Source: Thermodesulfobacteriota bacterium
GTDB taxonomy: Bacteria; Desulfobacterota; Anaeroferrophillalia; Anaeroferrophillales; Tharpellaceae
Length of the DNA stretch: 64,000 nucleotides
Reading direction: 5' to 3'
NCBI GenBank assembly: GCA_024763535.1
Contig: JANTFH010000005.1
Span: forward strand, 4,612-68,611
Under the pieces are notes generated by a model. It made no database searches and was not told where the DNA came from. It saw nothing but the letters and a program-made list of their open reading frames with translations. The position numbers and the translations under genes were made by a program. Numbering within the stretch: the stretch's first letter is position 1; each line of letters starts with the position of its first letter. Below are positions 1-64,000 of this stretch, piece after piece.

Positions 1-1080
1 ATAGGTGCAGAGCATTGATCCGACCCGGTTGCAGACATGAGGGATATTGTGCTCGTTCAGGAGCGCATCAATACCGTTGCCGAGATAACTGGAACTCTTC
101 TCCAGCTCCGGGTAGGGGTCTACACTTTTTAAATGCCGCAGGGTTACCAGCCCAGCCGCCATCGCCAGCGGATTTCCGGAGAGGGTTCCCGCCTGATAGA
201 CACTGCCGGTCGGGGCCAGACACTCCATTATCTCGCGTTTTCCGCCGAAGGCGCCAACCGGCAGGCCGCCGCCGACAATCTTTCCGAGACAGGTGAGATC
301 CGGTTTGATATCATACAGGATCTGAGCTCCTCCGTAGGCGACCCGGAAACCGGTCATAACTTCATCAAAAATGAGAACAATACCATGTTCGCTGCAACGT
401 TTGCGCAGACCCTGAAGGAAACCCGGACGCGGAGGGATGGTTCCCATATTGCCGGCCACCGGTTCGACGATTATGGCGGCGATCTCATCGCCGCAACTTT
501 GAATAAGAGTATCAATGGAATCGAGGTCGTTGTAGATGGCGGAAAGGGTGTTACGAGTAAATTCTTCCGGCACTCCGGCGCTGTCGGGAACCCCGAAGGT
601 CATGGCGCCCGATCCGGCTTCAACCAGGAGATAGTCGACATGGCCGTGATAGCAGCCGGCAAATTTGATGATTTTTTTTCGTTTTGTATAGCCGCGTGCC
701 AGACGAATAGCGCTCATCGTGGCTTCGGTACCGGAATTAACCATGCGTACCATCTCAATGCTCGGCAGAGCGGCATTGATCTCTTCCGCCATCTCAATCT
801 CGAGAATCGTCGGGGCTCCGAAGCTGGCGCCGCGGGCGACCCGGTCGCGGACGGCATCGACGACTTCCGGATGGGTATGACCCAGGATCATCGGGCCCCA
901 GGAACCGACGTAATCGATATATTCATTGCCGTCGACATCATACACTTTACTCCCCCGGCCGCGGATGATAAAGGGAGGGTCGAGGTTGACCGAACCGTAC
1001 GCGCGAACCGGGCTGTTGACCCCGCCGGGGATGACTTTACGGGCCCTGTCGAAAAGTTTTTTAGAGGTTGTTCGTACCAT
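1..1080 (-). CDS. hemL: Glutamate-1-semialdehyde 2,1-aminomutase, 3'-truncated by the window edge. The N-terminus is at 1080 and the C-terminus lies beyond position 1.
   Basis: The reverse-strand translation from ATG at 1080..1078 reads [28 protein letters not shown]...[10 protein letters not shown]...[10 protein letters not shown]...[15 protein letters not shown], a typical HemL sequence. A GGAG ribosome-binding site sits 8 nt upstream. The reading frame is open to the window edge, and the ORF track omits it because no stop lies in the window. Confidence 0.9.
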
Positions 1081-1206
1081 TTTCTGCTCCTTTTATTTAA
1101 GCGGTCATCCAGGCGTTGCCGGAGTTGTTTCCGAGCGAGCGCTATACAACAGGAGATGTTTGATGTCAATCAGTTTAATTGTTGTAACAGCGTCGTTTGA
1201 ACAGCC

Positions 1207-3252
1207 CTATTTTATCTCGCTAATTCTTCTGCTTGAAATAAGTTTGAGGCTGCGATTTTGGGCTGTCTCGGTATAGATTCTAAGATCTTTAGCCTGGCGG
1301 CTGATTGCCGCCATACGCTGTAGAACGGTTTCTCTTAAAGTATCATAGCCCGGGCGGTGCCTGATATATTCGACAGTATCCTGCAGATCCGGCAGGGCCT
1401 CAACACTTTGAAATCGTCTGTCTTGATTGATGATTGAGACCAGCAGATCACTTATTGTTTGGCGTAAATAACCGCTGTATCTGCGGCTGCGATGTACGAC
1501 CGTGGCCAAGGCACAGCTGCCGTCTACTTCCGTCTGGCGCAGCCGGTTTAAGATATGCAGAAGCGGGAGCCGGTTGCGGAGATCGGCTTCGGTAAAATCG
1601 TCCTGATCCAGAAAAAGTTTCTGCAACTCCTCCGCTTCTTCAGCAAAATCCGCCTGCAATTTATCTTCCGCCGGCAACCGGCCTTCAATCAGTTCTGCAA
1701 TGAAGCGGTTGATGATGGTGGTTGCGGTTTCCTGATTTCGATTAAGAAACTCAGCCAGGGCCGTACTGAAATTTGGGAGATCATCGCCTTTGCTGAGGCG
1801 CTCTTTGATGGTCAGCTCGCGGCTGTTTTCATAGCTTGCCAGCCGGGAGAGCAGGATTTTAAACTCTTTAGCGGTAAAGTACGGTTTAAGCCGGTTGAGC
1901 AGTTTGAATGAAAAACACCAGTCAACATCGTCCAGCAGGTCAATCAGGGTTCTGCGGACTGCATAGCGGTCGGCAAAACGGGTCAGAAAGAGGGCCACCT
2001 GCTGCTGGTGATGGTGGAGCAGCGGGGCCCTGTAAGTTCGTATGATACTCTCCCACTCTTTTCCGTAACCAAAGATTGACAAAGCTTCAAGCAGTTCAGG
2101 GTAGAGCTCTTCCTGATCGTGCCACCGGCTCAGCCGGTTGGCGTTGGCCTGATCCGGTTCAGCCCGTGGATGGCGGGCCAGTAGAGACAGCAGGAGGCGG
2201 CGTTCGGGGCTGGTTTCAGTTGTCATGAGATCATCGAAGAGCACTTTCAACGCTTGAGGATGACAATTTGTAGACAGTGCGGCCCAGGCCAGATGCCGTT
2301 CATGGCGATCGCCTCTGCTAGCTCTTTTCTGCAGTAGTTCTACGGCCTCAGGGGTGGGGATGAAAGCAATTCCGGGGATTGCCGCCAGCCGGTGTTTACG
2401 GCGCCAGGAATTACCGGCTGCAAGTAGTTCCGTCTGCTGTTTCGTATCACCCATCCGGGCGCTAAGGGTACATAAAATGTAGTTGTTATCGGTAAATTTA
2501 TTTAGCCGATCCCGGCATTTTGTCAGTTTTAGCCGGCCGATTGCGGCGGCGATGGATGGCTCCAGTGTTACTTTTCGGGTGAGTAGCTCCAGAGTTCTGA
2601 TATTGCATTGTTCGGCCTCCTCAGAACTTAAAGGCGGCCTGATGAAGACTATGAGTTCGGGCACTTGTTTTAAGAGGGCGAAATTGTCGGCAAAGATCAA
2701 GTCGTTTAAACGCTGTTCAGGCCAGGTTTCATGCAGAAGCCGCAGGCTGGTTGAACGCAGTTCCGGATCGACAATACCGATTATCAGACGGAGAGCTTTT
2801 TCCGGCGAAAAGAGCCTGATGGCAAGGGTCGCGGCAATCGCCGTGGTTCTTTCAACTCCGTGGGCAGCTCCGGTAAGTGAGTGAAAGTAGTCAAAAAAAC
2901 TGCATCCTCCTTCACCGTGAATGATTTTGCGTTTTATCGACTTCAGTTCCGGGTAGAATTCACGGCTGTCATCAATTTCAAAATGGTTAAAGAGACGAAA
3001 AATTGAGCTGTTGCCGCCGAGAAAGTAGGCCGCAGTCATTATAAGTTCCAGGTTCCGGTCGTGAGGGCCGTTAAGGGTCGCGTGGAGTTTTTTTTCAAGT
3101 TGTGAGAACTGCCGGTGTTCTTTTGAAGCGGGAGTATGATGACGGAGACTGAGCTGTATCCTATAAAATAACTCAAGCACCTGCCAGCGCAGTTCCCAGT
3201 TTTCGGTCAGGAGATCACTTATAATTTCTGGTCCGGGAATGAGTATCTTCAT
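1207..3252 (-). CDS. Hypothetical alpha-helical repeat protein (HEAT/PBS-lyase-like repeats possible), 681 aa
   Basis: Long ORF with consistent codon usage and a Leu/Ala-rich repetitive helical composition. No catalytic motif recognised. Confidence 0.55.
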   Translation of the reverse strand: MKILIPGPEIISDLLTENWELRWQVLELFYRIQLSLRHHTPASKEHRQFSQLEKKLHATLNGPHDRNLELIMTAAYFLGGNSSIFRLFNHFEIDDSREFYPELKSIKRKIIHGEGGCSFFDYFHSLTGAAHGVERTTAIAATLAIRLFSPEKALRLIIGIVDPELRSTSLRLLHETWPEQRLNDLIFADNFALLKQVPELIVFIRPPLSSEEAEQCNIRTLELLTRKVTLEPSIAAAIGRLKLTKCRDRLNKFTDNNYILCTLSARMGDTKQQTELLAAGNSWRRKHRLAAIPGIAFIPTPEAVELLQKRASRGDRHERHLAWAALSTNCHPQALKVLFDDLMTTETSPERRLLLSLLARHPRAEPDQANANRLSRWHDQEELYPELLEALSIFGYGKEWESIIRTYRAPLLHHHQQQVALFLTRFADRYAVRRTLIDLLDDVDWCFSFKLLNRLKPYFTAKEFKILLSRLASYENSRELTIKERLSKGDDLPNFSTALAEFLNRNQETATTIINRFIAELIEGRLPAEDKLQADFAEEAEELQKLFLDQDDFTEADLRNRLPLLHILNRLRQTEVDGSCALATVVHRSRRYSGYLRQTISDLLVSIINQDRRFQSVEALPDLQDTVEYIRHRPGYDTLRETVLQRMAAISRQAKDLRIYTETAQNRSLKLISSRRISEIK

Positions 3253-3293
3253 AAAGTATTGAAAAGTAAGAGTTTATTGTGGGTGCTAATTGC

Positions 3294-3322
3294 TTGACAT
3301 GGTTTACTTATGCTTGTATGTA
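3294..3322 (+). promoter_or_regulatory. Candidate sigma70 promoter (TTGACA, 17-nt spacer, TATGTA) upstream of the cytochrome gene at 3509
   Basis: TTGACA at 3294-3299 and TATGTA at 3317-3322, separated by exactly 17 nt. Confidence 0.35.
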
Positions 3323-3508
3323 GAGTTGTAAAGGTTGATTTTTATTTCTGGCCATCCTTTAAGGATAACCACGGGAAAAGTCAATCTTTGAATTGAGATA
3401 ATCGTCCCTGTCCGGGAGCGGGTTCTGTCGGCAAGCCCCCTTTGCCCTACTGGATCGATCCGTTGCCTGGGGTCAACAATGTCTGATTTTGAAAAACTGG
3501 AGATATTA

Positions 3509-4975
3509 ATGAAAAAAGTGATCACAGGAGTAATCTTTTTAATCTTTTTCAGCAGTGGATTATTGCTGGCCTGGTTCCCCGAAATAGCGTTGTCCGCGGT
3601 TTCCGGCAAATCCTTTTCAATCATCTACTCCTCGGATGAGAGAGGGGCGATCGCCCCGTGCGGCTGACATAAAAATCCGCGTGGCGGTCTGGCCAAGCGT
3701 GCGACTTATCTTGAAGAAATCGGTAAGAGTAAAACCCCTTATCTGGTGCTTAATGGAGGGAACCTGTTATTCAATCGGGAGTCTCTGAAGCCGGAAAAGG
3801 TCATTGCCGGCAAATTGCTGGCGGATCTGATCGTCTCCTCCTACAACAAGATGGGCTGTGATGCTTTGAACATCGGTGCCTACGACCTCTCTTTAGGGGT
3901 AGATTTTCTCCGGAAAAAAGAGAAGGCTGCCAAATTTCCCTTTCTCTCCGCAAATATAATGGATAAACACGGGAAACCGGTCTTTACTCCCTCTATAGTT
4001 AAAAAGATTAACGGAGTCAAAGTCGGTATTTTCGGAATCTGCAGCGACAAGCTGAAACTCAACAAGATACCCGGCGGCAATAAACTTAAGATTGCCAATG
4101 CTCTGGCCAAAGCTGAAGAGACAGCGCTACAGCTGCAACAGCAGGGGGCGGATTATATTATTCTTCTGACTACGCTCAATATCCGCCAGTGCCGCCGTCT
4201 GGGGCAGCGTGATATGCCGATTGATTTGATTGTCGGCAGCAGTAAGAGAAATCGTATATCCTTGCCAATTCTGGTTGATGATACCTATATAGTTCATGTT
4301 GAAAGAGGGGGCAAAAGTGTCGGTCGTCTCGATGTCAGCTTCCTCGGGCCGGCCGGAGTTCAGGCTTTGTCTCCGGCTGTTCGCTATAAGGGTAAAGCTG
4401 TTGGCGACAACCTGTTTTTATTGAATCATTTCCATCCGCTCAAGCTTGATATCCCGGATCATCCGGAGATTGCACCGATGGTAAAGAAGGTTGAGATCAG
4501 TCTGAGTCGTCTGCGGCAGGTAAAAGCGACGCAATCAATGACTATCGCCGGTGGTGGGGAAAAGGTGAAAATGGCCCCCGGCAATAGTTATGTATTTGCT
4601 GAAGCCTGTAATAAGTGTCACTCTCTACAGTTTCAACGCTGGCAGAAGACGGCGCATGCGAAAGCCTACACTTCCCTGATCAAGAACGATAAACATTTTG
4701 ATGAGGAGTGTATCTCCTGTCACGCTTTAGGTTACTCTCAGGCCGGAGGCTTTACGGATCTTCATCAGGTCGGTGAATTTGCCAATGTTCAATGCGAGTC
4801 CTGTCATGGTCCCGGCCGTCTGCATGTCAAATCCGAGGGTAAAACCAAGCTCAACCGGGATTTAGCTAACGGGAAGATGTGCCTTAAGTGTCATATCGAG
4901 GAGCGTAGCCCTGATTTTGACCTGGAAACCTATTTTCATAATGTCTGCGGGGCCGCTGCTATGCCGAAAAAATAG
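3509..4975 (+). CDS. Exported protein with a degenerate metallophosphoesterase (5'-nucleotidase/SoxB-like) domain and a C-terminal tetraheme c domain (4 CxxCH). It contains an in-frame TGA at 3665-3667 and is a putative selenoprotein (motif ...APCG-U-HK...).
   Basis: ORFs 3479..3667 and 3746..4975 share a frame and no other stop lies between them. The N-terminal piece carries the signal peptide (MKKVITGVIFLIFFSSGLLLAWF) and the C-terminal piece carries the heme motifs (CNKCH, CISCH, CESCH, CLKCH), which need export. The metallophosphatase ligand motifs are substituted (DxH to DE, GD to GN, GNHE to GAYD). A GGAG ribosome-binding site precedes ATG 3509. Confidence 0.5.
3678..3699 (+). ncRNA. 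SECIS-like hairpin 13 nt downstream of the in-frame UGA at 3665
   Basis: Stem cgcgtggc/gccaagcg (7 of 8 base pairs) with loop ggtctg, G-containing, at +21..+26 from the UGA. Confidence 0.4.
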
Positions 4976-5050
4976 TTCATGGATACCTGTATGTAAGCTG
5001 ATGTTGGTTTTCCGAAGGTTAACTTATGGGGTAACGGTGCTGATCTGTTT

Positions 5051-5584
5051 TTATGGTTGCGGCGGTAGACTTTTTTCGTTTTTGAGCAGGTCATTTTTGA
5101 GTTTGTCGAAGTCATCCCGGCTGATGAGACCGCGGTCGTAGAGGTCTGAGAGACGCAGGAGCTCGTTGCTGGGTGACGAGTTTAGTGGCGGGTATTCCGG
5201 AAGCGCATTGAGGGGGGTTATCTGGTTTTCGAGCATCACCTGCGGTTGTTGGTCCCGGTTCTGGCTTTTGATCGAGATTGAGGCCAGGCCGCCGAGCAGG
5301 CTTACCTCAATATTCTGTCCCGGAAACGGAGGGTTATGCAGGGTGTTTAATATCTGCTTGCCGTTCTGTTTCAGCAGGTAGTAGAAAAAAGCCCCGGAGG
5401 CAATTATCAGGATAACTCCGCCCCCCAGGATATACTCTATATATTCTGAAAGAGCCTGAATAAAGACCACCGCTGTTGCCAGAATAATAACCAGCAAAAG
5501 ATGAATCAGGAGGATCAGATATCCTGCCATTACTCCGCTTAAAAGCGGATTTTTTTTGCCTTCGCTTATCTTGTCTTCATTCAT
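5051..5584 (-). CDS. Membrane protein with a C-terminal SHOCT domain
   Basis: Two transmembrane helices followed by the C-terminal sequence LRLSDLYDRGLISRDDFDKLKNDLL, typical of SHOCT. Confidence 0.6.
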   Translation of the reverse strand: MNEDKISEGKKNPLLSGVMAGYLILLIHLLLVIILATAVVFIQALSEYIEYILGGGVILIIASGAFFYYLLKQNGKQILNTLHNPPFPGQNIEVSLLGGLASISIKSQNRDQQPQVMLENQITPLNALPEYPPLNSSPSNELLRLSDLYDRGLISRDDFDKLKNDLLKNEKSLPPQP

Positions 5585-5820
5585 TGATTAATTCGGGCCA
5601 TCTATCCGTTTATGAGTATAAAGTTCTCATGGCAACTCTAAAGAACCTGTTCCGGATACTACTTTTTTATGATTTAATCAATGAATTACTGTCGCACTTA
5701 TTCTTTCCCGTTTTGAAAAAGCTACCCCAGTCAAAGTATTTTTTCGTGGTTGTTCCGCTTAAACCGGAATAAAAGCCTGGTAACGGGATAACGGGCATAG
5801 ATCCATCTGCGTTCAAAATA

Positions 5821-5862
5821 AAAGGGGTGCGGCGTTTAATCTGCCGCACCCCTTTTATTTTT
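5821..5862. terminator. Bidirectional intrinsic terminator downstream of the multiheme cytochrome gene
   Basis: Perfect 10-bp stem ggggtgcggc/gccgcacccc with a 9-nt loop, flanked by an A-run upstream and a T-run downstream. Confidence 0.65.
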
Positions 5863-5886
5863 GAAGAGTTGAATCTTCAGGAGACT

Positions 5887-8100
5887 TTAATATTTGTACT
5901 CTTTGTCTCCCAGAGTTTTAATCGTACTGTGTCTCTGGAGTTGAGCCCTGGCCCGATCAAGCAGATCCGTGACCTTTTTAGTCAGTTCCTTGGCAAACTC
6001 AAGGTTGTGAATCGGGTTTCCGTCCAGAAGTTTAAGGTTCTTCTCGGCGTTGTTGAGCAGATCCTGAGCCTCATACGTGTAATCTCCATTCTGGATGGCC
6101 AGCAGGACCGATCGCTGAGTTTGCTCAAGCTGTTCTTTAAGGCTGTCGATATTCAGGGCTTTAACCTCCTGACGCCACTCATCAACCATCTTGCCGTAGG
6201 CGGAGTCGTCATCGTGACACTCGATGCAGGCCTGTTTGAGGGCGGCATCGGTCATATCCTTCTCTTCGCTTACTTCAACATGGCAGTCGATACAGTTGAC
6301 CTCGGCCGCCATTGAACTGGGAGTTCCTTTGATGTCGCAACTTATTTCGTTGCAGGCATTCTGCCCGTGGATAAGATTGTAGGTGGCACTGTGACAATCT
6401 GCACACTCAACGGCACCGTTGCCGGAACCGTGGTGACAGTCTTTACAGTTTTTCAGGATCGTCCGGCCATGATGATCGCGGGAGCTGTGACAGTCGAGGC
6501 AGGCAAGGCCTTCGTCGACGACATGGACGTCATGCGGGAACTGAACATCACCGAAAGGTACGGGTTTGGTTTCAATACACTCAACACAGCTATGGCAGAG
6601 TTCGGTACAGCCGGTGGGTGAGGTAACCGCCTTAGCTTTGTAGGATGAATCGGCAATAGCTTTTGCTTTTTCACAACGTTCGCGACTGTCTGCGAGCAGA
6701 TTCAAAGCGTAATCGATGTTGTGGATTCCGTGGCTGTTCTTGACAAAGAGATAATTTTTCTGAGCTACCTCATAGAGTTTTGAGCCTTCTGGTGATTTTG
6801 TTTCGGTTAAAATCTGGTTGGTTTCGCGTAGGGTATTCGAGGTCTCGGCCAGCTCTTTTTTCAGAACCTCTTTCCAGTGCTTGGCCATATCGTCGTAACC
6901 GGCACCATGACACTCGGCACAGGATTTGATTAACTCATCAAAACCGGTACGTTTGAGTTTCCGGGTTTCACCATCGACATCATATACGGTCAGGTGACAG
7001 CTGGCACAGTCGAGGTGAGCCTTGTACATGCCGCTCGGCATCTCTTTAACATCCAGTCCGCCAACTCCGGCATACATGCTATGGACATTCTGGTGTTGAT
7101 CAAAGGTATGGCACTTGGCACAGTTGTGGTCATAGTGAAGCCCACTGTTGATTACCGCCGTTTTTATGATTCTCTGACGCTCCAGATACTTCGTCGATTT
7201 TTCGCGCGCGATATAGTGGTTGATATTGGCGTGGCAACGGAAACACTCAACCTTATGGGCAGTAACATGGTTGAAATGCATCTTTTCGCTGCTGTAACTG
7301 CCTTCCAGCAGATGAGGTTCGGAGTGACACTGGACGCAGACATTATCCATGACGTGGCCGTCACCGTAAATGATGCCGAAGTGACACTGCTCACAGTTAA
7401 CCCCGCGTTCGATGTAATCCTTGTGGACAAAAGGCTGATCCACATCCGCATCAACATATATCTTGGTTCGGTTTGAAGTATGGCAGGTCTGGCAGTCGGA
7501 AATCTCAAGATGGTTCTCTTTGTCGTAGAAGTGACACATGAAACAGGTGGTTTCCGTGACGGTGAGATGCTCACCCTGAACGATCTGGGAGTGGCAGCTG
7601 ACGCATTTCAGCTTTTTGCCGCGGCGCAGGTTGTCTAGATGGGTTTCATGGCTGAATTCGACCCCTTTGAAATTTACGGTGTTCTCTTTTAATTCGGTCA
7701 TCCCGTGACACCCATCTCGCAGACAGCTGGAATCGCTGATCTCGGTATGCGGCCGGGGGGGAGCCGTGCCGGTAATTTTCATAACTACATGTGTCTGAGC
7801 TTTCCATTTACCTTTGAGTTCGCCCCAGACGCCGGGCTCGAAATGACACTCAAGGCAACTGACTTCTTTATGGGAAGACTGTTTCCATGATTCGATATAG
7901 GAGTCCATGTTATGACACATACCACAGAATTTGTAGCTGGCGGTGGCCTTAAGGAGCAGGACGATCATTAGGATAAAGATACAGAAAGAAACAGCAAAGA
8001 ACACCAGCAGTCCTTTCCAGTGTTCGCGGGTACCGCGAGCCGCTTCGTGGCTGAAGTCACGGATAAAATCAATTAATAAATTCCACATTCTTCGAATCAT
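5887..8100 (-). CDS. Membrane-anchored multiheme c-type cytochrome, 737 aa. It has a NapC/NirT/NrfH-type N-terminus and about 15 canonical CxxCH sites plus 2-3 variant CxnCH sites.
   Basis: N-terminal cytoplasmic stretch and a transmembrane helix, then KFCGMCHNM...SCLECHFEPG (NrfH-like), followed by many CxxCH motifs and a C-terminal coiled-coil. AAGGAG ribosome-binding site 9 nt upstream. Confidence 0.85.
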   Translation of the reverse strand: MIRRMWNLLIDFIRDFSHEAARGTREHWKGLLVFFAVSFCIFILMIVLLLKATASYKFCGMCHNMDSYIESWKQSSHKEVSCLECHFEPGVWGELKGKWKAQTHVVMKITGTAPPRPHTEISDSSCLRDGCHGMTELKENTVNFKGVEFSHETHLDNLRRGKKLKCVSCHSQIVQGEHLTVTETTCFMCHFYDKENHLEISDCQTCHTSNRTKIYVDADVDQPFVHKDYIERGVNCEQCHFGIIYGDGHVMDNVCVQCHSEPHLLEGSYSSEKMHFNHVTAHKVECFRCHANINHYIAREKSTKYLERQRIIKTAVINSGLHYDHNCAKCHTFDQHQNVHSMYAGVGGLDVKEMPSGMYKAHLDCASCHLTVYDVDGETRKLKRTGFDELIKSCAECHGAGYDDMAKHWKEVLKKELAETSNTLRETNQILTETKSPEGSKLYEVAQKNYLFVKNSHGIHNIDYALNLLADSRERCEKAKAIADSSYKAKAVTSPTGCTELCHSCVECIETKPVPFGDVQFPHDVHVVDEGLACLDCHSSRDHHGRTILKNCKDCHHGSGNGAVECADCHSATYNLIHGQNACNEISCDIKGTPSSMAAEVNCIDCHVEVSEEKDMTDAALKQACIECHDDDSAYGKMVDEWRQEVKALNIDSLKEQLEQTQRSVLLAIQNGDYTYEAQDLLNNAEKNLKLLDGNPIHNLEFAKELTKKVTDLLDRARAQLQRHSTIKTLGDKEYKY

Positions 8101-8533
8101 CTTGTTAAGCTCCTTAAAAAAAACTTATCTAAACATTTTGGCAATTAATAATCTGGAATCTCAGTCTAATTAACCCAAACCTAATCTTTGTCGGATGACG
8201 TTAAAATTATAGTTTGTTAAATTTGAGACAATGTTTCCGTATCCTTTTGCCCCTACCATAGTTTGAAATTTAAAATCAAGTAAATATCAATAAATAGAAA
8301 GAGTTATAAATAATATAGAATACGGTGTACAGTATTATATATAACTTATTTCGAGATATCAGTCTTTTACATATATTAATACAAAAGTTAAACTCTATAA
8401 CTGTGTCTGATGAATGAGCCTGATCAGGGTGCAGAAATTTTGGCTTGGTGAAGTGATTAAGTGGCACTTTTAAGGTTAATTTTATGCGGGTTGAAGAATT
8501 GTGAATTGTATTTCATGCGTAAGGATTTTTTTC

Positions 8534-8562
8534 TTGACATAGGGGGGAGGGGTCGGTATATA
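8534..8562 (+). promoter_or_regulatory. Candidate strong sigma70 promoter for the nuo operon (TTGACA, 17 nt, TATATA)
   Basis: TTGACA at 8534-8539 and TATATA at 8557-8562 with a G-rich 17-nt spacer, about 120 nt upstream of nuoA. Confidence 0.45.
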
Positions 8563-8684
8563 AGCCGCGCTCAAATAAAAAGCTTCACATAGTAATTATC
8601 GTGAACTAATGCCTTGAAACCCGGCTCTAATTATCTCGGGTGAGGCTGTGAATAAGCTAATTATAGAGGGGTGAAACATATAAT

Positions 8685-9041
8685 ATGTCGCATGATTATA
8701 TTCCCGTTCTGGTAATGATGATTGTCGGTGTTGGTTTCGGTGTTGTGGCCGTGGTCTTATCTCGATTGCTTGGGCCGAACCGGAAATCAAGAGTCAAAAA
8801 AGAGACCTATGAATGTGGTATGACGACGATCGGTGCCTCCTATGTGCAGACGCCGATCAAATATTATGTTGTGGCTCTGTTATTTCTCGTATTTGATCTT
8901 GAATGTGTTTTTCTCTACCCCTGGGCTGTACATTATAAGAGTCTGGGGTTTTTTGGTTTCGTCGAGATGGTCCTCTTTATGGTGGTCCTCTTCGTCTGTT
9001 ATGTTTATGTCTGGAAAAAGGGAGCCTTGGAATGGGAATAG
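8685..9041 (+). CDS. nuoA: NADH-quinone oxidoreductase subunit A
   Basis: 118 aa with 3 transmembrane segments. It contains ECGM and FDLE...LYPWA motifs typical of NuoA. Confidence 0.95.
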
Positions 9042-9562
9042 AGAGTGCATTAAAGGGCGACGGATTCCTGGTCACCAACCTTGAGAGTTTAGTTAACTGG
9101 GGACGTAAGAATTCGATCTGGCCTTGTACCTTCGGTCTGGCCTGATGCGCTTTGGAGATGATGGCTACCAGTTTGGCTAGCTACGATATCGCCCGCTTCG
9201 GTTCCGAAGTTTTTCGGCCGTCGCCGCGTCAGTCCGATCTGATGATTGTTGCCGGTACCCTGACAAAAAAGATGTCGGTAATGGTGCAGAGAATTTATGA
9301 GCAGATGGCGGAGCCCCGCTGGGTTATCGCGATGGGTGCCTGTGCTTCCTGCGGCGGGGTTTTTCAGAGTTATTCCGTGGTTCAGGGGGTCGATCAGGTT
9401 ATTCCGGTTGATGTCTATGTTCCCGGTTGTCCGCCGCGGCCGGAAGCGCTGCTGGCCAGCGTGATGAAACTTCAGGACAAGATTATGAAAGATAAATTCA
9501 GTGATCGTCCTGATTATGAAGAGCCTTCAAGCAGCAAATCCGACATTGTCAGTTTGTGTTAG
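9032..9562 (+). CDS. nuoB: NADH-quinone oxidoreductase subunit B with an in-frame TGA (9143-9145) at the position of the first Cys of the conserved GLACCA N2-cluster ligand motif. Putative Sec-containing NuoB.
   Basis: ATG 9032 overlaps the nuoA stop. The translation reads [47 protein letters not shown]...MGACASCGG...PGCPPRPE. The TGA is in frame with the downstream ORF 9152..9562. Confidence 0.7.
9162..9183 (+). ncRNA. SECIS-like hairpin 16 nt downstream of the nuoB UGA
   Basis: Stem tggctacc/ggctagct, 8 base pairs with one bulged C, and an apical loop aguuu at +27..+31. Confidence 0.3.
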
Positions 9563-9598
9563 CATAGTATATTTTCAAAATTATAGAGTGCAGAAGAT

Positions 9599-10096
9599 AT
9601 GGAAAATGCGAAAGTAGTAGAGCAGATTAAAGGTAAATTTGCTGATGCGATCATCGAGGATATCGAGTTTCGCGGCGATTTGACCATCGTGGTCAGTCTT
9701 GAGAAGCTGCATGAGATTATGCTCTATATCCATGATGATGAGTCTTTGCATTACGACCTGTTGTCGGATGTGATCGGGATTGACAGACTGCCCCGTGAGC
9801 CCCGCTTTGAGATTGTCTATGTTCTCCACTCAATGGATGACTTCAGGCGCCTGATGGTCAAGGTTATGGTTGATGTCGATATCGCTGTTCCGACCGTAAC
9901 CGACATCTGGAAATCGGCAGACTGGCCGGAGCGTGAGGTCTATGACCTTCTGGGCGTGAGTTTCAGTGATCACCCGGATCTACGCCGGATCCTGATGTGG
10001 GATGATTTTGATGGCCACCCTTTGCGCAAGGACTTTCCTCTGAAAGGTAAGGACTTCGATAAAAAATGGGACCCATCAACCATTAAGGTTATGTAA
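9599..10096 (+). CDS. nuoC: NADH-quinone oxidoreductase subunit C
   Basis: Contains the NuoC 30-kDa family motifs (DLTIVV...LLSDVIGID...EREVYDLLGV). Confidence 0.9.
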   Translation: MENAKVVEQIKGKFADAIIEDIEFRGDLTIVVSLEKLHEIMLYIHDDESLHYDLLSDVIGIDRLPREPRFEIVYVLHSMDDFRRLMVKVMVDVDIAVPTVTDIWKSADWPEREVYDLLGVSFSDHPDLRRILMWDDFDGHPLRKDFPLKGKDFDKKWDPSTIKVM

Positions 10097-10232
10097 GTTT
10101 AAGGTTTGTGAATTAGAATCTGGTGCCTGCGGATTCCCTTTGATTATGAAAACCGGGGAATATCTTGATGACGGCACTTACTTGCGGGCAACACCCGCGT
10201 TAGTGATAACTATATCATAGAGGTTGGTAGCG

Positions 10233-11405
10233 ATGGCAGAAGGTAAAATATTGACCATCAACATGGGTCCGCATCATCCGGCGACTCACGGGGTCTTGCG
10301 CCTGGTTCTGGAGCTTGATGGCGAGACGATCGTCAAGGTCACGCCCCATATCGGGCATTTGCACCGGGGGATAGAGAAGCTTGCGGAAAACATGAATTAC
10401 CAGCAGGTTATTCCGCTTACTGACCGTTTTGACTACACTGCGGCATCACTCAACAATCTTGGTTACTGTACTGCGGTAGAGAAACTTCTGGGAATTGAAG
10501 TTCCGAAACGGGCTCAGTATATTCGCGTCATCATGTCCGAGCTGGCTCGGATCATGGGTCATCATCTCTGGATCGGCAGCCATGCTCTCGACATCGGGGC
10601 GATGACCGTAGTTTTCTACGCCTTCCGTGATCGTGAAATGATCATGAATATGGTTGAAGAGGTTTCCGGTTATCGTTTAACCCCTTCTTATATGCGGGTC
10701 GGTGGCTTGGCCCGGGATATCACCCCGGAATTCATTCGCTGTCTGCGCGAATTTATCAAATGGTTCCCGACCGCCGTGGCCGGCTACAATACATTGCTGA
10801 CCGATAATATCATCTGGCGCAAAAGAACCCAGGATATTGGGGTTATTTCAGCTGAAGATGCCATTAACTATGGTTTGACCGGGCCTTCGTTGCGGGGCTC
10901 CGGAGTCGCTTATGATCTACGTAAGGTGAAACCTTACAGCAGTTATGATGACTTCGATTTTCAGGTTCCGGTTGGTGACAAGGGTGATGTTTACGACCGT
11001 TATCTGGTGCGCATGGAAGAGTTTATTCAGTCGCTTAATATTATTGAACAGGCGCTTGAAAACTTGCCGGAAGGGCCGGTAAACGTTGATAACCCGCTGA
11101 TCTTCAACCCTCAGATTGAGGATGTGCAGGAAGATATCAGTGCCCTGATCCGTCGTTTTAAGATTCAGTGCCAGGGGCCTGAGATTCCTGAAGGTGAAAT
11201 CTATCATGCGGTTGAAGGGTCCAAGGGTGAACTCGGATTCTATCTGGTTGGTGACGGTACTGAACATCCCTACCGGATGAAGGTTCGCTCCCCCTGTTTT
11301 ATCCTGGTCAGCGCCTTGGAAAAATTGATGCTTGGTCACATGATCGCCGACGCGATTGCGATTATCGGCAGCATCGATATCGTTTTGGGTGAGATTGACC
11401 GCTAG
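10233..11405 (+). CDS. nuoD: NADH-quinone oxidoreductase subunit D
   Basis: NuoD/49-kDa family sequence (ILTINMGPHHPATHGVLRLVLELDGE...IGHLHRG...RVRSPCF). Start taken at ATG 10233, which has a GAGG ribosome-binding site. Confidence 0.95.
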   Translation: MAEGKILTINMGPHHPATHGVLRLVLELDGETIVKVTPHIGHLHRGIEKLAENMNYQQVIPLTDRFDYTAASLNNLGYCTAVEKLLGIEVPKRAQYIRVIMSELARIMGHHLWIGSHALDIGAMTVVFYAFRDREMIMNMVEEVSGYRLTPSYMRVGGLARDITPEFIRCLREFIKWFPTAVAGYNTLLTDNIIWRKRTQDIGVISAEDAINYGLTGPSLRGSGVAYDLRKVKPYSSYDDFDFQVPVGDKGDVYDRYLVRMEEFIQSLNIIEQALENLPEGPVNVDNPLIFNPQIEDVQEDISALIRRFKIQCQGPEIPEGEIYHAVEGSKGELGFYLVGDGTEHPYRMKVRSPCFILVSALEKLMLGHMIADAIAIIGSIDIVLGEIDR

Positions 11406-11493
11406 TTAGGGAAAGTGTAAATTTTTTAAGTTAGTTCGTAAGTTAGTTTGAGTTGCGGAGTCTGTTTTCGCATTAGTGAATGGGAGTCGGTTG

Positions 11494-13446
11494 ATGGCTG
11501 AGATTTTATTTAGTTCCTGGGGTGGCGAGGTAGTTGATAACCGCCAAAAAGATGGCCAGGACTTTGAGCCGGTTAATACAGTTGATTTACCGGAATATTT
11601 CAGACAGGATGAAGCGGTTAAGGCTCTTATGGGCTGGTACGGCATCGTTATTCGTGACCCGGAAACCGATATCGTCGATTTGAGTCGGGTCTATATCCAG
11701 GAAGTTCAGAATAAATCCTGTGGTAAATGTTTTCTCTGTCGGATCGGCACCCGGGTTATGGCTGAGACTCTGACACGAATCTGTAATGGACAGGGCAAAT
11801 CTGAAGATCTTGAAATCTTAAAACGCCTGGCTGATTCAATTCGTGAATCCTCGAAATGTAATATCGGCCAATCCGGGCCCTTGCCGATTCTCGACGCTTT
11901 AGAGCATTTCGCCGCTGATTTCGAAGCTGCAATCAGCGCACAAAAGAGTGTTGCTGCCGGTACCTACCACTCAAAACTGACCGCACCCTGTATGGATGCC
12001 TGCCCGATCCATTTAGATATTCCCAATTATGTAGAGTGTATAAAAGAGGGACGTTTTGCCGAATCGCTTGATATTATTCGGGAAAAACTGCCGTTGCCGG
12101 GAGTTGTCGGCCGCGTCTGTGTGCGCCCCTGCGAAGAGCACTGCCGGCGTATGAATCTTGATGCTCCGATTTCGATCAAATTTCTCAAGCGTTTTGTTGC
12201 CGATTATGAACTGAGCAAAGGCAAAGAGCCTGAATTTGCAATTGAACCTTCAGAAAAAACCGGGAAGGTTGCGATTGTCGGCGCCGGCCCCAGCGGTGCA
12301 ACCTGTGCTTTCCATCTTGCAAAGATGGGCCATGATGTTACCGTTTATGAGCGTTTCGATGAACCCGGCGGCATGTCGGCCATGGGGATTCCTGATTATC
12401 GCCTGCCGCGCCCTATTCTTAGAGAAGAGGTTGACCGCATTGAGCGTATGGGGGCGACCTTTAATTACGAAACCACGGTCGGTAAAGATATTAAACTCTC
12501 CCAGCTTGAAGCCGATAACGATGCCGTGTTTATCGCTATCGGGGCCCAGATGGGTACGACGATGGGGGTTGAAGGTGAAGAAGAGAACTATGCCGGTTAT
12601 ATCTCCGGGGTGCAGTACCTGTTGGATATCAACCAGGGTCGGGATCCTTATCCTGAAGGTAAAAAAGTAGCAGTCATCGGCGGCGGCAACGTGGCGATCG
12701 ACTGTGTGCGCTGCTCCTTCCGGGTGGGCAAGGACGATGTCAATCTTATCTATCGCCGGACCAAAAATGAAATGCCGGCTGATGATGTTGAAATCCATGA
12801 CGCGGAAGAGGAAAAAGTCAATTTTCACTATCTTACGCATCCGGTTAAAATTCTGGCGGAAAACGGTAAAGTTGTTGGTCTGCGCTGTGTTAAAATGGAG
12901 TTAGGCGAGCCCGACGAGAGTGGTCGCCGGCGGCCGCAGCCGATTGAAGGTTCGGAATTTGTTATAGAGTGCGACATTGTGGTCCCGGCGATTGGCCAGA
13001 CGATGGATTTGTCTCTGCTTGAAGGACGTGAAGACGTTAAAACCACCCGCTGGAAAACGATTGTCGTTGACGAAGTAACTAAACAGAGCGACCAGCCGAA
13101 AATCTTCTCCGGCGGTGACTGTGAAACCGGTCCCGGGGCTTTGATTACTGCTTGTGCCGGAGGGCGGACGGCCGCTTTTAATATCGATAAGCTGATCAAT
13201 GGTGAACCGCTGGATTATACCGAAGATGACTATTTTGATAAATTTTTCAGTAAGGTTAAGGTCTTTGACCCGGCTGAAGATATTGGATTCTTAGGCGGTC
13301 GCGAGCGGAAAGAGCTGGAGATGCTTGATCCCGACACCCGCAAATTCACCAACGCTGAAGTGGAACAGGGCTTTTCGATTAACGATGCCATGGCTGAGGC
13401 CGATCGCTGTCTGCGCTGTTATCGGGTGGCAACTGTAAGAGTATAA
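11494..13446 (+). CDS. Fusion iron-sulfur flavoprotein: NuoF C-terminal 4Fe-4S domain joined to a GltD/NfnB-like 2x[4Fe-4S] FAD/NAD(P)H oxidoreductase. It lacks the NuoF FMN/NADH-binding domain.
   Basis: N-terminus SCGKCFLCRIGT...SKCNIGQSGP matches the NuoF 51-kDa C-terminal cluster. It continues with CMDACP...GRVCVRPCEEHC, VAIVGAGPSGATCAF (FAD-binding) and KKVAVIGGGNVAIDC (NAD(P)H-binding), as in the glutamate synthase beta chain family. Confidence 0.8.
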   Translation: MAEILFSSWGGEVVDNRQKDGQDFEPVNTVDLPEYFRQDEAVKALMGWYGIVIRDPETDIVDLSRVYIQEVQNKSCGKCFLCRIGTRVMAETLTRICNGQGKSEDLEILKRLADSIRESSKCNIGQSGPLPILDALEHFAADFEAAISAQKSVAAGTYHSKLTAPCMDACPIHLDIPNYVECIKEGRFAESLDIIREKLPLPGVVGRVCVRPCEEHCRRMNLDAPISIKFLKRFVADYELSKGKEPEFAIEPSEKTGKVAIVGAGPSGATCAFHLAKMGHDVTVYERFDEPGGMSAMGIPDYRLPRPILREEVDRIERMGATFNYETTVGKDIKLSQLEADNDAVFIAIGAQMGTTMGVEGEEENYAGYISGVQYLLDINQGRDPYPEGKKVAVIGGGNVAIDCVRCSFRVGKDDVNLIYRRTKNEMPADDVEIHDAEEEKVNFHYLTHPVKILAENGKVVGLRCVKMELGEPDESGRRRPQPIEGSEFVIECDIVVPAIGQTMDLSLLEGREDVKTTRWKTIVVDEVTKQSDQPKIFSGGDCETGPGALITACAGGRTAAFNIDKLINGEPLDYTEDDYFDKFFSKVKVFDPAEDIGFLGGRERKELEMLDPDTRKFTNAEVEQGFSINDAMAEADRCLRCYRVATVRV

Positions 13447-13532
13447 TGCGGTCCTAAATCCGTGTTGAAGTATAGTTTTGCAAATAGAGTTTTGATTTTT
13501 TTAAGTAAAATTTTTACGCAGGGAAAATTAGC

Positions 13533-16208
13533 ATGGTCACGTTGACGATTGACGGCAAAGAAGTCACCGTCCCCCAGGGAACGACCATCCTTGAGGCGGC
13601 CCGGAGTGTCGATATCAGAATTCCGACACTCTGTTACCACGATCGTTTGAACCCTATCGGTTCATGTCGGATGTGTGTAGTTGAGATCGAAGGTTATACG
13701 CACCCGATGGCAGCCTGTACAACTCCGGTTGATGATGGGATTGAGGTTGTAACTAAATCTGATCGTCTGACTAGGATTCGTCAGGATTCGTTGAAACTGA
13801 TTCTGGTTAATCATCCGCTTGACTGTCCGGTTTGTGATAAGGGCGGCGAGTGCCTGTTGCAGGATTTGACCTACGAATTCGGGATTGATCAGGTTGAGTA
13901 TAAAGCGGCAAAAGTCGAGCGTGAATCACAGTATGCGACTCCGCTGATTCGTTACTGGCCCGACCGCTGTATCATGTGCCTGCGCTGCGTTACCGCCTGT
14001 CAGGAGATTAAGGGAATCGGCGCCATCAGTATTCAGGGAGACGGTTACGGAGCCCAGGTAGTGGCCGTAGATGCCGAGAAGTGTCAATCCTGCGGTGAGT
14101 GTCTGCAGGTCTGTCCGACCGGGGCCCTGACTGAGGATTTGAGCCGTTATAAAGGTCGCACCTGGCTGGTTGACAGAGTGCCGACCACCTGTACCTACTG
14201 CGGTTGCGGTTGTCAGCTTGAACTTAATGTTCAAAATGACCGGGTTATCGCCGTAACCACCCGGGAGGGGGTTGGCGTTAATCATGGCAGTCTCTGTGTC
14301 AAGGGCCGTTTCGGTTACGAATTTATCAACAGTGATGAACGGTTGACCAAACCGCTGATCAAGAAAAACGGCAAATTTGAAGAGGCGAGCTGGGATGAAG
14401 CTCTGGACCTGGTAGCCAGTAAGTTCTCTGCGATCAAAGAGGAACACGGCCCCGGTGCCCTGGCCGGCTTGACCTCGGCCCGTTGTACCAATGAAGAGAA
14501 CTACCTTTTCCAAAAATTTATGCGCGCGGCGGTCGGGACCAATAATGTCGATCACTGCGCCAGGCTCTGACACTCCTCAACTGTGGCCGGACTGGCCGCA
14601 ACGTTTGGCAGTGGAGCAATGACCAACCCGATTGCCGATGTCCTGAAATCAGAGACCGTATTGGTAACCGGAACTAATACCACGGAAAATCATCCGATTT
14701 TCGCCAATTACCTGAAAGAGGCCGTGCTTAAACACGGCACCAAGATTCTGGTGATCGATCCGCGGCGCATCGATCTGGTCGATTACGCCGAGCTCTACCT
14801 CCAGCCGAAACCGGGTACCGATATTGCCTGGATTAACGGTTTGATGCATATTATCATCAAGGAGGGCTGGGCGGCCCAGGATTATATCGACGAACGTTGT
14901 GAAGGTTTCGATGAATTTAAAAGCAATCTCGAAAAATTCACACCTGAATATGTTTCTGGAATTACCGGTCTGACCGAAGATGAGCTCTATGCCGCGGCCA
15001 AACTCTATGGCCAGGCGGCTCCGGCCTCAATCCTTTACGCCATGGGTATCACCCAGCATACCAGCGGTACCGATAATGTTAAATCATTAGGTAACCTGGC
15101 GATGCTTTGTGGTAACATGGGAGTTGCCGGCGGCGGCGTCAATCCGCTGCGGGGCCAGAACAATGTGCAGGGTGCCTGCGATATGGGTGGTCTGCCGAAT
15201 GTCTACACCGGTTATCAGAAGGTCGATGTTGATGAAGTGCGGGAGAAATTCGCCAAGGCCTGGGGGCTTGCGGCGGAGGCTATGGATTCAGCACCCGGTC
15301 TGAAACTGACCGAAATGTTTCCGGCAGCGGCCGAGGGTAAAGTCAAGGCTCTCTATATTATGGGTGAGAACCCGCTGGTCAGTGATCCCGATTTAACTCA
15401 TATTGAACACTGTATCGAAGCCCTTGATTTCTTCGTTGTGCAGGATATCTTTCTAACCGAAACGGCTAAGAAAGCCGATGTCGTGCTGCCCGGAGTCTCC
15501 TTTGCTGAAAAAGATGGAACCTTCGTCAATTCCGAGCGGGTTGTACAGCGGGTTCGTAAAGCATTAACGATTCCCGGCGAAGCTCGTGAAGACAGTGCTA
15601 TTATTGCCGATATCTCAACCCGTATGGGATATGAGATGAAATATGAAAGTGCCGCCGATATCATGAAAGAGATCAACGCTGTGACCCCGAGTTACGGCGG
15701 CATCACTTATGAACGTTTGGAAAACGGCGGCCTGGCCTGGCCCTGCCCCGACAGTGAACATCCCGGGACACCAATTCTGCATGTTGATAAATTTGCCCGC
15801 GGTAAAGGTCTCTTTTTCGCGATAGATCATCAGCCGCCGGCTGAACTCTGCGATAATGAGTATCCGTTTGTACTGTCGACCGGCCGTGTTCTCTCTCATT
15901 TCCATACCGGAACCATGACCCGCAAGGGTTCCGGCCTGAATAAGGTTCATCCTGAAGTCAAGGCTGAGATCAACCCTGAAGATGCCGCGCGTCTGGGGAT
16001 TGAAGCGGATGATCGTCTTAAGATTACCTCCCGCCGGGGTTCGATCGAGGTTAAAGCCATGCTCAGTGACCGTCCGGCAGCCGGGGTGGTATTTGTACCC
16101 TTTCACTTTCATGAAGTTGCAGTTAACCGTCTGACCAACGCGGCTCTCGATCCGGTTGCCAAAATTCCGGAATATAAGGTCTGCGCGATTAAGGTTGAAA
16201 AGGCTTAG
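13533..16208 (+). CDS. fdhA: NuoG/FdhA-like molybdopterin oxidoreductase catalytic subunit (formate dehydrogenase alpha-like) with selenocysteine encoded by in-frame TGA at 14568-14570
   Basis: ORFs 13533..14570 and 14583..16208 are in the same frame. The translation reads 2Fe-2S (CYHD...CRMC), HxxxCxxC, CIMCLRCVTAC, CQSCGECLQVCP, CTYCGCGCQ, then [29 protein letters not shown], the textbook Sec/Cys active-site motif of FdhA/FdhF. Confidence 0.85.
14582..14600 (+). ncRNA. SECIS-like hairpin 11 nt downstream of the fdhA UGA
   Basis: 7-bp stem tgtggcc/ggccgca with loop ggacu at +21..+25. Confidence 0.55.
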
Positions 16209-16265
16209 CCGGCAAAACGAGTCTAAATTATCGAAGTACTTTTACAGTTTGAAGAGGTATAACGG

Positions 16266-17252
16266 ATGCTGGAATTTATGACCATATTGATAATCAAAAC
16301 GTTGGTGGCATTCACCGTCAGCCTGCTGATTGTGGCCTATTCGACCTGGATCGAGCGTAAAGTTTTGGGTCATGTGCAGCTGCGACACGGGCCGCGTCGA
16401 GTCGGTTTCCATGGTCTTCTGCAGCCTATAGCCGATGGTATCAAAGGTTTTTTCAAAGAGGAGCTGATTCCTGATAACGCCGATAAACCGCTCTTTCTGC
16501 TGGCACCGATTATCAGTATCGGAGCGGCGGTTACATTAATTGTAATTGTTCCTTTCGGGGATAAGATTACCATTATGGGGCACGAAATAACCCTTTATCT
16601 GACTGATCTTGATGTCGGTATTCTCTTCGTTCTCGGAATTTCGACCATCGGCTCCTACGGTGGTATCCTCGGGGGCTGGTCCTCCGGTAATAAATACGGG
16701 GTCATCGGCGGTCTGCGTGGATCGGCCCAGATGATCAGTTATGAACTCTCCCTGGCATTGGCGGTAATTGCTGTAGTTATGGTCAGCGGTTCGTTGAGCC
16801 TGATCGATATCGTTAACTCTCAAACCGGACTCTGGAACATCGTCAAACAGCCGTTTGCCTTTGTCCTTTTTATTATCTGCGGCCTGGCCGAACTCAACCG
16901 GACGCCGTTTGATATGCCCGAAGCCGAGGCCGAACTGGCCTGTGGTTTCAATGTTGAGTACAGTTCCATGAAGTTCGCCCTTTTCTTTATGGCGGAATAC
17001 TGTCATATGTTTGTCTTTGCCGCGCTGGTGACGACCCTCTTCCTGGGTGGTTGGCATGGTCCCTTTATCGACGGGCCGCACTGGTTTTTCCTCAAGTGTT
17101 TTGTGATTATCTTTTTCTGCGTCTGGGAACGTTCGACCTTTCCGCGTTTGCGTTATGACCAGGTTATGAGCTTCGGCTGGAAAATTTTGCTGCCCTTCGG
17201 TCTTCTGAATATTCTTCTGACCGGGCTCTGGATGCTGATTTTCAACATGTAG
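16266..17252 (+). CDS. nuoH: NADH-quinone oxidoreductase subunit H
   Basis: Polytopic membrane protein, 328 aa, with a NuoH/ND1-like sequence (WIERKVLGHVQLRHGP...). Confidence 0.95.
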   Translation: MLEFMTILIIKTLVAFTVSLLIVAYSTWIERKVLGHVQLRHGPRRVGFHGLLQPIADGIKGFFKEELIPDNADKPLFLLAPIISIGAAVTLIVIVPFGDKITIMGHEITLYLTDLDVGILFVLGISTIGSYGGILGGWSSGNKYGVIGGLRGSAQMISYELSLALAVIAVVMVSGSLSLIDIVNSQTGLWNIVKQPFAFVLFIICGLAELNRTPFDMPEAEAELACGFNVEYSSMKFALFFMAEYCHMFVFAALVTTLFLGGWHGPFIDGPHWFFLKCFVIIFFCVWERSTFPRLRYDQVMSFGWKILLPFGLLNILLTGLWMLIFNM

Positions 17253-17306
17253 GATTAACCCAAACTGAGATAGTATTAGATTTAAGAATATAAATTTGAG
17301 GATAAT

Positions 17307-17783
17307 ATGGCTGACAAGGATTACATACTCAATATCAGTGACCGGCGCCCGACGGGTAAATATATCACGCCGATTCTGAAAGGCCTGGGTTACACGCTGA
17401 AGAATTTCTTCAGTAAGCCGATTACGATAAAATATCCGACCGAGCGCCGTGAAGTCAGCGACCGCTGGCGGGGCCTGCATCGTTTGAAAGTGGATGATCG
17501 GGGGGCTTTGAAATGTGTCGCCTGCGGCCTTTGCGCAAAGATCTGTCCGCCTAAGGCGATCACCATTGTGCCCTACGAAGAGGCCGGCGAAACCCGTTAT
17601 CCGAAAGAGTTTGTGATTGACGAGCTGCGTTGTATCTTCTGCGGCTTCTGTCAGGAAGCCTGTCCTAAAGATGCGATTGAGCTGACGAAAGTTTACGATT
17701 TTGTGGATTATAAACGCGAAGACTTTATCTTCGATATCGAAAAACTGAAAACCCCGGAAAAATATATCTTCAACGGCAAATAG
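17307..17783 (+). CDS. nuoI: NADH-quinone oxidoreductase subunit I (2x[4Fe-4S])
   Basis: Two ferredoxin-type motifs, CVACGLCAKICP and CIFCGFCQEACP. Confidence 0.95.
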   Translation: MADKDYILNISDRRPTGKYITPILKGLGYTLKNFFSKPITIKYPTERREVSDRWRGLHRLKVDDRGALKCVACGLCAKICPPKAITIVPYEEAGETRYPKEFVIDELRCIFCGFCQEACPKDAIELTKVYDFVDYKREDFIFDIEKLKTPEKYIFNGK

Positions 17784-17796
17784 TGGGAGTAGATTG

Positions 17797-18306
17797 ATGG
17801 AACTGGTATTTTTGTTGATATGCGGTGGAGTTGCGGTAATCGCCTCGCTGCTGGTTATCTTTGCTCGCTCCACCCTGCACAGTGCCCTGTGGATGGTTCT
17901 CTCCTTTTTTATGGTAGCGATAATCTACGTTCTGCTGCACGCTCAGTTTCTGGCTATGCTTCAGGTTATTGTCTACGCCGGAGCGATTATGATGTTTATT
18001 GTCTACGCCATCATGATGCTGAATCTGCGTCAGGAAGCCAAATCCAAGGTCGCAACCCGAATCTCCAAGGTAGTTGGAGTCGGGGCTCTGATTGTGCTTT
18101 TTCTCGAACTTACTCTGATCGGCGTAAGTCACAATATGGCCACAATACAGGGTCCGGTAACGGATAAGCTTGTGGCCACCTACGGCCGGGTAGCGGTAAT
18201 CTCAAATTTTCTTTTTTCCGACTATCTGCTGCCGTTCGAGGTCGCATCCATTCTCCTGACTGCGGGTGTTGTCGGGGCCGTAGTTCTGGCTAAACGTGAA
18301 AAATAG
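17797..18306 (+). CDS. nuoJ: NADH-quinone oxidoreductase subunit J
   Basis: Hydrophobic NuoJ-like protein in nuo gene order. GGGAG ribosome-binding site before ATG 17797. Confidence 0.9.
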   Translation: MELVFLLICGGVAVIASLLVIFARSTLHSALWMVLSFFMVAIIYVLLHAQFLAMLQVIVYAGAIMMFIVYAIMMLNLRQEAKSKVATRISKVVGVGALIVLFLELTLIGVSHNMATIQGPVTDKLVATYGRVAVISNFLFSDYLLPFEVASILLTAGVVGAVVLAKREK

Positions 18307-18317
18307 AGGGAAAGGTA

Positions 18318-18623
18318 ATGGTTGATAATCAAAGTATATATCTGACGTTTGCGGTTATTCTGTTTGTCATCGGCGCGGCCGGTGCCATCTGCCGCCGTAA
18401 TGCGATTGTTGTCTTTATGTGTATTGAAATTATGCTGGCCGGAGTCAGTATTGCATTTGTAACCTTCAGTCGTGCCAATCACTCTCTGGACGGTATCTTT
18501 ATGGTTCTGTTTGTTATGGCGGTTGCTGCCGCAGAAGCAGCGGTCGGTCTGGCGATTTTTCTTTTGATGTATCGCAAACAGGGCTCGATCGATCTGGATA
18601 AGTTTAATCTGTTGAAGTGGTAG
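18318..18623 (+). CDS. nuoK: NADH-quinone oxidoreductase subunit K
   Basis: 101 aa with 3 transmembrane segments, NuoK/ND4L-like. Confidence 0.9.
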   Translation: MVDNQSIYLTFAVILFVIGAAGAICRRNAIVVFMCIEIMLAGVSIAFVTFSRANHSLDGIFMVLFVMAVAAAEAAVGLAIFLLMYRKQGSIDLDKFNLLKW

Positions 18624-18724
18624 ATCTGTTTAGCTGAAGCTCGATCTTATTGTGTAAATTTAGAATCTCGTAAACTGAGTGTTTTGAGATAACGTTTTAA
18701 GATATTTTTTAAGGAGATAGAGGT

Positions 18725-20815
18725 ATGTTCGATTATATCTGGTTGGTACCGGTCTTCCCGGCCATCGGAGTTTTGATCAACGGTCTGCTTGGACGTCGTC
18801 TAGAGGCGATTAACAAGAGTTTGATCCATTGGATCGCCTGCGGTGCGATCGCCCTCTCCTATATCGTTACCTGTACTATTTTCTACCAGCTCCTGCAGCT
18901 CCCTGAAGCTGAACGATTTTATCAGGTGACCTGTTTTTCCTGGATCAACAGCGGGGTCTTACAGACTTATATTGCTTATCAGATTGATCCCCTGTCAATG
19001 ATGATGGCGATGTTTGTTATCGGGGTCGGCTTTCTCATCCATGTCTATTCGATTGGCTATATGGATGGCGATCCGGGTCGTTACTACCGCTTCTTTGTTT
19101 ATTTGAATCTTTTTATGTTCTCGATGATCAATCTGATTCTCGCCAACAACTATCTTTTGATGTTCTTAGGCTGGGAAGGGGTTGGGTTGTGTTCCTATCT
19201 TTTGATCGGCTTCTGGTTTGATGACGAGGCCAATGCAATTGCCGGCAAAAAAGCTTTTATTACCAACCGGGTGGGTGATTTCGCTTTTTTGATCGGGATG
19301 TTTCTGCTCTTTACCGGACTGGGTGAACATGGTGTCTGGAGCCTGCAGTTTAACGAAGTGTTCAGTAACGTTCACTACCTTTCAACCAGTCAGGCAACCG
19401 CCATCTGTCTCCTCTTTTTTATCGGTTGTACGGCCAAGTCAGCTCAGATTCCACTCTATGTCTGGCTGCCCGATGCCATGGCCGGCCCGACTCCGGTCTC
19501 TGCCCTGATCCATGCCGCTACTATGGTGACCTCGGGTGTCTATATGATCACCCGCTCCAATATCCTATATTCTATGTCACCTCTGGCGATGGGGGTTGTG
19601 GCGACGGTTGGAGCTTTGACGGCGCTGTTTGCCGCGTCGATCGGCCTGGTGCAGAATGATATCAAAAAAGTTCTGGCCTATTCAACTGTGAGTCAGCTCG
19701 GTTATATGTTCCTAGGGCTCGGTGTCGGTGCCTTCGCCGCCGGTATGTTTCATGTTTTAACCCATGCATTCTTTAAGGCTCTTATGTTTTTGGGATCTGG
19801 TGCGGTTATTCACTCTATGCATCATGCTTATCATAAAGTGCATTCCCATGATGATGCTCAGGATATGCGAAATATGGGCGGATTGAAGAGTAAGACCCCC
19901 ATAACTTATTGGACCTTTCTGGTTGGCGCATTGGCAATTGCCGGGGTTCCGGGACTTTCCGGCTTCTTCAGTAAGGATGAAATTCTCTGGCAGGCATACA
20001 GCAGTCCACAGGGCCACTGGTTGCTCTGGCTTATAGGTGCAATGGCTGCGGGAATGACTGCATTTTATATCTTCCGATTAATTTTTATGACATTCTTTAA
20101 CGATTGCCGGGCAGGAGACGCGGCTGAGCATATCCATGAATCGCCTCTGACCATGACGATACCGCTGATGGTTCTGGCCGTGCTGGCAGCTTTTGGTGGT
20201 TATCTAGGCGTTCCGCATGCTTTGGGTGGCAGCAATCTTTTTGAGCACTTCCTGGAGCCGGTAATGGGAATGGGTGATGGGAAACTGTTGCAGGATGCCA
20301 CGACTGCGGTTGCCCACGGTGCCCATCATGCCGTGCATGCAGCTGCCGGTCACATTACTGAGGCCGCACACGCTGTTGCCGGGCATGCCGAGGGTGGTGC
20401 CCATCATGTTGGACATGAACCGCTCTGGGTTGAGTATTTATTGATGGCCGTTTCCGTTGCTTTAGCTTTCGGTGGCATCTTTGTCGCCTATATGTTTTAC
20501 ATTGTTAAACGTGAACTGCCGGTGGCTCTGGCGGAGAAATTTTCCTTTATTCACCGTCTGTTGCTGAATAAATGGTATATTGACGAACTCTACGATGTGG
20601 TTATTATTTCACCCCTGCGTGGTTTCAGTTATTTTCTCTGGAAAGGGATTGATGTCGGAGTGGTTGATTACATCGTCAACGGAGTTGCCCGGATAGTTGG
20701 CTGGGGAAGCAGTGCCGTGCGCTACATACAGTCCGGTTATGTGCAGAGTTACGCGGTTTCAGTCGTATTCGGTACGGTGGTGCTGCTGGCCTACTACTTC
20801 TTGAAGGCACTCTAG
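18725..20815 (+). CDS. nuoL: NADH-quinone oxidoreductase subunit L (antiporter-like), with a His-rich insertion
   Basis: 696 aa with NuoL/ND5 motifs (WLPDAMAGPTPVSALIHAATMVTSGVY). His-rich insertion at about 20246..20422. Confidence 0.95.
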   Translation: MFDYIWLVPVFPAIGVLINGLLGRRLEAINKSLIHWIACGAIALSYIVTCTIFYQLLQLPEAERFYQVTCFSWINSGVLQTYIAYQIDPLSMMMAMFVIGVGFLIHVYSIGYMDGDPGRYYRFFVYLNLFMFSMINLILANNYLLMFLGWEGVGLCSYLLIGFWFDDEANAIAGKKAFITNRVGDFAFLIGMFLLFTGLGEHGVWSLQFNEVFSNVHYLSTSQATAICLLFFIGCTAKSAQIPLYVWLPDAMAGPTPVSALIHAATMVTSGVYMITRSNILYSMSPLAMGVVATVGALTALFAASIGLVQNDIKKVLAYSTVSQLGYMFLGLGVGAFAAGMFHVLTHAFFKALMFLGSGAVIHSMHHAYHKVHSHDDAQDMRNMGGLKSKTPITYWTFLVGALAIAGVPGLSGFFSKDEILWQAYSSPQGHWLLWLIGAMAAGMTAFYIFRLIFMTFFNDCRAGDAAEHIHESPLTMTIPLMVLAVLAAFGGYLGVPHALGGSNLFEHFLEPVMGMGDGKLLQDATTAVAHGAHHAVHAAAGHITEAAHAVAGHAEGGAHHVGHEPLWVEYLLMAVSVALAFGGIFVAYMFYIVKRELPVALAEKFSFIHRLLLNKWYIDELYDVVIISPLRGFSYFLWKGIDVGVVDYIVNGVARIVGWGSSAVRYIQSGYVQSYAVSVVFGTVVLLAYYFLKAL

Positions 20816-20895
20816 AAACAGCTCTAAATTTAACGAAATTTTTTAATACAATTTATATCCCAAAGTTTAAATAGATTCCGCAGGGAGAGAGATAG

Positions 20896-22479
20896 ATGAA
20901 TGAACTAGGTTTTCCGATAATCAGCCTTGTGACCTTTTTTCCGATCTTCGGGGCGTTGATCCTGATGTTTATCGATAAAGAGGCCAAAGATACGCTCCGG
21001 GGCACTGCCATGGTTTTTGCCATGATTGAGTTCTTTATCTCTCTGCCGATCATCTTCGCATTTCAAAGCGGTACTGCAGATATGCAGTTCGTGGAGCGCT
21101 ACACCTGGATTAAGAGTGCCGGTTTAAGTTATTATATCGGTCTGGACGGTATCAGTCTCTGGATCTTTATGCTGACCACCTTCTTAACTCCGATCTGTGT
21201 TTTGTGTTCCTGGAACTATATTCAGAAACGGGTCAAAGAGTTCATGATCTGCCTCCTGTTACTGGAGACGGCCATGCTGGGGGCTCTGGTCTCCCTGGAC
21301 CTGATCCTTTTCTATATCTTCTGGGAACTGATGCTGATTCCGATGTATTTCCTGATCGGAGTCTGGGGTGGAGACAATCGGATCTATGCCGCAGTTAAGT
21401 TTTTTATCTATACCGCCGCCGGTTCGGTCTTCATGCTGCTCTCGATATTCTTTCTCTACTATTACAACCATAAGGTCACCGGCGTCTATACCTTTGATCT
21501 GCTGGAACTTTACAAACTTAATATTCCGGTATCGACCCAGTTCTGGCTCTGTCTGACCTTTTTTGTCTCGTTCGCCATTAAGGTACCGATGTTTCCGCTC
21601 CACACCTGGCTGCCGGATGCTCATGTCCAGGCTCCGACGGCCGGTAGTGTAATTTTGGCAGGTGTTCTCTTGAAAATGGGAACTTACGGTTTCATGCGCT
21701 TTGCGATTCCGCTCTTTCCCTACGCCAGTCATCAGTTTACACCGGTTATTGCGACATTAGCGGTAATCGGCATCATCTACGGGGCTCTGGTAGCCCTGAT
21801 CCAGCCTGATATGAAGAAACTGGTTGCCTATTCCAGTGTCAGTCACTTGGGTTATGTCATGCTCGGTATCTTTGCTTTCAATATGCAGGGGGTTGAGGGT
21901 GGTCTCTATCAGATGCTCAACCATGGTATCAGTACCGGCGCTCTCTTCCTGATCGTCGGTATGCTTTATGAGCGTCGTCATACCCGGATGATCAAGGATT
22001 TCGGTGGTATCGCCAAGGTGATGCCGGTCTATGCCACCTTTTTCATGATTATGACCCTGTCATCAATTGCGGTTCCCGGAACCAACGGTTTCGTCGGCGA
22101 GTTTATGATCCTGGTCGGAGCTTTCCGCTCAATTCCGATGCATGCTGTTTTTGCCACTTCCGGGGCCATCCTCGGGGCGCTTTATATGCTCTGGATGTAT
22201 CAGCGGGTGATGTTTCAGCCCCTCGATAAAGAGGAAAACAAGGTCTTGAAAGATCTCAATGCCCGGGAAATTGTGACTCTGCTGCCGCTGGCGATACTGG
22301 TTTTCGTTATGGGTTTCTTTCCTGGTTATTTCATCAATAAGATGGACGCTTCATGTCAGCACTTCCTGAAAAACTATAATCAGCAGGTGGCCATGTATGA
22401 ACAGCAGGTTGAAGATGGCAGTGCCGCCAAACTGGCCGCGGTGATGAGTGACAATAATTTAGAGAAGAAGATCGACTGA
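20896..22479 (+). CDS. nuoM: NADH-quinone oxidoreductase subunit M
   Basis: 527 aa, NuoM/ND4 family (WLPDAHVQAPTAGSVILAGVLLKMGTYG). Ends in a TGA stop. Confidence 0.95.
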   Translation: MNELGFPIISLVTFFPIFGALILMFIDKEAKDTLRGTAMVFAMIEFFISLPIIFAFQSGTADMQFVERYTWIKSAGLSYYIGLDGISLWIFMLTTFLTPICVLCSWNYIQKRVKEFMICLLLLETAMLGALVSLDLILFYIFWELMLIPMYFLIGVWGGDNRIYAAVKFFIYTAAGSVFMLLSIFFLYYYNHKVTGVYTFDLLELYKLNIPVSTQFWLCLTFFVSFAIKVPMFPLHTWLPDAHVQAPTAGSVILAGVLLKMGTYGFMRFAIPLFPYASHQFTPVIATLAVIGIIYGALVALIQPDMKKLVAYSSVSHLGYVMLGIFAFNMQGVEGGLYQMLNHGISTGALFLIVGMLYERRHTRMIKDFGGIAKVMPVYATFFMIMTLSSIAVPGTNGFVGEFMILVGAFRSIPMHAVFATSGAILGALYMLWMYQRVMFQPLDKEENKVLKDLNAREIVTLLPLAILVFVMGFFPGYFINKMDASCQHFLKNYNQQVAMYEQQVEDGSAAKLAAVMSDNNLEKKID

Positions 22480-22622
22480 TTTAATCTTTATTTAAGGTGG
22501 AACCCGGCCCGAACTGTTTATATTAAGTTTCCGGAAATCCGGGATACATGCCGGCTGGCTTATCCCAGACTGTGCAATATACAAATTATTATATTTTTTA
22601 AGATAAATTTTGGAGGAGAGTG

Positions 22623-24092
22623 ATGGAAATGCTGGATTTTGTTGTCCCGGCACTCAATCTTAAGGCAATTCTGCCGCAGTTGATCCTGGCCTTGACGGCA
22701 TTGACCGTACTATTGGTCGATGTCTTTGCCAAAGGCAAGGGTAAAACCTCCCTGGGAGCCTTGTCACTGGCGGGGGTGGTTGCCGCTTTAATTACTCTCA
22801 TGCTGTCTCGCGGCAGTCATGAATCGGCCTATGCCGGTATGCTGATGGCGGATGGCTTCGGTTTTTTCATCACCCTGATTGTCTGTATCGTTACCTTTTT
22901 GACGATTCTTGCTTCGATCAATTATGAACGTATCTGTCCTGATATCAAGGCCGGTGAGTTTTATTGCCTGATGCTGTTTGCCGCTTTCGGGATGTCCTTT
23001 ATGGGGAATGCCGGCAACCTGATTATGATCTTCGTGGCTCTGGAAACCATGTCTATCTCGATCTATGTTCTGGCCGGCTTCAAGACCTCTGATGCGAAAT
23101 CGATCGAGTCGGCATTGAAATATTTTCTCCTGGGAGCCTTTGCCTCGGGATTTCTGCTCTTCGGATTTGCCCTGGTTTACGGTGCCGCCGGAACCCTGGA
23201 TATCGTCAAACTCGGTGCCTTCTTCACTGCTAACCCCGACTCACTGCATCATCCTATGGTTTTAGGCGGTATGGCATTGATGACGGTGGGCTTCGGCTTT
23301 AAGGTTGCCATGTTCCCGTTTCACATGTGGACTCCGGATGTCTATGAAGGGGCTCCGACCGTGGTTACCGGATTTATGGCCACCGGGGTCAAGGCCGCAG
23401 CCTTTGCCGCGTTGGTAAGGGTATTTTTCGTTGGTTTTGCGCCGCTGCAGGCCGACTGGACGACGATCATGTGGGTAGCGGCGTTGCTGACGATGACCAT
23501 CGGCAACCTGGTTGCGATCTCACAGACCAATATCAAACGGATGCTGGCCTATTCCAGTATCGCTCATGCCGGTTACCTTCTGGTCGGCTTTGTGGTCGGT
23601 ACCGAACTGGCCCGTTCCGGTATGCTCTTTTATCTTTTAGCCTACGCCTTTGCCAATATCGGAGCTTTTGCGGTAATCTCCGCCATGGGTAAAGATGGAG
23701 AAGAGTATACCGAGCTTAATGATTTCTCCGGGGCCGGTTTTAAATATCCCTTCCTGGGTCTGATGATGAGCATCTTTATCTTCTCCATGGCCGGGATTCC
23801 TCCGGCGGCGGGTTTTATGGGTAAATTCTTCATCTTCTCGGAAGCGATTAAATCCGGATATATCTGGCTGGCGATCTTCGGAGTCATCAACAGCGTAATC
23901 TCGCTTTACTACTATCTTGGGGTTATCGTGCGCATGTACTTCAAGGAGCCCGAGCGCGAAATCACAATCATGGCTCCGGCCGGAACCATGATTGCCGCTC
24001 TCTCGATTGCCGCTTTCGCGGTTCTGCAGATGGGAATCTTTCCCTCCTATATCTGGGATCTGGCAAGAGAGTCGGTGAAGATGATTATGTAG
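22623..24092 (+). CDS. nuoN: NADH-quinone oxidoreductase subunit N
   Basis: 490 aa, NuoN/ND2 family. GGAGGAGAG ribosome-binding site before ATG 22623. Confidence 0.95.
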   Translation: MEMLDFVVPALNLKAILPQLILALTALTVLLVDVFAKGKGKTSLGALSLAGVVAALITLMLSRGSHESAYAGMLMADGFGFFITLIVCIVTFLTILASINYERICPDIKAGEFYCLMLFAAFGMSFMGNAGNLIMIFVALETMSISIYVLAGFKTSDAKSIESALKYFLLGAFASGFLLFGFALVYGAAGTLDIVKLGAFFTANPDSLHHPMVLGGMALMTVGFGFKVAMFPFHMWTPDVYEGAPTVVTGFMATGVKAAAFAALVRVFFVGFAPLQADWTTIMWVAALLTMTIGNLVAISQTNIKRMLAYSSIAHAGYLLVGFVVGTELARSGMLFYLLAYAFANIGAFAVISAMGKDGEEYTELNDFSGAGFKYPFLGLMMSIFIFSMAGIPPAAGFMGKFFIFSEAIKSGYIWLAIFGVINSVISLYYYLGVIVRMYFKEPEREITIMAPAGTMIAALSIAAFAVLQMGIFPSYIWDLARESVKMIM

Positions 24093-24127
24093 TTTATGTT
24101 GAGCAGAGTTATCATTAATGTAAAAAA

Positions 24128-24156
24128 GGGTATGGAATTTTCCATACCCTTTTTTT
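24128..24156. terminator. Intrinsic terminator after nuoN. It is bidirectional and shared with the convergent livF.
   Basis: 10-bp stem gggtatggaa/ttccataccc, then a 7-nt T-run, with an A-run upstream. Confidence 0.7.
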
Positions 24157-24195
24157 ATAAAACAGTCTTAATCTGGCTACTAAAAGCTGACTTGT

Positions 24196-24939
24196 TTATC
24201 CCAGGTAGGCTTTATGGATCTCCGGGTTTTGCAGAAGTTGCGCGGCATCGCCGGAGAGGATGATCTCGCCGGTTTCGAGGAGATAGCCGCGATGGGCAAA
24301 ATCGAGGGCGAGTTTGGCATTCTGTTCAATCAGGAGAATGGTCATGCCGTCCTCATTTAGTCTTTTCAGGGCCCTGAACATATCATACATCAAGAGCGGC
24401 GCCAGGCCCATGGAGGGCTCGTCCAGCATCAGGAATGTGCAGCCCGACATAAGGGCCCGGCCGACCGCCAGCATCTGCTGTTCGCCACCGCTTAAGGATT
24501 CGCTGCGTTGATTACGGCGTTCCGCAAGGCGGGGGAAAAGTTCAAAAACATGGTCGTAATCATGGTTTAAATCATCCGTTTTGGGGCGTGAAAAAGTGGC
24601 CAGGGTGAGGTTTTCCGTAACCGTTAGATTGCCGAATATATGGCGGCCTTCCGGGGCCAGAGCGCAATGGAGATTGCGGACAACGTCATGGGCTGCGGTT
24701 TTCAGGATTGATTGGCCGTTGATCAGAATATCGCCGGCGGAGACCTTGGGTGCTTCCGGCGGAGGCAGCCGGGTGATACTGTGCAGGGTAGTAGTTTTAC
24801 CGGCTCCGTTGGCACCGATAAGCGTGACGATTTCGCCTTTTTCAACGACAAAGCTGATGCCGTGCAGAGCCGTAATATTGCCGTATTTAACTTCCAGATT
24901 ACGGACTTCGAGAAAAGGGGTTTTACCGGAACTGTTCAT
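24196..24939 (-). CDS. livF: Branched-chain amino acid ABC transporter ATP-binding protein (LivF-type)
   Basis: Walker A motif GANGAGKTT, ABC signature LSGGEQQML, Walker B motif LMLDEP. Confidence 0.9.
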   Translation of the reverse strand: MNSSGKTPFLEVRNLEVKYGNITALHGISFVVEKGEIVTLIGANGAGKTTTLHSITRLPPPEAPKVSAGDILINGQSILKTAAHDVVRNLHCALAPEGRHIFGNLTVTENLTLATFSRPKTDDLNHDYDHVFELFPRLAERRNQRSESLSGGEQQMLAVGRALMSGCTFLMLDEPSMGLAPLLMYDMFRALKRLNEDGMTILLIEQNAKLALDFAHRGYLLETGEIILSGDAAQLLQNPEIHKAYLG

Positions 24940-24948
24940 AAATTTCTC

Positions 24949-25716
24949 TTATATTTGGTCATCGCCCAGGTAAGCCTTGATGACTTCATGATTCTGCTGA
25001 ATCTCTTCCGGCGTACCGGTGGCGATCAGGCGTCCAAAATCGATTACCGAGATTCGTGAACAGAGGCTCATAACTACCTTCATCTGATGCTCAATCATCC
25101 AGATAGTAAGATCAAACTGTTCGAAAACCCAGCGAATAAGTTCAATCAGCTCACTTACATCCGTGGCCTGGAGTCCGGCTGCCGGTTCATCTAAGAGCAG
25201 CAGTTTAGGGTCAGCGGAGAGAGCCCGGACAATCTCAACCTTGCGCTGCATACCGTAAGGCAGGTTGGAGGGTTTCTCTTCCGCGTATTTATCGATTTTG
25301 AAAATTTCCAGCAGCTCCATGGCGTGATGGCGTATATCTTTCTCTCGTTTAAGATAGCGAGGCGTTCTAAAGAAGAGGCCACCCAGTCCGTAGCCCAGAT
25401 TATAGTGCTGAGCCACGAGAATATTGTCTAAAACCGACATCTCTTTCCAGAGGCGGATATTCTGAAAGGTTCGGGATATGCCTAAAGCTGAAACCTTGTG
25501 CGGTTTTAAGCCGGCCAGACTCTGACCCTGGAACCGGATATCTCCCTGACTCGGCTGATAATAGCCGCTGACGATGTTGAATACCGTGGTTTTCCCGGCT
25601 CCGTTCGGGCCGATCAGGCCGACCAGTTCCCGCTCGTCAAGAGACAGATTTAGTTCGGAAACGGCGCAGAGGCCACTGAACAGCTGGGTCAGATCTTTTA
25701 TTTCGAGTAAGGACAT
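24949..25716 (-). CDS. livG: Branched-chain amino acid ABC transporter ATP-binding protein (LivG-type)
   Basis: Walker A motif GPNGAGKTT, LLLDEP, ABC signature. Confidence 0.9.
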   Translation of the reverse strand: MSLLEIKDLTQLFSGLCAVSELNLSLDERELVGLIGPNGAGKTTVFNIVSGYYQPSQGDIRFQGQSLAGLKPHKVSALGISRTFQNIRLWKEMSVLDNILVAQHYNLGYGLGGLFFRTPRYLKREKDIRHHAMELLEIFKIDKYAEEKPSNLPYGMQRKVEIVRALSADPKLLLLDEPAAGLQATDVSELIELIRWVFEQFDLTIWMIEHQMKVVMSLCSRISVIDFGRLIATGTPEEIQQNHEVIKAYLGDDQI

Positions 25717-25730
25717 ACTTAAATCGTCAG

Positions 25731-26744
25731 CTACTTAAATTTGTAGAACTTTTTCAGTTTAGGGAAGATATCACTCAATTCGCGATGGCCCATGATGCCC
25801 TCCGGGCGGAACTGCATGATAATTATTAAAAGTAGGGGAATGGCTACCCATTTAATGATCTGCAGTGGTCGTAACAATTCCAGTAACAGGGTGAAAATGA
25901 CCGCCGAGAGGATGGATCCGGTGATTGAACCCATGCCTCCGAGATAGACCATAACCAGGGCTTCAGTAGATTTCAGAATATCAAATGATTTTGGATTTAC
26001 GTAACCGACGGCATGGGCGTAGAGTCCCCCGGCAATCCCGGCCAGGCCGGATGAGATCATAAAGGTCACCAGCTTGATGCGGTTGGTGTTGACACTCATA
26101 ATCTCGGCTGCGACTTCGTCCTGGCGGATCGCCTCTACCCCTTTGCCGTAGGTTGAGGTCATATAGCGCCGGATAATGATGACGGTAAGTACCGTAAAGA
26201 CAAAGACCCAGAGTACCATCCAGGGAATCTCGGCACACTCTTCCATTGCGAAGATAACCCGTTTCATACCCATGAATCCACGAGCCCCGCCGATTTTGTC
26301 GATATTAATAATAGCTGTGATAATAATGTAATTGGCGGCAATGGTGATAATTGCCAGATAGTCATCCCGGGTGCGGAAAGAGGGGATCGCGATTAAGAGA
26401 CCGGTAAGGGCTGACGCAATCCCGCCGCAGATCAGGACAAATGGAAAGCCGTAGGCCGCCAGTTCCGGCGGCAGCAGCGGTGCCCCGAAGATTTTACTTT
26501 TAGTAAAAAGAGCCACCGAGAGTACGGAGGAGACGTAGGCTCCCACCGCAATGAATCCGGCATGACCGCAGGAAAATTCTCCCATGTTTCCGTTGACCAG
26601 ATTAAGGCTGGTTGAGGTGATGATATTGATGCCCATGAACAGGATGATCGTCTGGATGTAGAGATCGATAACCTCGAAGTAGGCCAACCCCATCAACAGG
26701 GACAGCAGGAGAAAAAGCAGTATGGGGACGCAGAGACGTTTCAT
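25731..26744 (-). CDS. livM: Branched-chain amino acid ABC transporter permease (LivM-type)
   Basis: Polytopic permease. Its start overlaps the livH stop. Confidence 0.85.
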   Translation of the reverse strand: MKRLCVPILLFLLLSLLMGLAYFEVIDLYIQTIILFMGINIITSTSLNLVNGNMGEFSCGHAGFIAVGAYVSSVLSVALFTKSKIFGAPLLPPELAAYGFPFVLICGGIASALTGLLIAIPSFRTRDDYLAIITIAANYIIITAIINIDKIGGARGFMGMKRVIFAMEECAEIPWMVLWVFVFTVLTVIIIRRYMTSTYGKGVEAIRQDEVAAEIMSVNTNRIKLVTFMISSGLAGIAGGLYAHAVGYVNPKSFDILKSTEALVMVYLGGMGSITGSILSAVIFTLLLELLRPLQIIKWVAIPLLLIIIMQFRPEGIMGHRELSDIFPKLKKFYKFK

Positions 26745-27667
26745 CAGATTTTTGTGGTATGGGGGACGCCGAAGAGCCCGGTGGGTTTGAGAGTGAGAAT
26801 GACAAGAAGGATCGAAAAGGCGATCAGGTCACGGTAGGATGAGGGGAAAACCGCAACCACCGAGATCTCGATGATGCCGAGGATGAAGCCGCCGACAAAA
26901 GCCCCGCGAATATCGCCGATACCACCGACAACGGCAGCGATAAAAGCTTTCCAGCCGATTGACATACCCATATAGGGATCCAGAATCGGGTAGGAGAGGG
27001 CAAACAGAATTCCCGCCAGCCCGGCCATGGCTGAGCCAAGCACAAACGTAAACACAATGACGACGTCCACCGGAATACCCATCAGGGGGATGGCGAATTT
27101 ATCATAGGAGATGGCCCGCATGGCCATGCCTACTTTGGTTCTGGTGATGATGAAGTGGAGGACGATAAAACTTAAAATAGAGGTTAAGATAACTCCGACT
27201 TTCAGGTTGGTAACATAGATAGCGCCGAATTTATAGACGACCTTGTCGATCATCTCGGGGAATTTTTTACGGCTCGCACCGAGCAGTAGTAAATTCCCGT
27301 TTTCCAGAACCAGCCCGGCCATTAAAGCCGTAATCACAACATAGAGACGATGGGCTCCCTTACGTCGCAGGGGACGGTAGGCAATACGTTCGATCGTGAC
27401 CCCGACCAGTGAAGTGAGCACCATGGTCAGGGGAATGGTTAAAGCCAGAACCGCCCATCCCGGCATGACCTGGGGCATGCCGTATTTACCGAGCAGGGCA
27501 CTGGAGATAAAAAAGGCGATATAGGCCCCGACCATGACAATATCGCCGTGAGCGAAGTTGATCAGTCTTAAAACCCCGTAAACCAGGGTGTAACCTAAAG
27601 CAATCAGGGAGTAAAAACTTCCCCACTGCATGGCATTGAGCAGATTTTGTAAAAAGGTATCAAGCAC
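26744..27667 (-). CDS. livH: Branched-chain amino acid ABC transporter permease (LivH-type). The start is uncertain: GTG at 27667 or TTG at 27748.
   Basis: Contains LDTFLQNLLNAMQWGSFYSLIALGYTLVYGVLRLINFAHG, which matches the conserved LivH N-terminus. No clear Shine-Dalgarno sequence at either candidate start. Confidence 0.8.
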   Translation of the reverse strand: MLDTFLQNLLNAMQWGSFYSLIALGYTLVYGVLRLINFAHGDIVMVGAYIAFFISSALLGKYGMPQVMPGWAVLALTIPLTMVLTSLVGVTIERIAYRPLRRKGAHRLYVVITALMAGLVLENGNLLLLGASRKKFPEMIDKVVYKFGAIYVTNLKVGVILTSILSFIVLHFIITRTKVGMAMRAISYDKFAIPLMGIPVDVVIVFTFVLGSAMAGLAGILFALSYPILDPYMGMSIGWKAFIAAVVGGIGDIRGAFVGGFILGIIEISVVAVFPSSYRDLIAFSILLVILTLKPTGLFGVPHTTKI

Positions 27668-27748
27668 GACTTTGTAATGATCTAATAAGCAGTTGAAAAG
27701 TTGGCATGGATTGGTCGGCAACCGGTTAAGCGTGGTTTTAAAAAGCAA

Positions 27749-27796
27749 GGGGGCACAGAGGCCGGCAGAAAACTTTTCTGTGAGCTCTGTGCTCCC
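27749..27796 (-). promoter_or_regulatory. Long imperfect hairpin in the livK-livH intergenic region (a candidate partial terminator or mRNA-stability element)
   Basis: gggggcacagag (27749-27760) pairs with ctctgtgctccc (27785-27796) in 11 of 12 positions. A nested 7-bp hairpin cagaaaa/ttttctg lies inside. Confidence 0.4.
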
Positions 27797-27821
27797 TGCT
27801 TATGTTGCTGAATAGATGTGG

Positions 27822-28988
27822 TTAGGGACATACCGACTTGGTGAAAACAAATTCCCCTTTTTCATTGATTCGGACGACCACGGCACATTTGATCGGGTCA
27901 CCTTGATCATCAAATCTCATGTTGCCGGTGATGCCGGCAAAGCTCTTAATATTGGCCATTGACTCCCGCAGAGCTTTGCGGTCTTTACGTAATTTACCGC
28001 TCAATTTGCCGCCTTCCTGAAGCGCCTGAAGAACCAGCCGGGTAGCATCCCAGGTCAAGGCCGCAACATCATCCGGGATATAACCATACTTTTTATTGTA
28101 GCGGTCGATAAATTTTTTGGTTGCGCCTTTAGCTCCGGCTGCGGCGTAGTGAGTTGAGAAATATTGGCCGATGCAGTCATCGCCGCAGAGATTCATAAGT
28201 TCAGCTGAACCCCAGGCGTCAGAGCCCATAAACGGCCCCTTCCAGCCCAGATCATGGGCCTGTTTGACCGTCAGAGCGACTTCATTATAGTTGTTGGGGA
28301 GAAAGATAAAATCCGGTTTAGAAGCAATAATTTTGGTCAGCTGAGCGCTGAAATCCTGATCTTTGTCGCCGTAGCTTTCAAAAGCGACTACCGAACCTTT
28401 ACCGTTCTTCTTTTCAAAGTCGGCTTTGAAAATCTCAGCCAGACCTTTGCTGTAATCGTTTGCCAGGGCATAAAGGACAGCTGCTTTTTTGGCCTTGAAC
28501 TGTTCCATAGCGAAATCTACGGCCACCGGCCCCTGGAAGGGGTCAAGAAAAGCGGCGCGGAAGACGTAAGGGCGATCTAAAGTAGTATCGGGGTTGGTGG
28601 ACCAGGGTGAGACCATAACGGTCTGGTTTAAGTCAGCAATTTCGCCGGCCGGAACCGCCTGTTTGCTGGAGTTCGGACCGATAATTGCCAGAACCTTGTT
28701 ACGGTCGATCAGTTTCTGGGCTACGGCTACCGCAGATTCGGCTTTCGATTCATTATCTTCATAGATGAATTCCAGTTTATATTTCTTGTCACCGACCTTT
28801 AATCCTCCCTGACCGTTAATATCGGCTTTCAGCATTTCGGCGGCAAATTTTGAGGACTCACCGACCTTTGGGATCTCGCCGGTCAAGGGGATGTTGAAAC
28901 CGATTTTGATGGTGTCGGCGGCCAGGCCATTACCGAACATCATGCAGGATAGAAACAGGGCTAGAACCAAAGTTGAAACTTTTTTCAT
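27822..28988 (-). CDS. livK: Branched-chain amino acid ABC transporter substrate-binding protein (LivK/LivJ-type)
   Basis: Signal peptide followed by a periplasmic-binding-protein type I sequence. The ATG at 28988 (MKKVSTL) has a GGAGGA ribosome-binding site. Confidence 0.85.
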   Translation of the reverse strand: MKKVSTLVLALFLSCMMFGNGLAADTIKIGFNIPLTGEIPKVGESSKFAAEMLKADINGQGGLKVGDKKYKLEFIYEDNESKAESAVAVAQKLIDRNKVLAIIGPNSSKQAVPAGEIADLNQTVMVSPWSTNPDTTLDRPYVFRAAFLDPFQGPVAVDFAMEQFKAKKAAVLYALANDYSKGLAEIFKADFEKKNGKGSVVAFESYGDKDQDFSAQLTKIIASKPDFIFLPNNYNEVALTVKQAHDLGWKGPFMGSDAWGSAELMNLCGDDCIGQYFSTHYAAAGAKGATKKFIDRYNKKYGYIPDDVAALTWDATRLVLQALQEGGKLSGKLRKDRKALRESMANIKSFAGITGNMRFDDQGDPIKCAVVVRINEKGEFVFTKSVCP

Positions 28989-29187
28989 GACGGTCTCCTC
29001 CAAGAGTAGTTAAATGTTTATTTTTTTAAGGCCATTCGCCTTAACAGGTTGGGGCCCGATTCGTCAAGTTTTTAATCAATTTACGGCAAATTTTTTGCCC
29101 ATAAAACGCTTGCTCTTTTTTTCACGGTCTGTTAGTTGCTGATTTTAGGGGCAGTTGAAAAAATAGAAATCCGGATGAGGTATCATT

Positions 29188-30810
29188 ATGACAAAATTCA
29201 AGGTTCTGGTAACCGATAATATCGCTTCAGAAGGGATCGATATTCTTACAGCAGACAGCTCAGTTACAGTTGAAATAAAGGTTGGAATAGATGTGCTTGA
29301 GCTGAAGCAGATCATCGGTAATTACGATGCCATCATTACCCGCAGCGGCACCACAGTGACCGCTGATTTGATTGAAAATCCCGGTAGATTAAAAATAATC
29401 GGCCGGGCCGGGGTCGGTCTTGATAATGTAGATATTGAAGCTGCCAGTATCAAGGGGATTATTGTTATGAATGCCCCGACCGGAAACACGATTGCGGCGA
29501 CCGAGTTAACTATCGGCATGATGCTTTCGGCCTGCCGCAAGATTCCGGCGGCCAATATCTCGCTGAAAAACCGGGAGTGGAATCGTAAGAAATATATGGG
29601 TATCCAGCTTTACGGTAAGACCCTGGGGATAGTGGGTCTGGGTCGGATCGGTGGTAATGTGGCGATCCGGGCCAAAGGTTTCGGTATGCAGGTCGTCGCT
29701 TATGATCCTTACGTTAAAAAGGCCAAAGCTGAGGCTCATGGTGTAACCCTGTGTCAAACTTTGGATGAATTGCTGACAGCCAGTGATATTATTACGTTCC
29801 ACACGCCTTTAACCGATGAAACCAAGAATATGGTAGAGGCGTCCGAGATTGCCAAAATGAAAGACGGCGTGGTGCTTGTTAATTGCGCCCGGGGCGGGAT
29901 TATCAATGAAAATGATCTTTATGAGGCGGTGAAAAGCGGTAAGGTTTTTGCCGCCGGCGTCGATGTTTTTAGTCGCGAGCCCCTGGGTGAACATCCTCTT
30001 TTAGAACTTGATAATGTTTTTGTGACCCCGCATTTAGGGGCGAATACGGCCGAAGGTCAGAAAGGGGTGGCCGTGATTATCGCCGAACAGGTGGTTAACG
30101 CCTTAAATGACCGCTCTTATGAAAACGCGGTTAATATTCCCTATATGCGGGCTCAACTGCCGGGTGATATGCGGCACTACTTTGATCTGGCCGAGGCGAT
30201 GGGCCGGTTGGCTGCACAGGTGGTTAACGGCCGGGCCGAGCAGATCGAGATGATTATGGTGGGGAGTAAATTTATTGAAGATTTCGGTGAACGGGTTTTC
30301 GATTCGCCTTTCAATTTTCAGCCTTTCAGCAGTGCGGCCCTGAAAGGGTTCATGGAGCGCAGTGTTCCTGAGACGGTTTCGTTTATCAATGCTCCCTATC
30401 TTGCCCGGGAGCGAAATCTGGCAGTTTATGAGTCAAAAAAGAGCAGCTTTGCCAATATGAACGACCTTTTTGTCGTCAAAGTTAAAACTGATATTGAAGA
30501 GATGATGGTTGCCGGTACCGTATTCGGTGATGATCAGGGGCGAATCCTGATGCTTGACCAGTTTCGTCTGGAGATGGTTTCCGCCGGAACCTATCTCTAC
30601 TTCAAAAATGTCGACAAGCCGGGAATTGTCGGCGGGGTCGGGACGGTACTCGGTAACTATGGGGTAAATATCGCCGGTTTCAATCTCTCCCGGATTAAAG
30701 GCGGCAAAGCCGTTTCATTTGTTTCAGTTGATAACCAGATCACTCAGGAAGTTCTTAATGCCCTGCTTGAAATTGATGGACTGCTCGAAGCCAAGGTAGT
30801 GAGTTTGTAA
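29188..30810 (+). CDS. serA: D-3-phosphoglycerate dehydrogenase
   Basis: 540 aa. D-2-hydroxyacid dehydrogenase core (GIVGLGRIGGNVA), substrate-binding domain and a C-terminal ACT domain. Confidence 0.9.
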   Translation: MTKFKVLVTDNIASEGIDILTADSSVTVEIKVGIDVLELKQIIGNYDAIITRSGTTVTADLIENPGRLKIIGRAGVGLDNVDIEAASIKGIIVMNAPTGNTIAATELTIGMMLSACRKIPAANISLKNREWNRKKYMGIQLYGKTLGIVGLGRIGGNVAIRAKGFGMQVVAYDPYVKKAKAEAHGVTLCQTLDELLTASDIITFHTPLTDETKNMVEASEIAKMKDGVVLVNCARGGIINENDLYEAVKSGKVFAAGVDVFSREPLGEHPLLELDNVFVTPHLGANTAEGQKGVAVIIAEQVVNALNDRSYENAVNIPYMRAQLPGDMRHYFDLAEAMGRLAAQVVNGRAEQIEMIMVGSKFIEDFGERVFDSPFNFQPFSSAALKGFMERSVPETVSFINAPYLARERNLAVYESKKSSFANMNDLFVVKVKTDIEEMMVAGTVFGDDQGRILMLDQFRLEMVSAGTYLYFKNVDKPGIVGGVGTVLGNYGVNIAGFNLSRIKGGKAVSFVSVDNQITQEVLNALLEIDGLLEAKVVSL

Positions 30811-30950
30811 CTGCCCGGTTCAAGGGTTTGTGACGGGGAAATAACTTGACAATTTGAAAGGGCATTTGCTAGAAGTCCGACGACGGTTTCTTCTGACTGC
30901 AGGCGACTTTTAGAATCCTGTTTTTTCAAAGGAGCTCGCAGTAATTCGGG

Positions 30951-31715
30951 ATGGAGGTTTTATTCAAGGTGCGCAAAATTGCCTGTCAGAATTTTAAGGG
31001 CGGTACCGGTAAGACAACAACCGTTATCTCTCTGGCCCATTGCCTGGCGGTTGCCGGCAGGAAGGTGCTGGTCGTCGATCTTGATGCTCAGGGGAATATT
31101 GCCGAGAGTTTCGGCCTGGAGAACGATAATTCCCTTTACGACCTTCTGGTCGACGGTAAGCCTCTGGCTGATTGCCTGGTTGAGGTGCGTGAGAATCTTT
31201 ACTGTCTGCCTTCGGATCGGACGGTTGCGGCCTGTGAGACCGTTCTCGTAACCCGGCCGCGTCGGGAAGAGGCCTTAAAAAGAGCTCTGGCTGACATTGA
31301 TCAGGTGATTCCCGACATCAGTGTGGTTCTGCTCGACTGCTCCCCCTCACTTTCGATCCTGAGCCAGAATGCCCTGGTGTTTGTCGATGAACTGCTTTTG
31401 CCGGTGAGTATGGACTATCTGGCCATGGTCGGGGCCGGTCAGGTTTTTGAAAATTTGCAGATGATTGAAGAGTATTTTGAGAAAGAGGTTAAGGTCTGCG
31501 GTATTCTGCCTACCTTTTTTGATAAGCGGGTTAATGTCAGCAAAGATGTTTTGGCGGCCCTTAATGAGCGTTATGGTGATCTGGTGCTGCCGCCGGTACG
31601 AATTGATACCAAGATCCAGCAGGCATCCAGCCGCCAACAGACTATAGTTGAGTTCGGAGGTAAATCCCGGGCTCGTGAAGATTATCAGAATGTTTATAAG
31701 GAGTTGTTTGGATGA
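30951..31715 (+). CDS. ParA/MinD-family P-loop ATPase. The start could instead be GTG at 30969.
   Basis: Deviant Walker A motif KGGTGKTT, then VVDLDAQGN. The stop overlaps the next gene (ATGA). Confidence 0.8.
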   Translation: MEVLFKVRKIACQNFKGGTGKTTTVISLAHCLAVAGRKVLVVDLDAQGNIAESFGLENDNSLYDLLVDGKPLADCLVEVRENLYCLPSDRTVAACETVLVTRPRREEALKRALADIDQVIPDISVVLLDCSPSLSILSQNALVFVDELLLPVSMDYLAMVGAGQVFENLQMIEEYFEKEVKVCGILPTFFDKRVNVSKDVLAALNERYGDLVLPPVRIDTKIQQASSRQQTIVEFGGKSRAREDYQNVYKELFG

Positions 31716-32707
31716 CAACTAAAAAAGAGAAAAAGGGTGTAAAAAAGGCCAAATCAGCAAAAAGTGGCAGCCGGCCGACCAAAACGGTAAAACCGTCAGG
31801 TACCGGGGCTGTACGCGAGAAGATGGTTGCCAAAACTGCAAAAGTGAGTGAAGTCGATAAGGAGAAAATGGCCGCTTTTTTCAGTGCCGCAGGGTTGAAG
31901 GATGTGAACCCTGAAGTGAAACCGGATGCGGGAACTCCAGCCCGGACAGCCGCTCCGCTGCCGGACGCCAAAGTTGTGGCGGAAACGAAACCGGAAACCC
32001 CGGTTCAGGAAACCGAAAAGCCGGTTGTCAAGACCCCGGAGCCCGAGGTCGCAGTAGCAAAACCGCAGCCGGAGAAAGATATCTTGGAACCCGAAACCGA
32101 AAACCTGAAGGCAGAAAAAGGCGAAATTGAAATGACCCCCAATAAAACCGTAAGCAGCAATACAAAAGAGTCTAAATCAGGCAGTTTCAGCACGTTGCCT
32201 ATGTTTGTTATCCTCCTCTGCCTGGCGGCCTTCTGGTTCTATTATATCTCGGCTGCTCCACAGCCGGAAACGGCTGCCGTCCAGGTTAAAAAGAGCCAGA
32301 CAAAAATTCAGTCGCTGGAGGCTCAAGTCAAAGTTTTACAGGCAAAAGTGGCGGCCCTGCAGGCGAGTCTGGCGGCTCTGCAGAAACCGGCAGCTGAGGT
32401 TAAAGTTAAAGAATCCGCCGCTAAGCCTGCGGTGAAGGATTCATCCTTTGATAAAGCTCCGATTCCCTTCTGGCGGACGATGCATCGCAACCACACTGAA
32501 CAGTTGCAGAAAGCGTCGCCGAAACCGGTGCTTAAAGCGGCCCCGGTGAAATCCGAGAAGGTCGATTCCTTCAGTAAAGCTCCGGTTCCGTTCTGGCGTA
32601 AAGCCCCGGCTGATAAAAATGGAGTTAAAGTTGAGAAGGACTTGGCCGCAGACAAGAACCATGACTCCTCATTTGACAAGGCTCCGATTCCATTTTGGGA
32701 AAAATAG
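31712..32707 (+). CDS. ParA-coupled membrane protein. It has a Lys-rich N-terminal tail, a Pro/Glu-rich linker, one transmembrane helix, a coiled-coil and three C-terminal [SD]SF[DS]KAP[IV]PFW repeats.
   Basis: Translationally coupled to parA. Repeats: SSFDKAPIPFWR, DSFSKAPVPFWR, SSFDKAPIPFWEK. Transmembrane segment FSTLPMFVILLCLAAFWFYYI. Coiled-coil IQSLEAQVKVLQAKVAALQASLAALQ. Confidence 0.6.
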   Translation: MTTKKEKKGVKKAKSAKSGSRPTKTVKPSGTGAVREKMVAKTAKVSEVDKEKMAAFFSAAGLKDVNPEVKPDAGTPARTAAPLPDAKVVAETKPETPVQETEKPVVKTPEPEVAVAKPQPEKDILEPETENLKAEKGEIEMTPNKTVSSNTKESKSGSFSTLPMFVILLCLAAFWFYYISAAPQPETAAVQVKKSQTKIQSLEAQVKVLQAKVAALQASLAALQKPAAEVKVKESAAKPAVKDSSFDKAPIPFWRTMHRNHTEQLQKASPKPVLKAAPVKSEKVDSFSKAPVPFWRKAPADKNGVKVEKDLAADKNHDSSFDKAPIPFWEK

Positions 32708-32740
32708 AAAAGAGAACTGTTGCAGGGTAAAAACAAAAAA

Positions 32741-32772
32741 GCAACGGCTGCAATCGGCCGTTGCTTTTTTTA
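32741..32772 (+). terminator. Intrinsic terminator after the parA-partner operon
   Basis: Stem gcaacggc/gccgttgc with an 8-nt loop and an 8-nt T-run. An A-run precedes it. Confidence 0.7.
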
Positions 32773-33040
32773 TGGGTAATTTATAAGTGCTACCAGGTTA
32801 TAGCATTGCCTGCCCTAAAACTAGAGATTAAGGGTTGTTTTCTGTAACGTCTCGCGTAATTTCGTTGTTTTTCCCAGCGAATGGAGCGGCGGAAATTGCG
32901 ATTGTTTGAGTGAGGCACGAACGAGTTTAGCGATTTCAGCGTAATAAGCGCTGGAAAAACAGAAATGGAGCGTAAGAAGTGAAAGGAAATAACTCTTAAG
33001 CTCGGGTCGCAGGCTCTCTAAACCGGACGCCATTGATAAT

Positions 33041-33880
33041 TTATTGAAAAAAAGTGAGCAGTTTATGGCGCAGGGGTAAGCTTTTTTCGAGGTTGAAGTT
33101 TATCTGATTAATCCCGGCGAGGGGTGCCAGGCGCATCAGCGAACTGGTGAGAAAGGCTCCGTCGCACAGTTTCAGGTCGTTTACGAAAAGCGGGGTCTCC
33201 TGACACGTGATTCCAGCCTGTTGGGCCCTTTGGAGAATCAGGGCCCGGGTGGTTCCGGGCAGAATGCCGGCGTCAAGAGGCGGGGTCTGCAGATCATTGC
33301 CGCGGATGAGAAAGATATTGGAAAAGGTTCCTTCGCAGAGTTCTTCATTCTGATTAAGAAAAATTCCTTCATCAAAACCCGCGCTTCTGGCATCATTGAG
33401 CCCGTAGCGATTTTCCAGATAATTTAGACTTTTTATTTTGAGCAGGGGGTTTGCGCGGTTTCGTCGCCAGGGTAAAATCAGGGCCTGCATTCCCCGCTGC
33501 CGTTTTTCGATCTCATCAAGCTTGAGCGCAGTGGTTCTGATGATCAGAGACGTCGATGTCATGGCTGAAATCGCTCGGCCGGGGTCGGTCGGACTGCAGA
33601 TCAATTTTATGACGGCACTTTTGTCTAAAAGCTGATTGTTGTGTAAAAGATCCGCTATGATCGTTGTGATTCGGTCGAACTCGTCAGGGATTTTCAGATT
33701 AAGTTGTCTGAGGCCGGAGCGCATCCGTTCAAGGTGCTCCGGCAGCCCGAAGGGTGAGCCGTTATCCGCCCGGATGGTTTCAAACAGGCCTTCGCCGAAG
33801 AGAAACCCAGAATTAAAGGGCGAGATTACGGCCTCGTTTTCGGGGATGAGCGCTCCGTTTATGTAGATCACTGATCTCAT
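33041..33880 (-). CDS. Class IV aminotransferase (PabC-like aminodeoxychorismate lyase / branched-chain amino acid aminotransferase family)
   Basis: N-terminus VIYINGALIPENEAVISPFNSGFLFGEGLFETIRA is characteristic of fold-type IV PLP enzymes. The ATG at 33880 has a GGAGG ribosome-binding site and overlaps the recQ stop. Confidence 0.75.
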   Translation of the reverse strand: MRSVIYINGALIPENEAVISPFNSGFLFGEGLFETIRADNGSPFGLPEHLERMRSGLRQLNLKIPDEFDRITTIIADLLHNNQLLDKSAVIKLICSPTDPGRAISAMTSTSLIIRTTALKLDEIEKRQRGMQALILPWRRNRANPLLKIKSLNYLENRYGLNDARSAGFDEGIFLNQNEELCEGTFSNIFLIRGNDLQTPPLDAGILPGTTRALILQRAQQAGITCQETPLFVNDLKLCDGAFLTSSLMRLAPLAGINQINFNLEKSLPLRHKLLTFFQ

Positions 33881-35781
33881 CTTTGGCCTGCCTCCTTCCG
33901 GCGGCTGTTGGTATTTACGGCTGCGGTTGTTGCGGAGATCGCACAATTTTCATTAAGCTGATGTTCCTTACAGAACTGTTTGATCCGGCGGGTAAAGATC
34001 TCGCCGAAATCCTTAAGTTTCATCTCCCCGACTCCTTTGACCAGGCTGAAGGTTTCGGGGTCTGTCGGTCTCCGGCGGGCCATATCATTAAGTGCCGCAT
34101 CACTGAAGATCAGATAGGGCGGGACTTTGCGGGCGCCGGCCAGTTCATAGCGCAATTTTCGCAGATCTGAAAACAGGGCCGACTCCGCTTCGTTTAAGTT
34201 GTCTTCTCCCTGAGCCGGGGTCTTGATTTGTAAATCAGACTTGATGCGGGTCAGGGTCGGGGTCATTTTACCCTGTAAAAGTCTGCGCCCGTCCGGAGTG
34301 AGTTGCAGAATCTGGTATTCTGCGGTCCGGGTCAGAAAATCCTGACTGATAAGCTGCTCGAGCCAGGTTTTGATCTGGGTAAGACTATCTTTTTTCAGGA
34401 TTCCCCAGGTTGAGAGGCGGTCGTGCTGGTTGGCAAGTATCCGTTGATCTTTTGAACCTTTAAGCACCTGGGCGCTGTAGTTGAGCCCGAAATTTTCACC
34501 CTGCCGCAGAATGCTGGAGAGAATCTTCTGTCCGCAGATTAAGGGATCCTCCACGGCAACCATCTCATTCAGGCAGATATCGCAGTGGTTACAGGGGCCG
34601 TCATCCAGTCTCTGCCCGAAGTAGCTGACCAGGGTCTTATGGCGGCAATTTATGCCGTGGGCATAGCTGGTCATGGCTTTCAGGGAACGGGCCGCCCCGG
34701 TAAAACCTTCCGGGTGAGTTCCGTTCTGGTTCTCATTCAGGGTCTGGTACCAGCGTTTGAGATCGGCATTGTTGTGATAGAGCAGGCATTCGGCAGGTAG
34801 CCCGTCACGTCCGGCCCGACCGCTCTCCTGCTGGTAGTTTTCCAGAGCCTTGGGCATACCGCTATGGATAACGAAACGGATATTCGATTTATCGACGCCC
34901 ATGCCGAAAGCGACGGTGGCAACCATGATTCCGGATTCATGATTGATGAAGGCCTCCTGACTCTTTTTGCGTTCAGCATCGGCCATGCCGGCATGATAGG
35001 GCCAGACAGCCAGCCCCTTTTCCCGCAGACGGTCCGTGATCCTCTCCACCTCGCGGCGGCTTTGACAGTAGATGATGCCCGATTCCTGCTGGTGGTGTTC
35101 TAAAGCCTCCGTAATCTGATCAAAATGACGGGCGCTCTTGCGCTTGACCTTATAAATTAAATTGGGGCGGTCGAAAGAGCCGACCAGAAAGGCCGGATCT
35201 TTAAGCCCCAGCTGGATGGCAATATCCTGCTGGACTTCAGGGGTTGCCGTAGCTGTGTAGGCGTGAATTGAGACCTTGGGAAAGTGGCGGTGCAGATCTT
35301 TCAACTGGCGGTAATCCGGGCGGAAATCGTGCCCCCATTGACTGATGCAGTGAGCCTCATCAATGGCTATAAAACTTATATCCAGGGATTTCAGGAATCT
35401 TAAACTGCTCTCCTGAGCCAGTTTCTCCGGGGAGAGATAGAGCAGGTTCAGGCGCTTTTCTCTGAGTTGTTTTGTAACCTGGAGTTTTTCCTCGGTCGTC
35501 ATGGAGCTGTTGATAGTGGCCGCAGTCACCCCGTTTAAGTTGAGACTGTCGACCTGATCTTTCATCAGCGCGATCAGAGGTGAGACCACCAGGGCCAGGC
35601 GCTTGTGGACCAGGGCGGGGATTTGAAAGCAGGCCGATTTGCCGCCGCCGGTGGGCAGTACCAGCAGTGAATCCCGGCCCTCAAGAACCAGACCAATTGC
35701 CTCTTTCTGCAAAGGGAGGAAATTACTGTGCCCCCAGTACTGTTTCAGGACCGTTGCCGGGGTTGGGTGCGGGTTTGTCAT
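33877..35781 (-). CDS. recQ: ATP-dependent DNA helicase RecQ
   Basis: Q-motif and helicase motifs (LVLPTGGGKSACFQIPAL, DEAHCISQWGHDFRP), a zinc-binding RQC region and a C-terminal HRDC-like region. Confidence 0.9.
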   Translation of the reverse strand: MTNPHPTPATVLKQYWGHSNFLPLQKEAIGLVLEGRDSLLVLPTGGGKSACFQIPALVHKRLALVVSPLIALMKDQVDSLNLNGVTAATINSSMTTEEKLQVTKQLREKRLNLLYLSPEKLAQESSLRFLKSLDISFIAIDEAHCISQWGHDFRPDYRQLKDLHRHFPKVSIHAYTATATPEVQQDIAIQLGLKDPAFLVGSFDRPNLIYKVKRKSARHFDQITEALEHHQQESGIIYCQSRREVERITDRLREKGLAVWPYHAGMADAERKKSQEAFINHESGIMVATVAFGMGVDKSNIRFVIHSGMPKALENYQQESGRAGRDGLPAECLLYHNNADLKRWYQTLNENQNGTHPEGFTGAARSLKAMTSYAHGINCRHKTLVSYFGQRLDDGPCNHCDICLNEMVAVEDPLICGQKILSSILRQGENFGLNYSAQVLKGSKDQRILANQHDRLSTWGILKKDSLTQIKTWLEQLISQDFLTRTAEYQILQLTPDGRRLLQGKMTPTLTRIKSDLQIKTPAQGEDNLNEAESALFSDLRKLRYELAGARKVPPYLIFSDAALNDMARRRPTDPETFSLVKGVGEMKLKDFGEIFTRRIKQFCKEHQLNENCAISATTAAVNTNSRRKEAGQR

Positions 35782-35795
35782 GGTTTGAGGCCGGG

Positions 35796-38093
35796 CTAAG
35801 TCATGGGCAGAAAAATTGAGAAGGTCGAGCCCTGATTGATAACGCTTTGGACTTCGATGCTGCCGTTGTTGGCATCTATCAGCGTATGCACGATCGAAAG
35901 CCCTAAACCGCTGCCTTTATTCGGACCCCGGGTGGTAAAGAAGGGGTCGAAAATGGTTGGTAGATGTTCCGGACTTATGCCGCAGCCGCTATCTTTTATA
36001 TCAATTTTTATCCGCTTCTGTTCCGTTATGGAGGTGGCATTGATCGTGATTATGCCGCCTTCCGGCATGGCCATCTGAGCGTTGATCAGGAGGTTGACGA
36101 ATATCTGATCAAGTTGTTGCGGGTCTACCAAAAGGTTTGGGAGATTCTCCGGAATGTTGAGGTTGAAAGTGATGTTGGCAAAACCCTGACGGTGGTTGAC
36201 GGCCTCAACCGATTGTTCCACCACACTTTGCAGAGTGACCGATTTTGTCTGGGCTTTCTGCGGCCGGCCGTAAGCCAGCAGGTCTCTGGTGATACGGGAA
36301 ATTTTGTCGACTTTGCCGAGCATGCTGTTGTAACGTTTCAGATTGGTCTCGTCGGTCTTACCGTTCCTTTCCGCTTTGGCTCTTAAAATCTGCAGTTGAC
36401 CGGAGATTACAGTCAGGGGATTGTTGATCTCATGGGCGGCTCCGGCGGCCAGACGGCCGACCGTTGCCAGGCGATGGGAGAGCAGCAGGTCGTGATACAT
36501 CGCTTCACTCTGCCGGTTCAGCTCGGTGATCGATTCAGCCTGGCCCGAGAGCTGTTCGCTCATCTGGTAGCGTTCGATCAGTTCACTTATGCCGTCGGCA
36601 AAACGGGCCAGAGCTTCCAGCAGGATAGTTCTGCCGACACCGCAGCGCTCCAGCTGCTGGCAATCGATAAAAAGCTGTCCGTGAATTACCGGGTTGATGG
36701 TCAGCTGTTTACCGCCGATGGGAACGATAAGAATGGAAGGATACTCCTTTAAGGGAGTAATCCGGCTGTTACGCAGCAAAGCCTCAGGTTTTTTCAGGAG
36801 CAGGCGTTTCAGTACAGTTAAGACTCCGGCCCGGCTGGGAATGGTGTCGGCTTTTCCCAGGAGCGGTAGATCCTGCAGTAGATCCTGGTCGGAAAAGGTT
36901 TTCCCTACGAAACGTCCCAGCCAGCAGGCTGAACCGGTTTCGGTCGGCCCCAGGCCGCAGCAGGCAAAACCCATCCGGCTCCGGCTCAGTTCCAGAGTCT
37001 GGGTGATGATCTCATTGATCAGATTACTTCTTTTGGGTCGGGTTGCGATTCTCTGATTTAAGGCGGCCAGACCCTCCAGCAGACGGTTTTTCAGTTCCAG
37101 TTCGGCCAGCGTCTTCTCCCGCTCGAGATTGAGCCGCCCCAGTTCCCGATTGGCTTTGTGAATCGCCGCAAAATAGAGCTCATTGTCGACCGTGTGCAGG
37201 CAGTTGCCGAATTCATGGAGACGATTGTCAACGGTGTGGTAGATGTCGACCAGATCGTCAGGATCAATGCGGAAAAAAATTCTTAATGATTCAACCGTAC
37301 GGGCATACGGGGTTGAAGTTGAGTAGTCAAGTTCATGGTTGACAAAATAGCTCGAACCCAGATTGTAAAGGTTGCAGATGGCATCGGCCAGGCGAATCAG
37401 GAGCGGCAGGGAGGGAACTTCCTGCCGGGGTTCCACCGGGGGTTGATGGTGGAGCCAGACCGCCTCGATTATCGGTTCGGGGAAATTCCAGGCTTCGGTT
37501 ACCCATTTACCGATCAGATGGTGCGGCGCTCCGAGAATCTCTTTCTCCAGTTCCAGCTGCGGCCACTGGGGCTGATCGTCGGGATTGAAACCTTTAAGCC
37601 GGGAGATAAATTGCTTGTATTCCTTTTCCAGGCGGTGATAAGCTATGAGTTTACCGACATCATGCAACAGACCGGCGACGAAGGCCTCTTCCGGCTTCGG
37701 ATAGTTCAGCTTGCGGGCCAGGGCTTCGCTGGTGTAGGCACAGGCGACGCAGTGCTGCCAGAAAGCGGCCATCTCCTGTTCCCGTTTTTTTCCGGCATGG
37801 GTGAAGGTGTCAAAGATGGTTACACTTAGAGCCAGGTTGCGAACCTGATTTTTCCCCAGCAGGGAGATGGCGTGGCTGAGATCCTTGACTTCGGTGCTCA
37901 GGGCAAAGGTCGGGGAGTTGATCAGGGTCAGTATACGGGCCGAGAGCACCGGATCCTGCCTGATGAGATCGGCCATTTGGTGGAAGTCGGCGAGATCGTC
38001 AAAACAGGTATTGATAACTTGACTGGCAAGTGATGGTAACGGAGGAATGTCTTCAAGGTTGCCGAGTCGTTCGATAATATCGTCGTTCTGCAA
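35796..38093 (-). CDS. Sensor histidine kinase with an N-terminal HDOD domain
   Basis: HDOD-like N-terminus (IPPLPSLASQVINTCFDD...ISLLGKNQVRNLALS), HisKA H-box AHEINNPLTVISGQLQIL, and a C-terminal HATPase G-box GSGLGLS. Confidence 0.85.
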   Translation of the reverse strand: MQNDDIIERLGNLEDIPPLPSLASQVINTCFDDLADFHQMADLIRQDPVLSARILTLINSPTFALSTEVKDLSHAISLLGKNQVRNLALSVTIFDTFTHAGKKREQEMAAFWQHCVACAYTSEALARKLNYPKPEEAFVAGLLHDVGKLIAYHRLEKEYKQFISRLKGFNPDDQPQWPQLELEKEILGAPHHLIGKWVTEAWNFPEPIIEAVWLHHQPPVEPRQEVPSLPLLIRLADAICNLYNLGSSYFVNHELDYSTSTPYARTVESLRIFFRIDPDDLVDIYHTVDNRLHEFGNCLHTVDNELYFAAIHKANRELGRLNLEREKTLAELELKNRLLEGLAALNQRIATRPKRSNLINEIITQTLELSRSRMGFACCGLGPTETGSACWLGRFVGKTFSDQDLLQDLPLLGKADTIPSRAGVLTVLKRLLLKKPEALLRNSRITPLKEYPSILIVPIGGKQLTINPVIHGQLFIDCQQLERCGVGRTILLEALARFADGISELIERYQMSEQLSGQAESITELNRQSEAMYHDLLLSHRLATVGRLAAGAAHEINNPLTVISGQLQILRAKAERNGKTDETNLKRYNSMLGKVDKISRITRDLLAYGRPQKAQTKSVTLQSVVEQSVEAVNHRQGFANITFNLNIPENLPNLLVDPQQLDQIFVNLLINAQMAMPEGGIITINATSITEQKRIKIDIKDSGCGISPEHLPTIFDPFFTTRGPNKGSGLGLSIVHTLIDANNGSIEVQSVINQGSTFSIFLPMT

Positions 38094-38369
38094 GGTCTGA
38101 AAAATCTCTCAAAATAGTGGTTTGCGGCGCTGTCGGAATTCTTAAAACTGCCTCATTAAACGCTGTTATAGCAATTTAATTGAATAATATCAAGCTTATT
38201 GTAGTATGCTACTTCCGGTTGAGTCGCGGCCAGCCTGCGAGCTAGGCCAAAACTCATTTCTGCAAGGCAACGGAAGCCACTCGGTTTGCCCCTTGATAGA
38301 TTGTGCCAGAGTGTGTTAATAGAGCTGAATGTATTGGCAGTACTCAGTTTAACTGAGCTGGATTAGGTT

Positions 38370-39488
38370 TTGAGAAAGAGCTTGCAGATAATGAAAGATT
38401 GTAACGATGAAATGATTGCCGATCTCGGACAGCGTCTGCTGACGGCATTAAACGGTAGCTCCCGTTTGGTGATCCTGACCCATAACAATCCGGATCCGGA
38501 CGCTTTTGCTTCCGCCTGCGGCCTGGCGGCGGTGATCGGTTTGCTTGATCCTGAGTGTCGGGTTCAGATTGCCTACGGTGGGATTGTCGGCCGTTCCGAG
38601 AATCGGACGATGATGCGTTTTCTGCCCTATAAGGCAGTGCCGTTTGGCCGAATTCGCGGCCGGGACGGGGTTGTCTATGCTCTGGTAGATACGCAGCCTA
38701 ATGCCGGCAATAATGTGTTGCCCAAGGATAAAATCCCGGCAATTGTTATCGATCATCATCCCCGCAAGCGTACTACCCGTACTCTTCTGCACGAGACTCC
38801 TTTTGTCGATATTCGCACCGGCTATGGTTCCTGTACCACCATCGTAACTGAGTACATGCAGTGTCTCAAGGTGCCGATTTCATCGTCTCTGGCGACCGCT
38901 CTGGTTTATGGTATCATCTCAGAAACCCAGCATCTGGGCCGGGATGCAAGCCTTCAGGATCGTAAGGTTTATAATGAGCTGGTGCCTCTGGTTAATATGC
39001 GGCGGCTCTCTCAGATTGAATTCAGCCGCCGGCCCCGGGAGCATTTCATTCATACCCGGGCAGCTGTGGATAATGCTTTTTACTATCGCCAGATAATCGG
39101 GTCACGTCTTGGACCGATTAAGAACCCCGATGTTGTGGCCGAGGTTGCAGATTTCCTGTTGCTGCACGAACGTATGAGCTGGTCGATAGTTACGGCTTTT
39201 TACAAGGGGAAACTGATTATCTCACTCAGGGCAGCCGGTCATCGGGCCCGGGCTGGAAATGTGGTGCGGGAGTTGTTGGAGAGAAATGGCGGCACGGCCG
39301 GCGGCCACAACCAGGTGGCCGGCGGTCAGCTTGACTGCCAGGGTATGAGTGTTAAGGAGATCGCCAAGCTTGATTTAAGTCTGATTATCGATTTCATTCG
39401 TCAGGTGACCGGAGTTGAGAACGTGAAAATGATTAAACCACTGGTTTCAGACAAGCTTAAGGATCCCTGGGTTGACAATGGCGAGTGA
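38370..39488 (+). CDS. nrnA: DHH/DHHA1 phosphoesterase (NrnA-like oligoribonuclease/pAp phosphatase)
   Basis: DHH motif IVIDHHP, DHHA1 motif GGHNQVAGG, and N-terminal NNPDPDAFASA. Confidence 0.8.
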   Translation: MRKSLQIMKDCNDEMIADLGQRLLTALNGSSRLVILTHNNPDPDAFASACGLAAVIGLLDPECRVQIAYGGIVGRSENRTMMRFLPYKAVPFGRIRGRDGVVYALVDTQPNAGNNVLPKDKIPAIVIDHHPRKRTTRTLLHETPFVDIRTGYGSCTTIVTEYMQCLKVPISSSLATALVYGIISETQHLGRDASLQDRKVYNELVPLVNMRRLSQIEFSRRPREHFIHTRAAVDNAFYYRQIIGSRLGPIKNPDVVAEVADFLLLHERMSWSIVTAFYKGKLIISLRAAGHRARAGNVVRELLERNGGTAGGHNQVAGGQLDCQGMSVKEIAKLDLSLIIDFIRQVTGVENVKMIKPLVSDKLKDPWVDNGE

Positions 39489-40347
39489 ATTTCCGTCGGC
39501 AGAGGGTCTGGCGGTTACAAGCTTTATTCTGGAGGGGCAGTCCTGCTCCGTCTTTACTTCTGAACAAGATATAAATTCTACCGGAGGCCGGTTTCTCTGG
39601 CCTGAAATAGTGGCCGATTTGCGGCTTGGCAGGGGACTTGACCAACGCTCGGCGGAAGCGGGTCGGGGTGGGATTTTCTGTTTCTCCGACTATCGCTCAT
39701 CTAAGCCGATAGTGGTGCGCCAATATCGGCACGGCGGCTGGTGGCGTTTCTTCACCGGGGCCCGATTTTTCACACCGGCTCGTTTCCTGGCGGAACTGAA
39801 GATTCACAATCATGTCGCGCGGCTGGGTGTGCCGGTGCCGGAAGCGGTGGCCGTGATTGTTGTCGGAAAAGAGAAAAAAACGATTTTTGTCGGTGGTTAT
39901 TTTGTGACGTTGAAACTGCCGGACAGTTTGACTCTGCCGGAATTCCTGGAGTCGGCCGACAGCCTTACTCGTCTGCGGCTTTTTTTCAAGATTGGTTCTT
40001 ATCTGAAAAAACTGCATGAACACGGTATCTTCTATACCGATATGCACGTTAAAAATATCCTGGTCAGTGCCGCCGGTGAACCCTGGTTTATCGATTTTGA
40101 CAAAGCCGGAGAGTTTGCGGCACCGCTTACGTTTCGTTCCCGACTGGCGAATCTCAAGCGTTTCCGGCGTTCACTGGAAAAGTATTCTCATAGGGGCGGT
40201 CGTCTGACTGAATCCGACTGGAGTGCCTTTCTTATGGCCTATGCTCCAGAGACCCGAATGTACGCTGCTCTTTACCGGAAACTTGGTCGCGGCCGCATCC
40301 GGCGTAGGTTTTTTTATCGTCTGGGTTGGCTGATCAACCGAAGTTAA
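39478..40347 (+). CDS. Lipopolysaccharide kinase family protein (Kdo/WaaP/InaA-like)
   Basis: HGIFYTDMHVKNILVSAAGEPWFIDFDKAG is the Kdo kinase catalytic loop. Sits in an LPS-core gene neighbourhood. Confidence 0.7.
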   Translation: MASEFPSAEGLAVTSFILEGQSCSVFTSEQDINSTGGRFLWPEIVADLRLGRGLDQRSAEAGRGGIFCFSDYRSSKPIVVRQYRHGGWWRFFTGARFFTPARFLAELKIHNHVARLGVPVPEAVAVIVVGKEKKTIFVGGYFVTLKLPDSLTLPEFLESADSLTRLRLFFKIGSYLKKLHEHGIFYTDMHVKNILVSAAGEPWFIDFDKAGEFAAPLTFRSRLANLKRFRRSLEKYSHRGGRLTESDWSAFLMAYAPETRMYAALYRKLGRGRIRRRFFYRLGWLINRS

Positions 40348-41267
40348 GCGGTTTTCTCCGGAGGCTTTATCTTCCGCCAGCGGTTATGCGGCCAGAACCA
40401 CTGGGAGGGGTTGCTTAAGATCTGTTCTTCTATGATGTGGTTCAGGTGTGCGGTATATTCTGCCACCACTTCACGGTTGTCGCCGGTTTTCGGGACAAAT
40501 ATCGGTTTTTTTATCGTAAAACGGTGATGCAGTGGTCGGATTCTGTTGACAAAAACCGGAATTATCGGACAGCCGCTCAGTCGCGCCAGAACTGCCGGTG
40601 AGGGGATGGTGGCAACCTGATGCCCGAAAAACGGGGCCCAGATACGGTAATCCCGCCTTACCCGCTGATCGATCAGCAACGCAACAATCCCGCCTTTTCT
40701 CAATCTGCGGGCCAGGGCTCCGGCGCTCCCTTTTTTATCCAGTATCGTAAATCCCATATCTTCCCGGGTTTTTTTGATGGCGGCATAGAGTCGCGGTTTC
40801 TTTTTCAGGGGTTTCGCCACGCCGGCAATCGGTTTATTGATTACTTCTGAGAAGAGACCCGACAACTCCCAGTTGCCTAAGTGGGCGGAGACCAGAACAG
40901 CCCCGGAGTTGTCTGTTTTAAGAGAATGCAGGTGCTCAAGTCCGGTTACCTCAAGATTTTGCAGCAGAAGCCGGCGATAGCCGGGGCTCCTGAGCAGGAA
41001 GAGTTCACACAGGTTATATCCCAGCTGCTGCGTGATTTTTGCTTGAAGATCTAACGATTCCCGGCTGCCGGGTTTGAGGTTAAGCGCAATTTCCAGATTT
41101 TTTTCGATTACCCGTCGATGCCGCCGATCAAAAATCAGCCAGAGACGTACCAGTTGATGACCCAGTTTGTGGGCCTCCGTCAGAGGCAGCAGGTTGAACA
41201 GGATGCCGGCGCAGTTGAAAGCACCTAAACTCATTCGGTCACTTAAATCAGCTAAAAAATTTTGCAA
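40344..41267 (-). CDS. lpxL: Lipid A biosynthesis (Kdo)2-lipid IVA acyltransferase family protein (LpxL/HtrB-like)
   Basis: Lysophospholipid acyltransferase sequence with HLGNWE in the catalytic region. Adjacent to gmhB and lpxK. Confidence 0.75.
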   Translation of the reverse strand: MQNFLADLSDRMSLGAFNCAGILFNLLPLTEAHKLGHQLVRLWLIFDRRHRRVIEKNLEIALNLKPGSRESLDLQAKITQQLGYNLCELFLLRSPGYRRLLLQNLEVTGLEHLHSLKTDNSGAVLVSAHLGNWELSGLFSEVINKPIAGVAKPLKKKPRLYAAIKKTREDMGFTILDKKGSAGALARRLRKGGIVALLIDQRVRRDYRIWAPFFGHQVATIPSPAVLARLSGCPIIPVFVNRIRPLHHRFTIKKPIFVPKTGDNREVVAEYTAHLNHIIEEQILSNPSQWFWPHNRWRKIKPPEKTA

Positions 41268-41268
41268 C

Positions 41269-41886
41269 TTAAAATCTCTCCTTCCTGATATTGAGAACCC
41301 AGTCTATCGCCTCATTTAGATCACGGCAGATCATTTCCGGGTTGATTCCGGAAGTCTCGATTAGTTTTGATTCTTGATCCCCGTAGCCGGTCTTGACCAG
41401 AATTCCCCGGGCCTTGACCTTATGCGCCAGAGCCACATCAATTAATTTATCCCCGATCACGAAAGATTTTTCAAGTTTGAGATGGTAGCGGGATGATGCC
41501 TGAAAAAGCAGGCCCGGAGCCGGTTTGCGGCAGTTGCAGGTTTTCCTGTAGGGGGCCCGGCCGACATCAGGATGGTGCGGGCAGTAAAAAAAATCGTCGA
41601 TGTGAGCCCCTTTTTGGGCCAGTAACCGGTTCAAGAGCAGATGCGACCTATTGACAAATTCTTCGGAGATCTTGCCGCGGGCGACACCGGACTGGTTGGT
41701 TATCAGGATAACCGGTATCTGCCGCCGGTTGAGTTTCAGTATCGCTTCCGCGGCTCCGGGCAGGATCTCTATCTCCTCTAGCCGGCTCAAATAGTCAACC
41801 TCTCGGATAATTGTACCGTCCCGATCCAGGAAGACAGCTCCATTATCGGTAGCGGTCTGGGGTGTGGTTTCAGACATAGGTTTCAA
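41269..41886 (-). CDS. gmhB: D,D-heptose 1,7-bisphosphate phosphatase (HAD family)
   Basis: VFLDRDGTI and ITNQSGVARG HAD motifs, and the CxHxxxxxC...CxC zinc motif typical of GmhB. Confidence 0.85.
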   Translation of the reverse strand: MKPMSETTPQTATDNGAVFLDRDGTIIREVDYLSRLEEIEILPGAAEAILKLNRRQIPVILITNQSGVARGKISEEFVNRSHLLLNRLLAQKGAHIDDFFYCPHHPDVGRAPYRKTCNCRKPAPGLLFQASSRYHLKLEKSFVIGDKLIDVALAHKVKARGILVKTGYGDQESKLIETSGINPEMICRDLNEAIDWVLNIRKERF

Positions 41887-41908
41887 GCACAGCTTTTATT
41901 GGTCAGGG

Positions 41909-42985
41909 TTATTTCCTGCGGATAACATCCGTGTCGCGTATCAACTTGAGAAAACGATTCTTATCTTCAAGTTTAAGTTCAACTTCGGCAATCCAGATTT
42001 TCCGCCGTAATTTATCATCTTTTTTAATGACGGACTTAAGTTTGTCCGCGTCTTTAGCTGTGGTAAGCAGGTGAGAATCCCGGCAGAGGTCTTTGATTTC
42101 ACTAATATCGCGGTCGCTGTAGACATGGTGATCCCTGAATGAGAGGGAATTTTTGAGCTTAAATCCCGTGGCCTTGAGCTGTTTGAGAAAATAGTCATTA
42201 TTGGCCAGTCCCGAAACTGCAGAGAAGGGGTTCAGCTTATGCATTTCGGCTGGAGACAGACTCTGTTCACCGGAAAGTGCCGTGAATCTTCGGTAGTGAT
42301 AAACAGATATGAAGACTCTTTGCGGGCTGATGTAGTTGAGAACCCCGGCTGCCAGTGCGTAAAATTCCGGGTGACACTGATCGAATTTATTAAAGATGAC
42401 CGCATCCGCCCGGCAGAGTCCATTCAACGGCTCCCGCAAGGGGCCGGCCGGTAACAGCCATTGGTTGCCGAAAACCTGCTGACTGTCGATCATTACGATA
42501 TTGAAATCCCGCCGCAGACGCCGGTGCTGGAAACCGTCATCGAGAACAATTATATCGGCCAGGTTCCTCCGGCTGATGGCTTCAGCCCCGCGCACCCGGT
42601 TTTTATCCAGAACCAGGGCAATATCCGGCAACTGTCTATGGAGCATTAAAGCCTCATCTCCGATTTTATCCGGTCTCAATTCGTGGAGATCGGAATTGGC
42701 CGTAATAATTACCTGACTATTTTTGTCTGTTCGTCCATAACCGCGCGAAAGAACTGCGACCCTGAGTCCCAGGCTTTGAAAATAGCCGGCCAGAAAAGCA
42801 ACCATCGGGGTCTTCCCGGTGCCGCCGGAGGTAAGATTCCCGACACAGATTGTCGGACGATCAATCTCGTGACTCAAGCCCGGAACCAGATCATACACCA
42901 GGTTGCGGATGCTCATAATTAGCGTGTATAGCAGGGATGGGATTTTTAAGAGGGATAAAGCAGTGGTTTTCAGCAGGTCGGGCAT
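41909..42985 (-). CDS. lpxK: Tetraacyldisaccharide 4'-kinase
   Basis: Contains GNLTSGGTGKTP and SRGYGR motifs. Confidence 0.85.
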   Translation of the reverse strand: MPDLLKTTALSLLKIPSLLYTLIMSIRNLVYDLVPGLSHEIDRPTICVGNLTSGGTGKTPMVAFLAGYFQSLGLRVAVLSRGYGRTDKNSQVIITANSDLHELRPDKIGDEALMLHRQLPDIALVLDKNRVRGAEAISRRNLADIIVLDDGFQHRRLRRDFNIVMIDSQQVFGNQWLLPAGPLREPLNGLCRADAVIFNKFDQCHPEFYALAAGVLNYISPQRVFISVYHYRRFTALSGEQSLSPAEMHKLNPFSAVSGLANNDYFLKQLKATGFKLKNSLSFRDHHVYSDRDISEIKDLCRDSHLLTTAKDADKLKSVIKKDDKLRRKIWIAEVELKLEDKNRFLKLIRDTDVIRRK

Positions 42986-42997
42986 TAACGAGTTCCC

Positions 42998-44116
42998 TTA
43001 TCCTGTTTGTTTGAGGTAGCCTTCAACACAGATGTCATTATCGAATCTGCGGATTGTTACATCGGTGATTTTGGCTGCCATATCAATAGTGTTGGCCCCT
43101 TTTCCGCTGATCATCCCGAGACTGCCGCGGCCGCCGACCAGGATCGGAGCGTAGAAGAAACATACCTTGTCGATAATACGGTTGTCAAGAGCGGAGCCGT
43201 TGATCTCCGAGCCCCCCTCGATCAGGACTGAAACAATCCCTCTTTGTGCCAGAACTCTCATCAGCTCTTTCAGATCAAGCTGACCCAGATTATTGCTGGG
43301 CAGAATCAGGATATCACGAACCAGTTCTCGGTAGGGAGCAAGTTTTTCCGGCTCGTGCTGTTTGGTTGCCAGGAGCACCTTGGCATTGCCGTCGGGGCCG
43401 AAAATTTTAAAGTCCAGAGGGGTGCGGAGCATTGAATCAACAATGATTCGATACGGATTACGCGGGGTTTCGCCGGGCAGCCGGGCCGTCAGGCGGGGGT
43501 TGTCTTTGAGCAGGGTGCCGATGCCGATCAGAATGGCGTCATGGGAGGCCCTGAGCTGGTGGACATAGTGGCGTGATTTTTCATTGGTGATCCATTGTGA
43601 ATGGCCGCTGTAGGTGGCAATCCGCCCATCCAGACTGGCGGCGGCTTTAAGGGTGACAAAGGGGCGTTTCGTCGTGATGAACTTATTCCAGAATTCATTC
43701 ATTTTCCGGCATTTTTCTTCCAGAAGCCCGATCTCAACCTTAATCCCGGAGGCCTGTAGAAATGCGGCTCCTGAGCCGGCTACTTCAGGATTGGGATCTT
43801 TCGTTCCAATAACTACCCGGCGGATACCGGCTTCGATTATGGCGGCGGTACAGGGCGGCGTCCGACCCTGATGGTTGCAGGGCTCCAGAGTAACATAGAG
43901 ATCAGCTCCCCGGGCCCGGTCTCCGGCCTCACGCAGGGCGAAAATCTCAGCATGCGGCTCTCCGGCCCGTGGGTGAAAGCCGGAGCCGACAATTTTACCT
44001 TCGCTCACGATTACACAGCCGACCAGTGGATTGGGCGAGGTCAGCCCTGCGGCTTTATGGGCGAGTTTTAAGGCCTTCTGCATGAAGGCATGATCACTGT
44101 CGGTGAAAGCCGGCAT
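42998..44116 (-). CDS. ribD: Bifunctional riboflavin biosynthesis deaminase/reductase
   Basis: Deaminase motifs HAEIFAL...PCNHQGRTPPC, then a reductase domain. Confidence 0.9.
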   Translation of the reverse strand: MPAFTDSDHAFMQKALKLAHKAAGLTSPNPLVGCVIVSEGKIVGSGFHPRAGEPHAEIFALREAGDRARGADLYVTLEPCNHQGRTPPCTAAIIEAGIRRVVIGTKDPNPEVAGSGAAFLQASGIKVEIGLLEEKCRKMNEFWNKFITTKRPFVTLKAAASLDGRIATYSGHSQWITNEKSRHYVHQLRASHDAILIGIGTLLKDNPRLTARLPGETPRNPYRIIVDSMLRTPLDFKIFGPDGNAKVLLATKQHEPEKLAPYRELVRDILILPSNNLGQLDLKELMRVLAQRGIVSVLIEGGSEINGSALDNRIIDKVCFFYAPILVGGRGSLGMISGKGANTIDMAAKITDVTIRRFDNDICVEGYLKQTG

Positions 44117-44128
44117 GATACTGTTTAC

Positions 44129-44593
44129 CTATTTACTCGAATTTTGTTTGAGCAGGCCCTGTAACTCCTGCATGAATTCGCTGATATCCTTGAATTGCCG
44201 GTAAACCGAGGCAAAACGGATATAGGCCACTTCGTCCAGATTTTTCAGGGCCGCCATTACATGTTCGCCGATGAGCGCCACCGGAACCTCCTTTTCACCG
44301 GTCTCAAGCAGCACCTGCTCAAGCTCATTGAGGAGTTCTTCGATCTGTTCTTGACTGACAGCCCTTTTCTCGCAGGCCTTGAGGATCCCTTTTTCAACCT
44401 TATGGCGATCATAAGCGGCCCGGCTGGCGTCACGTTTGATGACCATCGGCAGGTTTATTTCAACCCGTTCAATCGTGCTGAAACGTTTGTTGCAGGAGAG
44501 GCATTCACGGCGCCGGCGGATAATGCTTGAATCTTTGGCAGTGCGTGAATCGATTACTTTATCTTCAGTGAAATTACAGAAGGGGCATCTCAT
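44129..44593 (-). CDS. nrdR: Transcriptional repressor NrdR
   Basis: MRCPFCNFTEDKVIDSR...CLSCNKRF zinc ribbon followed by an ATP-cone. Confidence 0.95.
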   Translation of the reverse strand: MRCPFCNFTEDKVIDSRTAKDSSIIRRRRECLSCNKRFSTIERVEINLPMVIKRDASRAAYDRHKVEKGILKACEKRAVSQEQIEELLNELEQVLLETGEKEVPVALIGEHVMAALKNLDEVAYIRFASVYRQFKDISEFMQELQGLLKQNSSK

Positions 44594-44594
44594 C

Positions 44595-45068
44595 TCAGGG
44601 ATTTTCCTGGTTGTTCATAATAACCACCTTGAGACCGGCTTCATTCAACATCTCGGCTGCCAGATCGTCCGGGTAGGTGCCGCCGATTATAATCTTCTTC
44701 AGACCGGCGTTGATAATCATTTTCGCACAGATGATACAGGGTTGATTGGTGCAGTAGATATCGCCAGATTCAATTGAGATACCGTGGTAGGAGGCCTGGA
44801 CTATGGCATTTTGCTCGGCATGCATGCCGCGGCAGAGTTCATGGCGCTGACCCGAGGGGATGCCTAATTCGTCCCGCAGGCAGCCCCTTTCGAGACAGTG
44901 CCGGATGCCGGTCGGAGTTCCGTTATAGCCGGTAGTCAGGATACGGTTGTCTTTGACGATTAAAGCCCCGACTTTACGCCGGAGACAAGTTGAACGAGTG
45001 GCGACAAGTTCGGCAATTTCCATGAAATAGGTCTGCCAGTCGGGCCGTTTTGCGGTCAGCGTATTCAT
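44595..45068 (-). CDS. Deoxycytidylate (dCMP)/cytidine deaminase family protein
   Basis: Contains HAEQNAI and PCIICAKMI zinc-binding motifs. Confidence 0.85.
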
Positions 45069-45116
45069 TCTCGTATCCTTGTTCGTTTGTTGATATCCCG
45101 GCGGAGAGTAAAAGGC

Positions 45117-46829
45117 TTAAAGTCGGTAGCTGTAGACCGGAAACCGGGAGCAGAGATCACGGACGGTTGCCCGAGTTTCTGTAATTACCGAGTTGTCTTC
45201 CGGGTGCTTTAAGACACTGGAAATACAATCGGCGACGATCTCCATCTCCGCCTCCCGCATGCCCCGGGTTGAGGCGATCGGGGTGCCGATGCGAATGCCG
45301 CTGGGGTCGGTCGGGGTTCGGGGGTCAAAAGGGATGCCGTTTTTATTGATTGTAATGCCGGCTCGATCCAGGGCGGCTTCGGCACTCTGGCCCTTGACCG
45401 GAAGATCACTCAAATCTATCAGAAATAGATGATTGTCCGTACCCCCGGAGACGATGCGAAAACCTTTTTTCTGCAGGCATGAGGCCAGAAATGCGGCATT
45501 GGTCACGGTCTGTTTCTGGGTGGCGATGAATTCCGGAGTCGTAGCCTCCTTAAAAGCTACCGCTTTACCGGCAATCGTGTGCATCAGGGGGCCGCCCTGG
45601 AGACCGGGAAAGATAGCTTTGTCAATGCGGGCGGCGTATTGCTTGCGGCATAAAATCATGCCCCCACGGGGCCCGCGCATGGTTTTATGAGTGGTCGTAG
45701 TAACAAAATCCGCATAGGGCACCGGGGAGGGGTGGGCTCCGGCCACCACCAGCCCGGCGATGTGGGCAATGTCTACCATGACCATGGCTCCGATTTTGTC
45801 GGCAATGGCCCGGAAGCGGGGAAAGTCCAGAGTTCTGGAGTAGGAGCTGGCCCCGGCGACGATCAGTTTCGGTTTTTCCCGCAGAGCAATTTCTTCAATT
45901 ACATCATAATCTAAGGTTTCACTCTTTTGGTCAACTCCATAGTAGCATGACTGATAATGTGTTCCGGAAAAACTTACGAAGGCGCCATGGGTCAGGTGGC
46001 CGCCGTGAGCCAGATTCATTCCCAGGATTTTATCTCCCGGATTAAGAACGCTGAAATAGACGGCCATATTGGCACTTGAACCGGAGAGCGGCTGGACGTT
46101 GGCATGTTCAGCCCCGAAAAGAGCACAGGCACGATCTATCGCCAGCTGCTCCACCTGATCAACAAACTGGCAGCCGCCGTAGTAGCGTTTCCCCGGATAA
46201 CCTTCAGCGTATTTATTGGTCAGCGCGCTGCCCTGAGCTTCGAGTACTGCCTGACTGACACAGTTTTCGGAAGCAATCATAATCAGCTTGCTCTCTTCCC
46301 GTTCAGTCTCCTGCCGGATGAGCCGGCTGATTTCAGGGTCAACCCGGTCAATCGGGGCGCTGACGTCCCTGGTGGAGTTGAGATTGCGGTTTTCGATCTT
46401 CTCCAGCCGGCGTTGATGGCGGCCGTTCTCGTATTCAGAATCGAGCCAGATCTGCACCAGTTCCAAGGCCTCGGCCGGTTCCAGCACACGTCCGCCGAGA
46501 ACGATAATGTTGGCGTTATTGTGCTCTTTCGCCATTCGCGCCGTAAATTGGTCGTGGACCAGAGCCGCCCGGATATTCCGGTGGCGGTTCGCGGTAATCG
46601 ACATGCCGATACCGGTGCCGCAGATCAAGATTCCTGAAGCCTCAGGGAGGCCTGCAACCTGGCCGGCCAGCAGATGAGCAAAATCAGGATAATCGACCGA
46701 GTCTTCGGAGTTGGTACCCAGATCTTTAAGCTGGATTCTTCCCTTGAGATTCTCTTTGATGTATTCTTTGAGTGCGAAACCACCATGGTCGCTGGCGATA
46801 AACAGGGTTTTGGGGTTGTTGTCAGGCAT
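45117..46829 (-). CDS. glyA: Fusion protein: ribose-5-phosphate isomerase B (N-terminus) joined to serine hydroxymethyltransferase (C-terminus)
   Basis: The N-terminal ~150 aa have the RpiB motifs ([36 protein letters not shown]). A short linker follows, then GlyA ([11 protein letters not shown]...[20 protein letters not shown]...[16 protein letters not shown]...THKT). One uninterrupted frame. Confidence 0.85.
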
Positions 46830-46896
46830 CAGGTTTCTCTTGTCGTCAGGTGATTTTAGATGATAGTAAAGTTTATCACTGTGAGCGTTTTAAGGG

Positions 46897-48132
46897 TTAA
46901 TAGGCGGAGAAGGCCAAAGTCGCATTGGTGCCGCCGAAACCAAATGAGTTGCTGATCGCTTTTTTGACCGGAGCTTTCACCGCTTTATGGGGGACATAAT
47001 TCAGGTCGCATTCGGGGTCGGGATTGTCTAGGTTGATGGTCGGGGGGACGATGCCGTCCCGGATAGCAAGAATTGAGTAAATTGCTTCAACCGCTCCGGT
47101 ACCGCCCAACATATGGCCGGTCATCGATTTACTGGAGCTGATGAGTAGTCTGTCGGCAGATTCCCCGAAAGCCTTTTTGATTGCCTGGGTTTCGTAAAGG
47201 TCGTTGAAGTAGGTTGAGGTGCCGTGCGCATTAATGTAGTCAACCTCTTCCGGCCTGAATCCGGCATCGTTTAAAGCCAGTTCCATTGAGGCCGCCGCCC
47301 CGACACCGGCGGGAGCTGGAGAGGCGATGTGAAAGGCGTCACAGGAAGAGCCGTAACCGGCCACTTCAGCGATAATCGGGGCACCCCGTTTCAGGGCAAA
47401 TTCGAGCTCTTCAAGAATGAGCACGCCCGCACCCTCGCCCGGGACAAAGCCATCTCGATCCCGGTCAAATGGACGGCTGGCTTTAGTGGGTTCGTCATTG
47501 TTGGTTGAAAGGGCTTTCATGGCGTTGAAACCGGCAACTCCCAGAGGAGTTATCGCCGCTTCCGTACCACCGCATATCATCACATCACTGTCATTGCGCT
47601 GAATTATCTTCATGCCTTCCCCGATCGAATGAGTTCCGGTAGCGCAGGCGGTTACGGTTGCGATGTTGGGGCCTTTAGCCTGATGGCGAATTGCAATATT
47701 GCCGGCGGCGAGATTGCCGATTATCATCGGGATAAAGAAAGGTGATACACGCCGGGGACCCTTCTCAAGCATAATCTTGTGGTACTGTTCAATACAAGGG
47801 AGGCCTCCCAGGCCGGCCCCGACCGAGACTCCGAGACGGGGGCTCAAATCGGGTGTCACTTCAAGCTTCGCCATGGCCATCGCCATATCGGCGGAGGCAA
47901 AAGCAAACTGGATAAATGAGTCCATCTTTTTGGTCTCTTTGGCATCCATGAAATCGGTTGCCTCAAAATCAGTTACCTGGCCGGCAATCTTGGTGGCAAA
48001 TTTCTCCGTATCGAATAGAGTTATCGGGCCAATTCCCGACTCTCCCGCCAGCAGGCGCTGCCAGTTCTTTTCTACCCCGGTTCCCAGGGGGGTGACCATG
48101 CCGACTCCGGTTACGACGACTCTACGTTTCAC
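46897..48132 (-). CDS. fabF: 3-oxoacyl-ACP synthase II
   Basis: 411 aa with a KAS II-like sequence and active-site motifs. Confidence 0.95.
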   Translation of the reverse strand: MKRRVVVTGVGMVTPLGTGVEKNWQRLLAGESGIGPITLFDTEKFATKIAGQVTDFEATDFMDAKETKKMDSFIQFAFASADMAMAMAKLEVTPDLSPRLGVSVGAGLGGLPCIEQYHKIMLEKGPRRVSPFFIPMIIGNLAAGNIAIRHQAKGPNIATVTACATGTHSIGEGMKIIQRNDSDVMICGGTEAAITPLGVAGFNAMKALSTNNDEPTKASRPFDRDRDGFVPGEGAGVLILEELEFALKRGAPIIAEVAGYGSSCDAFHIASPAPAGVGAAASMELALNDAGFRPEEVDYINAHGTSTYFNDLYETQAIKKAFGESADRLLISSSKSMTGHMLGGTGAVEAIYSILAIRDGIVPPTINLDNPDPECDLNYVPHKAVKAPVKKAISNSFGFGGTNATLAFSAY

Positions 48133-48246
48133 GTGTACACCTCTCCATTACATACTCATTTGCGATTGTTTTGTCTGCCAGAAGGGCGTCTGTTTATATA
48201 GATTTGAAAACTATGGCTTTCTATCGATAATAGCAGCAATTGTAAA

Positions 48247-48281
48247 GAAAAAAAACGCCTCTTTCCCGAAGGCAGAGGCGT
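48247..48281 (-). terminator. Intrinsic terminator/attenuator between acpP and fabF
   Basis: 8-bp stem acgcctct/agaggcgt with an inner cc/gg extension and a cgaa tetraloop. On the minus strand it is followed by an 8-nt U-run. Confidence 0.6.
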
Positions 48282-48342
48282 CTTTTATTCTTGACTGTAA
48301 TTGTTTGGGCTGGATTTTGAAGGCTAAACCTCCGGGAAAGCT

Positions 48343-48579
48343 TTATTCTGTGTGTTGTTTAACGAAATCAATCGCTTTCTGTACGGTGGTGATCTTCTCG
48401 GCTTCCTCATCGGAAATCTCAATGCCGTACTCCTCTTCAAAGGCCATGACCAGTTCAACCGTATCCAGAGAGTCAGCTCCCAGGTCATCGATAAAAGATG
48501 CTTCGTTGTTGATCTCACCGGCATCGTTAAGACCCAATTTTTCTGCAATAATTTCTTTGATTTTTACTTCGATCGACAT
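48343..48579 (-). CDS. acpP: Acyl carrier protein
   Basis: 78 aa. DSLD phosphopantetheine-attachment motif ([18 protein letters not shown]). Confidence 0.95.
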
Positions 48580-48659
48580 TCTGTTCTCCTTGACTTAAGT
48601 CTGAAATTTTAATCGGCAGTTACGGGATAACCGATCTCTCTGCCTGGTGTTAATTGTTA

Positions 48660-49427
48660 TTACGCTATTAACATGCCCCCATCAACCTGCAGTACCTGAC
48701 CGGTGATATAGTCGGCCATAGGCGAGAGCAGAAAGAGGACGGCATTACTTACATCGTTAACCGTGCCCAGACGGTTTACCGGAATGAGCTCTTTGATTTT
48801 GTCCTGGGCTTTTTCATCCATAGCCTCGGTCATCTCCGTCTGGATATAGCCCGGGGCAATCATATTGCTGGTGATGTTTCTTGAGGCCACTTCCCGGGCC
48901 AGGCTGCGGCCGAAACCGATAATTCCAGCTTTGGCGGCAGCGTAGTTGGCCTGGCCGCTGTTACCCATCAGTCCGATAACCGATGAGAGCGAGACGATGC
49001 GACCGTAGCGTTTTTTGATCATGCCGCGAATAACGGCTTTGCTGCAGTTGAAACAACCTTTCAGATTCACCGCCATAACCTCATCCCAGTCACTCTCTTT
49101 CAGACGCATCAGGAGGTTGTCACGGGTGATACCGGCATTATTAATTAGGAAATCGATCTGGCCGGCCGCTGCCAGAATATCATTCACCATCGCGCCGCAG
49201 GCATTAAAATCCGCGACATCAACCTGATAAAATGAGGTTTTGGCAGAGTTTTGAGGAAGTTCCGCGTTAATCTCTTCAGCAACTTTATTGCCTAAATTCT
49301 GATTAGTGCCGCAGAAAAAAACCCGGGTTCCATGACGGGCCAGAGTCTCAGTCAGTTTCCTGCCGATACCACGGGTGCCGCCGGTGACCAGAGCAACCTT
49401 GCCGGTAAAATCAAAAGGGTCAGTCAT
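48660..49427 (-). CDS. fabG: 3-oxoacyl-ACP reductase
   Basis: SDR family (TGGTRGIG, NAG, YxxxK). Confidence 0.95.
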   Translation of the reverse strand: MTDPFDFTGKVALVTGGTRGIGRKLTETLARHGTRVFFCGTNQNLGNKVAEEINAELPQNSAKTSFYQVDVADFNACGAMVNDILAAAGQIDFLINNAGITRDNLLMRLKESDWDEVMAVNLKGCFNCSKAVIRGMIKKRYGRIVSLSSVIGLMGNSGQANYAAAKAGIIGFGRSLAREVASRNITSNMIAPGYIQTEMTEAMDEKAQDKIKELIPVNRLGTVNDVSNAVLFLLSPMADYITGQVLQVDGGMLIA

Positions 49428-50383
49428 TATGTATAACTCTCGGCTATCTTTTCAAGATCACCGGGGGTGGCGATATTAAAGGTTTTAATCCGGCGGTTAA
49501 TCCGCCGCATGAGTCCGGCCAGAACCCGTCCCGGGCCGATTTCAATAACCTGGGTAACACCCTGGTCAATGGCCAGAAGCATCGACTCTTCCCAGCGAAC
49601 CGCACTGCTGACTTGTCGGGTCAGCAGCTGGCGGACATTGGCCGCGCAGTAATTGGTTTCGGCGTCAACGTTGGAGATAACCGGTATTTGCGGTTCCCTG
49701 ACCTCGACTTCACTGAAATGATCCGCAAGTTTCTCAGCTGCGGGCTGCATCAGGGAGCAGTGGAACGGCGCGCTTACCGGCAGTTTTACGACCCGGCTGG
49801 CTCCCGCTTCCTGAGCTTTTTCGGCCGCGTCCATAATTGCCGGGGTATGTCCGGAGATAACGATCTGGCCGGGGCAGTTGTAATTGGCCGGTTCCACAAT
49901 CTTCTCTCCGTCATGATCGGAAGATTCAGTGCAGATATCCCTGATTTCAGGTGGCGTCATGCCCATGACCGCGGCCATAGTTCCCAATCCTGCCGGAACG
50001 GCGGTCTGCATAAATATTCCCCGGGCTCTGACGACCCGGACGGCGTCAAAAAACGAGACCGTCTCCGCGGCCACCAGGGCTGAATATTCGCCCAGGCTGT
50101 GGCCGGCGGTGAGAACCGGATCTATGTCGAATCGGGCCCGTAAAACCCGATAGGCGGCAATACTGGCCGTGAGAATAGCCGGTTGCGTGTTAGCCGTCTG
50201 GTTGAGTTCTTCCGGCGGGCTGTTAAAACATATCTCGGTTATATCCTCGCCCAGAGATTCACTGGCCTCGGCAAAGGTTTCACGGGCTTCGGAAAAATTA
50301 TCGTAAAGCTCCTTACCCATGCCTATATGCTGCGATCCCTGTCCGGGAAAGATGAATGCAGTTTTCCTGTCGTTGCTGTCCAA
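49427..50383 (-). CDS. fabD: Malonyl CoA-ACP transacylase
   Basis: GHSLGEYSAL active-site motif. Sits in the fab operon. Confidence 0.9.
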   Translation of the reverse strand: MDSNDRKTAFIFPGQGSQHIGMGKELYDNFSEARETFAEASESLGEDITEICFNSPPEELNQTANTQPAILTASIAAYRVLRARFDIDPVLTAGHSLGEYSALVAAETVSFFDAVRVVRARGIFMQTAVPAGLGTMAAVMGMTPPEIRDICTESSDHDGEKIVEPANYNCPGQIVISGHTPAIMDAAEKAQEAGASRVVKLPVSAPFHCSLMQPAAEKLADHFSEVEVREPQIPVISNVDAETNYCAANVRQLLTRQVSSAVRWEESMLLAIDQGVTQVIEIGPGRVLAGLMRRINRRIKTFNIATPGDLEKIAESYT

Positions 50384-50498
50384 TTTGGTCTCCCTTTATC
50401 AGATTAGCAAGGCTTCTTATGTCTGCCTGGAGCCTGACATTTTATGCAAACAAACTACATTATAAAGGTTTTGTGGGGTAAATGTCAATAAAAACCGA

Positions 50499-51623
50499 CT
50501 AAACCACATTTTCCTGATCATCATCGGTTTCGGAATCCTTGGTGATGATTCGCTCTTTAATCTGGTTCCAGATCTTCTTTTTAGGTAGAAGTTTCTGGAT
50601 CTCGTGGTTCTTCTCAAGTTCATTAAGCATATGCGAATTAACCTGTTTTTCTGCAAATTCAGCACAGAGCCGGATGCCGTTTTTTATCGATTTCCGACAG
50701 GATGAGCCGTGGGCGATAAAACAGTTGCCGTTGAGTCCCAAAAGCGGCGCCCCACCGACTTCGGTATAGTCAAGACGCTGTTTAATGCTCATAAGACCGT
50801 TTTTACAGAACCAGGCTCCAAGCTTGCGGGCGGTACTGGAGGTTAACTCCTCACGCATGATCTCTATCATGGCCATCCCCAGGCTTTCGGAGGTTTTTAA
50901 GACAATATTGCCGACGAAGCCGTCGCAGACAACTACATCCAGTTCGCCGGGGTAAATATCCCGACCTTCAACCGGGCCCACATAGTTCAGAGGGCTGTGT
51001 TTTAAGAGGTCATTGGTGGCCCGGGTTAATTCGTTGCCTTTGCTCTCTTCTTCACCGTTACTCAGGAGTCCAACCTTGGGAAGCTTGCGGTTCATGACCC
51101 ATTGCGCGTAGACGCTGCCCATAATTGCAAATTGGGCCAGATGCAGCGGGGCACAGTCAACATTACCCCCGACGTCAAGGACGGTTACAGGTTTTTTCAG
51201 GGTCGGCAGGCAGGTGGCGATAGCGGGTCGGTCAATACCTTTGAGTTTTTTCAGGGTGACCATGGCGATTGCCATGGTCGCTCCGGAATTCCCGGCGGAG
51301 ATGAATCCCTGCGCCCGCCCGTCCCGGACCAGTCGCAGACCAACGGCAATGGATGAGTCACGTTTGCGGCGCATCGCTTTGCCGGGTGAATCATCCATAG
51401 TTACGATTTCAGTTGCTGGTTGGACAAAAATCGGCAGATTTTTGATGTCATGTTTGGCCAGTTCATTCTCAATACGATCTTGAATTCCGACCAGAATGAT
51501 CTGAAGGTTGAGTTCCCGGGATGCCGCCACAGCTCCGGCGATAATCTCCTGCGGGGCCTGATCGCCGCCCATGGCATCTACGGCAATCTTCATGGCCGAC
51601 CTTGCTTCAGTGAAGGTTGACAA
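50499..51623 (-). CDS. plsX: Phosphate acyltransferase PlsX, with an acidic C-terminal extension
   Basis: MKIAVDAMGGDQAP N-terminus. Adjacent to rpmF. Confidence 0.9.
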   Translation of the reverse strand: MSTFTEARSAMKIAVDAMGGDQAPQEIIAGAVAASRELNLQIILVGIQDRIENELAKHDIKNLPIFVQPATEIVTMDDSPGKAMRRKRDSSIAVGLRLVRDGRAQGFISAGNSGATMAIAMVTLKKLKGIDRPAIATCLPTLKKPVTVLDVGGNVDCAPLHLAQFAIMGSVYAQWVMNRKLPKVGLLSNGEEESKGNELTRATNDLLKHSPLNYVGPVEGRDIYPGELDVVVCDGFVGNIVLKTSESLGMAMIEIMREELTSSTARKLGAWFCKNGLMSIKQRLDYTEVGGAPLLGLNGNCFIAHGSSCRKSIKNGIRLCAEFAEKQVNSHMLNELEKNHEIQKLLPKKKIWNQIKERIITKDSETDDDQENVV

Positions 51624-51717
51624 ATTATGAACTTTTTTTCACATAACTGTAAACGGGAAAAGAGGTAGATTACCGTGCAACCCGTGCAACCTTCGAGGCG
51701 GGGAACCATGGATAGCT

Positions 51718-51894
51718 TAGTCTACTTCAATAAAGGTTTCACCCTTATAGGTGCCACAGGATGCACAGACCCGGTGGGGAACAGTTATCGCCTGGCAGTT
51801 GGGGCAGGTGTTGGTCTGCGGGGCAGTGATCGCCAGATGAGAACGGCGTTGTCTTTTTCTTGCTTTGGATGTTCTTCTTTTTGGTACAGCCATT
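51718..51894 (-). CDS. rpmF: 50S ribosomal protein L32
   Basis: Manually translated as MAVPKRRTSKARKRQRRSHLAITAPQTNTCPNCQAITVPHRVCASCGTYKGETFIEVD. Missing from the ORF track because of its small size. Confidence 0.9.
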
Positions 51895-52069
51895 ATCTTT
51901 CTCCGATAATAAAAAAGGGTTGTTCTTTATTGAGTATCTGCAGGCTGAGCCTGCATCGGGCGGTTTATCTGGTTTTGCACCGCACCTTAAGATATAAGGA
52001 TAGTTTAAAACAAAAAAGCGCCGTATATTATATTGATCCGCTTTTCTTGTCAAGCCTTAAAACTAAGCT

Positions 52070-53785
52070 TCAGTCATCCAGCACCTGCTGGTGATGCTTG
52101 ATGATATTAAAGTCATCCGCGAAGATGTAGTCCAGAGTCGATTTAACTCGAAACTGGGCTTTGGTTATAAATATTTCTGCAATATTAACCTTACGTTCGG
52201 AGTTGAGACCATCTCGACAAAGCAGATAGGCGTAGATAACATCACAGGTCATATTGACCAGACGGTTTGTGTGGTATTCCTGGAAAACCGAATCACCTTT
52301 ATCTTTGATAAAAGAGATTGCCATCTCCAGATTTGTCCGCATCTTCTGAGCCGTTTTGAAAATTTCCCCGAGTTGGGAGAGATCGTAATTGTCTTCATAC
52401 TCGCTTAGTCTTTCGGAGACCACCCCGGCAACAATTCCGCCCACGGCGGCAATCGCCTGGAGCTGGGTGGTACCTTCATAAATATTGGTGATGCGGGCAT
52501 CGCGGTAGTGACGTTCGACATCAAACTCCTTGGTGAAACCGACTCCGGCATGAATCTGGATGGCATCGTAGGTGACCTTGTTGGCCATTTCGGCGGCTGA
52601 ACTTTTTGCCAGCGGGGTAAAGAGCGAGGCAAACCGGGTATAGCGCTTGAAATCAGCTTTAATATCAGCGGCCCGGTCGGGATGGCTTTCGATGCGCTCT
52701 TCGATCCCCTCTTTGATGTCGACAATCTTGGAGGTTTCATAGACCAGAGAGCGGGCCGCTTCGATTGCGACCTTCATATCGGTAAGCATCTCATAGATGA
52801 CAGCAAAGTTTCTAATCGGTTGCTTAAACTGAGCCCGGTCATTGGCATAGGCATAAGCTTTACGGTAGGCGGCTTCAGCGATGCCGACCGACTGGGCGGC
52901 AACTGCGAGGCGGGCACCGTTCATCAGATAGATGGTATATTTGATCAGTCCGAGTTTGCGTTTCCCTAGGAGTTCGGCCCTGGCATTGTTAAACTGAAGC
53001 TCGCAGGTCGGGGAGCCGGTGATCCCGAGCTTGTGCTCGATCCTTCGTACTCTCATATCCTGATCGCGTTCGTAAATAAAGAGTGAGAGTCCGCGGCCGC
53101 TGGTTGATCCCTCTTCCGTACGAGCCATAACTAGAGATATGTCGCCGCAGCCGTTGGTGATAAAACGTTTGACTCCGTTAAGGCGCCAAGTACCGTTTTC
53201 ATCCTGATGGGCTCGCATGGCGACCGACTGAAGATCAGACCCGGAATCAGGTTCGGTCAGAGCCATTGAGCCCATGACTTCGCCGCTGGCGAATTTAGGC
53301 AGGTATTTCTGTTTCTGTTCCTCGGAACCGAATTTACAGATGGTATCACTTAACCCCTGCAGGCCGAAAACCAGCATCAGGGAGGCATCGGCCCGGGAGA
53401 TCATCTCAATGGCGGCGGAGAAGATCGTAATCGGCATGTTTATACCCCCATATTTACGGGGCATGGTAAATCCGGCCAGATCAGCCTGGTTGATCCGTTC
53501 AATCGATTCGCGGATACCTTTCGGGTAGGTTACCTCGCCATCGGCATACCGGGCTTCCTCTTCATCCACCTCCCGGGCCCGGGGTTCGGCAAATTCTCCG
53601 GCGATCTCACCGACAATCTCCAGCACCCGGTCGTAGTTATCCATGGCGTCGGCCTGATCAACCGGGGCGTAGGGAAACTCATCCTTTTCTTTGAAACCGT
53701 CTTCTTTTAAGTCGATTACCCGGCTTAAATCGAGGTTTTCCATGTGAAAGAGTATATCTGCATTATCTCGATAATAGTTTACCAT
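52070..53785 (-). CDS. Acyl-CoA dehydrogenase (long form, about 570 aa)
   Basis: ACAD N-terminal, middle and C-terminal domain sequences. Adjacent to etfAB. Confidence 0.85.
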   Translation of the reverse strand: MVNYYRDNADILFHMENLDLSRVIDLKEDGFKEKDEFPYAPVDQADAMDNYDRVLEIVGEIAGEFAEPRAREVDEEEARYADGEVTYPKGIRESIERINQADLAGFTMPRKYGGINMPITIFSAAIEMISRADASLMLVFGLQGLSDTICKFGSEEQKQKYLPKFASGEVMGSMALTEPDSGSDLQSVAMRAHQDENGTWRLNGVKRFITNGCGDISLVMARTEEGSTSGRGLSLFIYERDQDMRVRRIEHKLGITGSPTCELQFNNARAELLGKRKLGLIKYTIYLMNGARLAVAAQSVGIAEAAYRKAYAYANDRAQFKQPIRNFAVIYEMLTDMKVAIEAARSLVYETSKIVDIKEGIEERIESHPDRAADIKADFKRYTRFASLFTPLAKSSAAEMANKVTYDAIQIHAGVGFTKEFDVERHYRDARITNIYEGTTQLQAIAAVGGIVAGVVSERLSEYEDNYDLSQLGEIFKTAQKMRTNLEMAISFIKDKGDSVFQEYHTNRLVNMTCDVIYAYLLCRDGLNSERKVNIAEIFITKAQFRVKSTLDYIFADDFNIIKHHQQVLDD

Positions 53786-53895
53786 TTTAAACTCACTCCT
53801 TAATGCACTCGTAAAAGATCACGGAAAGGCAAAATAAAAAATTCGATACTCAATAACGCAGAAGATCGAAACTTTTTTACTTAGCCATAAGCTCC

Positions 53896-54906
53896 TTAGG
53901 CTTTTCTGTAGGCCTTAATCATCTTATTCAGGACATCCTTGACATCGCCGACGATGCCGTAGTGGGCGATAGCGAAAATCGGGGCATGGGGGTCTTTGTT
54001 TATAGCGATGATCCGTTTAGCCTCGGACATTCCGGCCCGGTGCTGGATCTGTCCGGAAATGCCGCAGGCTATGTAAAGATTGGGCCGTACCGTAATTCCG
54101 GTCTGGCCGACCTGGTGATCCTTGTCGAGGATACCCGAATCAACTACCGGCCGGGAGCAGCCTAATTCACCGCAGAGCGCGTGCGCCAGTTCCCGGGCCA
54201 GTTCTATCGCCTCGGGGTCGGAAGCCCCCATGCCGGCGGAGACGATAATCTGGGCGGCCTTCAGGTTAACGGCTTTCTCTTCACTTATAACTTCAAGTAC
54301 TTCAGTGAGAAAATCATCGTCACTGAGTTGGCAGGCCTGATTGACAACCTCAACCGTCAAGCCGGGGTTCGGAGCTGCCATCTTCATAACCCCCTCACGA
54401 ACAGTCGCCATGCTCGGCATACTTTCCGGAGAGACAATGGTCGCAATAATATTGCCGCCGAAAGCGGGGCGAATCTGGAGCAGAATATTTTTGTAGATTT
54501 TATCCTTGATCTTGTGTTCACCGATCTGCAAATCGGTGCAGTCTGCAGTCAGACCGCATTTCAAGGCGGATGCGACTCTGGGAGCGACATCCCGGCCCAT
54601 GGTTGTGGCCCCGAAGAGGACAATTCCGGGATTGTGGGCCTTGATGGTGTTGATAACCGTTTTGGCATACGGGATGGAGGTGAAGTGGGCCAGTCGCGCG
54701 TCATCCGTATAGTAGACCCTTTGACAGCCGTGATGACCTAAAACGGCAAGTTCATCGGTGAGGTTGTGGCCGACGGCTACGGCTTCAACCTGAACCCCGA
54801 GTTGTTCGGCGAGATCTGTGGCGGCCCCGAGTAGCTCCAGGCTGACTTCGGCAATTTTACCGGCTCGTGACTCGATGAAGACCATTACGTTTTTTTGTTT
54901 ACTCAT
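53896..54906 (-). CDS. etfA: Electron transfer flavoprotein alpha subunit
   Basis: EtfA FAD-binding C-terminal domain sequence. Confidence 0.9.
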   Translation of the reverse strand: MSKQKNVMVFIESRAGKIAEVSLELLGAATDLAEQLGVQVEAVAVGHNLTDELAVLGHHGCQRVYYTDDARLAHFTSIPYAKTVINTIKAHNPGIVLFGATTMGRDVAPRVASALKCGLTADCTDLQIGEHKIKDKIYKNILLQIRPAFGGNIIATIVSPESMPSMATVREGVMKMAAPNPGLTVEVVNQACQLSDDDFLTEVLEVISEEKAVNLKAAQIIVSAGMGASDPEAIELARELAHALCGELGCSRPVVDSGILDKDHQVGQTGITVRPNLYIACGISGQIQHRAGMSEAKRIIAINKDPHAPIFAIAHYGIVGDVKDVLNKMIKAYRKA

Positions 54907-54973
54907 ATTTTTTATTTCTCCTGCTGTCTTTAGGAACTTACAGGTTGTTATTTTCTATTTTCGTCGTGGGTTG

Positions 54974-55843
54974 TCATCCGATGATATTTTCACTGACCAG
55001 TTCATTCATGAGAGCGTTGATCTCCGATTCGCTGTTGGCTATCTGGCGGCTTTCACAGCCGCTCAGAACCACACTCTGAATCTTTTTAACCTTGGTCGGT
55101 GAACCGGAAAGACCGCATTGAACCGGGTCGGCTTTAATCGATTCTACGTTCCACTCTTTTATATGACTTAAAATACTGCAGTTCTCTGTTGCCAGATAAC
55201 TTTCGCCATAGGACGAATTGCAGATCTCTTTACCGATATTTTTGTAGGTCATTACCTTCTTGGCATTGGCCGAACGGGGTTCGTTGGCACTGGCGGTAAT
55301 CGTCAAAAGTACCGGGAAGCCGCTTTTGACAATCTCGTAACCATCTTCGACCGAGCGTTTCGCGGTGATTGATTCATCATTAATTTCAGTTACGGAGGAT
55401 ATGCAGGTGAGCTGGTTGATCTCAAGTTTTTCCGCAATCTGCGGTCCGACCTGAGCCGTATCACCGTCAATTGCCTGGCGGCCGCAGAGGATAAGGTCAT
55501 AGTCACCAGTCTGTTCAATGGCACACTTTAACGCGTATGAGGTTGCCAGGGTGTCGGCTCCGGCAAAGCGCCGGTCGGAGACCAGAATGGCGTCATCAGC
55601 TCCCCGATAGAGGCACTCTTTCAAAACCTCGACCGCATTCGGCGGCCCCATAGAGATGCAGGTAACGTGACCGCCGGCTCTCTCCTTGATTTTTAACGCC
55701 TCTTCCAGGGCATTGAGGTCTTCAGGGTTGAAAATTGTCGGTAGAGCGGCTCGATTTACAGTCCCATCTTCCTTCATGGCCTCCCCGGTAACGTTGTGTG
55801 TATCGGGAACCTGCTTGACGGTTACAATCATCCGTAAACCCAT
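54974..55843 (-). CDS. etfB: Electron transfer flavoprotein beta subunit. The start could instead be M5 at 55831.
   Basis: The MIVTVKQVPD N-terminus is typical of EtfB. Confidence 0.9.
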   Translation of the reverse strand: MGLRMIVTVKQVPDTHNVTGEAMKEDGTVNRAALPTIFNPEDLNALEEALKIKERAGGHVTCISMGPPNAVEVLKECLYRGADDAILVSDRRFAGADTLATSYALKCAIEQTGDYDLILCGRQAIDGDTAQVGPQIAEKLEINQLTCISSVTEINDESITAKRSVEDGYEIVKSGFPVLLTITASANEPRSANAKKVMTYKNIGKEICNSSYGESYLATENCSILSHIKEWNVESIKADPVQCGLSGSPTKVKKIQSVVLSGCESRQIANSESEINALMNELVSENIIG

Positions 55844-56430
55844 GAATGATACCTCGCTTTATTCTTAATGGTTGAAAGTTAACTGTATGGCCTTTGTTAC
55901 AATTATAAATCAAGGGCGGCTAATTAGCAAACTAATCAGGAAAAGACAAGGAAAACTATATTTGCTGCTGGTGTAAAAATTATATCACATGCAAACACCG
56001 ATTTTCGGGGTTTCGAGGAACCAGGATTTGGGGCCGTCAGGTGCCGCTGGGAAGGGGGTAAGTCGCGCCATTAAACAAGATATATTTATATCCAATAATT
56101 CGCCTTTTTGAATATATAAATATCTGAATTTAATAATAATTTTTTTTTCACAAAAAATTAAGAATAAGTTAATTTAGCTATTGACAGGAGCAATAATATC
56201 AACTAGAGCTAACTTTATAGAGTGGTCTGTAACGAAGATCAGTTTAACTCGCAAATAGAGATTAATGTTGACAAAGGGGGTGGGTTTTAGGCGCAACATG
56301 ATTTGCAGTTTAATTGATTGTTTCTGGTTGTGAGGGATAGCATCTTGCAAGCCCGCTTATTATGCAAACTTATGTAGAATGTATAAGCGGAAAATAAAGA
56401 TCTATTTTAACTTAGGGAGAAGAGAGGGGT

Positions 56431-57441
56431 ATGAAAATGAAGAAAAATTGGCTTTTGCTGGGTGCAGGGTTGCTGATGGTGCTGGCGATGACCATCACGG
56501 CCTGTACGACTTTGAGTGATCAAAGAGCCAGCGTTCTCAAGTTGCCGGTTCCCGTTCAGGGGGCTCAGTTTGCCGGGAGTGAGGCTTGTGCCGACTGCCA
56601 CGAAGAACTGGTGGCAACTTTCAGCGGCTCGATTCATGATCGGATCCTGGCCAAAGAGACAGCGATCGGCATGAAAGGCTGTGAGACCTGCCATGGTCCC
56701 GCCAGCCTGCATATGGATTCTGAGGATCCGGAACAGATTATCGCTTTTGAAAATCTGGATGCCGGAACTTCATCCGCGGTCTGTCTGCGTTGTCATAGTG
56801 ACGGTGAACATTTCGACTGGGCCGGTACCTCGCATCCGATGAATGATGTCGGTTGCTTGAGCTGTCATAAAATCCATAATCCACCGGTGGCGAAAAATTC
56901 GCTGGAAAAGGCCGAGCCGGAACTCTGTTATGAGTGTCATGCGCTGGAGCGGGCGAAGATGTACTATCCTTCGCATCATCCGGTTAAAGAGGGCAAGATG
57001 GTCTGCAGTGACTGTCACGCCAATCACGGTTCAATGGTTAATAACCTGAAAACCGATGAACGTCTTAACGATCTCTGTTTAAATTGTCATGCCCGTTATC
57101 AGGGCCCGTTCGTTTTCGAACATTCACCGGTTTCCGATGATTGTATGATCTGTCACGATCCGCACGGTACGGTTTCTAATAATCTCAAAAAAGCGAATGA
57201 ACCTTACCTCTGCCTGCAGTGTCACGAGCCGCATTTCCACGCCGGCCGGACTTCAACCCCGACGGGTGTAATGAAGGATCCGTATGGTAATTTGGTTCCA
57301 GAGAAAGATTATAACAGCGGTAATAAAAATGTTTGGGCTCAGGCTTACGCTACCAAATGTACTCAGTGTCATGCCCAGATTCACGGCAGCGATCTGCCCT
57401 CCCAGACGGTTCCCGGACAGGGCGGGGGTTTAACCAGATAA
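56431..57441 (+). CDS. Periplasmic decaheme c-type cytochrome (MtrA/PioA/MtoA-like size and heme count)
   Basis: Signal peptide with a possible lipobox (ITAC) and 10 CxxCH motifs in 336 aa. A beta-barrel gene follows 15 nt downstream. Confidence 0.85.
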   Translation: MKMKKNWLLLGAGLLMVLAMTITACTTLSDQRASVLKLPVPVQGAQFAGSEACADCHEELVATFSGSIHDRILAKETAIGMKGCETCHGPASLHMDSEDPEQIIAFENLDAGTSSAVCLRCHSDGEHFDWAGTSHPMNDVGCLSCHKIHNPPVAKNSLEKAEPELCYECHALERAKMYYPSHHPVKEGKMVCSDCHANHGSMVNNLKTDERLNDLCLNCHARYQGPFVFEHSPVSDDCMICHDPHGTVSNNLKKANEPYLCLQCHEPHFHAGRTSTPTGVMKDPYGNLVPEKDYNSGNKNVWAQAYATKCTQCHAQIHGSDLPSQTVPGQGGGLTR

Positions 57442-57455
57442 TTTAAGGAGAGATT

Positions 57456-59780
57456 ATGAAACGTATTGCACAATACACGATTCTGGCCCTCTGCCTGGTG
57501 CTGGTACCGGTTCTTGCGTGGGCGGGACAAACCACGGGCAGTGTCGGGATTGGTATTCAGGGAGTCGATATTAACGACTCACGCGAGGGTGCGGCTGAGT
57601 ATCTTACTGCCGAACAGGGCGGCCGGCCGACATTTGACATGACGGTCAACGGCGAACAAAACGGCGTCAAATATGATTTCGGGATGAATTTTCTCAATGA
57701 AGATGATCTTGGTGGCAATCTTGATTTAGACCTGAAGCGTTATTTTAGGACTAAAAACAGTTACCAGAAATTTAACCACTGGTTGGAAAATGATGACCTC
57801 GTTAACCATAATGAGGATCCTGATTTTAGGTTTCCAACCGGAATGACAGAAACAAACCCTTACTACATTGCGGCCGCCAGTAAGGCAGTTTTTAATAAAC
57901 CGCAAGTAATGGGACCCAATATTGCGGTAGCCCGGAATACTTCCTGGGGCGATGATCTTTATGTTGTCCGTGATGAATTTGTTTCCGAGAATGAATTTCT
58001 GCTTCCCGGAGCCGAGTTCATTAAAATTCATGCAAAATATCGGATGGAACAGCGTGAAGGTTACGAACAGACCAAGACTTTGAGTAAATGCGGCGGCTGT
58101 CATCTGGCGGCGGATAAACACAAAATCGATGAAGAGACCCAGGATTTTCAGATCGGGGCGACCGCTCATTTAGGTCTGGTAACTCTGGATTACACCTTCC
58201 TGCGACGCACTTTTGATGAGAATTCAAACGCGCCGACACATACTTATATGTCAGCCGGGTCATTGCAGAAAAAGATGGCGATTGACGGATCTGATGGTGA
58301 AGTGATCTATGCCGCGACCCCGGATTCCGAGAAGGATTCTCATATTATCAAAGCTCAGGTGGCGTTGCCGATGAATACGGCGGTTTTCGGTAGCTACGTT
58401 CATACCGAAATCGATAATAATGACGCCAAGAGCAATAATGTGGGTGATGTAACTATCAGCAGCGATCCGGGTTTTGATTATGATGCCTACGCGATGCGGG
58501 TTACCTCTTCACCGCTTCACTTTATGACGATGTCATTCAAGTATCGTCATGAAGATCTCGACGCTGATGATGTTACAATTCTGTTTGATGACTCAGCTTA
58601 TGACCCGCTGGGGCGTGATTCCCAAGTACTGGATCCGACAAACTACGGTCTCCATGGCTACTCGGAAGAGCATGACGGCTGGCCGCGTGAACGGCAGTCG
58701 ACCCTGTCTCGCAATATCGACACTTACGGGGCCGAGTTCAAATTCAAGGTTTTCAAACGTACCAACCTGCTGGTTGGCTGGGAGCGGGAAGAGGAAGATA
58801 TCGATGTTGAGTGGGAGACCACCACGGATATCTATTCGGTTGCTTTAAACAGTCGTCTGATTAAAAATTTGAGTCTGCGTCTGCAGTATGATTACGAGGA
58901 TATTGACGATCCTTTCGCTAATGAGCACGCGGCTTATACTGATCCGGCAGCTATGCTTACCTGGCTTAAGGCGACGGTCGATCCCACCTGTGGTCTGCCG
59001 GCCTGTAGTATTAAAGGTATGGCCAGTCCCGGCAGCCCCAAAGCGGCCGAGTATACGGTGATGTATAACAGTCGTCAGCTTGATCTGACTTCCGAGCCCG
59101 AAAGTGCGCATCATTTCAAAGCGCATGCCTCTTATAACATTACACCGCGCATTGTTGCCAGTGGTCATTTCCAGTATGATCTGGAAGAGGTCAAAATTGA
59201 TGCGCCGGGACATGGCAACACCTTCGACAAGGAGATGTATGCTGTGGGGGCCGATCTTTTTCTCGCACCGCTGGATAATCTGACGTTTACGTTGGCTTAT
59301 AACTACCTCGATATGGAGGATCAGGCTTTTCTCTCCGCGGTTGCCTATGGCGGCTGAGCCGGCTCTTTTTTGTCCCCAAGTTATGGGGTCACATTGTCGG
59401 ATATGGAGAACAACACCGAAGTTCACACCCTGCTTGTAAGTGCTGATCTTGCAGCGACTGAGAAACTTAAATTCAACGGTGGTATAATCTTTAACTGGAG
59501 CAAATCCGAGATGGATAATCTCAGTGCCTCCTATTATGAAGGTAAGCAGCCGGCCGCATTTGGTTACGACCATGCGATCGCTTTCAGTACCTGGGAAGAT
59601 AATACCGATCAGGATATTCAGGAGGTTGAGTACTACCTGGGTTGTTCGTATGATGTCAATGATATGATGTCAGTTAATATTAATGCCTCATATACCGACT
59701 ATACCGATGACGAGCCCTATCTTTATGATACTGATGGCGATCTCCTCCTGGTTAATGCCGGTCTGACTTTCAGATTCTAA
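57456..59780 (+). CDS. Outer-membrane beta-barrel protein (MtrB/PioB-like porin partner of the decaheme cytochrome). It contains an in-frame TGA at 59355-59357 and one CGGCH motif.
   Basis: Signal peptide and amphipathic beta-strand pattern. ORFs 57456..59357 and 59370..59780 share a frame with no intervening stops. Only the downstream piece ends in the typical outer-membrane-protein C-terminal signature ...GLTFRF. Confidence 0.55.
59374..59388 (+). ncRNA. SECIS-like hairpin 16 nt downstream of the UGA at 59355
   Basis: Stem cccca/ugggg with loop aguua at +24..+28 from the UGA. Confidence 0.3.
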
Positions 59781-59822
59781 GCTGAAATTTAGTTGTTGAA
59801 AATGAGGGCTTAACCAACACAA

Positions 59823-59859
59823 AAAGGCCCCGACTTTATTAAAGTCGGGGCCTTTTTTT
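59823..59859 (+). terminator. Intrinsic terminator after the cytochrome-porin operon
   Basis: Hairpin aaaggccccgacttt/aaagtcggggccttt followed by a 7-nt T-run. Confidence 0.75.
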
Positions 59860-59880
59860 ATAAAAATATCGGCTCGTTTC

Positions 59881-59909
59881 TTGACAATGGCGATATCTGT
59901 CGTTATCTT
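59881..59909 (+). promoter_or_regulatory. Candidate sigma70 promoter (TTGACA, 17 nt, TATCTT) driving a short leader or small-RNA transcript
   Basis: TTGACA at 59881-59886 and TATCTT at 59904-59909 with a 17-nt spacer. Confidence 0.35.
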
Positions 59910-60020
59910 ATGTAAAAGTTCAAGTGTTTCTGGTGTTTGTTGCGGCCACTACCAAAGGAGTTGCCCTTGCCGGTTGTGATTTGCAGATTTAAACAAACTT
60001 TGACGATGAAATAATTTTCA

Positions 60021-60052
60021 GCCGTCGGCTTAGCCGACGGCTCTTGTTTTTT
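60021..60052 (+). terminator. Intrinsic terminator/attenuator 20 nt upstream of the 60072 gene
   Basis: Perfect 9-bp stem gccgtcggc/gccgacggc with loop tta, followed by tcttgtttttt. Confidence 0.6.
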
Positions 60053-60071
60053 CTACGGACTTTTAAACTGT

Positions 60072-60956
60072 ATGGATTTCAGCGATAAAACGGTTGCGAT
60101 TCTGGGCTCAGGCAGGGTTGGTTCAGCTCTGGCAATTTTACTGAGCCGTAATAGGTTTCGTGAAGTACGGGCTTATGACCGCAACCTGGAAAAACAGCAG
60201 ACATTACGGGAATGGCCTGGAGTCACGATTGTTCTCTCCTCTACCCTGTCGGAGGCAGTAACTGGGGCCGACCTGATTTTTCTGGCGGTTCAGGATCGCT
60301 ATATCTCTGAGTTGGCCCGGGAACTTGCGGCCGTTTCGGGCGAGGCCGGCTGGCAGGGTAAGTTCGTGGCCCATTTAAGCGGCTCCTTAACCTCTGCGGT
60401 TTTACAGCCGCTGGCTTCTGCCGGAGCCTTGACCTGTTCTCTGCATCCGCTGCAGAGTCTGGCCGGGGTCGCGGGGGCGGTTGAAGGGCTGGCGGGTTCC
60501 TGTTTCTCCTTTGAAGGTGATTCCGGGGCCCTGGCGCCGGCGGAATTTGTGGTTTCCGTTCTGGACGGGCATTTAGTGCCTCTTAAGGCTGACGACAAGG
60601 TTCTTTATCATGCCGCCGCAGTCGTTGCCTCAAACTTTTTTATTGTGCTTGAGGATATGGCGATTACCCTGATGAGTGGTATCGGGGTTGACCGGGATAC
60701 CGCCCGGCGGATGCTTTTGCCTTTGATTCGCGGCAGTTTTGAGAATCTCGAACGGGTTGATCCGGTTGAGGCCTTGACCGGCCCGATTGTCCGCGGAGAT
60801 GACCGGACTGTAGCCGCCCACCTGGAGACTCTGGCGGATAAATTCCCCGATTATCTTAAAGCCTATCGTCTGCTTGCGGGCTTGAATATTGAGCTTGCCG
60901 GTCAGAAAAGCGGGGTCGGTTACGCTGACTTCCCATCTTTAAGCGGCAACTCATGA
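60072..60956 (+). CDS. Rossmann-fold NAD(P)-binding protein (DUF2520 / F420-dependent NADP oxidoreductase-like)
   Basis: N-terminal VAILGSGRVGSALA dinucleotide-binding motif, then a ProC/KPR-like architecture. Confidence 0.7.
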   Translation: MDFSDKTVAILGSGRVGSALAILLSRNRFREVRAYDRNLEKQQTLREWPGVTIVLSSTLSEAVTGADLIFLAVQDRYISELARELAAVSGEAGWQGKFVAHLSGSLTSAVLQPLASAGALTCSLHPLQSLAGVAGAVEGLAGSCFSFEGDSGALAPAEFVVSVLDGHLVPLKADDKVLYHAAAVVASNFFIVLEDMAITLMSGIGVDRDTARRMLLPLIRGSFENLERVDPVEALTGPIVRGDDRTVAAHLETLADKFPDYLKAYRLLAGLNIELAGQKSGVGYADFPSLSGNS

Positions 60957-60975
60957 ACCCGGACCCTATGATAAT

Positions 60976-62802
60976 ATGACTTCCTACTCCTTTCCCCCGG
61001 AATTTATTGCTGATTTGCGATCTCGAGTTGATATCGTCGGGCTTGTCAGCGACTACGTGGCATTGACTAAAGCCGGGGCCAATTATAAAGGTCTGTGTCC
61101 GTTTCATGGTGAAAAGACGCCCTCATTTACGGTACACGAGGGCAAGGGAATTTTTCACTGTTTCGGTTGCGGGGTTGGGGGAGATGCGATCAGTTTTTTG
61201 AAGCGGATAGAAAATTTATCCTATCCTGAAACTCTGGTACGTCTGGCAACCCGCACCGGTATCGATATTTCACCCTATGAACGGCGCCGGGGCAGTCTTG
61301 CGGCCCAGGAGAAGGCCCGTAGCGAGCGTGAGGGTTTGACTCAGGCCGTCGCCTGCGCCCAGGATTTTTTTGTCCGCCAGCTGCAGGCTAATCTTCAGGG
61401 TAAGGTGGGGGGTTATCTTAAAAAACGCGGCATCAGCCCGGAGGCCGCCCGGAAATTCGGTCTCGGTTTTGCTCCGGATGCCTGGTCCGCTTTGAAAGAT
61501 GAATTTCGCCGGCGGCGGGTTGATGAAAAGATGGCGGTGGCTGCCGGGCTACTGGTGCAGAAAGAGGGCAGCAACCGCCGCTATGACCGTTTTCGTGAGC
61601 GTCTGATATTTCCGATTCGCGATGTTGCCGGTACGGTTGTCGGTTTCGGCGGACGTTCTCTGGGTGATGGTGAACCCAAATATCTGAATAGTCCGGAATC
61701 CCTGATTTTTAACAAACGGCGGCTTTTGTATGATCTGCATCATGCCCGCCCCGCGATTGCTAAAAGCGGTTCGGCTTTTCTGGTTGAGGGCTATATGGAT
61801 GCGCTCTCACTCTATCTGCGCGGGATCGACAATGTGGTCGCGACTTTAGGCACGGCGCTCTCCGAAGAGAATGTGGCCGCGGTTAAACGTTACACCCGTA
61901 AGGTGGCGGTTTTTTTTGATAATGACAGGGCCGGCCGGGCCGCGGCTTTTCGCTCGCTGCCGCTGTTTATGGCTCAGGGTATTATGCCCGACATCGTCCT
62001 CCTGCCGGAGGGGGTGAAAGATCCGGATCAGCTGGCATCGGGTCTCGATGATAGCGGTCTGGAGCAGGCTCTGACCCGGCAGATGCCGCTTTTTGACCTT
62101 TTTCTCAGCGAAAAAGGGATAGGGCTTACCGCTTACAGTGATCGTCTCCAGTTTCTGCGTGAGGTAATTGAGATGATCATCCGGCTGCCGGATGAACCTC
62201 TGCGCGGAATGGCTTTAAGGGCGACGGCTGAGAGCCTGCACCTGGCGGAAGAGATTGTTCTGGATGAGTACCGCCGGCTGCGCCGATCCCGGCATAAACA
62301 GACGGGGCGGCGGGGAAATTCTTCACCGAGTGAAACAACGGCCCGTCCCGATTTGCAGGGTGAATGCCGGCTGACCGGAGGCTCCGGGTCGCCGCTTCCG
62401 GATGAGATTGTACTGGCTACATTTCTGCTTTTTCCCATGCTTTTGGAAGAGTTTGCCGGTGACTATCGGGAGAATGTTGAAAATTCGGAATGTCGGCGGT
62501 TGTTTCAGGAATTCGAAGCTTGTGTCGCAGAGGATGGTGACCTTTCACAGAGGCTTTTTGTTAGAGGCGAGGATGACTCTTTAAGTTCTCTTTATGCCCG
62601 GCTGCTTAATCTGCCGGCTCCGGCGGAGGATCTGATTACGGCCCGCAAGGTGGTTGCGGACTGCCTGTTGAGTCTGCGGCAGCGTAAAACCAGCCGGGCA
62701 TCCCGTGAACTTGACCGGGAATTGACCGGCTGTAGTGATGATGAGCAGATGTTCGAGCTGCTGCGGCGGAAGATGGAGCTTAAAAAGAGGCTGATGGCAT
62801 AA
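60976..62802 (+). CDS. dnaG: DNA primase
   Basis: Zinc-binding CPFHGEKTPSFTVH...FHCFGCG and a TOPRIM domain (EGYMD...FDNDRAG). Confidence 0.9.
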   Translation: MTSYSFPPEFIADLRSRVDIVGLVSDYVALTKAGANYKGLCPFHGEKTPSFTVHEGKGIFHCFGCGVGGDAISFLKRIENLSYPETLVRLATRTGIDISPYERRRGSLAAQEKARSEREGLTQAVACAQDFFVRQLQANLQGKVGGYLKKRGISPEAARKFGLGFAPDAWSALKDEFRRRRVDEKMAVAAGLLVQKEGSNRRYDRFRERLIFPIRDVAGTVVGFGGRSLGDGEPKYLNSPESLIFNKRRLLYDLHHARPAIAKSGSAFLVEGYMDALSLYLRGIDNVVATLGTALSEENVAAVKRYTRKVAVFFDNDRAGRAAAFRSLPLFMAQGIMPDIVLLPEGVKDPDQLASGLDDSGLEQALTRQMPLFDLFLSEKGIGLTAYSDRLQFLREVIEMIIRLPDEPLRGMALRATAESLHLAEEIVLDEYRRLRRSRHKQTGRRGNSSPSETTARPDLQGECRLTGGSGSPLPDEIVLATFLLFPMLLEEFAGDYRENVENSECRRLFQEFEACVAEDGDLSQRLFVRGEDDSLSSLYARLLNLPAPAEDLITARKVVADCLLSLRQRKTSRASRELDRELTGCSDDEQMFELLRRKMELKKRLMA

Positions 62803-62935
62803 TGGCTACTCGTTTCGGCGACTTATAAGTTACCGGTTTGCGGGGAAACAGATTAACTTTTGGCTGCGGGATTTAAGTCCGTACCGGAAAATTTTTTATT
62901 ATTTAAGATAAATCAGCGTTGAGAATGAGGTGAAA

Positions 62936-64000
62936 ATGTCGGCGACATCAAGTGGTGCAGCTCAGGTGGCAAAAAATGCGAAAGGCAGCGAGACGATCAT
63001 TAATTCTGATGATATCAAGGCTTTGATCCTGCAGGGCAAGGAAAATGGTTTAATCTCTTATGCTCAGATAAATGATGTTCTGCCGGCGGAAGCTGTTTCT
63101 CCTGAGAAGATTGATGAAATGTTGGTACTCTTTGCCGAGATGGGTATCGAGGTGGTTGATGCTGATAAGCAGGCCAAGATTGTGGCTGCCGGTGAAATCG
63201 ATAAGGCGGCCGAGGCCACCCAGACCGTGACGACGGAAAGTTCTTCCGAGCGGCATCACGACCCGGTCAGGATGTATCTCTGGGAGATGGGCTCGGTACC
63301 GCTTTTAACCCGTGAGGGTGAAGTAGAAATTGCCAAAAAAATCGATGAGGGCGAGCGTGAAGTTATCAAAGCCATGCTTAAATCAGCCTTGACGGTTAAA
63401 GCTTTAAATACTATCGGAGGTCTGCTCTCCTCTGAGGAGATTCCGGTTAAAGCGGTCAGCCGGGATATTGAGGAGGAGGTCGAAATTGACGAGGATATCG
63501 ACTCCGGCCTGGTTTCCCTGGAGGAGGATGACGAGGTCGATGTCGATGTCGAGGCCGCAACTCCCGAAGACGGTGCTGAGCTTGAGGAACAGAAAGAGGT
63601 TGCCGAGCTGATCGCTTCCGAGAGTGAGATTGTGCAGGATGATGAAACTCTGGTTGAGAGAATTATCAACTCGATTGAGACCATCAATACTCTTTTTTAT
63701 GAAAACCGTAAACTTCGCAACCGTTTGAAACGGCCCGACCCGGAGTTGCGTTCATCCGTTAAAAGAAGTGCTTTAAGGGGGCTTATTAAAGCCAATGAGC
63801 GTGAAATTATGCTCCAGTTTCACGCGCTTAAATTAAAGCCGGAAGTAATTGAAGATATCATCAGCAGTTTGAAAAGTTATGTGGATATGGGGCGCAATCT
63901 GGAGAAGATGGTGGCCCGTCTCGAGGCTCGTTACCAGATGCGGCTTAGAAATCTGCGCATGACCTGTAAGGAGTGTCTTAAGAAAGAGAAGAAACGGCAG
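62936..64000 (+). CDS. rpoD: RNA polymerase sigma-70 factor RpoD, 3'-truncated by the window edge
   Basis: Manual translation from ATG 62936 (GAGGTGA ribosome-binding site) reads MSATSSGAAQ...LILQGKENGLISYAQINDVLP (region 1.1), HDPVRMYLWEMGSVPLLTREGEVEIAKKI (region 1.2) and the acidic spacer. Not in the ORF track because no stop lies in the window. Confidence 0.9.
   Translation, partial: MSATSSGAAQVAKNAKGSETIINSDDIKALILQGKENGLISYAQINDVLPAEAVSPEKIDEMLVLFAEMGIEVVDADKQAKIVAAGEIDKAAEATQTVTTESSSERHHDPVRMYLWEMGSVPLLTREGEVEIAKKIDEGEREVIKAMLKSALTVKALNTIGGLLSSEEIPVKAVSRDIEEEVEIDEDIDSGLVSLEEDDEVDVDVEAATPEDGAELEEQKEVAELIASESEIVQDDETLVERIINSIETINTLFYENRKLRNRLKRPDPELRSSVKRSALRGLIKANEREIMLQFHALKLKPEVIEDIISSLKSYVDMGRNLEKMVARLEARYQMRLRNLRMTCKECLKKEKKRQ

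What the first reader, a model, noticed from the sequence alone, without database searches (positions are those of the whole stretch)
3509..4975. Exported tetraheme cytochrome fused to a catalytically degenerate metallophosphoesterase domain, interrupted by an in-frame TGA (CG-U motif): candidate novel selenoprotein
The signal peptide is only on the upstream piece and the four CxxCH motifs only on the downstream piece. Both are in one frame, separated by a single TGA (3665-3667), with an 8-bp SECIS-like hairpin 13 nt later. The 5'-nucleotidase/SoxB-like domain has lost its metal ligands (DxH to DE, GD to GN, GNHE to GAYD), and the TGA lies right after the first degenerate motif, giving SSDERGAIAPCG-U-HK. 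This suggests a redox-active Cys-x-Sec centre has replaced the dimetal site, next to c-hemes. That would be a periplasmic selenoprotein family of unknown function, possibly in chalcogen or sulfur redox chemistry. It sits beside a giant NapC/NirT-anchored multiheme cytochrome.
Basis: partly seen in the sequence, partly recalled or inferred. Interest (0 to 1): 0.7.

Follow-up and report, generated by a model that had tools for sequence, protein, structure and literature searches.

The report
Known UshA-like tetraheme selenoprotein (PCGU family)
The interrupted gene is a real selenocysteine-containing, exported four-heme protein, but it belongs to a selenoprotein family that is already catalogued (NCBIfam NF041198, "UshA-like PCGU") and whose function is still untested.

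Summary
ORF 3509-4975 has one in-frame TGA (3665-3667). A signal peptide lies upstream of it. Downstream lie a 5'-nucleotidase-like domain without metal ligands and four CxxCH motifs.

The selenoprotein reading is strongly supported:
- In 82 related loci, 58 family genes carry TGA and 31 carry TGC/TGT at this codon of an invariant C-G-[U/C] motif.
- Cys-type homologs are single ORFs with the same architecture.
- Sec-type genes have a downstream hairpin that Cys-type genes lack (p~1e-7). Its loop is GGUCU, and its stem shows compensatory changes.
- TGA is an ordinary stop elsewhere in the window.
- Two other selenoprotein genes (FdhA-like, GSU2204-like) lie in the same window.

The novelty claim fails. 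The protein scores 368 bits against the 275-bit cutoff of NCBIfam NF041198, "UshA-like (seleno)protein PCGU". Selenoproteome papers have listed a "UshA-like, CxU" family since 2008.

Function is untested. My inference (about 0.3) is that the Cys-Gly-Sec loop caps the one heme that lacks a conserved distal ligand. That would make a chalcogen (polysulfide/selenite-type) reductase like the unrelated MccSep. In this clade a conserved adjacent 16-heme NapC/NirT cytochrome would supply electrons.

The parts
3499..3502 (+). Shine-Dalgarno-like GGAG, 6 nt upstream of the ATG
   Evidence: Read directly from the sequence.
3509..4975 (+). Complete selenoprotein gene: 488 aa, with Sec at codon 53 and stop TAG at 4973-4975
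   Evidence: Translation. NCBIfam NF041198 scores 368.4 bits against a cutoff of 275.
3509..3598 (+). Sec-type signal peptide, residues 1-30, with predicted cleavage at ALSA|VS
   Evidence: By inspection. Homologs have a signal peptide or a lipoprotein box at the same place.
3659..3667 (+). Invariant C51-G52-U53 motif (TGC GGC TGA); the TGA at 3665-3667 is the Sec codon
   Evidence: C-G-[C/U] is present in 87 of 87 aligned family members. The U position is TGA in 58 genes and TGC/TGT in 31.
3678..3699 (+). SECIS hairpin: CGC.UGGC-GGUCUG-GCCA.GCG; the apical loop (3686-3691) starts at the 19th nt after the UGA
   Evidence: Fold. Covariation on 17 sequences gives 80.9% of cells paired against at most 42% in slid controls, and 0 of 500 shuffles reach the score. 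Sec-type versus Cys-type hairpin test, p=7e-8.
3611..4363 (+). UshA/5'-nucleotidase-like N-terminal metallophosphoesterase-fold domain with all metal-ligand motifs lost (about residues 35-285)
   Evidence: Family profile against PDB 5'-nucleotidases, E=1e-32. Window protein against 3gve/1ush/2z1a. Foldseek of the homolog model against 3ive/1ush/CD73, E~1e-22. No Pfam Metallophos or 5_nucleotid_C hit.
4586..4972 (+). Cytochrome c554-type tetraheme domain. CxxCH motifs at 4607-4621, 4709-4723, 4793-4807 and 4880-4894. Candidate distal ligands are H383, H439 and C480 (4946-4948).
   Evidence: Pfam PF13435, 57.8 bits. Match to c554 (1bvb), E=1.5e-10. Invariant columns.
5887..8100 (-). Membrane-anchored 16-heme NapC/NirT-family cytochrome (737 aa); clade-specific linked partner and candidate electron donor
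   Evidence: Pfam PF03264 plus multiheme families. 16 CxxCH motifs and an N-terminal TM segment. Orthologs are adjacent in all 6 clade loci, in 3 different arrangements. Contigs are shared between the two homolog lists.

Best explanation
Identity (shown, about 0.95). 3509-4975 is one gene for an exported protein of about 52 kDa. UGA-53 is decoded as selenocysteine with the help of a SECIS hairpin just downstream. The protein is an orthodox member of the catalogued 'UshA-like (seleno)protein, PCGU' family (NCBIfam NF041198).

Architecture (shown). A signal peptide is followed by a UshA/5'-nucleotidase-fold domain that has lost every metal ligand. That domain carries an invariant Cys51-Gly-Sec53 loop just after the position of the former first metal motif. 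A linker helix follows, and then a cytochrome c554-type tetraheme module stands where UshA has its nucleotide-binding domain.

Mechanism (inferred, about 0.3). Only three distal-ligand columns are conserved for four hemes. The second heme (C401xxCH405) aligns with the penta-coordinated heme of the c554/MccA/OTR module, which is the catalytic heme in MccA and OTR. I propose that the C-G-U loop sits over this heme. Cys51 would ligate or cap the iron, and Sec53 would act as the nucleophile. Together they would form a heme-Cys-Sec centre that reductively cleaves S-S or Se-O type bonds (polysulfide, selenite or similar). This would be convergent with the unrelated selenoenzyme MccSep.

Electron supply (inferred). 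In this Deferrisomatales/Thermodesulfobacteriota-like clade, electrons would come from the quinol pool through the conserved adjacent 16-heme NapC/NirT cytochrome.
For: Identity:
- NF041198 scores 368.4 bits against a cutoff of 275.
- All 17 full-length homologs have C-G-C aligned to C-G-U and the same architecture.
- In 82 loci from many phyla, the site is TGA in 58 genes and TGC/TGT in 31.
- All 69 close homologs were called as N-terminally truncated proteins of about 400 aa, as expected for unrecognised Sec genes.

SECIS:
- The contiguous downstream stem has a median of 7 bp in Sec-type genes against 5 bp in Cys-type genes, p=7e-8. Stems of at least 6 bp occur in 48 of 58 against 9 of 31, p=7e-7.
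- Compensatory changes occur at pairs 16-33 and 18-31, and the GGCGGUCU stretch is invariant.
- The in-window FdhA-like Sec gene (HCARL-U-H) has a similar hairpin, GUGGCC-GGACU-GGCCGC. Its loop also starts at the 19th nt after the UGA.

Genetic code and Sec use:
- TGA is a normal stop in 4 of 27 confident genes.
- A third selenoprotein gene, GSU2204-family, lies in the window.

Fold:
-.

Mechanism:
- Invariant residues.
- The c554 alignment.
- PMC9250108 states that the penta-coordinated heme of c554, MccA and OTR lies in the N-terminal module these proteins share, at 'position 4', and that catalysis in this group of multiheme cytochromes takes place at a penta-coordinated heme.
- In MccSep, a His/Cys-ligated heme plus a Sec on a loop from a non-heme domain reduces polysulfide and selenite (PMC13510729).

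Partner:
-.
Against: Identity:
- No Sec machinery (selA/B/C/D) is visible in the 64 kb. No tRNA was found, and not every ORF was scanned.
- Rfam has no matching family.
- The window's own hairpin is short and bulged, and is not significant in isolation.

Mechanism:
- No coordinates were available, so the distance from the C-G-U loop to any heme is unmeasured.
- The loop region has only about 60 pLDDT in the homolog model.
- AlphaFold models no hemes.
- The heme ligand assignment rests on conservation and on homology to c554.
- Outside this clade the family has only housekeeping neighbours. The 16-heme partner is therefore not a family-wide feature, and a general stress or maintenance role is equally possible.
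- No member of the family has been characterised experimentally in the literature I could search.
Confidence: 0.85

Rival explanations
1. The TGA is a true stop. The locus would be a pseudogene or two separate genes: a signal-peptide stub and an independent cytochrome.
For: Gene callers treat it this way throughout the databases, giving truncated homologs of about 400 aa. The ORF list splits the locus into 3479-3667 and 3746-4975.
Against: The same codon is TGA in 58 family genes across many phyla and Cys in 31. Protein conservation (GGLAKR) runs straight across the TGA. The downstream piece has no signal peptide, yet c-type heme attachment needs export. The SECIS is conserved and shows covariation. 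Cys-type homologs are single ORFs.
Confidence: 0.03
2. A sequencing or assembly error turned a TGC/TGT Cys codon into TGA.
For: TGA differs from either Cys codon by a single base.
Against: Independent assemblies of close relatives (L001, L081, L082, L002) all have TGA here, and three of them share the same 27-nt SECIS stretch while flanking synonymous sites differ. All 69 close homologs in the protein database are truncated at this point.
Confidence: 0.02
3. It is a real selenoprotein, but the C-G-U motif is not a heme-linked catalytic centre. It could instead be a redox-active selenenylsulfide 'shuttle' (like the CGC disulfide of Erv2-type thiol oxidases; this comparison is from my own knowledge). 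In that case the protein would be a periplasmic thiol/peroxide oxidoreductase or a redox sensor, and the hemes would only relay electrons.
For: Across most of the family the neighbours are housekeeping genes: LptD, HU, Maf, DciA and RNase T. That pattern suits a general envelope-maintenance or stress role. C-x-U/C-x-C motifs are typical of thiol-type redox proteins, and the 2008 survey lists the family's motif simply as 'CxU'.
Against: One of the four hemes lacks a conserved distal ligand, and it aligns to the catalytic penta-coordinated heme of the c554/MccA/OTR module. In this clade the gene is linked to a respiratory-type 16-heme quinol-dehydrogenase-like cytochrome. MccSep shows that heme-Cys-Sec chemistry exists.
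Confidence: 0.3
4. It is still a phosphoesterase or a SoxB-like hydrolase, with the hemes as an accessory.
For: Clear homology and shared fold with UshA/CD73/SoxB.
Against: All five metal-ligand motifs are lost family-wide. Even the first Asp is not conserved. There is no 5_nucleotid_C or Metallophos Pfam hit. SoxB (TIGR04486) scores 48 against a cutoff of 550, and UshA scores 47 against 600.
Confidence: 0.02

Closest known systems
NCBIfam NF041198 'UshA_like_PCGU', UshA-like (seleno)protein. Listed as 'COG0737 UshA-like, CxU' in Zhang & Gladyshev 2008 (PMC2398784) and in the 2022 and 2026 selenoproteome reviews (PMC9312934, PMC13188914).
   Same: Scores above the curated equivalog cutoff (368 against 275). 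It has the eponymous P-C-G-U motif, the UshA-like N-domain and a comparable full length (488 aa against a 519-position model).
   Different: Nothing of substance; this is a member. In the papers I could search, the family appears only as a table entry. I found no description there of the tetraheme domain, the loss of metal ligands, the SECIS types or the 16-heme partner.
MccSep / ExtKL (GSU2937-2936; NCBIfam NF040886), a multiheme selenoenzyme that reduces polysulfide (PMC13510729, 2026)
   Same: Periplasmic multiheme c-type cytochrome with one Sec. The Sec sits on a Gly-containing loop (D-G-U-P against C-G-U-H) contributed by a non-heme domain. A conserved Cys is paired with the Sec. It occurs in Desulfobacterota-type sulfur/iron reducers, and its electron donor is unidentified.
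   Different: Unrelated sequence: NF040886 scores 11 bits against a cutoff of 250. It has five hemes rather than four, and an Ig-like rather than a UshA-like non-heme domain. Its Cys and Sec are far apart in sequence. Cys ligation of heme and the activity are proven for MccSep and only hypothesised here.
Cytochrome c554 / MccA / OTR / OcwA heme module
   Same: The heme domain matches c554 (1bvb, E=1.5e-10) and OcwA (6i5b). CxxCH motifs 1-3 align to c554 hemes I-III, including the penta-coordinated heme II position.
   Different: Here the module is fused to a non-heme UshA-like domain. Whether heme 2 is open, Cys-ligated or Sec-ligated is unknown.
UshA / CD73 5'-nucleotidases and SoxB thiosulfohydrolase (calcineurin-like metallophosphoesterases)
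   Same: Same N-domain fold plus linker helix: about 310 aligned positions, Foldseek E~1e-22.
   Different: All dimetal ligands are lost. The C-terminal substrate-binding domain is replaced by four hemes. Scores fall far below the family cutoffs.
NCBIfam NF049981 'UshA-like (seleno)protein family 2' (CxxU)
   Same: Another UshA-like selenoprotein family.
   Different: Scores only 38 bits against a cutoff of 140. It has a different motif (CxxU) and a model of only 262 positions, too short to include a heme domain.

Membership tests
NCBIfam NF041198 UshA-like (seleno)protein, PCGU | HMM score at or above the curated equivalog cutoff (275 bits) | tested here: met
   368.4 bits, E=5.4e-110, with U replaced by C in the query.
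NCBIfam NF041198 UshA-like (seleno)protein, PCGU | P-C-G-[U/C] motif near the N-terminus of the mature protein | tested here: met
   APCG-U-HK at residues 49-55. C-G-[C/U] is invariant in 87 of 87 members.
NCBIfam NF041198 UshA-like (seleno)protein, PCGU | UshA/5'-nucleotidase-like N-terminal domain | tested here: met
   PDB profile search, E=1e-32; window protein against PDB; Foldseek of the homolog model.
Bacterial selenoprotein gene (general criteria) | In-frame UGA with coding conservation on both sides, and Cys in homologs at the same column | tested here: met
   58 TGA and 31 TGC/TGT at the same column; alignment A1.
Bacterial selenoprotein gene (general criteria) | SECIS stem-loop immediately downstream of the UGA, with G in the apical loop | tested here: met
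   Hairpin at 3678-3699 with loop GGUCUG starting at the 19th nt after the UGA. Covariation. Sec-type against Cys-type contrast. No Rfam model exists for it.
Bacterial selenoprotein gene (general criteria) | The organism has Sec machinery (selA, selB, selC, selD) | not testable with these tools
   None was seen in the 64-kb window. Indirect support comes from two other canonical selenoprotein genes in the window: FdhA-like HCARL-U-H and GSU2204-family.
Bacterial selenoprotein gene (general criteria) | Selenium physically incorporated at the UGA | not testable with these tools
   Needs 75Se labelling, ICP-MS or peptide mass spectrometry.
Catalytic calcineurin-like metallophosphoesterase / 5'-nucleotidase (UshA, CD73) | Metal-ligand motifs DxH, GD, GNH(E/D), H and GxH | tested here: not met
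   SDER, GGN, GAYD, TTLN and GSS occupy the aligned positions. No Pfam Metallophos hit.
Catalytic calcineurin-like metallophosphoesterase / 5'-nucleotidase (UshA, CD73) | C-terminal 5'-nucleotidase substrate-binding domain | tested here: not met
   No 5_nucleotid_C hit. The C-terminus is a c554-type tetraheme domain.
SoxB thiosulfohydrolase (TIGR04486) | HMM score at or above the cutoff (550 bits), and a dimanganese site | tested here: not met
   48.4 bits; the metal ligands are absent.
Cytochrome c554 family (Pfam PF13435) | Domain score above the gathering cutoff, and four CxxCH motifs | tested here: met
   57.8 bits against 20.8. Four CxxCH motifs in 86 of 87 members.
MccSep/ExtKL multiheme selenoprotein (NF040886) | HMM score at or above the cutoff (250 bits); five hemes; an Ig-like C-terminal domain carrying the Sec | tested here: not met
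   11.2 bits. This protein has four hemes, and its Sec lies in the N-terminal UshA-like domain. The relationship is a functional analogy only.
Heme-Cys-Sec catalytic centre (MccSep-type mechanism) | Cys ligating the active-site heme, with the Sec within about 4 Å of it | not testable with these tools
The only support is indirect: three conserved distal-ligand columns for four hemes.

The most novel reading that the evidence does not exclude
The PCGU family would be a second, independently evolved heme-Cys-Sec enzyme. A dead metallophosphoesterase scaffold lends its old active-site loop (Cys51-Gly-Sec53) as ligand and nucleophile to the penta-coordinated heme of a c554-type module. The result would be a periplasmic polysulfide/selenite-type chalcogen reductase. 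In Deferrisomatales-like bacteria, a dedicated 16-heme NapC/NirT cytochrome would connect it to the quinol pool. This would also be the first functional assignment for a selenoprotein family found in at least 468 of the species-representative genomes scanned.
Probability: 0.25. Interest if true: 0.65.

Novelty: already known. Interest (0 to 1): 0.3.

Why it matters
As a discovery claim it matters little. The annotation model NF041198 already names this protein, and selenoproteome surveys have listed the family since 2008.

It matters more as a lead. The family is widespread, with at least 468 of the species-representative genomes scanned, across many phyla. It is Sec-type at about two thirds of the sites sampled, and gene callers routinely truncate it, including a RefSeq Deferrisoma entry. 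I found no experimental work on any member.

An August 2026 paper showed that an unrelated multiheme selenoprotein (MccSep) is the polysulfide reductase of sulfur respiration and uses a heme-ligating Cys plus a Sec. The PCGU family has the ingredients for the same chemistry on a different scaffold. In this clade it also has an obvious candidate electron donor. That makes a concrete, testable hypothesis for periplasmic sulfur/selenium redox chemistry.

Tried and rejected
- Rfam, whole window at gathering threshold: no SECIS or other RNA family.
- Single-sequence folding of the hairpin: not better than shuffles. Only comparative analysis gave a signal.
- Exact-match look-up of a window protein to identify the source contig: not on record.
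I modelled the Cys-type homolog P0070 instead.
- Family-wide conserved neighbours: only housekeeping genes and clade-specific neighbours, with no universal partner.
- P0049 as a possible NapC/NirT-PCGU fusion: its sequence diverges right after the first CxxCH and looks chimeric or frameshifted, so I discarded it.
- Promoter and terminator scan of 3200-5700: counts no higher than shuffled sequence, so uninformative.
- General TGA reassignment (genetic code 4 or 25): rejected, because TGA ends 4 of 27 confident genes.
- Membership in SoxB, UshA, ExtKL/MccSep or UshA-like family 2: all far below their cutoffs.
- Haft & Tolstoy 2025 (PMC12013261): not held in the library.
Full report
OBSERVATION

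The + strand ORF starting at ATG 3509 (GGAG at 3499-3502) runs to TAG 4973-4975 with one in-frame TGA at 3665-3667, codon 53. Residues 1-30 look like a Sec-type signal peptide (MKK, a hydrophobic core, then ALSA|VS). The sequence around the TGA is SSDERGAIAPCG-U-HKNPRGGLAKR. Four CxxCH motifs (C367, C401, C429, C458) lie in the last 125 residues.

The first in-frame start codon after the TGA is GTG at 3746. A protein starting there would have no export signal, which a c-type cytochrome needs. A hairpin follows the TGA, with stems 3678-3680/3697-3699 and 3682-3685/3692-3695 and loop GGUCUG at 3686-3691. Taken alone it folds no better than shuffled sequence. So the description is accurate, but the hairpin needed outside evidence.

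WHAT IT IS

NCBIfam contains an equivalog model named after exactly this motif: NF041198, 'UshA_like_PCGU', UshA-like (seleno)protein. The protein, with U replaced by C, scores 368.4 bits against a curated cutoff of 275. Pfam sees only the Cytochrome_C554 domain and finds no Metallophos or 5'-nucleotidase C-terminal domain.

The family is in the literature. 'COG0737, UshA-like, CxU' appears in the 2008 Global Ocean Sampling selenoproteome paper (PMC2398784). It also appears in the 2022 and 2026 prokaryotic selenoproteome reviews, the latter citing NF041198 explicitly. In the papers I could search it is only a table entry, and I found no functional study.

INDEPENDENT TEST OF THE SEC READING

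A search of 5.8 billion proteins returned 241 homologs. All 69 close ones (38-88% identity) are annotated as proteins of about 370-420 aa covering only about 80% of the query. That is what gene callers produce when they stop at an unrecognised Sec codon. More distant homologs of about 450 aa cover 90-98%.

Aligned, all 17 full-length homologs place C-G-C exactly on C51-G52-U53. They share the signal or lipoprotein peptide, the UshA-like domain and four invariant CxxCH motifs.

A scan of one genome per species found at least 468 loci encoding relatives. They come from Acidobacteriota, Eisenbacteria, Krumholzibacteriota, Planctomycetota, Fibrobacteraceae, Desulfobulbales, Myxococcus and others. 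In the 80 loci kept, plus two fetched later and the window, the codon at this column is TGA in 58 family genes and TGC/TGT in 31.

TGA is an ordinary stop for 4 of 27 confidently identified genes in the window, so a reassigned genetic code is excluded. The window also carries two other textbook selenoprotein genes. One is an FdhA/NuoG-like gene with HCARL-U-HSS (TGA 14568-14570). The other is a GSU2204-family gene (TGA 59355-59357, frame continuing to 59780).

SECIS

Sec-type genes have a markedly better hairpin just downstream of the codon than Cys-type genes. The median contiguous stem is 7 bp against 5 bp (Mann-Whitney p=7e-8). Stems of at least 6 bp occur in 48 of 58 Sec-type genes against 9 of 31 Cys-type genes (Fisher p=7e-7). 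These tests are not corrected for phylogeny.

Two designs recur:
- Type A, which includes the window: YUUGGC-GGUCUK-GCCAGG.
- Type B: GACUSGCCC-GGA-GGGCSAGUY, placed about 9 nt further downstream.

In a gap-free 17-sequence type A alignment, 80.9% of cells pair, against at most 42% when the partner columns are slid. None of 500 shuffles reaches the covariation score. Pairs 16-33 (CG/GC/UA) and 18-31 (UA/GC) show compensatory changes. GGC-GGU-CU is invariant at the nucleotide level, even though many of these sequences come from different phyla and their proteins are only about 30-45% identical to the window protein.

In the window's own clade, the 27 nt CCGCGTGGCGGTCTGGCCAAGCGTGC are identical in the window, L001 and L081 while flanking synonymous sites differ. 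The FdhA-like gene in the same window has GUGGCC-GGACU-GGCCGC. In both genes the loop begins at the 19th nt after the UGA. The GGUCU loop resembles the E. coli fdhF SECIS loop; that comparison is from my own knowledge.

DOMAIN ANATOMY

A family profile hits solved 5'-nucleotidases (CD73, snake venom, UshA) at E=1e-32 and SoxB at 4e-20 for the N-domain. It hits OcwA (6i5b) and cytochrome c554 (1bvb) for the C-domain. The window protein alone gives the same picture.

The aligned motifs show that every metal ligand is gone across the family:
- NDVH becomes NDvl in the family consensus, SDER in the window.
- GD becomes GN.
- GNHE becomes GekD in the consensus, GAYD in the window.
- GH becomes sxLG in the consensus, TxLN in the window.
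- GGH becomes isak in the consensus, GSS in the window.

An AlphaFold2 model of the closest full-length Cys-type homolog has pLDDT 83.6 and pTM 0.83 (P0070). It superposes on UshA, c4898 and CD73 over about 310 positions including the long linker helix (Foldseek E~1e-22). The tetraheme module therefore stands where UshA has its nucleotide-binding domain. In UshA the active site lies between the two domains; that is established knowledge, not tested here.

CONSERVATION AND A MECHANISTIC INFERENCE

I rebuilt 87 family proteins by reading through the TGA. The only invariant N-domain residues are C51, G52, [C/U]53, G59 and the near-invariant G84 and N149. The heme domain keeps four CxxCH motifs (86 of 87 members) plus H383 and H439. 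A third column near the C-terminus is His in 58 members, often as the last residue (...KIKH), and Cys in 20. The window's C480 lies one column away. That gives three candidate distal ligands for four hemes.

CxxCH motifs 1-3 align to c554 hemes I-III. PMC9250108 states that c554, MccA and OTR carry their penta-coordinated heme in this N-terminal module ('position 4') and that catalysis in this group of multiheme cytochromes takes place at a penta-coordinated heme. The paper places the three hemes common to all these proteins at positions 3, 5 and 6, so I take position 4 to be the second heme of c554. The heme at C401xxCH405 is therefore the likely open or unusually ligated one.

An August 2026 paper describes MccSep (GSU2937/2936, ExtKL), an unrelated periplasmic pentaheme selenoenzyme (PMC13510729). 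In MccSep a Cys ligates the active-site heme. A Sec on a D-G-U-P loop from the non-heme domain attacks polysulfide or selenite, and both residues are essential. By analogy I propose that the C-G-U loop of the dead phosphoesterase domain caps heme 2, with Cys51 as ligand and Sec53 as nucleophile, to form a chalcogen-bond reductase. This is inference, at about 0.3. I could not measure the geometry, because coordinates were inaccessible, the loop has only about 60 pLDDT, and hemes are not modelled.

CONTEXT

The gene is monocistronic. The upstream gene (a HEAT-repeat protein, 1207-3252) lies on the opposite strand, pointing away. Downstream on the opposite strand, pointing toward it, are a small SHOCT-domain gene (5051-5584) and a 737-aa membrane-anchored NapC/NirT-family cytochrome with 16 CxxCH motifs (5887-8100). 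The nuo operon follows.

Orthologs of the 16-heme protein (46-84% identity) sit next to the PCGU gene in all six clade loci examined, in three different arrangements:
- Convergent: window, L001, L081 and L082.
- Divergent: L002.
- Co-directional with a gap of about 110 nt: L003.

Some locus tags are two genes apart, for example Kow0092_13720/13740 in a Deferrisomatales MAG. Linkage that survives rearrangement argues for a functional partnership in this Deferrisomatales/Thermodesulfobacteriota-like clade.

Across the rest of the family the neighbours are housekeeping genes such as LptD, HU, Maf, DciA and RNase T. The partner is therefore clade-specific. A general periplasmic redox or defence role remains a live rival, at about 0.3.

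VERDICT

The loss of metal ligands, the heme fusion and the relevance of the NapC/NirT neighbour are also right.

The claim of a novel selenoprotein family is wrong. This is an above-cutoff member of a family that is already curated and published. What remains open is the function. The heme-Cys-Sec hypothesis is new as far as I could find, and it is timely and testable, but it is unproven.

Noticed in passing
window 13533-16208 (+), TGA at 14568-14570; SECIS 14583-14599: An FdhA/NuoG-like molybdopterin selenoprotein (HCARL-U-HSST) sits inside the nuo operon in the NuoG position. Just before it is a NuoF-like/GltD-like fusion (11476-13446). This looks like an unusual formate-dehydrogenase-like, Sec-containing module in complex I.
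   Followed up: partly
window 56431-57441 and 57456-59780 (+), TGA at 59355-59357: A third selenoprotein gene: GSU2204-family CXXCH-containing (seleno)protein (NF041027, 503 bits). It reads through AYGG-U-AGSF for about 140 more residues and ends in LTFRF, a typical outer-membrane beta-barrel terminus. A 10-heme lipoprotein-like ORF, probably GSU2203-like, lies just upstream.
   Followed up: partly
L020, L024, L035, L040, L057 (Planctomycetota); L018 (Eisenbacteria); L003: Paralog pairs of the family sit in tandem. In the Planctomycetota loci and L018, one copy is Sec-type (PCG-U) and the other Cys-type (VCGC or PCGC). L003 has two Sec-type copies. This suggests sub-functionalisation or Se-dependent backup.
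   Followed up: no
Sec-type loci, first 50 nt after the TGA: One protein family uses two different SECIS designs at different offsets: type A with loop GGUCU at about +19, and type B with a GGA/GGC triloop at about +28. Both are built from the codons of the conserved GGLAR(R)A motif.
   Followed up: partly
L058:6130 (Ca. Electronema aureum, Cys-type) against L068:6046 (Ca. Desulfobulbus rimicarensis, Sec-type): The cable-bacterium Cys-type gene keeps the GGC GGT CTG SECIS loop sequence of its Sec-type relative, but the stem is degraded. It may be a fossil SECIS left by a recent Sec-to-Cys change.
   Followed up: no
Family alignment, C-terminal column near window residue 480 (nt 4946-4948): The C-terminal residue that probably ligates a heme is His in 58 of 87 members, often as the very last residue (...KIKH), and Cys in 20 (...V-x-C-P). 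The choice is independent of Sec/Cys status at position 53. If correct, part of the family, including this window's clade, would have a His/Cys-ligated heme.
   Followed up: partly
P0069 (RefSeq 'MULTISPECIES: multiheme c-type cytochrome [Deferrisoma]', 356 aa) and most hits: Public annotations of Sec-type members are N-terminally truncated, starting after the TGA and lacking the signal peptide. This includes a RefSeq entry from a cultured genus. The family is therefore systematically mis-called.
   Followed up: partly
L028:1633-2460 and 13 other loci: A protein of about 275 aa with no Pfam match lies immediately downstream of the family gene in 14 loci of one sub-clade. It may be a clade-specific partner.
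   Followed up: no
window 45117-46829 (-): A single 570-aa ORF combines ribose-5-phosphate isomerase B (residues 8-147) with serine hydroxymethyltransferase (164-566). This is an rpiB-glyA fusion or a missed internal start.
   Followed up: no

Follow-up and report, generated by a model that had tools for sequence, protein, structure and literature searches.

Four long reading frames, each broken by one TGA

The window analysed here is the whole stretch of DNA, 64,000 nucleotides in length. The initial annotation placed in-frame TGA codons at 3665, 9143, 14568 and 59355, and all of them are there and in frame. When TGA was read as sense across the 64-kb window, exactly four long frames proved to be broken by a single TGA, counting a lone TGA deep inside a long open frame and leaving out the out-of-frame and antisense shadows of other genes. 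The four genes and their TGA codons are as follows.

3509..4975, + strand: gene for an UshA-like (seleno)protein with a signal peptide, a metallophosphatase-like domain and the motif APCG-U (predicted Sec53)
3665..3667, + strand: in-frame TGA, predicted Sec53 of the UshA-like protein, in the motif APCG-TGA
9032..9562, + strand: nuoB (complex I 20-kDa/PSST subunit), 176 codons, motif FGLA-U-CALEMM with TGA as codon 38
9143..9145, + strand: in-frame TGA, predicted Sec38 of NuoB by alignment to 2FUG chain 6
13533..16208, + strand: gene for formate dehydrogenase alpha with a NuoG-like N-terminus (2Fe-2S and 4Fe-4S domains), predicted Sec346 in HCARL-U-HSS
14568..14570, + strand: in-frame TGA, predicted Sec346 of FdhA, at the canonical Mo-ligand position
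57456..59780, + strand: gene for a GSU2204-family CXXCH-containing MtrB/PioB-type outer-membrane beta-barrel (seleno)protein, 774 codons, Pfam MtrB_PioB
59355..59357, + strand: in-frame TGA, predicted Sec634 of the GSU2204-family protein, in AYGG-U-AGSF

Three of these genes score above the curated cut-offs of catalogued selenoprotein families. The UshA-like protein reaches 368.4 bits against NF041198 (UshA_like_PCGU; cut-off 275) and is an ordinary member of that family, with an exact PCGU motif and a C-terminal multihaem domain that is cytochrome c554-like and carries four haem sites (CXXCH; Pfam Cytochrome_C554). A 2026 review lists the family with the motif CxU (PMC13188914). The outer-membrane protein scores 502.7 bits against NF041027 (GSU2204_Se_pt_1; cut-off 350), and the aligned profile, positions 1-580, ends at residue 633, just before the TGA. 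It bears a CXXCH haem motif (CGGCH, residues 212-216), and a gene for a GSU2203-family decahaem cytochrome (56431-57441; NF041028, 430 bits) lies directly upstream, as expected of an ordinary member of the NF041027 family.

FdhA scores 872.8 bits against TIGR01591 (cut-off 666) and retains the active-site motif, with the predicted Sec followed by His. As in the selenocysteine-containing formate dehydrogenases of the E. coli FdhF type (TIGR01591), UGA stands at the catalytic Sec/Cys position (...CARxUH...). Unlike the FdhF type, FdhA of the window bears a NuoG-like N-terminal Fe-S module, and its gene belongs to the nuo operon, with a GltD-like gene on one side and nuoH on the other; fdhA and this GltD-like flavoprotein gene stand where a nuo operon normally has NuoE/F/G. 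PMC13188914 counts NF041198, NF041027 and FdhA among the selenoprotein families. The UshA-like and outer-membrane genes thus belong to catalogued selenoprotein families, and NuoB is the unusual one.

TGA also serves as a stop codon in the window. The initial annotation named nuoM, a parA-like gene, recQ and a DHH/DHHA1 (nrnA-like) gene as ending in TGA, which we observed for each. Among 38 ORFs tallied, 20 end in TAA, 7 in TAG and 11 in TGA (about 29%), and nuoM adds a further TGA stop to the 11. These stops fall at normal protein ends. A LivH-like protein reaches profile position 307 of 308 at its own TGA stop, and the TGA-terminated RecQ aligns to the end of its family profile.

Hairpins downstream of the in-frame TGA codons

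A hairpin had also been described after every one of the four TGAs. This description holds for each site, with apical loops 18, 25, 18 and 21 nt past the UGA.

3678..3699, + strand: hairpin in the UshA-like gene, loop GGUCUG 18 nt past the UGA, 7 bp, -10.4 kcal/mol
9162..9183, + strand: hairpin in nuoB, UGGCUACCA/GUU/UGG-C-UAGCUA, loop GUU (or AGUUU) 25 nt past the UGA, 3+6 bp with a 1-nt bulge, -7.3 kcal/mol
14572..14612, + strand: hairpin in fdhA, loop GGACU 18 nt past the UGA, inner stem of 10 bp, -17.7 kcal/mol
59371..59391, + strand: hairpin in the GSU2204-family gene, UG-CCCCA/AGUUA/UGGGG-CA, loop 21 nt past the UGA, 7 bp, -8.8 kcal/mol
59360-59399, + strand: outer helix around the GSU2204-family hairpin

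The bacterial SECIS (bSECIS) model quoted in PMC13188914 has a G in the first two loop positions, a spacing of 16-37 nt and an energy of -7.5 kcal/mol or lower. The UshA-like, fdhA and GSU2204-family sites agree with this model outright. The nuoB hairpin of the window is marginal, at -7.3 against -7.5 kcal/mol and with a 3-bp upper stem before the bulge. In close relatives the nuoB hairpin falls within the model (-8.8 kcal/mol, perfect 8-bp stem), and in one related locus (L007) compensating changes, ACC to ACU and GCU to AGU, yield the perfect 8-bp stem. The fdhA site (14565-14623) matches the full Rfam model RF01989 (SECIS_3) with 50.4 bits, below the gathering score of 63 (E = 3.9e-11 in a 201-nt search); this match and a GG-starting loop 18 nt downstream are again shared with the E. 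coli FdhF type. The other three of the four sites (UshA-like, nuoB and GSU2204-family) gave no Rfam match.

A SECIS-type hairpin follows four of four in-frame TGAs but is absent after all 12 genuine TGA stops. When 3000 in-frame positions were drawn at random, about 13% gave such a hairpin at -7 or better, and the probability of finding it at all four sites by chance is about 3e-4.

Conservation in relatives and public gene calls

The TGA position is kept in relatives for all four genes. The UshA-like PCG-TGA is present in three of three related loci (L001, L005 and L250), together with the hairpin. HCARL-TGA-HSS occurs in 17 of 17 related loci that reach fdhA, with Cys at that codon in none of the 17. 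The nuoB TGA is also found in L001-L005 and L007, and the outer-membrane gene keeps its TGA in two relatives, L254 (52% identity) and L256 (76% identity), both of which carry an equivalent CCCAA/GUU/UUGGG hairpin after it.

The warning that an annotation pipeline would split these genes is borne out, as the relatives' public calls do come in two pieces: 37+133 aa for NuoB, 345+541 aa for FdhA, 46-47+385-410 aa for the UshA-like protein and 633+~125 aa for the GSU2204-like protein. Among NuoB homologues, the closest (91-97% identity) have without exception been called as 133-aa fragments, with a 37-aa ORF ending in TGA ahead of each.

The NuoB TGA at a ligand position of cluster N2

NuoB of the window is a full-length homologue of the canonical NuoB/Nqo6/PSST (NDUFS7) subunit, such as Thermus thermophilus Nqo6 (PDB 2FUG, 4HEA; E = 5e-68). 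It scores 247.7 bits against NF005012 (cut-off 116) and 237.9 bits against TIGR01957 (cut-off 142.7), contains Pfam Oxidored_q6 (PF01058) and gives weak matches to NF045520 and TIGR00391. The gene order, nuoA-B-C-D...H-N, gives it the common operon position after nuoA and before nuoC/D.

The N2 cluster of complex I is ligated by two consecutive cysteines (PMC4758237). In the alignment to 2FUG chain 6, which has a constant offset of +7, U38, C39, C104 and C133 correspond to Cys45, 46, 111 and 140, so the four N2 positions are in register. Cys is encoded at positions 39, 104 and 133, and TGA occupies position 38, where the consecutive pair begins. As encoded, NuoB therefore falls short of the four-cysteine ligand set, and it differs from canonical NuoB in having this first ligand Cys written as TGA with a SECIS-like hairpin behind it. 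The clade of the window also has a conserved C-terminal tail ending ...SLC, unlike canonical NuoB. The fdhA and nuoB TGAs had been said to coincide with conserved Cys positions, and both indeed align with Cys/Sec ligand positions of characterised homologues. If position 38 is read as selenocysteine, the ligand set becomes one Sec and three Cys, with the geometry unchanged and one atom different.

The TGA form of nuoB is widespread. The pattern FGLA-TGA-C-A-x-E-M was found at no fewer than 120 loci in species-representative genomes (at least 120, against about 0.07 matches expected by chance in our own estimate), and at each locus a nuoB frame runs open before and after the TGA. The hosts are anaerobes, both cultured and uncultured, and include Nitrospirota, Thermodesulfobacteriota/Syntrophaceae, Ca. 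Tharpellota and Chloroflexota, and among them is the isolate Thermodesulfatator autotrophicus. Purifying selection acts strongly on nuoB on either side of the TGA, with dN/dS of 0.085 upstream and 0.039 downstream of it.

Forms with Cys at this position also occur (P0001-P0030 and P0123/125/130), some within the same 90%-identity cluster. A SECIS-like hairpin is present in 81% of the TGA forms, whereas only 37% of the Cys forms have one. Compared with synonymous-codon shuffles, TGA forms have a mean z of -1.39 and Cys forms one of -0.27 (Mann-Whitney p = 1e-18); the p-values for nuoB overstate independence, because the TGA and Cys samples are phylogenetically non-independent and were drawn from different collections. 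Among 34 distinct TGA-form sequences the synonymous entropy of the stem codons is zero, in contrast to the variable loop and flanking codons; the Cys forms of the same cluster vary freely at the stem sites. The loci of that cluster with Cys-NuoB still hold the fdhA TGA, and one of them, L250, also holds the UshA-like TGA.

Decoding of the four TGA codons

We conclude that the four TGAs are very probably selenocysteine codons, each most likely decoded by the standard bacterial route. In this route Sec-tRNA(Sec) would be delivered by SelB tethered to a bSECIS hairpin within the coding sequence, starting about 11-17 nt past the UGA, and selenium would be inserted at the four UGAs. The host is probably an anaerobe related to Candidatus Tharpella (Tharpellota/Desulfobacterota-like). 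The predicted products are a periplasmic UshA-like multihaem protein with a PCGU motif, a catalytic formate dehydrogenase subunit with Sec at its molybdenum/tungsten site that would replace NuoG in the nuo operon, a haem-binding outer-membrane barrel of the GSU2204 type, and a NuoB whose Sec38 would ligate N2 as cysteine does. No selA, selB, selC/D or tRNA-Sec was found in the window or in any of the related loci examined; the canonical Sec codon that fdhA keeps in each relative supports the presence of this machinery indirectly. The selenoprotein candidates make up 4 of roughly 50 genes, a figure for one window that does not extend to the selenoprotein-rich genome proposed in the initial annotation; the largest reported bacterial selenoproteomes comprise 46-63 genes.

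Decoding as cysteine, at least in part, at some or all of the UGA and hairpin sites (nuoB above all) is unlikely but is the alternative that survives best. A tRNA-Sec-like tRNA-Cys (selC*) with a UCA anticodon, together with a second SelB (SelB*), would insert cysteine, giving protein with or without selenium. Such selC* tRNA-Cys, some with an opal anticodon plus selB*/cysS*, have been reported from Thermodesulfobacteria, Thermodesulfovibrio, Smithella and other delta-proteobacteria (PMC5389517), and the TGA form of nuoB is found in these very lineages. Either Cys or Sec should make a working protein as an Fe-S ligand, and the interchange of Cys and TGA forms of NuoB inside one 90%-identity cluster would fit as well. 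Against this, only a subset of the reported selC* genes has the UCA anticodon (PMC5389517), and no such tRNA or selB* was found in the window or any related locus examined. Cysteine decoding would in any case supplement selenocysteine decoding and not replace it, since all selC* genomes had the full Sec apparatus (PMC5389517).

A further alternative concerns the outer-membrane gene alone: its TGA at 59355 may be a real stop, with 59358-59780 a separate small gene or untranslated; we consider this very unlikely. All 35 of 35 homologues (50-100% identity) are called as proteins ending at the TGA residue, no Cys-containing homologue, and hence no full-length Cys form, appeared among 36 matches (0 of 36), and it is not obvious what chemistry a Sec would perform in an outer-membrane barrel. 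However, about 140 in-frame codons remain open beyond the TGA in L254 and L256 as in the window, conserved down to 52% identity and ending in ...RF in three of three sequences. Beta-barrel outer-membrane proteins typically end in an aromatic residue. The hairpin after the TGA is likewise conserved, the NCBIfam model is explicitly named 'Se part 1' and ends one residue before the TGA, and the GSU2204 family is among the selenoproteins of PMC13188914. Selenocysteine at codon 634 is thus the reading that we prefer for this gene too.

Sequencing or assembly errors, or inactivating mutations in pseudogenes, are extremely improbable as the source of the four TGAs. The source is evidently a metagenome-assembled contig and public pipelines call all four genes split, but every TGA is conserved across independent assemblies, from different samples and phyla, which excludes both. 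Moreover, the frames past the TGAs are open and conserved through natural C-termini, none of the four TGAs lies within a homopolymer run, and the purifying selection on both halves of nuoB is not that of a pseudogene. A genome-wide reassignment of TGA to sense (code 4 or 25), which the initial annotation had judged unlikely and which four in-frame TGAs per 64 kb might suggest, has next to no chance of being correct: the share of TGA among the tallied stops, at positions matching family profile ends, excludes global recoding, the in-frame TGAs are confined to four sites of which those in nuoB and fdhA are at Cys/Sec ligand positions, and GC content is near 50%, as first described (46-53% in the window).

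Implications of a proposed selenocysteine in NuoB

With selenocysteine preferred at all four sites, NuoB with Sec as an N2 ligand may form a widespread, undescribed selenoprotein family that has switched repeatedly with the Cys form, a view that we favour by a modest margin over its negation. NuoB has no entry as a selenoprotein in the 2026 selenoproteome review (PMC13188914), NCBIfam or the papers searched. If this view is correct, many anaerobes of the Thermodesulfovibrionia/Nitrospirota, Syntrophaceae, other Thermodesulfobacteriota, Tharpellota and Chloroflexota would carry selenium at the Fe-S centre that reduces quinone in respiratory complex I. The Sec may then tune the potential, protonation or robustness of N2, and the position may be a facultative Sec/Cys site through selC* tRNA-Cys.

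The [NiFeSe] hydrogenases offer a parallel, as they place Sec at the position of a metal-centre-binding cysteine and NuoB of the window would do the same. The hydrogenase Sec, a Ni ligand, belongs to the large subunit, which is homologous to NuoD. NuoB is instead homologous to the small subunit of the hydrogenases, and its Sec would be a ligand of the quinone-reducing [4Fe-4S] cluster in complex I. The adjacent Cys-Sec arrangement predicted in NuoB is also like that of the 'CU' selenoprotein families.

Four interrupted reading frames and their hairpins

Read-through translation gave a recognisable protein with a single internal stop at each of four in-frame TGA codons (asterisk).

TGA at 3665: signal-peptide protein of the UshA-like gene, ...APCG*HKNPRGG...
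TGA at 9143: NuoB, ...[14 protein letters not shown]...
TGA at 14568: formate dehydrogenase alpha subunit (fdhA), ...HCARL*HSS...
TGA at 59355: MtrB/PioB-type barrel of the GSU2204-family porin gene, ...AVAYGG*AGSF...

In a six-frame scan of the whole window with TGA as sense, only these four sites had a lone TGA deep in a long non-shadow frame. No further selenoprotein candidates were found in the window among frames above the 150-codon threshold, and its ORF-free stretches are too short to leave much space for a small selenoprotein gene.

Folding of the downstream RNA placed a hairpin after every TGA. The apical loops start 18, 25, 18, and 21 nt past the UGA (3665, 9143, 14568, and 59355, respectively), with a G within the first two loop positions in all cases. 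The hairpins agree with the published bacterial SECIS (bSECIS) model, which specifies a loop of 3-9 nt, G at loop position 1 or 2, a spacing of 16-37 nt, and -7.5 kcal/mol or lower (PMC13188914); the nuoB hairpin is marginal. It folds at -7.3 kcal/mol; its upper stem has 3 bp, which a bulge of one base separates from a further 6 bp. A filter demanding at least 4 contiguous upper-stem pairs misses this bulged hairpin, so we used a bulge-tolerant filter and re-estimated the background. With the bulge-tolerant criteria (-7 kcal/mol or better), 13% of 3000 random in-frame positions in window genes qualified. By the same criteria, all four in-frame TGAs qualified versus none of 12 genuine TGA stops. 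Rfam gathering thresholds were reached nowhere in the window. Among the four TGA sites, permissive Rfam scans gave a SECIS-family match only at fdhA, whose hairpin aligned to the full SECIS_3 model with 50.4 bits, under the gathering score of 63. The initial annotation had described four in-frame TGAs, each with a downstream hairpin, and the translations, six-frame scan, and folding confirmed it.

TGA is a stop codon elsewhere and is conserved at the four sites

Genome-wide recoding of TGA is rejected by stop usage. The 38 tallied ORFs end in TAA (20), TGA (11), or TAG (7), and nuoM additionally ends in TGA. Proteins ended by TGA extend to the ends of their family profiles (LivH-like to position 307 of 308, RecQ to 590 of 591), and the GC content of the window is 46-53%. 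TGA is thus a normal stop here, and the earlier judgement that codes 4 and 25 are unlikely holds.

Sequencing or assembly error, or gene decay, would also produce interrupted frames. This explanation is rejected because each in-frame TGA is kept in independent assemblies. Three NCBI MAGs share the nuoB TGA, as do contigs from ENA and Logan, amid many synonymous differences. The fdhA TGA occurs in 17 of 17 related loci and the UshA-like PCG-TGA in all three relatives, while the residue at the porin TGA is the called protein end in 35 of 35 homologues (50-100% identity). The proposed check of codon-position conservation in relatives therefore found the TGA kept at all four sites, which supports the initial reading of Sec at these codons with TGA otherwise a stop. 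As that reading anticipated of ordinary annotation, the four genes and their public-database relatives are presently split or truncated.

Three genes belong to known selenoprotein families

Each of the UshA-like, FdhA, and GSU2204-family genes is an ordinary member of a known selenoprotein family. In NCBIfam, the UshA-like gene matches NF041198, 'UshA-like (seleno)protein', PCGU type (368 bits; cut-off 275), fdhA matches TIGR01591, formate dehydrogenase alpha (873 bits; cut-off 666), and the porin matches NF041027, 'GSU2204 family CXXCH-containing (seleno)protein', part 1 (503 bits; cut-off 350). FdhA, the UshA-like protein (motif CxU), and the GSU2204 family are all listed in a 2026 review of prokaryotic selenoproteomes (PMC13188914).

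The NF041027 profile ends at the residue right before the porin TGA. Past the TGA, about 140 further codons stay open up to a conserved ...RF end, as in two fetched loci (52% and 76% identity). A C-terminus of the ...RF type is the usual signature of outer-membrane barrels. The conserved terminus past the TGA implies that the barrel is incomplete without read-through. We found no Cys form of the GSU2204-family protein among 35 homologues (P0181-P0215, 50-100% identity), all of which stop at the TGA. This is unusual, as Cys homologues exist for nearly all selenoproteins (PMC12013277).

Two neighbouring features were noted.

56431-57441 (+): decahaem cytochrome of the GSU2203 family (430 bits), immediately upstream of the Sec porin and forming a porin-cytochrome pair with it
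3304-3624 (-): ORF of 106 aa without a family match, overlapping the 5' end of the UshA-like gene on the opposite strand

The latter ORF is probably spurious, and a gene caller might choose it once the UshA-like gene is split at the TGA.

NuoB is a candidate new selenoprotein family

The window NuoB is standard by sequence (NF005012 and TIGR01957, both above cut-off), and its gene is standard by place (nuoA-B-C-D...H-N). Alignment with Thermus thermophilus Nqo6 showed a constant offset of 7, so that U38 (the predicted Sec), C39, C104, and C133 correspond to Cys45, Cys46, Cys111, and Cys140, the four ligands of the [4Fe-4S] cluster N2 in that structure. Ligation of N2 by two consecutive cysteines is documented (PMC4758237). 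In databases, the closest homologues of the window NuoB (91-97% identity) all appear as fragments of 133 aa that begin MATSL. On their contigs, a 37-aa ORF upstream of each fragment ends in TGA at the same codon.

We ran a degenerate DNA pattern (FGLA-TGA-C-A-x-E-M; chance expectation about 0.07 matches by our own estimate) on one-genome-per-species contigs. It matched at least 120 stretches, and all matches listed are nuoB, open on both sides of the TGA.

Loci with TGA-nuoB by record label
Nitrospirota / Thermodesulfovibrionales: at least 58
Thermodesulfobacteriota / Deltaproteobacteria: at least 47, including the isolate Thermodesulfatator autotrophicus S606
Proteobacteria/Pseudomonadota: at least 5, four in the window's NuoB clade and one near relative
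Chloroflexota: at least 3
Candidatus Tharpella: at least 2
Ca. Udaeobacter: at least 1
Unclassified: at least 4

The cultured T. autotrophicus S606 (L100) carries the nuoB TGA at about position 29,999 of contig NZ_LSFI01000021.1. At least three MAGs hold two separate TGA-nuoB loci each (L053 and L083, L043 and L119, L016 and L096, among loci L008-L127). The only Verrucomicrobia-labelled locus among the matches listed is L080, from a Ca. Udaeobacter sp. MAG (DATBDJ010000013.1). The folding check found no SECIS-like hairpin at its TGA, and an error, a pseudogene, or mis-binning of the contig could account for this locus.

Judged from substitutions, both halves of nuoB are translated: in the window's clade (16 sequences), dN/dS is 0.085 before the TGA (37 codons) and 0.039 after it (130 codons). 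At its C-terminus, NuoB of this clade (9032-9562; P0031-P0054, P0123-P0130) is also extended by a conserved tail, ...[12 protein letters not shown](D/E)I(V/I)SLC, whose last residue is a cysteine. This SLC tail is missing from the closest full-length homologues beyond the clade.

RNA constraint and Cys/Sec switching in nuoB

Residues 7-13 past the Sec vary among NuoB clades, and codon choice is matched such that a hairpin still forms in the same position.

Hairpin codons by clade
Ala-Ala-Gly-Ser-Ser: GCU GCU GGA AGC AGC
Thr-Thr-Gly-Ser-Ser: ACG ACG GGA UCG UCA
Ala-Cys-Gly-Ser-Ser: GCU UGC GGG UCA AGC

Within the window's clade, a change of ACC to ACU is accompanied by GCU to AGU. As a control, we collected 120 Cys-type nuoB loci from metagenomes (the same pattern with TGY) together with very close Cys forms, and compared 116 distinct TGA-form with 122 distinct Cys-form sequences. 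The SECIS-like hairpin was found in 81% of the TGA forms versus 37% of the Cys forms. The hairpin register differs by 1-3 nt from clade to clade, and for this reason we used synonymous-shuffle z-scores and per-codon entropy rather than column-wise covariation. The mean z against synonymous-codon shuffles, with each locus's own codon usage, was -1.39 for TGA forms and -0.27 for Cys forms (Mann-Whitney p = 1e-18, a value inflated by sequence relatedness). In the largest TGA group (34 distinct sequences), the stem codons have zero synonymous entropy, whereas the loop glycine and flanking codons do not. Cys forms with identical amino acids vary freely at the synonymous sites of the stem codons. 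This contrast is a clean internal control, which serves the detection of SECIS elements inside highly conserved coding sequence.

At 90% identity, three Cys forms (P0123, P0125, and P0130) cluster together with TGA forms, and the operon they lie in is the same. The Cys-nuoB loci L248 and L250 keep the fdhA TGA, and L250 keeps the UshA-like TGA too. Such close Cys forms in clusters where fdhA retains its TGA indicate recent Cys/Sec switching of NuoB within Sec-using lineages.

Operon context of TGA-nuoB

The nuo operon (8685-24092) has no nuoE, nuoF, or nuoG. Two genes lie between nuoD and nuoH.

11476-13446: GltD-like NAD(P)-binding flavoprotein of 656 aa with the NuoF C-terminal 4Fe-4S domain
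13533-16208: complete Sec-FdhA with a NuoG-like N-terminus

This module, which we liken to Geobacter SfrAB, suggests by analogy that complex I may be fed by formate and/or NAD(P)H. The layout is common to Tharpellota-like and Syntrophaceae-type loci, the latter at 54-58% identity over the full length. At the DNA level, MAG contigs from this NuoB clade share 74-84% identity with the nuo region, and Ca. Tharpella aukensis and Ca. Tharpella sp. share about 77%. The probable source of the window is therefore a Tharpellota-like bacterium living in hydrothermal or marine sediment.

A tie between TGA-nuoB and the GltD-like/FdhA operon was rejected by alignment lengths. TGA-nuoB occurs in three contexts, namely the GltD/FdhA type, canonical-looking NuoF/NuoG operons in Nitrospirota, and an 11-subunit type. 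The Nitrospirota loci match only the NuoF C-terminal domain of the flavoprotein. As these and the 11-subunit loci lack the GltD/FdhA layout, Sec-NuoB is not specific to one operon type.

Decoding of the UGA codons and significance

Standard decoding, in which SelB would read the bSECIS hairpin at all four UGA codons, is the best explanation of the gene anatomy, conservation, and RNA constraint. The first ligand of N2 in NuoB would then be Sec instead of Cys. ARAGORN detected no tRNA-Sec, either in the window or among the TGA-nuoB and related loci that were fetched, and the 64-kb window has no Sec machinery genes. As a complement to Sec decoding, some UGAs could be read as Cys under selenium scarcity via selC*, a tRNA-Sec-like tRNA-Cys, since selC* and TGA-nuoB occur in the same lineages. 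Forms of selC*, some with a UCA anticodon and a second selB, were reported from Thermodesulfobacteria, Thermodesulfovibrio, Smithella, and other delta-proteobacteria (PMC5389517).

We found no sign that Sec-NuoB has been described before, within the literature and catalogues searched; this is not proof of absence. Neither 'NuoB' nor 'Nuo' occurs in the 2026 review (PMC13188914), and its 'NADH:ubiquinone oxidoreductase subunit E' is NqrE (COG2209) rather than a part of complex I. NCBIfam release 20 has only ordinary NuoB models for the window NuoB, and the full-text literature searched contained no report of selenocysteine in NuoB or complex I. Sec-NuoB is unmentioned in the deep-Sep paper and the 'eight unexpected families' preprint, as is selenocysteine in the paper describing Ca. 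Tharpella. On sequence evidence, there is good support for Sec-NuoB as a candidate selenoprotein family that is new and widespread and would carry selenium at the terminal Fe-S cluster of complex I.

The two-consecutive-cysteine ligation of N2 has been tied to the proton-pumping chemistry of complex I (PMC4758237). A natural Sec-for-Cys NuoB with near-identical Cys forms in sister genomes would be a ready-made isosteric probe of N2, available in at least one cultured organism, T. autotrophicus S606. If the Sec assignment is true, many anaerobes of sediments, groundwater, and vents would depend on selenium supply for their core respiration. Split gene calls also mean that intact complex I, formate dehydrogenase, and outer-membrane electron conduits are undercounted in metabolic reconstructions of these lineages.

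Other genes in the window

Three further features were observed.

5887-8100 (-): NapC/NirT-type multihaem cytochrome of 737 aa, between the UshA-like gene and nuo
52070-55843 (-): acyl-CoA dehydrogenase gene adjoining electron-transfer flavoprotein (ETF) alpha and beta genes
45117-46829 (-): single ORF of 570 aa joining ribose-5-phosphate isomerase B (residues 8-147) and serine hydroxymethyltransferase (residues 164-566)

The porin-cytochrome pair and the NapC/NirT cytochrome fit an organism respiring an extracellular or periplasmic acceptor; the respiratory acceptor of Tharpellota was left open (PMC9213671). The acyl-CoA dehydrogenase/ETF cluster agrees with the proposal that Tharpellota oxidise fatty acids (PMC9213671).

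What the first reader, a model, noticed from the sequence alone, without database searches (positions are those of the whole stretch)
9032..9562. NuoB with TGA in place of the first Cys of the invariant tandem-Cys N2-cluster ligand: candidate selenocysteine in the complex I Q-module
A single in-frame TGA (9143-9145) splits an otherwise intact nuoB (531 nt), giving ...[16 protein letters not shown].... In E. coli (SCCYVEM), Thermus and mitochondrial PSST, this position is the first of the two adjacent cysteines that ligate Fe-S cluster N2, and the other N2 ligands ([14 protein letters not shown]) are present. Strict TGA-for-Cys alignment is the standard criterion for calling Sec. A bulged 8-bp hairpin with a G-containing loop lies 16 nt downstream, and the same window contains a textbook Sec gene (fdhA), so the Sec machinery is expected. 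A selenium-ligated N2 cluster in complex I would be unusual and could tune the redox potential of the quinone-reducing cluster.
Basis: partly seen in the sequence, partly recalled or inferred. Interest (0 to 1): 0.85.

Follow-up and report, generated by a model that had tools for sequence, protein, structure and literature searches.

The report
Selenocysteine-coding NuoB in respiratory complex I
The complex I subunit NuoB in this bacterium has a conserved in-frame UGA, followed by a selenocysteine-insertion hairpin, in place of one of the four cysteines that hold the last iron-sulfur cluster (N2); the same replacement recurs in other bacteria and in haptophyte algae, and I found it in no selenoprotein catalogue.

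Summary
nuoB (9032-9562, +) has one in-frame TGA (9143-9145) that aligns without gaps to Cys45 of Thermus Nqo6 and Cys63 of E. coli NuoB, the first of the tandem N2 ligands. The other three ligands are present.

It is not an error or a pseudogene. All 20 distinct gene sequences of this clade, from independent assemblies, keep the TGA, and both sides are under equal purifying selection. TGA is an ordinary stop elsewhere in the window. Three other recoded genes of known selenoprotein families lie in the same window.

The downstream hairpin meets all four published bacterial SECIS criteria. A DNA-pattern scan found at least 120 metagenome contigs with TGA at this site, in about 9 bacterial NuoB lineages (at least two phyla). 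All have a hairpin with compensatory changes, which matched Cys forms mostly lack. A haptophyte NDUFS7 group has eukaryote-type 3'UTR SECIS-like elements instead. Sec and Cys forms interleave (83-99% identity).

NuoB is absent from a 2026 list of 119 prokaryotic selenoprotein families. Best reading: SelB-dependent Sec insertion giving a selenolate ligand to N2 (about 0.85). The effect on N2 is untested, and no protein-level evidence exists.

The parts
9032..9562 (+). nuoB coding sequence (176 codons including the UGA); its start overlaps the end of nuoA by 10 nt
   Evidence: PF01058 at E=1e-29; 60% identical to T. thermophilus Nqo6 in an ungapped alignment.
9143..9145 (+). In-frame UGA (codon 38), the proposed Sec codon; it corresponds to Nqo6 Cys45 / E. 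coli NuoB Cys63 / Yarrowia NUKM Cys85, the first of the tandem N2 ligands
   Evidence: invariant in 20/20 distinct clade genes; TGC/TGT in 76 of 78 species representatives.
9146..9148 (+). Cys39 codon, the second tandem N2 ligand (Nqo6 Cys46)
9162..9183 (+). Core SECIS-like hairpin: U19-A40 stem (9 bp with bulged C at 9177), apical loop GUU at 9171-9173; it begins 16 nt after the UGA and the loop begins 25 nt after it
   Evidence: In the clade, pair 26-33 switches UA(7)/CG(5); 94% of positions pair, against 42% in the nearest Cys forms. Meets the bSECIS constraints quoted.
9154..9193 (+). Extended hairpin that includes the core (lower stem GG.GAUG / CAUC.CC)
   Evidence: -12.0 kcal/mol; synonymous variation falls to 0.12 per codon over codons 39-52, against 0.39 in the rest of the gene.
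9341..9343 (+). Cys104 codon, an N2 ligand (Nqo6 Cys111)
9428..9430 (+). Cys133 codon, an N2 ligand (Nqo6 Cys140)
8685..24092 (+). The nuo operon containing nuoB: nuoA 8685-9041, nuoB, nuoC 9599-10096, nuoD 10224-11405, GltD/NuoF-C-terminal-like flavoprotein 11476-13446, FdhA-type selenoprotein 13533-16208, nuoH 16266-17252, nuoI 17307-17783, nuoJ 17794-18306, nuoK 18318-18623, nuoL 18725-20815, nuoM 20896-22479, nuoN 22620-24092
14568..14613 (+). Positive control in the same operon: the Sec-UGA of the FdhA-type gene (14568-14570) and its SECIS (7-bp GC stem, loop GGACU at 14589-14593)
   Evidence: TIGR01591, 873 bits.

Best explanation
nuoB is a selenoprotein gene. During translation the hairpin at 9162-9183 (extended 9154-9193) recruits SelB-GTP-Sec-tRNA(Sec). 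UGA codon 38 is then read as selenocysteine and a full-length 176-residue NuoB is made. In the assembled complex I, Sec38 takes the place of the first tandem cysteine (Nqo6 Cys45) and supplies a selenolate ligand to one iron of the [4Fe-4S] cluster N2, the cluster that passes electrons to quinone.

Shown here:
- the position of the codon
- its conservation
- purifying selection on both sides of it
- a covarying hairpin with bacterial SECIS properties
- recurrent Sec/Cys exchange in many lineages
- other recoded genes in the same window

Inferred:
- that selenium is actually inserted
- that the Se atom binds N2, as Cys45 does in solved structures
- that this changes the cluster's properties. 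Candidates are the reduction potential, relief of the strained tandem-ligand geometry (Se-C and Se-Fe bonds are longer), and resistance to irreversible oxidation next to the quinone site.
For: 1. Position. The TGA aligns ungapped with Nqo6 Cys45 / E. coli Cys63, and the other three ligands are present.

2. Not an artefact or pseudogene. All 20 distinct clade genes from independent NCBI, ENA, JGI and Logan assemblies keep the TGA. Non-synonymous differences are about 0.04 per codon both upstream and downstream. Synonymous differences fall from 0.39 to 0.12 per codon over codons 39-52.

3. No genome-wide reassignment. TGA ends 11 of 48 genes in the window.

4. The Sec trait is present. There are three other TGA-interrupted genes of known selenoprotein families in the window: UshA-like PCG-U (TGA 3665; NF041198), FdhA type (TGA 14568; TIGR01591), and GSU2204 family (TGA 59355; NF041027). 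The last has a hairpin of similar spacing and an AAGUU loop.

5. The hairpin meets all four published bSECIS constraints: 3-9 nt loop, G in the first two loop positions, 16-37 nt spacing, MFE <= -7.5.

6. Generality. At least 120 metagenome contigs carry FGLA-TGA-CAxEM, in about 9 bacterial lineages.
   - All 96 distinct bacterial RNAs have a hairpin whose loop starts at +23 to +28 (counted from the U of the UGA), with G in the first two loop positions. Only 37% of Cys forms have that G.
   - Median hairpin energy is -7.9 against -5.3 kcal/mol (Mann-Whitney p=1e-12).

7. Compensatory changes. Pair 20-38 is GC 28, CG 13, UA 2, UG 2, AU 1. At least 6 of 7 core pairs form in 100% of TGA forms, against 19% of Cys forms of the same peptide family.

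8. Sec and Cys forms interleave. The nearest Cys form is at 0.83-0.99 identity, closer than any other Sec lineage.

9. Haptophyte-type NDUFS7 transcripts have the same TGA but no coding hairpin. They have AUGA..AA..GA elements in the 3'UTR instead, one scoring 34.9 bits on Rfam SECIS_1.
Against: - There is no protein-level evidence of any kind.
- selA, selB, selC and selD are not in the window, and the rest of the genome could not be searched.
- The single-sequence fold is not better than shuffles (z=-0.54).
- The apical loop lies 6-7 nt further from the UGA than in the FdhA-type and UshA-like elements of the same window (+27/28 against +21, counted from the U).
- The closest Cys-form relatives, which encode the identical peptide, keep 5-6 of the 8 pairs, and one (L223) folds as stably as the Sec form (-8.0 kcal/mol). 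Inside this clade the hairpin therefore discriminates only weakly.
- Rfam has no hit in the window, not even for the canonical FdhA element, so that test says nothing either way.
- The TGA and Cys sequences compared are phylogenetically related, so the p-value is inflated.
Confidence: 0.85

Rival explanations
1. Sec is inserted, but the replacement is near-neutral. In selenium-rich, Sec-rich organisms a metal-ligand Cys drifts back and forth to Sec with no important change in how N2 behaves.
For: Sec and Cys forms interleave at up to 99% identity. Cys-form relatives with an intact Sec-type FdhA exist in the same clade. The carrier has at least four selenoprotein genes in 64 kb. The operon types that carry Sec-NuoB differ, so no single physiological context stands out.
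Against: The same one of the four ligands is replaced in about 9 bacterial lineages and in haptophytes, which use two different SECIS systems. Maintaining a SECIS inside a highly conserved coding region has a cost. I did not look for TGA at the other three ligands, so the apparent site specificity is untested.
Confidence: 0.4
2. The UGA is decoded through the hairpin, but as cysteine (or another residue) rather than Sec. This could happen through Cys-charged tRNA(Sec) under selenium limitation, or through a Sec-like tRNA charged with Cys.
For: Nothing in the sequence distinguishes Sec from Cys insertion at a SECIS-dependent UGA. Cys is fully functional at this site in most organisms.
Against: Three other genes in the window belong to families where Sec is the established residue, including FdhA. 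No tRNA is encoded in the window, so there is no positive evidence for a special tRNA.
Confidence: 0.07
3. The UGA terminates translation. The cell makes a 37-residue N-terminal peptide and, by re-initiation at AUG 9158/9161, a 133-134-residue C-terminal NuoB fragment lacking the first N2 ligand. That would be a split or regulated NuoB.
For: Gene callers in NCBI, JGI and ENA annotate exactly this: a 37-aa ORF plus a 133-aa ORF. GGAG precedes the AUG AUG at 9154-9163.
Against: The GGAGAUGAUG sequence encodes the conserved LEMM and is equally present in Cys forms. Its spacing to the AUG is too short for a normal ribosome-binding site. The hairpin covaries specifically in TGA forms. Eukaryotic forms pair the same TGA with 3'UTR SECIS-like elements, which a split-gene model does not explain. 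N2 would also lose a ligand that mutational and structural work treats as part of the cluster site (PMC8042128).
Confidence: 0.04
4. The TGA is a sequencing or assembly error, or a recent inactivating mutation (pseudogene).
For: TGC/TGT to TGA is a single-base change.
Against: The TGA is found in 20 distinct sequences of the clade from independent samples and assemblers, and in two GTDB species representatives. There are no frameshifts or further stops. dN is much lower than dS on both sides, and the operon is intact.
Confidence: 0.01

Closest known systems
Canonical Cys-type NuoB / Nqo6 / NDUFS7 (PSST), the complex I subunit that binds cluster N2 through the CC...C...C motif
   Same: Same family (PF01058) and same operon position. 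It is 60% identical to T. thermophilus Nqo6 without gaps, and three of the four N2 ligands are retained.
   Different: The first tandem cysteine (Cys45) is encoded by UGA followed by a SECIS-like hairpin. In this clade the operon also replaces nuoEFG with a GltD-like flavoprotein and a true FdhA-type selenoprotein.
Formate dehydrogenase alpha subunit (FdhA/FdhF), the prototype bacterial selenoprotein
   Same: An in-frame UGA aligned with Cys in homologs, a SECIS hairpin immediately downstream in the coding region, and Sec as a metal ligand. One is encoded in the same operon.
   Different: In FdhA, Sec binds Mo/W at a catalytic site. Here it would bind an iron of an electron-transfer [4Fe-4S] cluster. 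The NuoB loop lies 6-7 nt further from the UGA.
[NiFeSe] hydrogenases and the Sec-containing Fe-S proteins VhuD/FrhD and HdrA
   Same: Sec replaces a metal- or cluster-binding Cys, with Sec/Cys forms interchangeable between relatives (PMC13188914). From established knowledge, NuoB and NuoD are homologous to the small and large subunits of [NiFe] hydrogenase.
   Different: In [NiFeSe] hydrogenase the Sec is in the large subunit (the NuoD homolog) and binds Ni. Here it is in the small-subunit homolog, at the cluster that corresponds to the proximal cluster. None of these proteins is part of complex I.
[quoted passage not shown]
   Same: It is the only NADH:quinone oxidoreductase component in the selenoprotein catalogues I read.
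   Different: It belongs to the unrelated Na+-NQR/Rnf family, not to complex I, and is not an N2-type cluster ligand.

Membership tests
NuoB / Nqo6 / PSST (complex I 20-kDa subunit, PF01058) | Significant match to the family profile over the full domain | tested here: met
   PF01058 at E=1.2e-29, profile positions 1-128 of 128; NCBIfam nuoB_fam TIGR01957 at 238 bits against a cut-off of 143.
NuoB / Nqo6 / PSST (complex I 20-kDa subunit, PF01058) | Four N2 ligands in the pattern CC...C...C (Nqo6 C45, C46, C111, C140) | tested here: met
   The ungapped alignment gives UGA38, C39, C104 and C133. Three are Cys, and the first is the UGA codon.
NuoB / Nqo6 / PSST (complex I 20-kDa subunit, PF01058) | Encoded in a nuo operon between nuoA and nuoC/D, with the membrane subunits H-N | tested here: met
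Bacterial selenoprotein gene (Sec-UGA plus bSECIS) | In-frame UGA aligned with Cys in homologs (Sec/Cys pair), with conserved coding sequence on both sides | tested here: met
Bacterial selenoprotein gene (Sec-UGA plus bSECIS) | bSECIS model (PMC13188914 Fig. 2): 3-9 nt apical loop, 4-16 bp upper stem, G in the first two loop positions, 16-37 nt between UGA and loop, MFE <= -7.5 kcal/mol | tested here: met
   The loop is GUU (or AGUUUG in clade variants). The stem is 9 bp with one bulge, and 25 nt separate the UGA from the loop. Energy is -7.9 kcal/mol for the core and -12.0 for the extended hairpin.
Bacterial selenoprotein gene (Sec-UGA plus bSECIS) | Hairpin maintained by selection (covariation) and specific to UGA forms | tested here: met
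   Compensatory pairs occur within and between lineages. At least 6 of 7 core pairs form in 100% of TGA forms, against 19% of matched Cys forms. Caveat: the closest Cys forms retain 5-6 of 8 pairs.
Bacterial selenoprotein gene (Sec-UGA plus bSECIS) | selA, selB, selC (tRNA-Sec) and selD present in the genome | not testable with these tools
Their presence is inferred from three other recoded genes of known selenoprotein families in the window.
Bacterial selenoprotein gene (Sec-UGA plus bSECIS) | Selenium demonstrated in the protein | not testable with these tools
   This needs 75Se labelling or mass spectrometry.
Catalogued prokaryotic selenoprotein families (119 families/subfamilies, Zhang et al. 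2026, PMC13188914) | The family (PF01058 / NADH-quinone oxidoreductase subunit B) is listed | tested here: not met
   I read the whole table. NuoB is absent, and only NqrE (PF02508) is listed. It is also absent from the GOS, Olavius-symbiont and 2022 lists. NCBIfam NuoB models carry no '(seleno)protein' label, and public annotations split the gene into 37-aa and 133-aa products.
Eukaryotic selenoprotein gene (for the haptophyte-type NDUFS7 relatives, not the window gene) | A 3'UTR SECIS with the AUGA...AA...GA core | tested here: inconclusive
   The motif and stem are visible in most of the 17 contigs. Rfam SECIS_1 gives 34.9 bits (gathering score 35.0, E=1e-3) for L187 and 22.8 bits for L180, and nothing for the others.

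The most novel reading that the evidence does not exclude
Complex I with a selenium-ligated N2 cluster is a real, widespread and overlooked natural variant. Sec at the first tandem ligand, the one next to the quinone-binding tyrosine, has been selected repeatedly: in Thermodesulfobacteriota, in Nitrospirota and, through a different SECIS system, in haptophyte mitochondria. On this reading it was selected because it changes the properties of the quinone-reducing cluster (potential, pH dependence, relief of the strained tandem ligation, or oxidative robustness). That would make respiration in these organisms partly selenium-dependent.
Probability: 0.4. Interest if true: 0.9.

Novelty: new member of a known kind. 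Interest (0 to 1): 0.8.

Why it matters
N2 is the cluster that hands electrons to quinone. Its unusual tandem-cysteine ligation has long been discussed in relation to its high, pH-dependent potential and to coupling in complex I.

A natural selenolate ligand at exactly this position would provide several things:
- A built-in spectroscopic probe. 77Se hyperfine coupling in EPR/ENDOR would report on one defined iron of N2.
- Natural Sec/Cys enzyme pairs, up to 99% identical, for direct comparison of N2 potential, turnover and stability.
- A link between selenium supply and core respiration in anaerobic sediment and vent bacteria and in haptophyte algae.
- A new selenoprotein family shared by bacteria and eukaryotes.

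There is also a practical point. Current pipelines split the bacterial gene into 37-aa and 133-aa ORFs, or splice out 24 residues in a haptophyte gene model. Complex I may therefore be scored as incomplete in these genomes.

Tried and rejected
- **Single-sequence folding:** The z-scores were not significant for any of the Sec elements in the window, including the canonical FdhA one. I treated single-sequence folding as uninformative and relied on comparative evidence.
- **Rfam on the window:** No hits at gathering threshold, not even for FdhA, so the test does not bear on bacterial SECIS elements.
- **tRNA scan of the window:** None found, so no tRNA-Sec.
- **Full annotation of the window for selA/B/D:** None found.
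- **Exact look-up of the U-containing full-length protein:** I wanted to see whether any source annotates it as a selenoprotein, but the tool does not accept U. I used cluster names instead.
- **Code 4/25 reassignment:** Considered and rejected, because TGA is a normal stop in 11 of 48 genes.
- **Mitochondrion-encoded nad10 with TGA=Trp for the alpha/mitochondrial-type group:** Rejected. The position requires Cys, and the contigs are GC-rich nuclear-type transcripts with N-terminal extensions and 3'UTR SECIS-like elements.
- **The algal 'FeS reductase/FeS oxidoreductase' selenoproteins as NDUFS7 under another name:** Rejected. FeSRD is described as almost exclusively Sec-containing, whereas Cys-type NDUFS7 is universal.
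- **The Sci Adv 2026 multihaem selenoenzyme paper:** It does not concern NuoB.
- **One fixed-column structure for all lineages:** Abandoned, because hairpin centres differ by up to 3 nt between lineages. I did the covariation analysis per register instead.

Full report
**Observation**

The ORF at 9032-9562 (+) is 531 nt and translates to a NuoB whose only interruption is TGA at 9143-9145, in the context [17 protein letters not shown]. With the stop read as Cys it matches Pfam PF01058 at E=1e-29 and the NCBIfam NuoB models.

An ungapped alignment to solved structures places the TGA at Cys45 of T. thermophilus Nqo6 and Cys63 of E. coli NuoB. C39, C104 and C133 fall at Cys46, Cys111 and Cys140.

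Work on Yarrowia complex I describes this pair (C85/C86) as strained. It describes the first cysteine as the more mobile one, lying close to the quinone-binding tyrosine (PMC8042128).

**Context**

The gene sits in a complete nuo operon (8685-24092): nuoA, B, C, D, then a 656-residue protein, then an 891-residue protein, then nuoH to nuoN.
- The 656-residue protein combines the NuoF C-terminal 4Fe-4S domain with a GltD-like flavoprotein.
- The 891-residue protein is a true FdhA-type formate dehydrogenase (TIGR01591, 873 bits). It is itself interrupted by TGA at 14568-14570 in the canonical context HCARL-U-HSST.

**Not an artefact, pseudogene or code change**

A protein search returned 133-residue hits that are 91-97% identical to the C-terminal part. 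Their contigs come from NCBI MAGs and from ENA, JGI and Logan assemblies of different samples. All show the same split into a 37-codon ORF and a 133-codon ORF, and the DNA shows TGA at the same codon in every case.

Across 20 distinct full-length gene sequences of the clade:
- codon 38 is invariant;
- non-synonymous differences are about 0.04 per codon both before and after it;
- synonymous differences are 0.39 per codon in the body of the gene, 0.17 in the N-terminal part, and 0.12 over codons 39-52.

TGA terminates 11 of 48 genes in the window, so it is not globally reassigned.

**Sec/Cys pairs**

Among 78 species-representative genomes with a recognisable site, two (94% and 92% identical) have TGA and 76 have TGC or TGT.

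Inside the same 90%-identity protein cluster there are 176-residue Cys forms (HDS15437.1, MBN2705998.1). Their operons still carry the TGA-interrupted FdhA, so those organisms have the Sec trait but use Cys in NuoB.

**The hairpin**

A stem-loop begins 16 nt after the UGA, at 9162-9183. It has 9 bp with a bulged C and a GUU loop, and it can extend to 9154-9193. It satisfies all four constraints of the published bacterial SECIS model (PMC13188914):
- apical loop of 3-9 nt;
- upper stem of 4-16 bp;
- G in the first two loop positions, and 16-37 nt between the UGA and the loop (here 25 nt);
- MFE no higher than -7.5 kcal/mol (here -7.9 for the core and -12.0 extended).

On its own the fold is no better than shuffled sequence (z=-0.54). 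The same is true of the canonical FdhA element, so the evidence has to be comparative.

Within the clade the stem exists in two compensating versions: C-G with a bulge, or U-A without one. Pair 26-33 is UA in 7 and CG in 5 distinct sequences. Overall 94% of stem positions pair, against 42% in the nearest Cys forms.

Two caveats apply. The very closest Cys forms, which encode the identical peptide, still form 5-6 of the 8 pairs, and one is as stable as the Sec form. The loop also lies 6-7 nt further from the UGA than in the FdhA-type and UshA-like elements of this window. Against the second caveat, the GSU2204-family element at 59355 has similar spacing (+24, counted from the U of the UGA) and a similar AAGUU loop.

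**Generality**

They fall into about ten NuoB lineages that are less than 80% identical to each other.

In the nine bacterial lineages a hairpin starts 16-20 nt from the U of the UGA, although the encoded peptides differ ([32 protein letters not shown] and others). Comparing TGA forms with Cys forms of the same region:
- All 96 distinct bacterial RNAs have G in the first two loop positions, against 37% of 71 Cys-form sequences.
- Median hairpin energy is -7.9 against -5.3 kcal/mol (Mann-Whitney p=1e-12, inflated by relatedness).
- In the two largest lineages that share one register, pair 20-38 is GC 28, CG 13, UA 2, UG 2, AU 1.
- In those lineages at least 6 of 7 core pairs form in 100% of TGA forms, against 19% of Cys forms of the same peptide family.

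Each Sec lineage has a Cys form closer to it (0.83-0.99 identity) than any other Sec lineage, which means repeated switching. One lineage belongs to Nitrospirota (Thermodesulfovibrionales / Dissulfurispiraceae). This window's clade is annotated as Thermodesulfobacteriota / Deltaproteobacteria.

Operon types differ between lineages: the GltD plus FdhA insert, a nuoEFG-like type, or the 11-subunit type. The recoding is therefore a property of NuoB, not of one kind of complex.

**Eukaryotes**

Seventeen contigs encode a mitochondrial-type PSST/NDUFS7 with N-terminal extensions, GC content of 0.56-0.70 and the same TGA. They lack the coding-region hairpin.
- Their 3'UTRs contain AUGA...AA...GA stem-loops.
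- One matches Rfam SECIS_1 over the full model at 34.9 bits (gathering score 35.0). One matches weakly, and the others are not detected.
- The nearest named relatives are haptophytes.
- The Chrysochromulina gene model matches contig L209 at the N-terminus but omits exactly the 24 residues around the TGA. A Cys form 99% identical also exists.

**Is it known?**

Full-text searches combining selenocysteine or selenoprotein with NuoB, NDUFS7, PSST, cluster N2, and 'NADH-quinone oxidoreductase subunit B' found no description. The few papers containing both words use them in unrelated passages.

The 2026 inventory of 119 prokaryotic selenoprotein families does not list NuoB. The only NADH:quinone oxidoreductase entry is NqrE. 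The GOS, Olavius-symbiont, 2022-review, algal and 2007 eukaryotic selenoproteome papers do not mention it either. Public annotations split the gene.

This is absence from what I could search, not proof that nobody has seen it.

**Mechanism and verdict**

The best-supported reading is standard SelB- and SECIS-dependent insertion of Sec at codon 38. That gives a NuoB whose selenolate takes the place of Cys45 as a ligand of N2 (confidence about 0.85 for Sec decoding).

The Se-Fe bond follows from the structural role of Cys45 but is not shown. Any effect on potential, on strain relief or on oxidative robustness is inference. A near-neutral Sec/Cys drift in selenium-rich organisms remains a serious alternative explanation for why the recoding occurs.

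I file it as a new member of a known kind: a new selenoprotein family that uses the ordinary recoding mechanism, with Sec replacing a metal-binding Cys as in FdhA, [NiFeSe] hydrogenase and VhuD. Interest is high because of where the residue sits.

Noticed in passing
window 3479-4975 (+), TGA at 3665-3667: A UshA-like selenoprotein gene (NCBIfam NF041198, motif PCG-U) is split by TGA. It has a signal-peptide-like N-terminus and C-terminal multihaem-cytochrome-like matches. A hairpin with a GGUCUG loop follows the TGA.
   Followed up: partly
window 11476-16208 (+): Inside the nuo operon, nuoE/F/G are replaced by two genes. One is a 656-aa protein (NuoF C-terminal 4Fe-4S domain plus GltD-like NAD(P)H flavoprotein). 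The other is an 891-aa genuine FdhA-type Sec formate dehydrogenase with NuoG-like N-terminal Fe-S domains. This suggests a formate- and/or NAD(P)H-linked input module for complex I. The same architecture occurs in another Sec-NuoB lineage (cluster 0: L104, L106, L114 and others).
   Followed up: partly
window 56431-59780 (+), TGA at 59355-59357: A GSU2203-family decahaem cytochrome (56431-57441) is followed by a GSU2204-family CXXCH (seleno)protein / MtrB-PioB-like porin (57456 onward). The latter continues for 141 codons past an in-frame TGA, making it the fourth recoded gene in 64 kb. Its hairpin loop (AAGUU, starting at +24 from the U) resembles the NuoB one.
   Followed up: partly
window 5887-8100 (-): A 737-aa multihaem cytochrome with an NrfH/NapC-like N-terminus is transcribed divergently from the nuo operon. 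The same gene sits at this position in all relatives with enough flank (L001, L007, L009, L010, L015, L221).
   Followed up: no
loci L103, L105, L112, L131, L143, L150, L172, L174, L187, L209 and others: Haptophyte-type nuclear NDUFS7 genes or transcripts carry TGA at the same cysteine and have eukaryote-type 3'UTR SECIS-like elements. The Chrysochromulina gene model P0276 skips 24 residues around the TGA, and a Cys form 99% identical (P0274) exists.
   Followed up: partly
loci L219-L224 (closest Cys-form relatives): Cys-form NuoB genes in the same clade retain part of the SECIS-like hairpin (5-6 of 8 pairs; L223 at -8.0 kcal/mol). Their operons keep the Sec-type FdhA. The hairpin could be a relic of a recent Sec-to-Cys reversion, or a pre-existing structure from which the SECIS arose.
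   Followed up: partly
window 45117-46829 (-): A 570-aa ORF combines an N-terminal RpiB/LacAB ribose-5-phosphate isomerase domain with a full serine hydroxymethyltransferase domain. This is an apparent gene fusion.
   Followed up: no
window 9350-9352 (codon 107 of nuoB): There is an extra cysteine three residues after the N2 ligand Cys104 (GACASCGG, where Thermus has GACASSGG). Similar extra cysteines (CACSGG, CACTGG) occur in the other bacterial Sec lineages and in their Cys forms. Their significance is unknown.
   Followed up: no
window 133-1200 (+), 1207-3252 (-), 5051-5584 (-), 31712-32707 (+): Four sizeable ORFs have no Pfam or NCBIfam match at the thresholds used.
   Followed up: no
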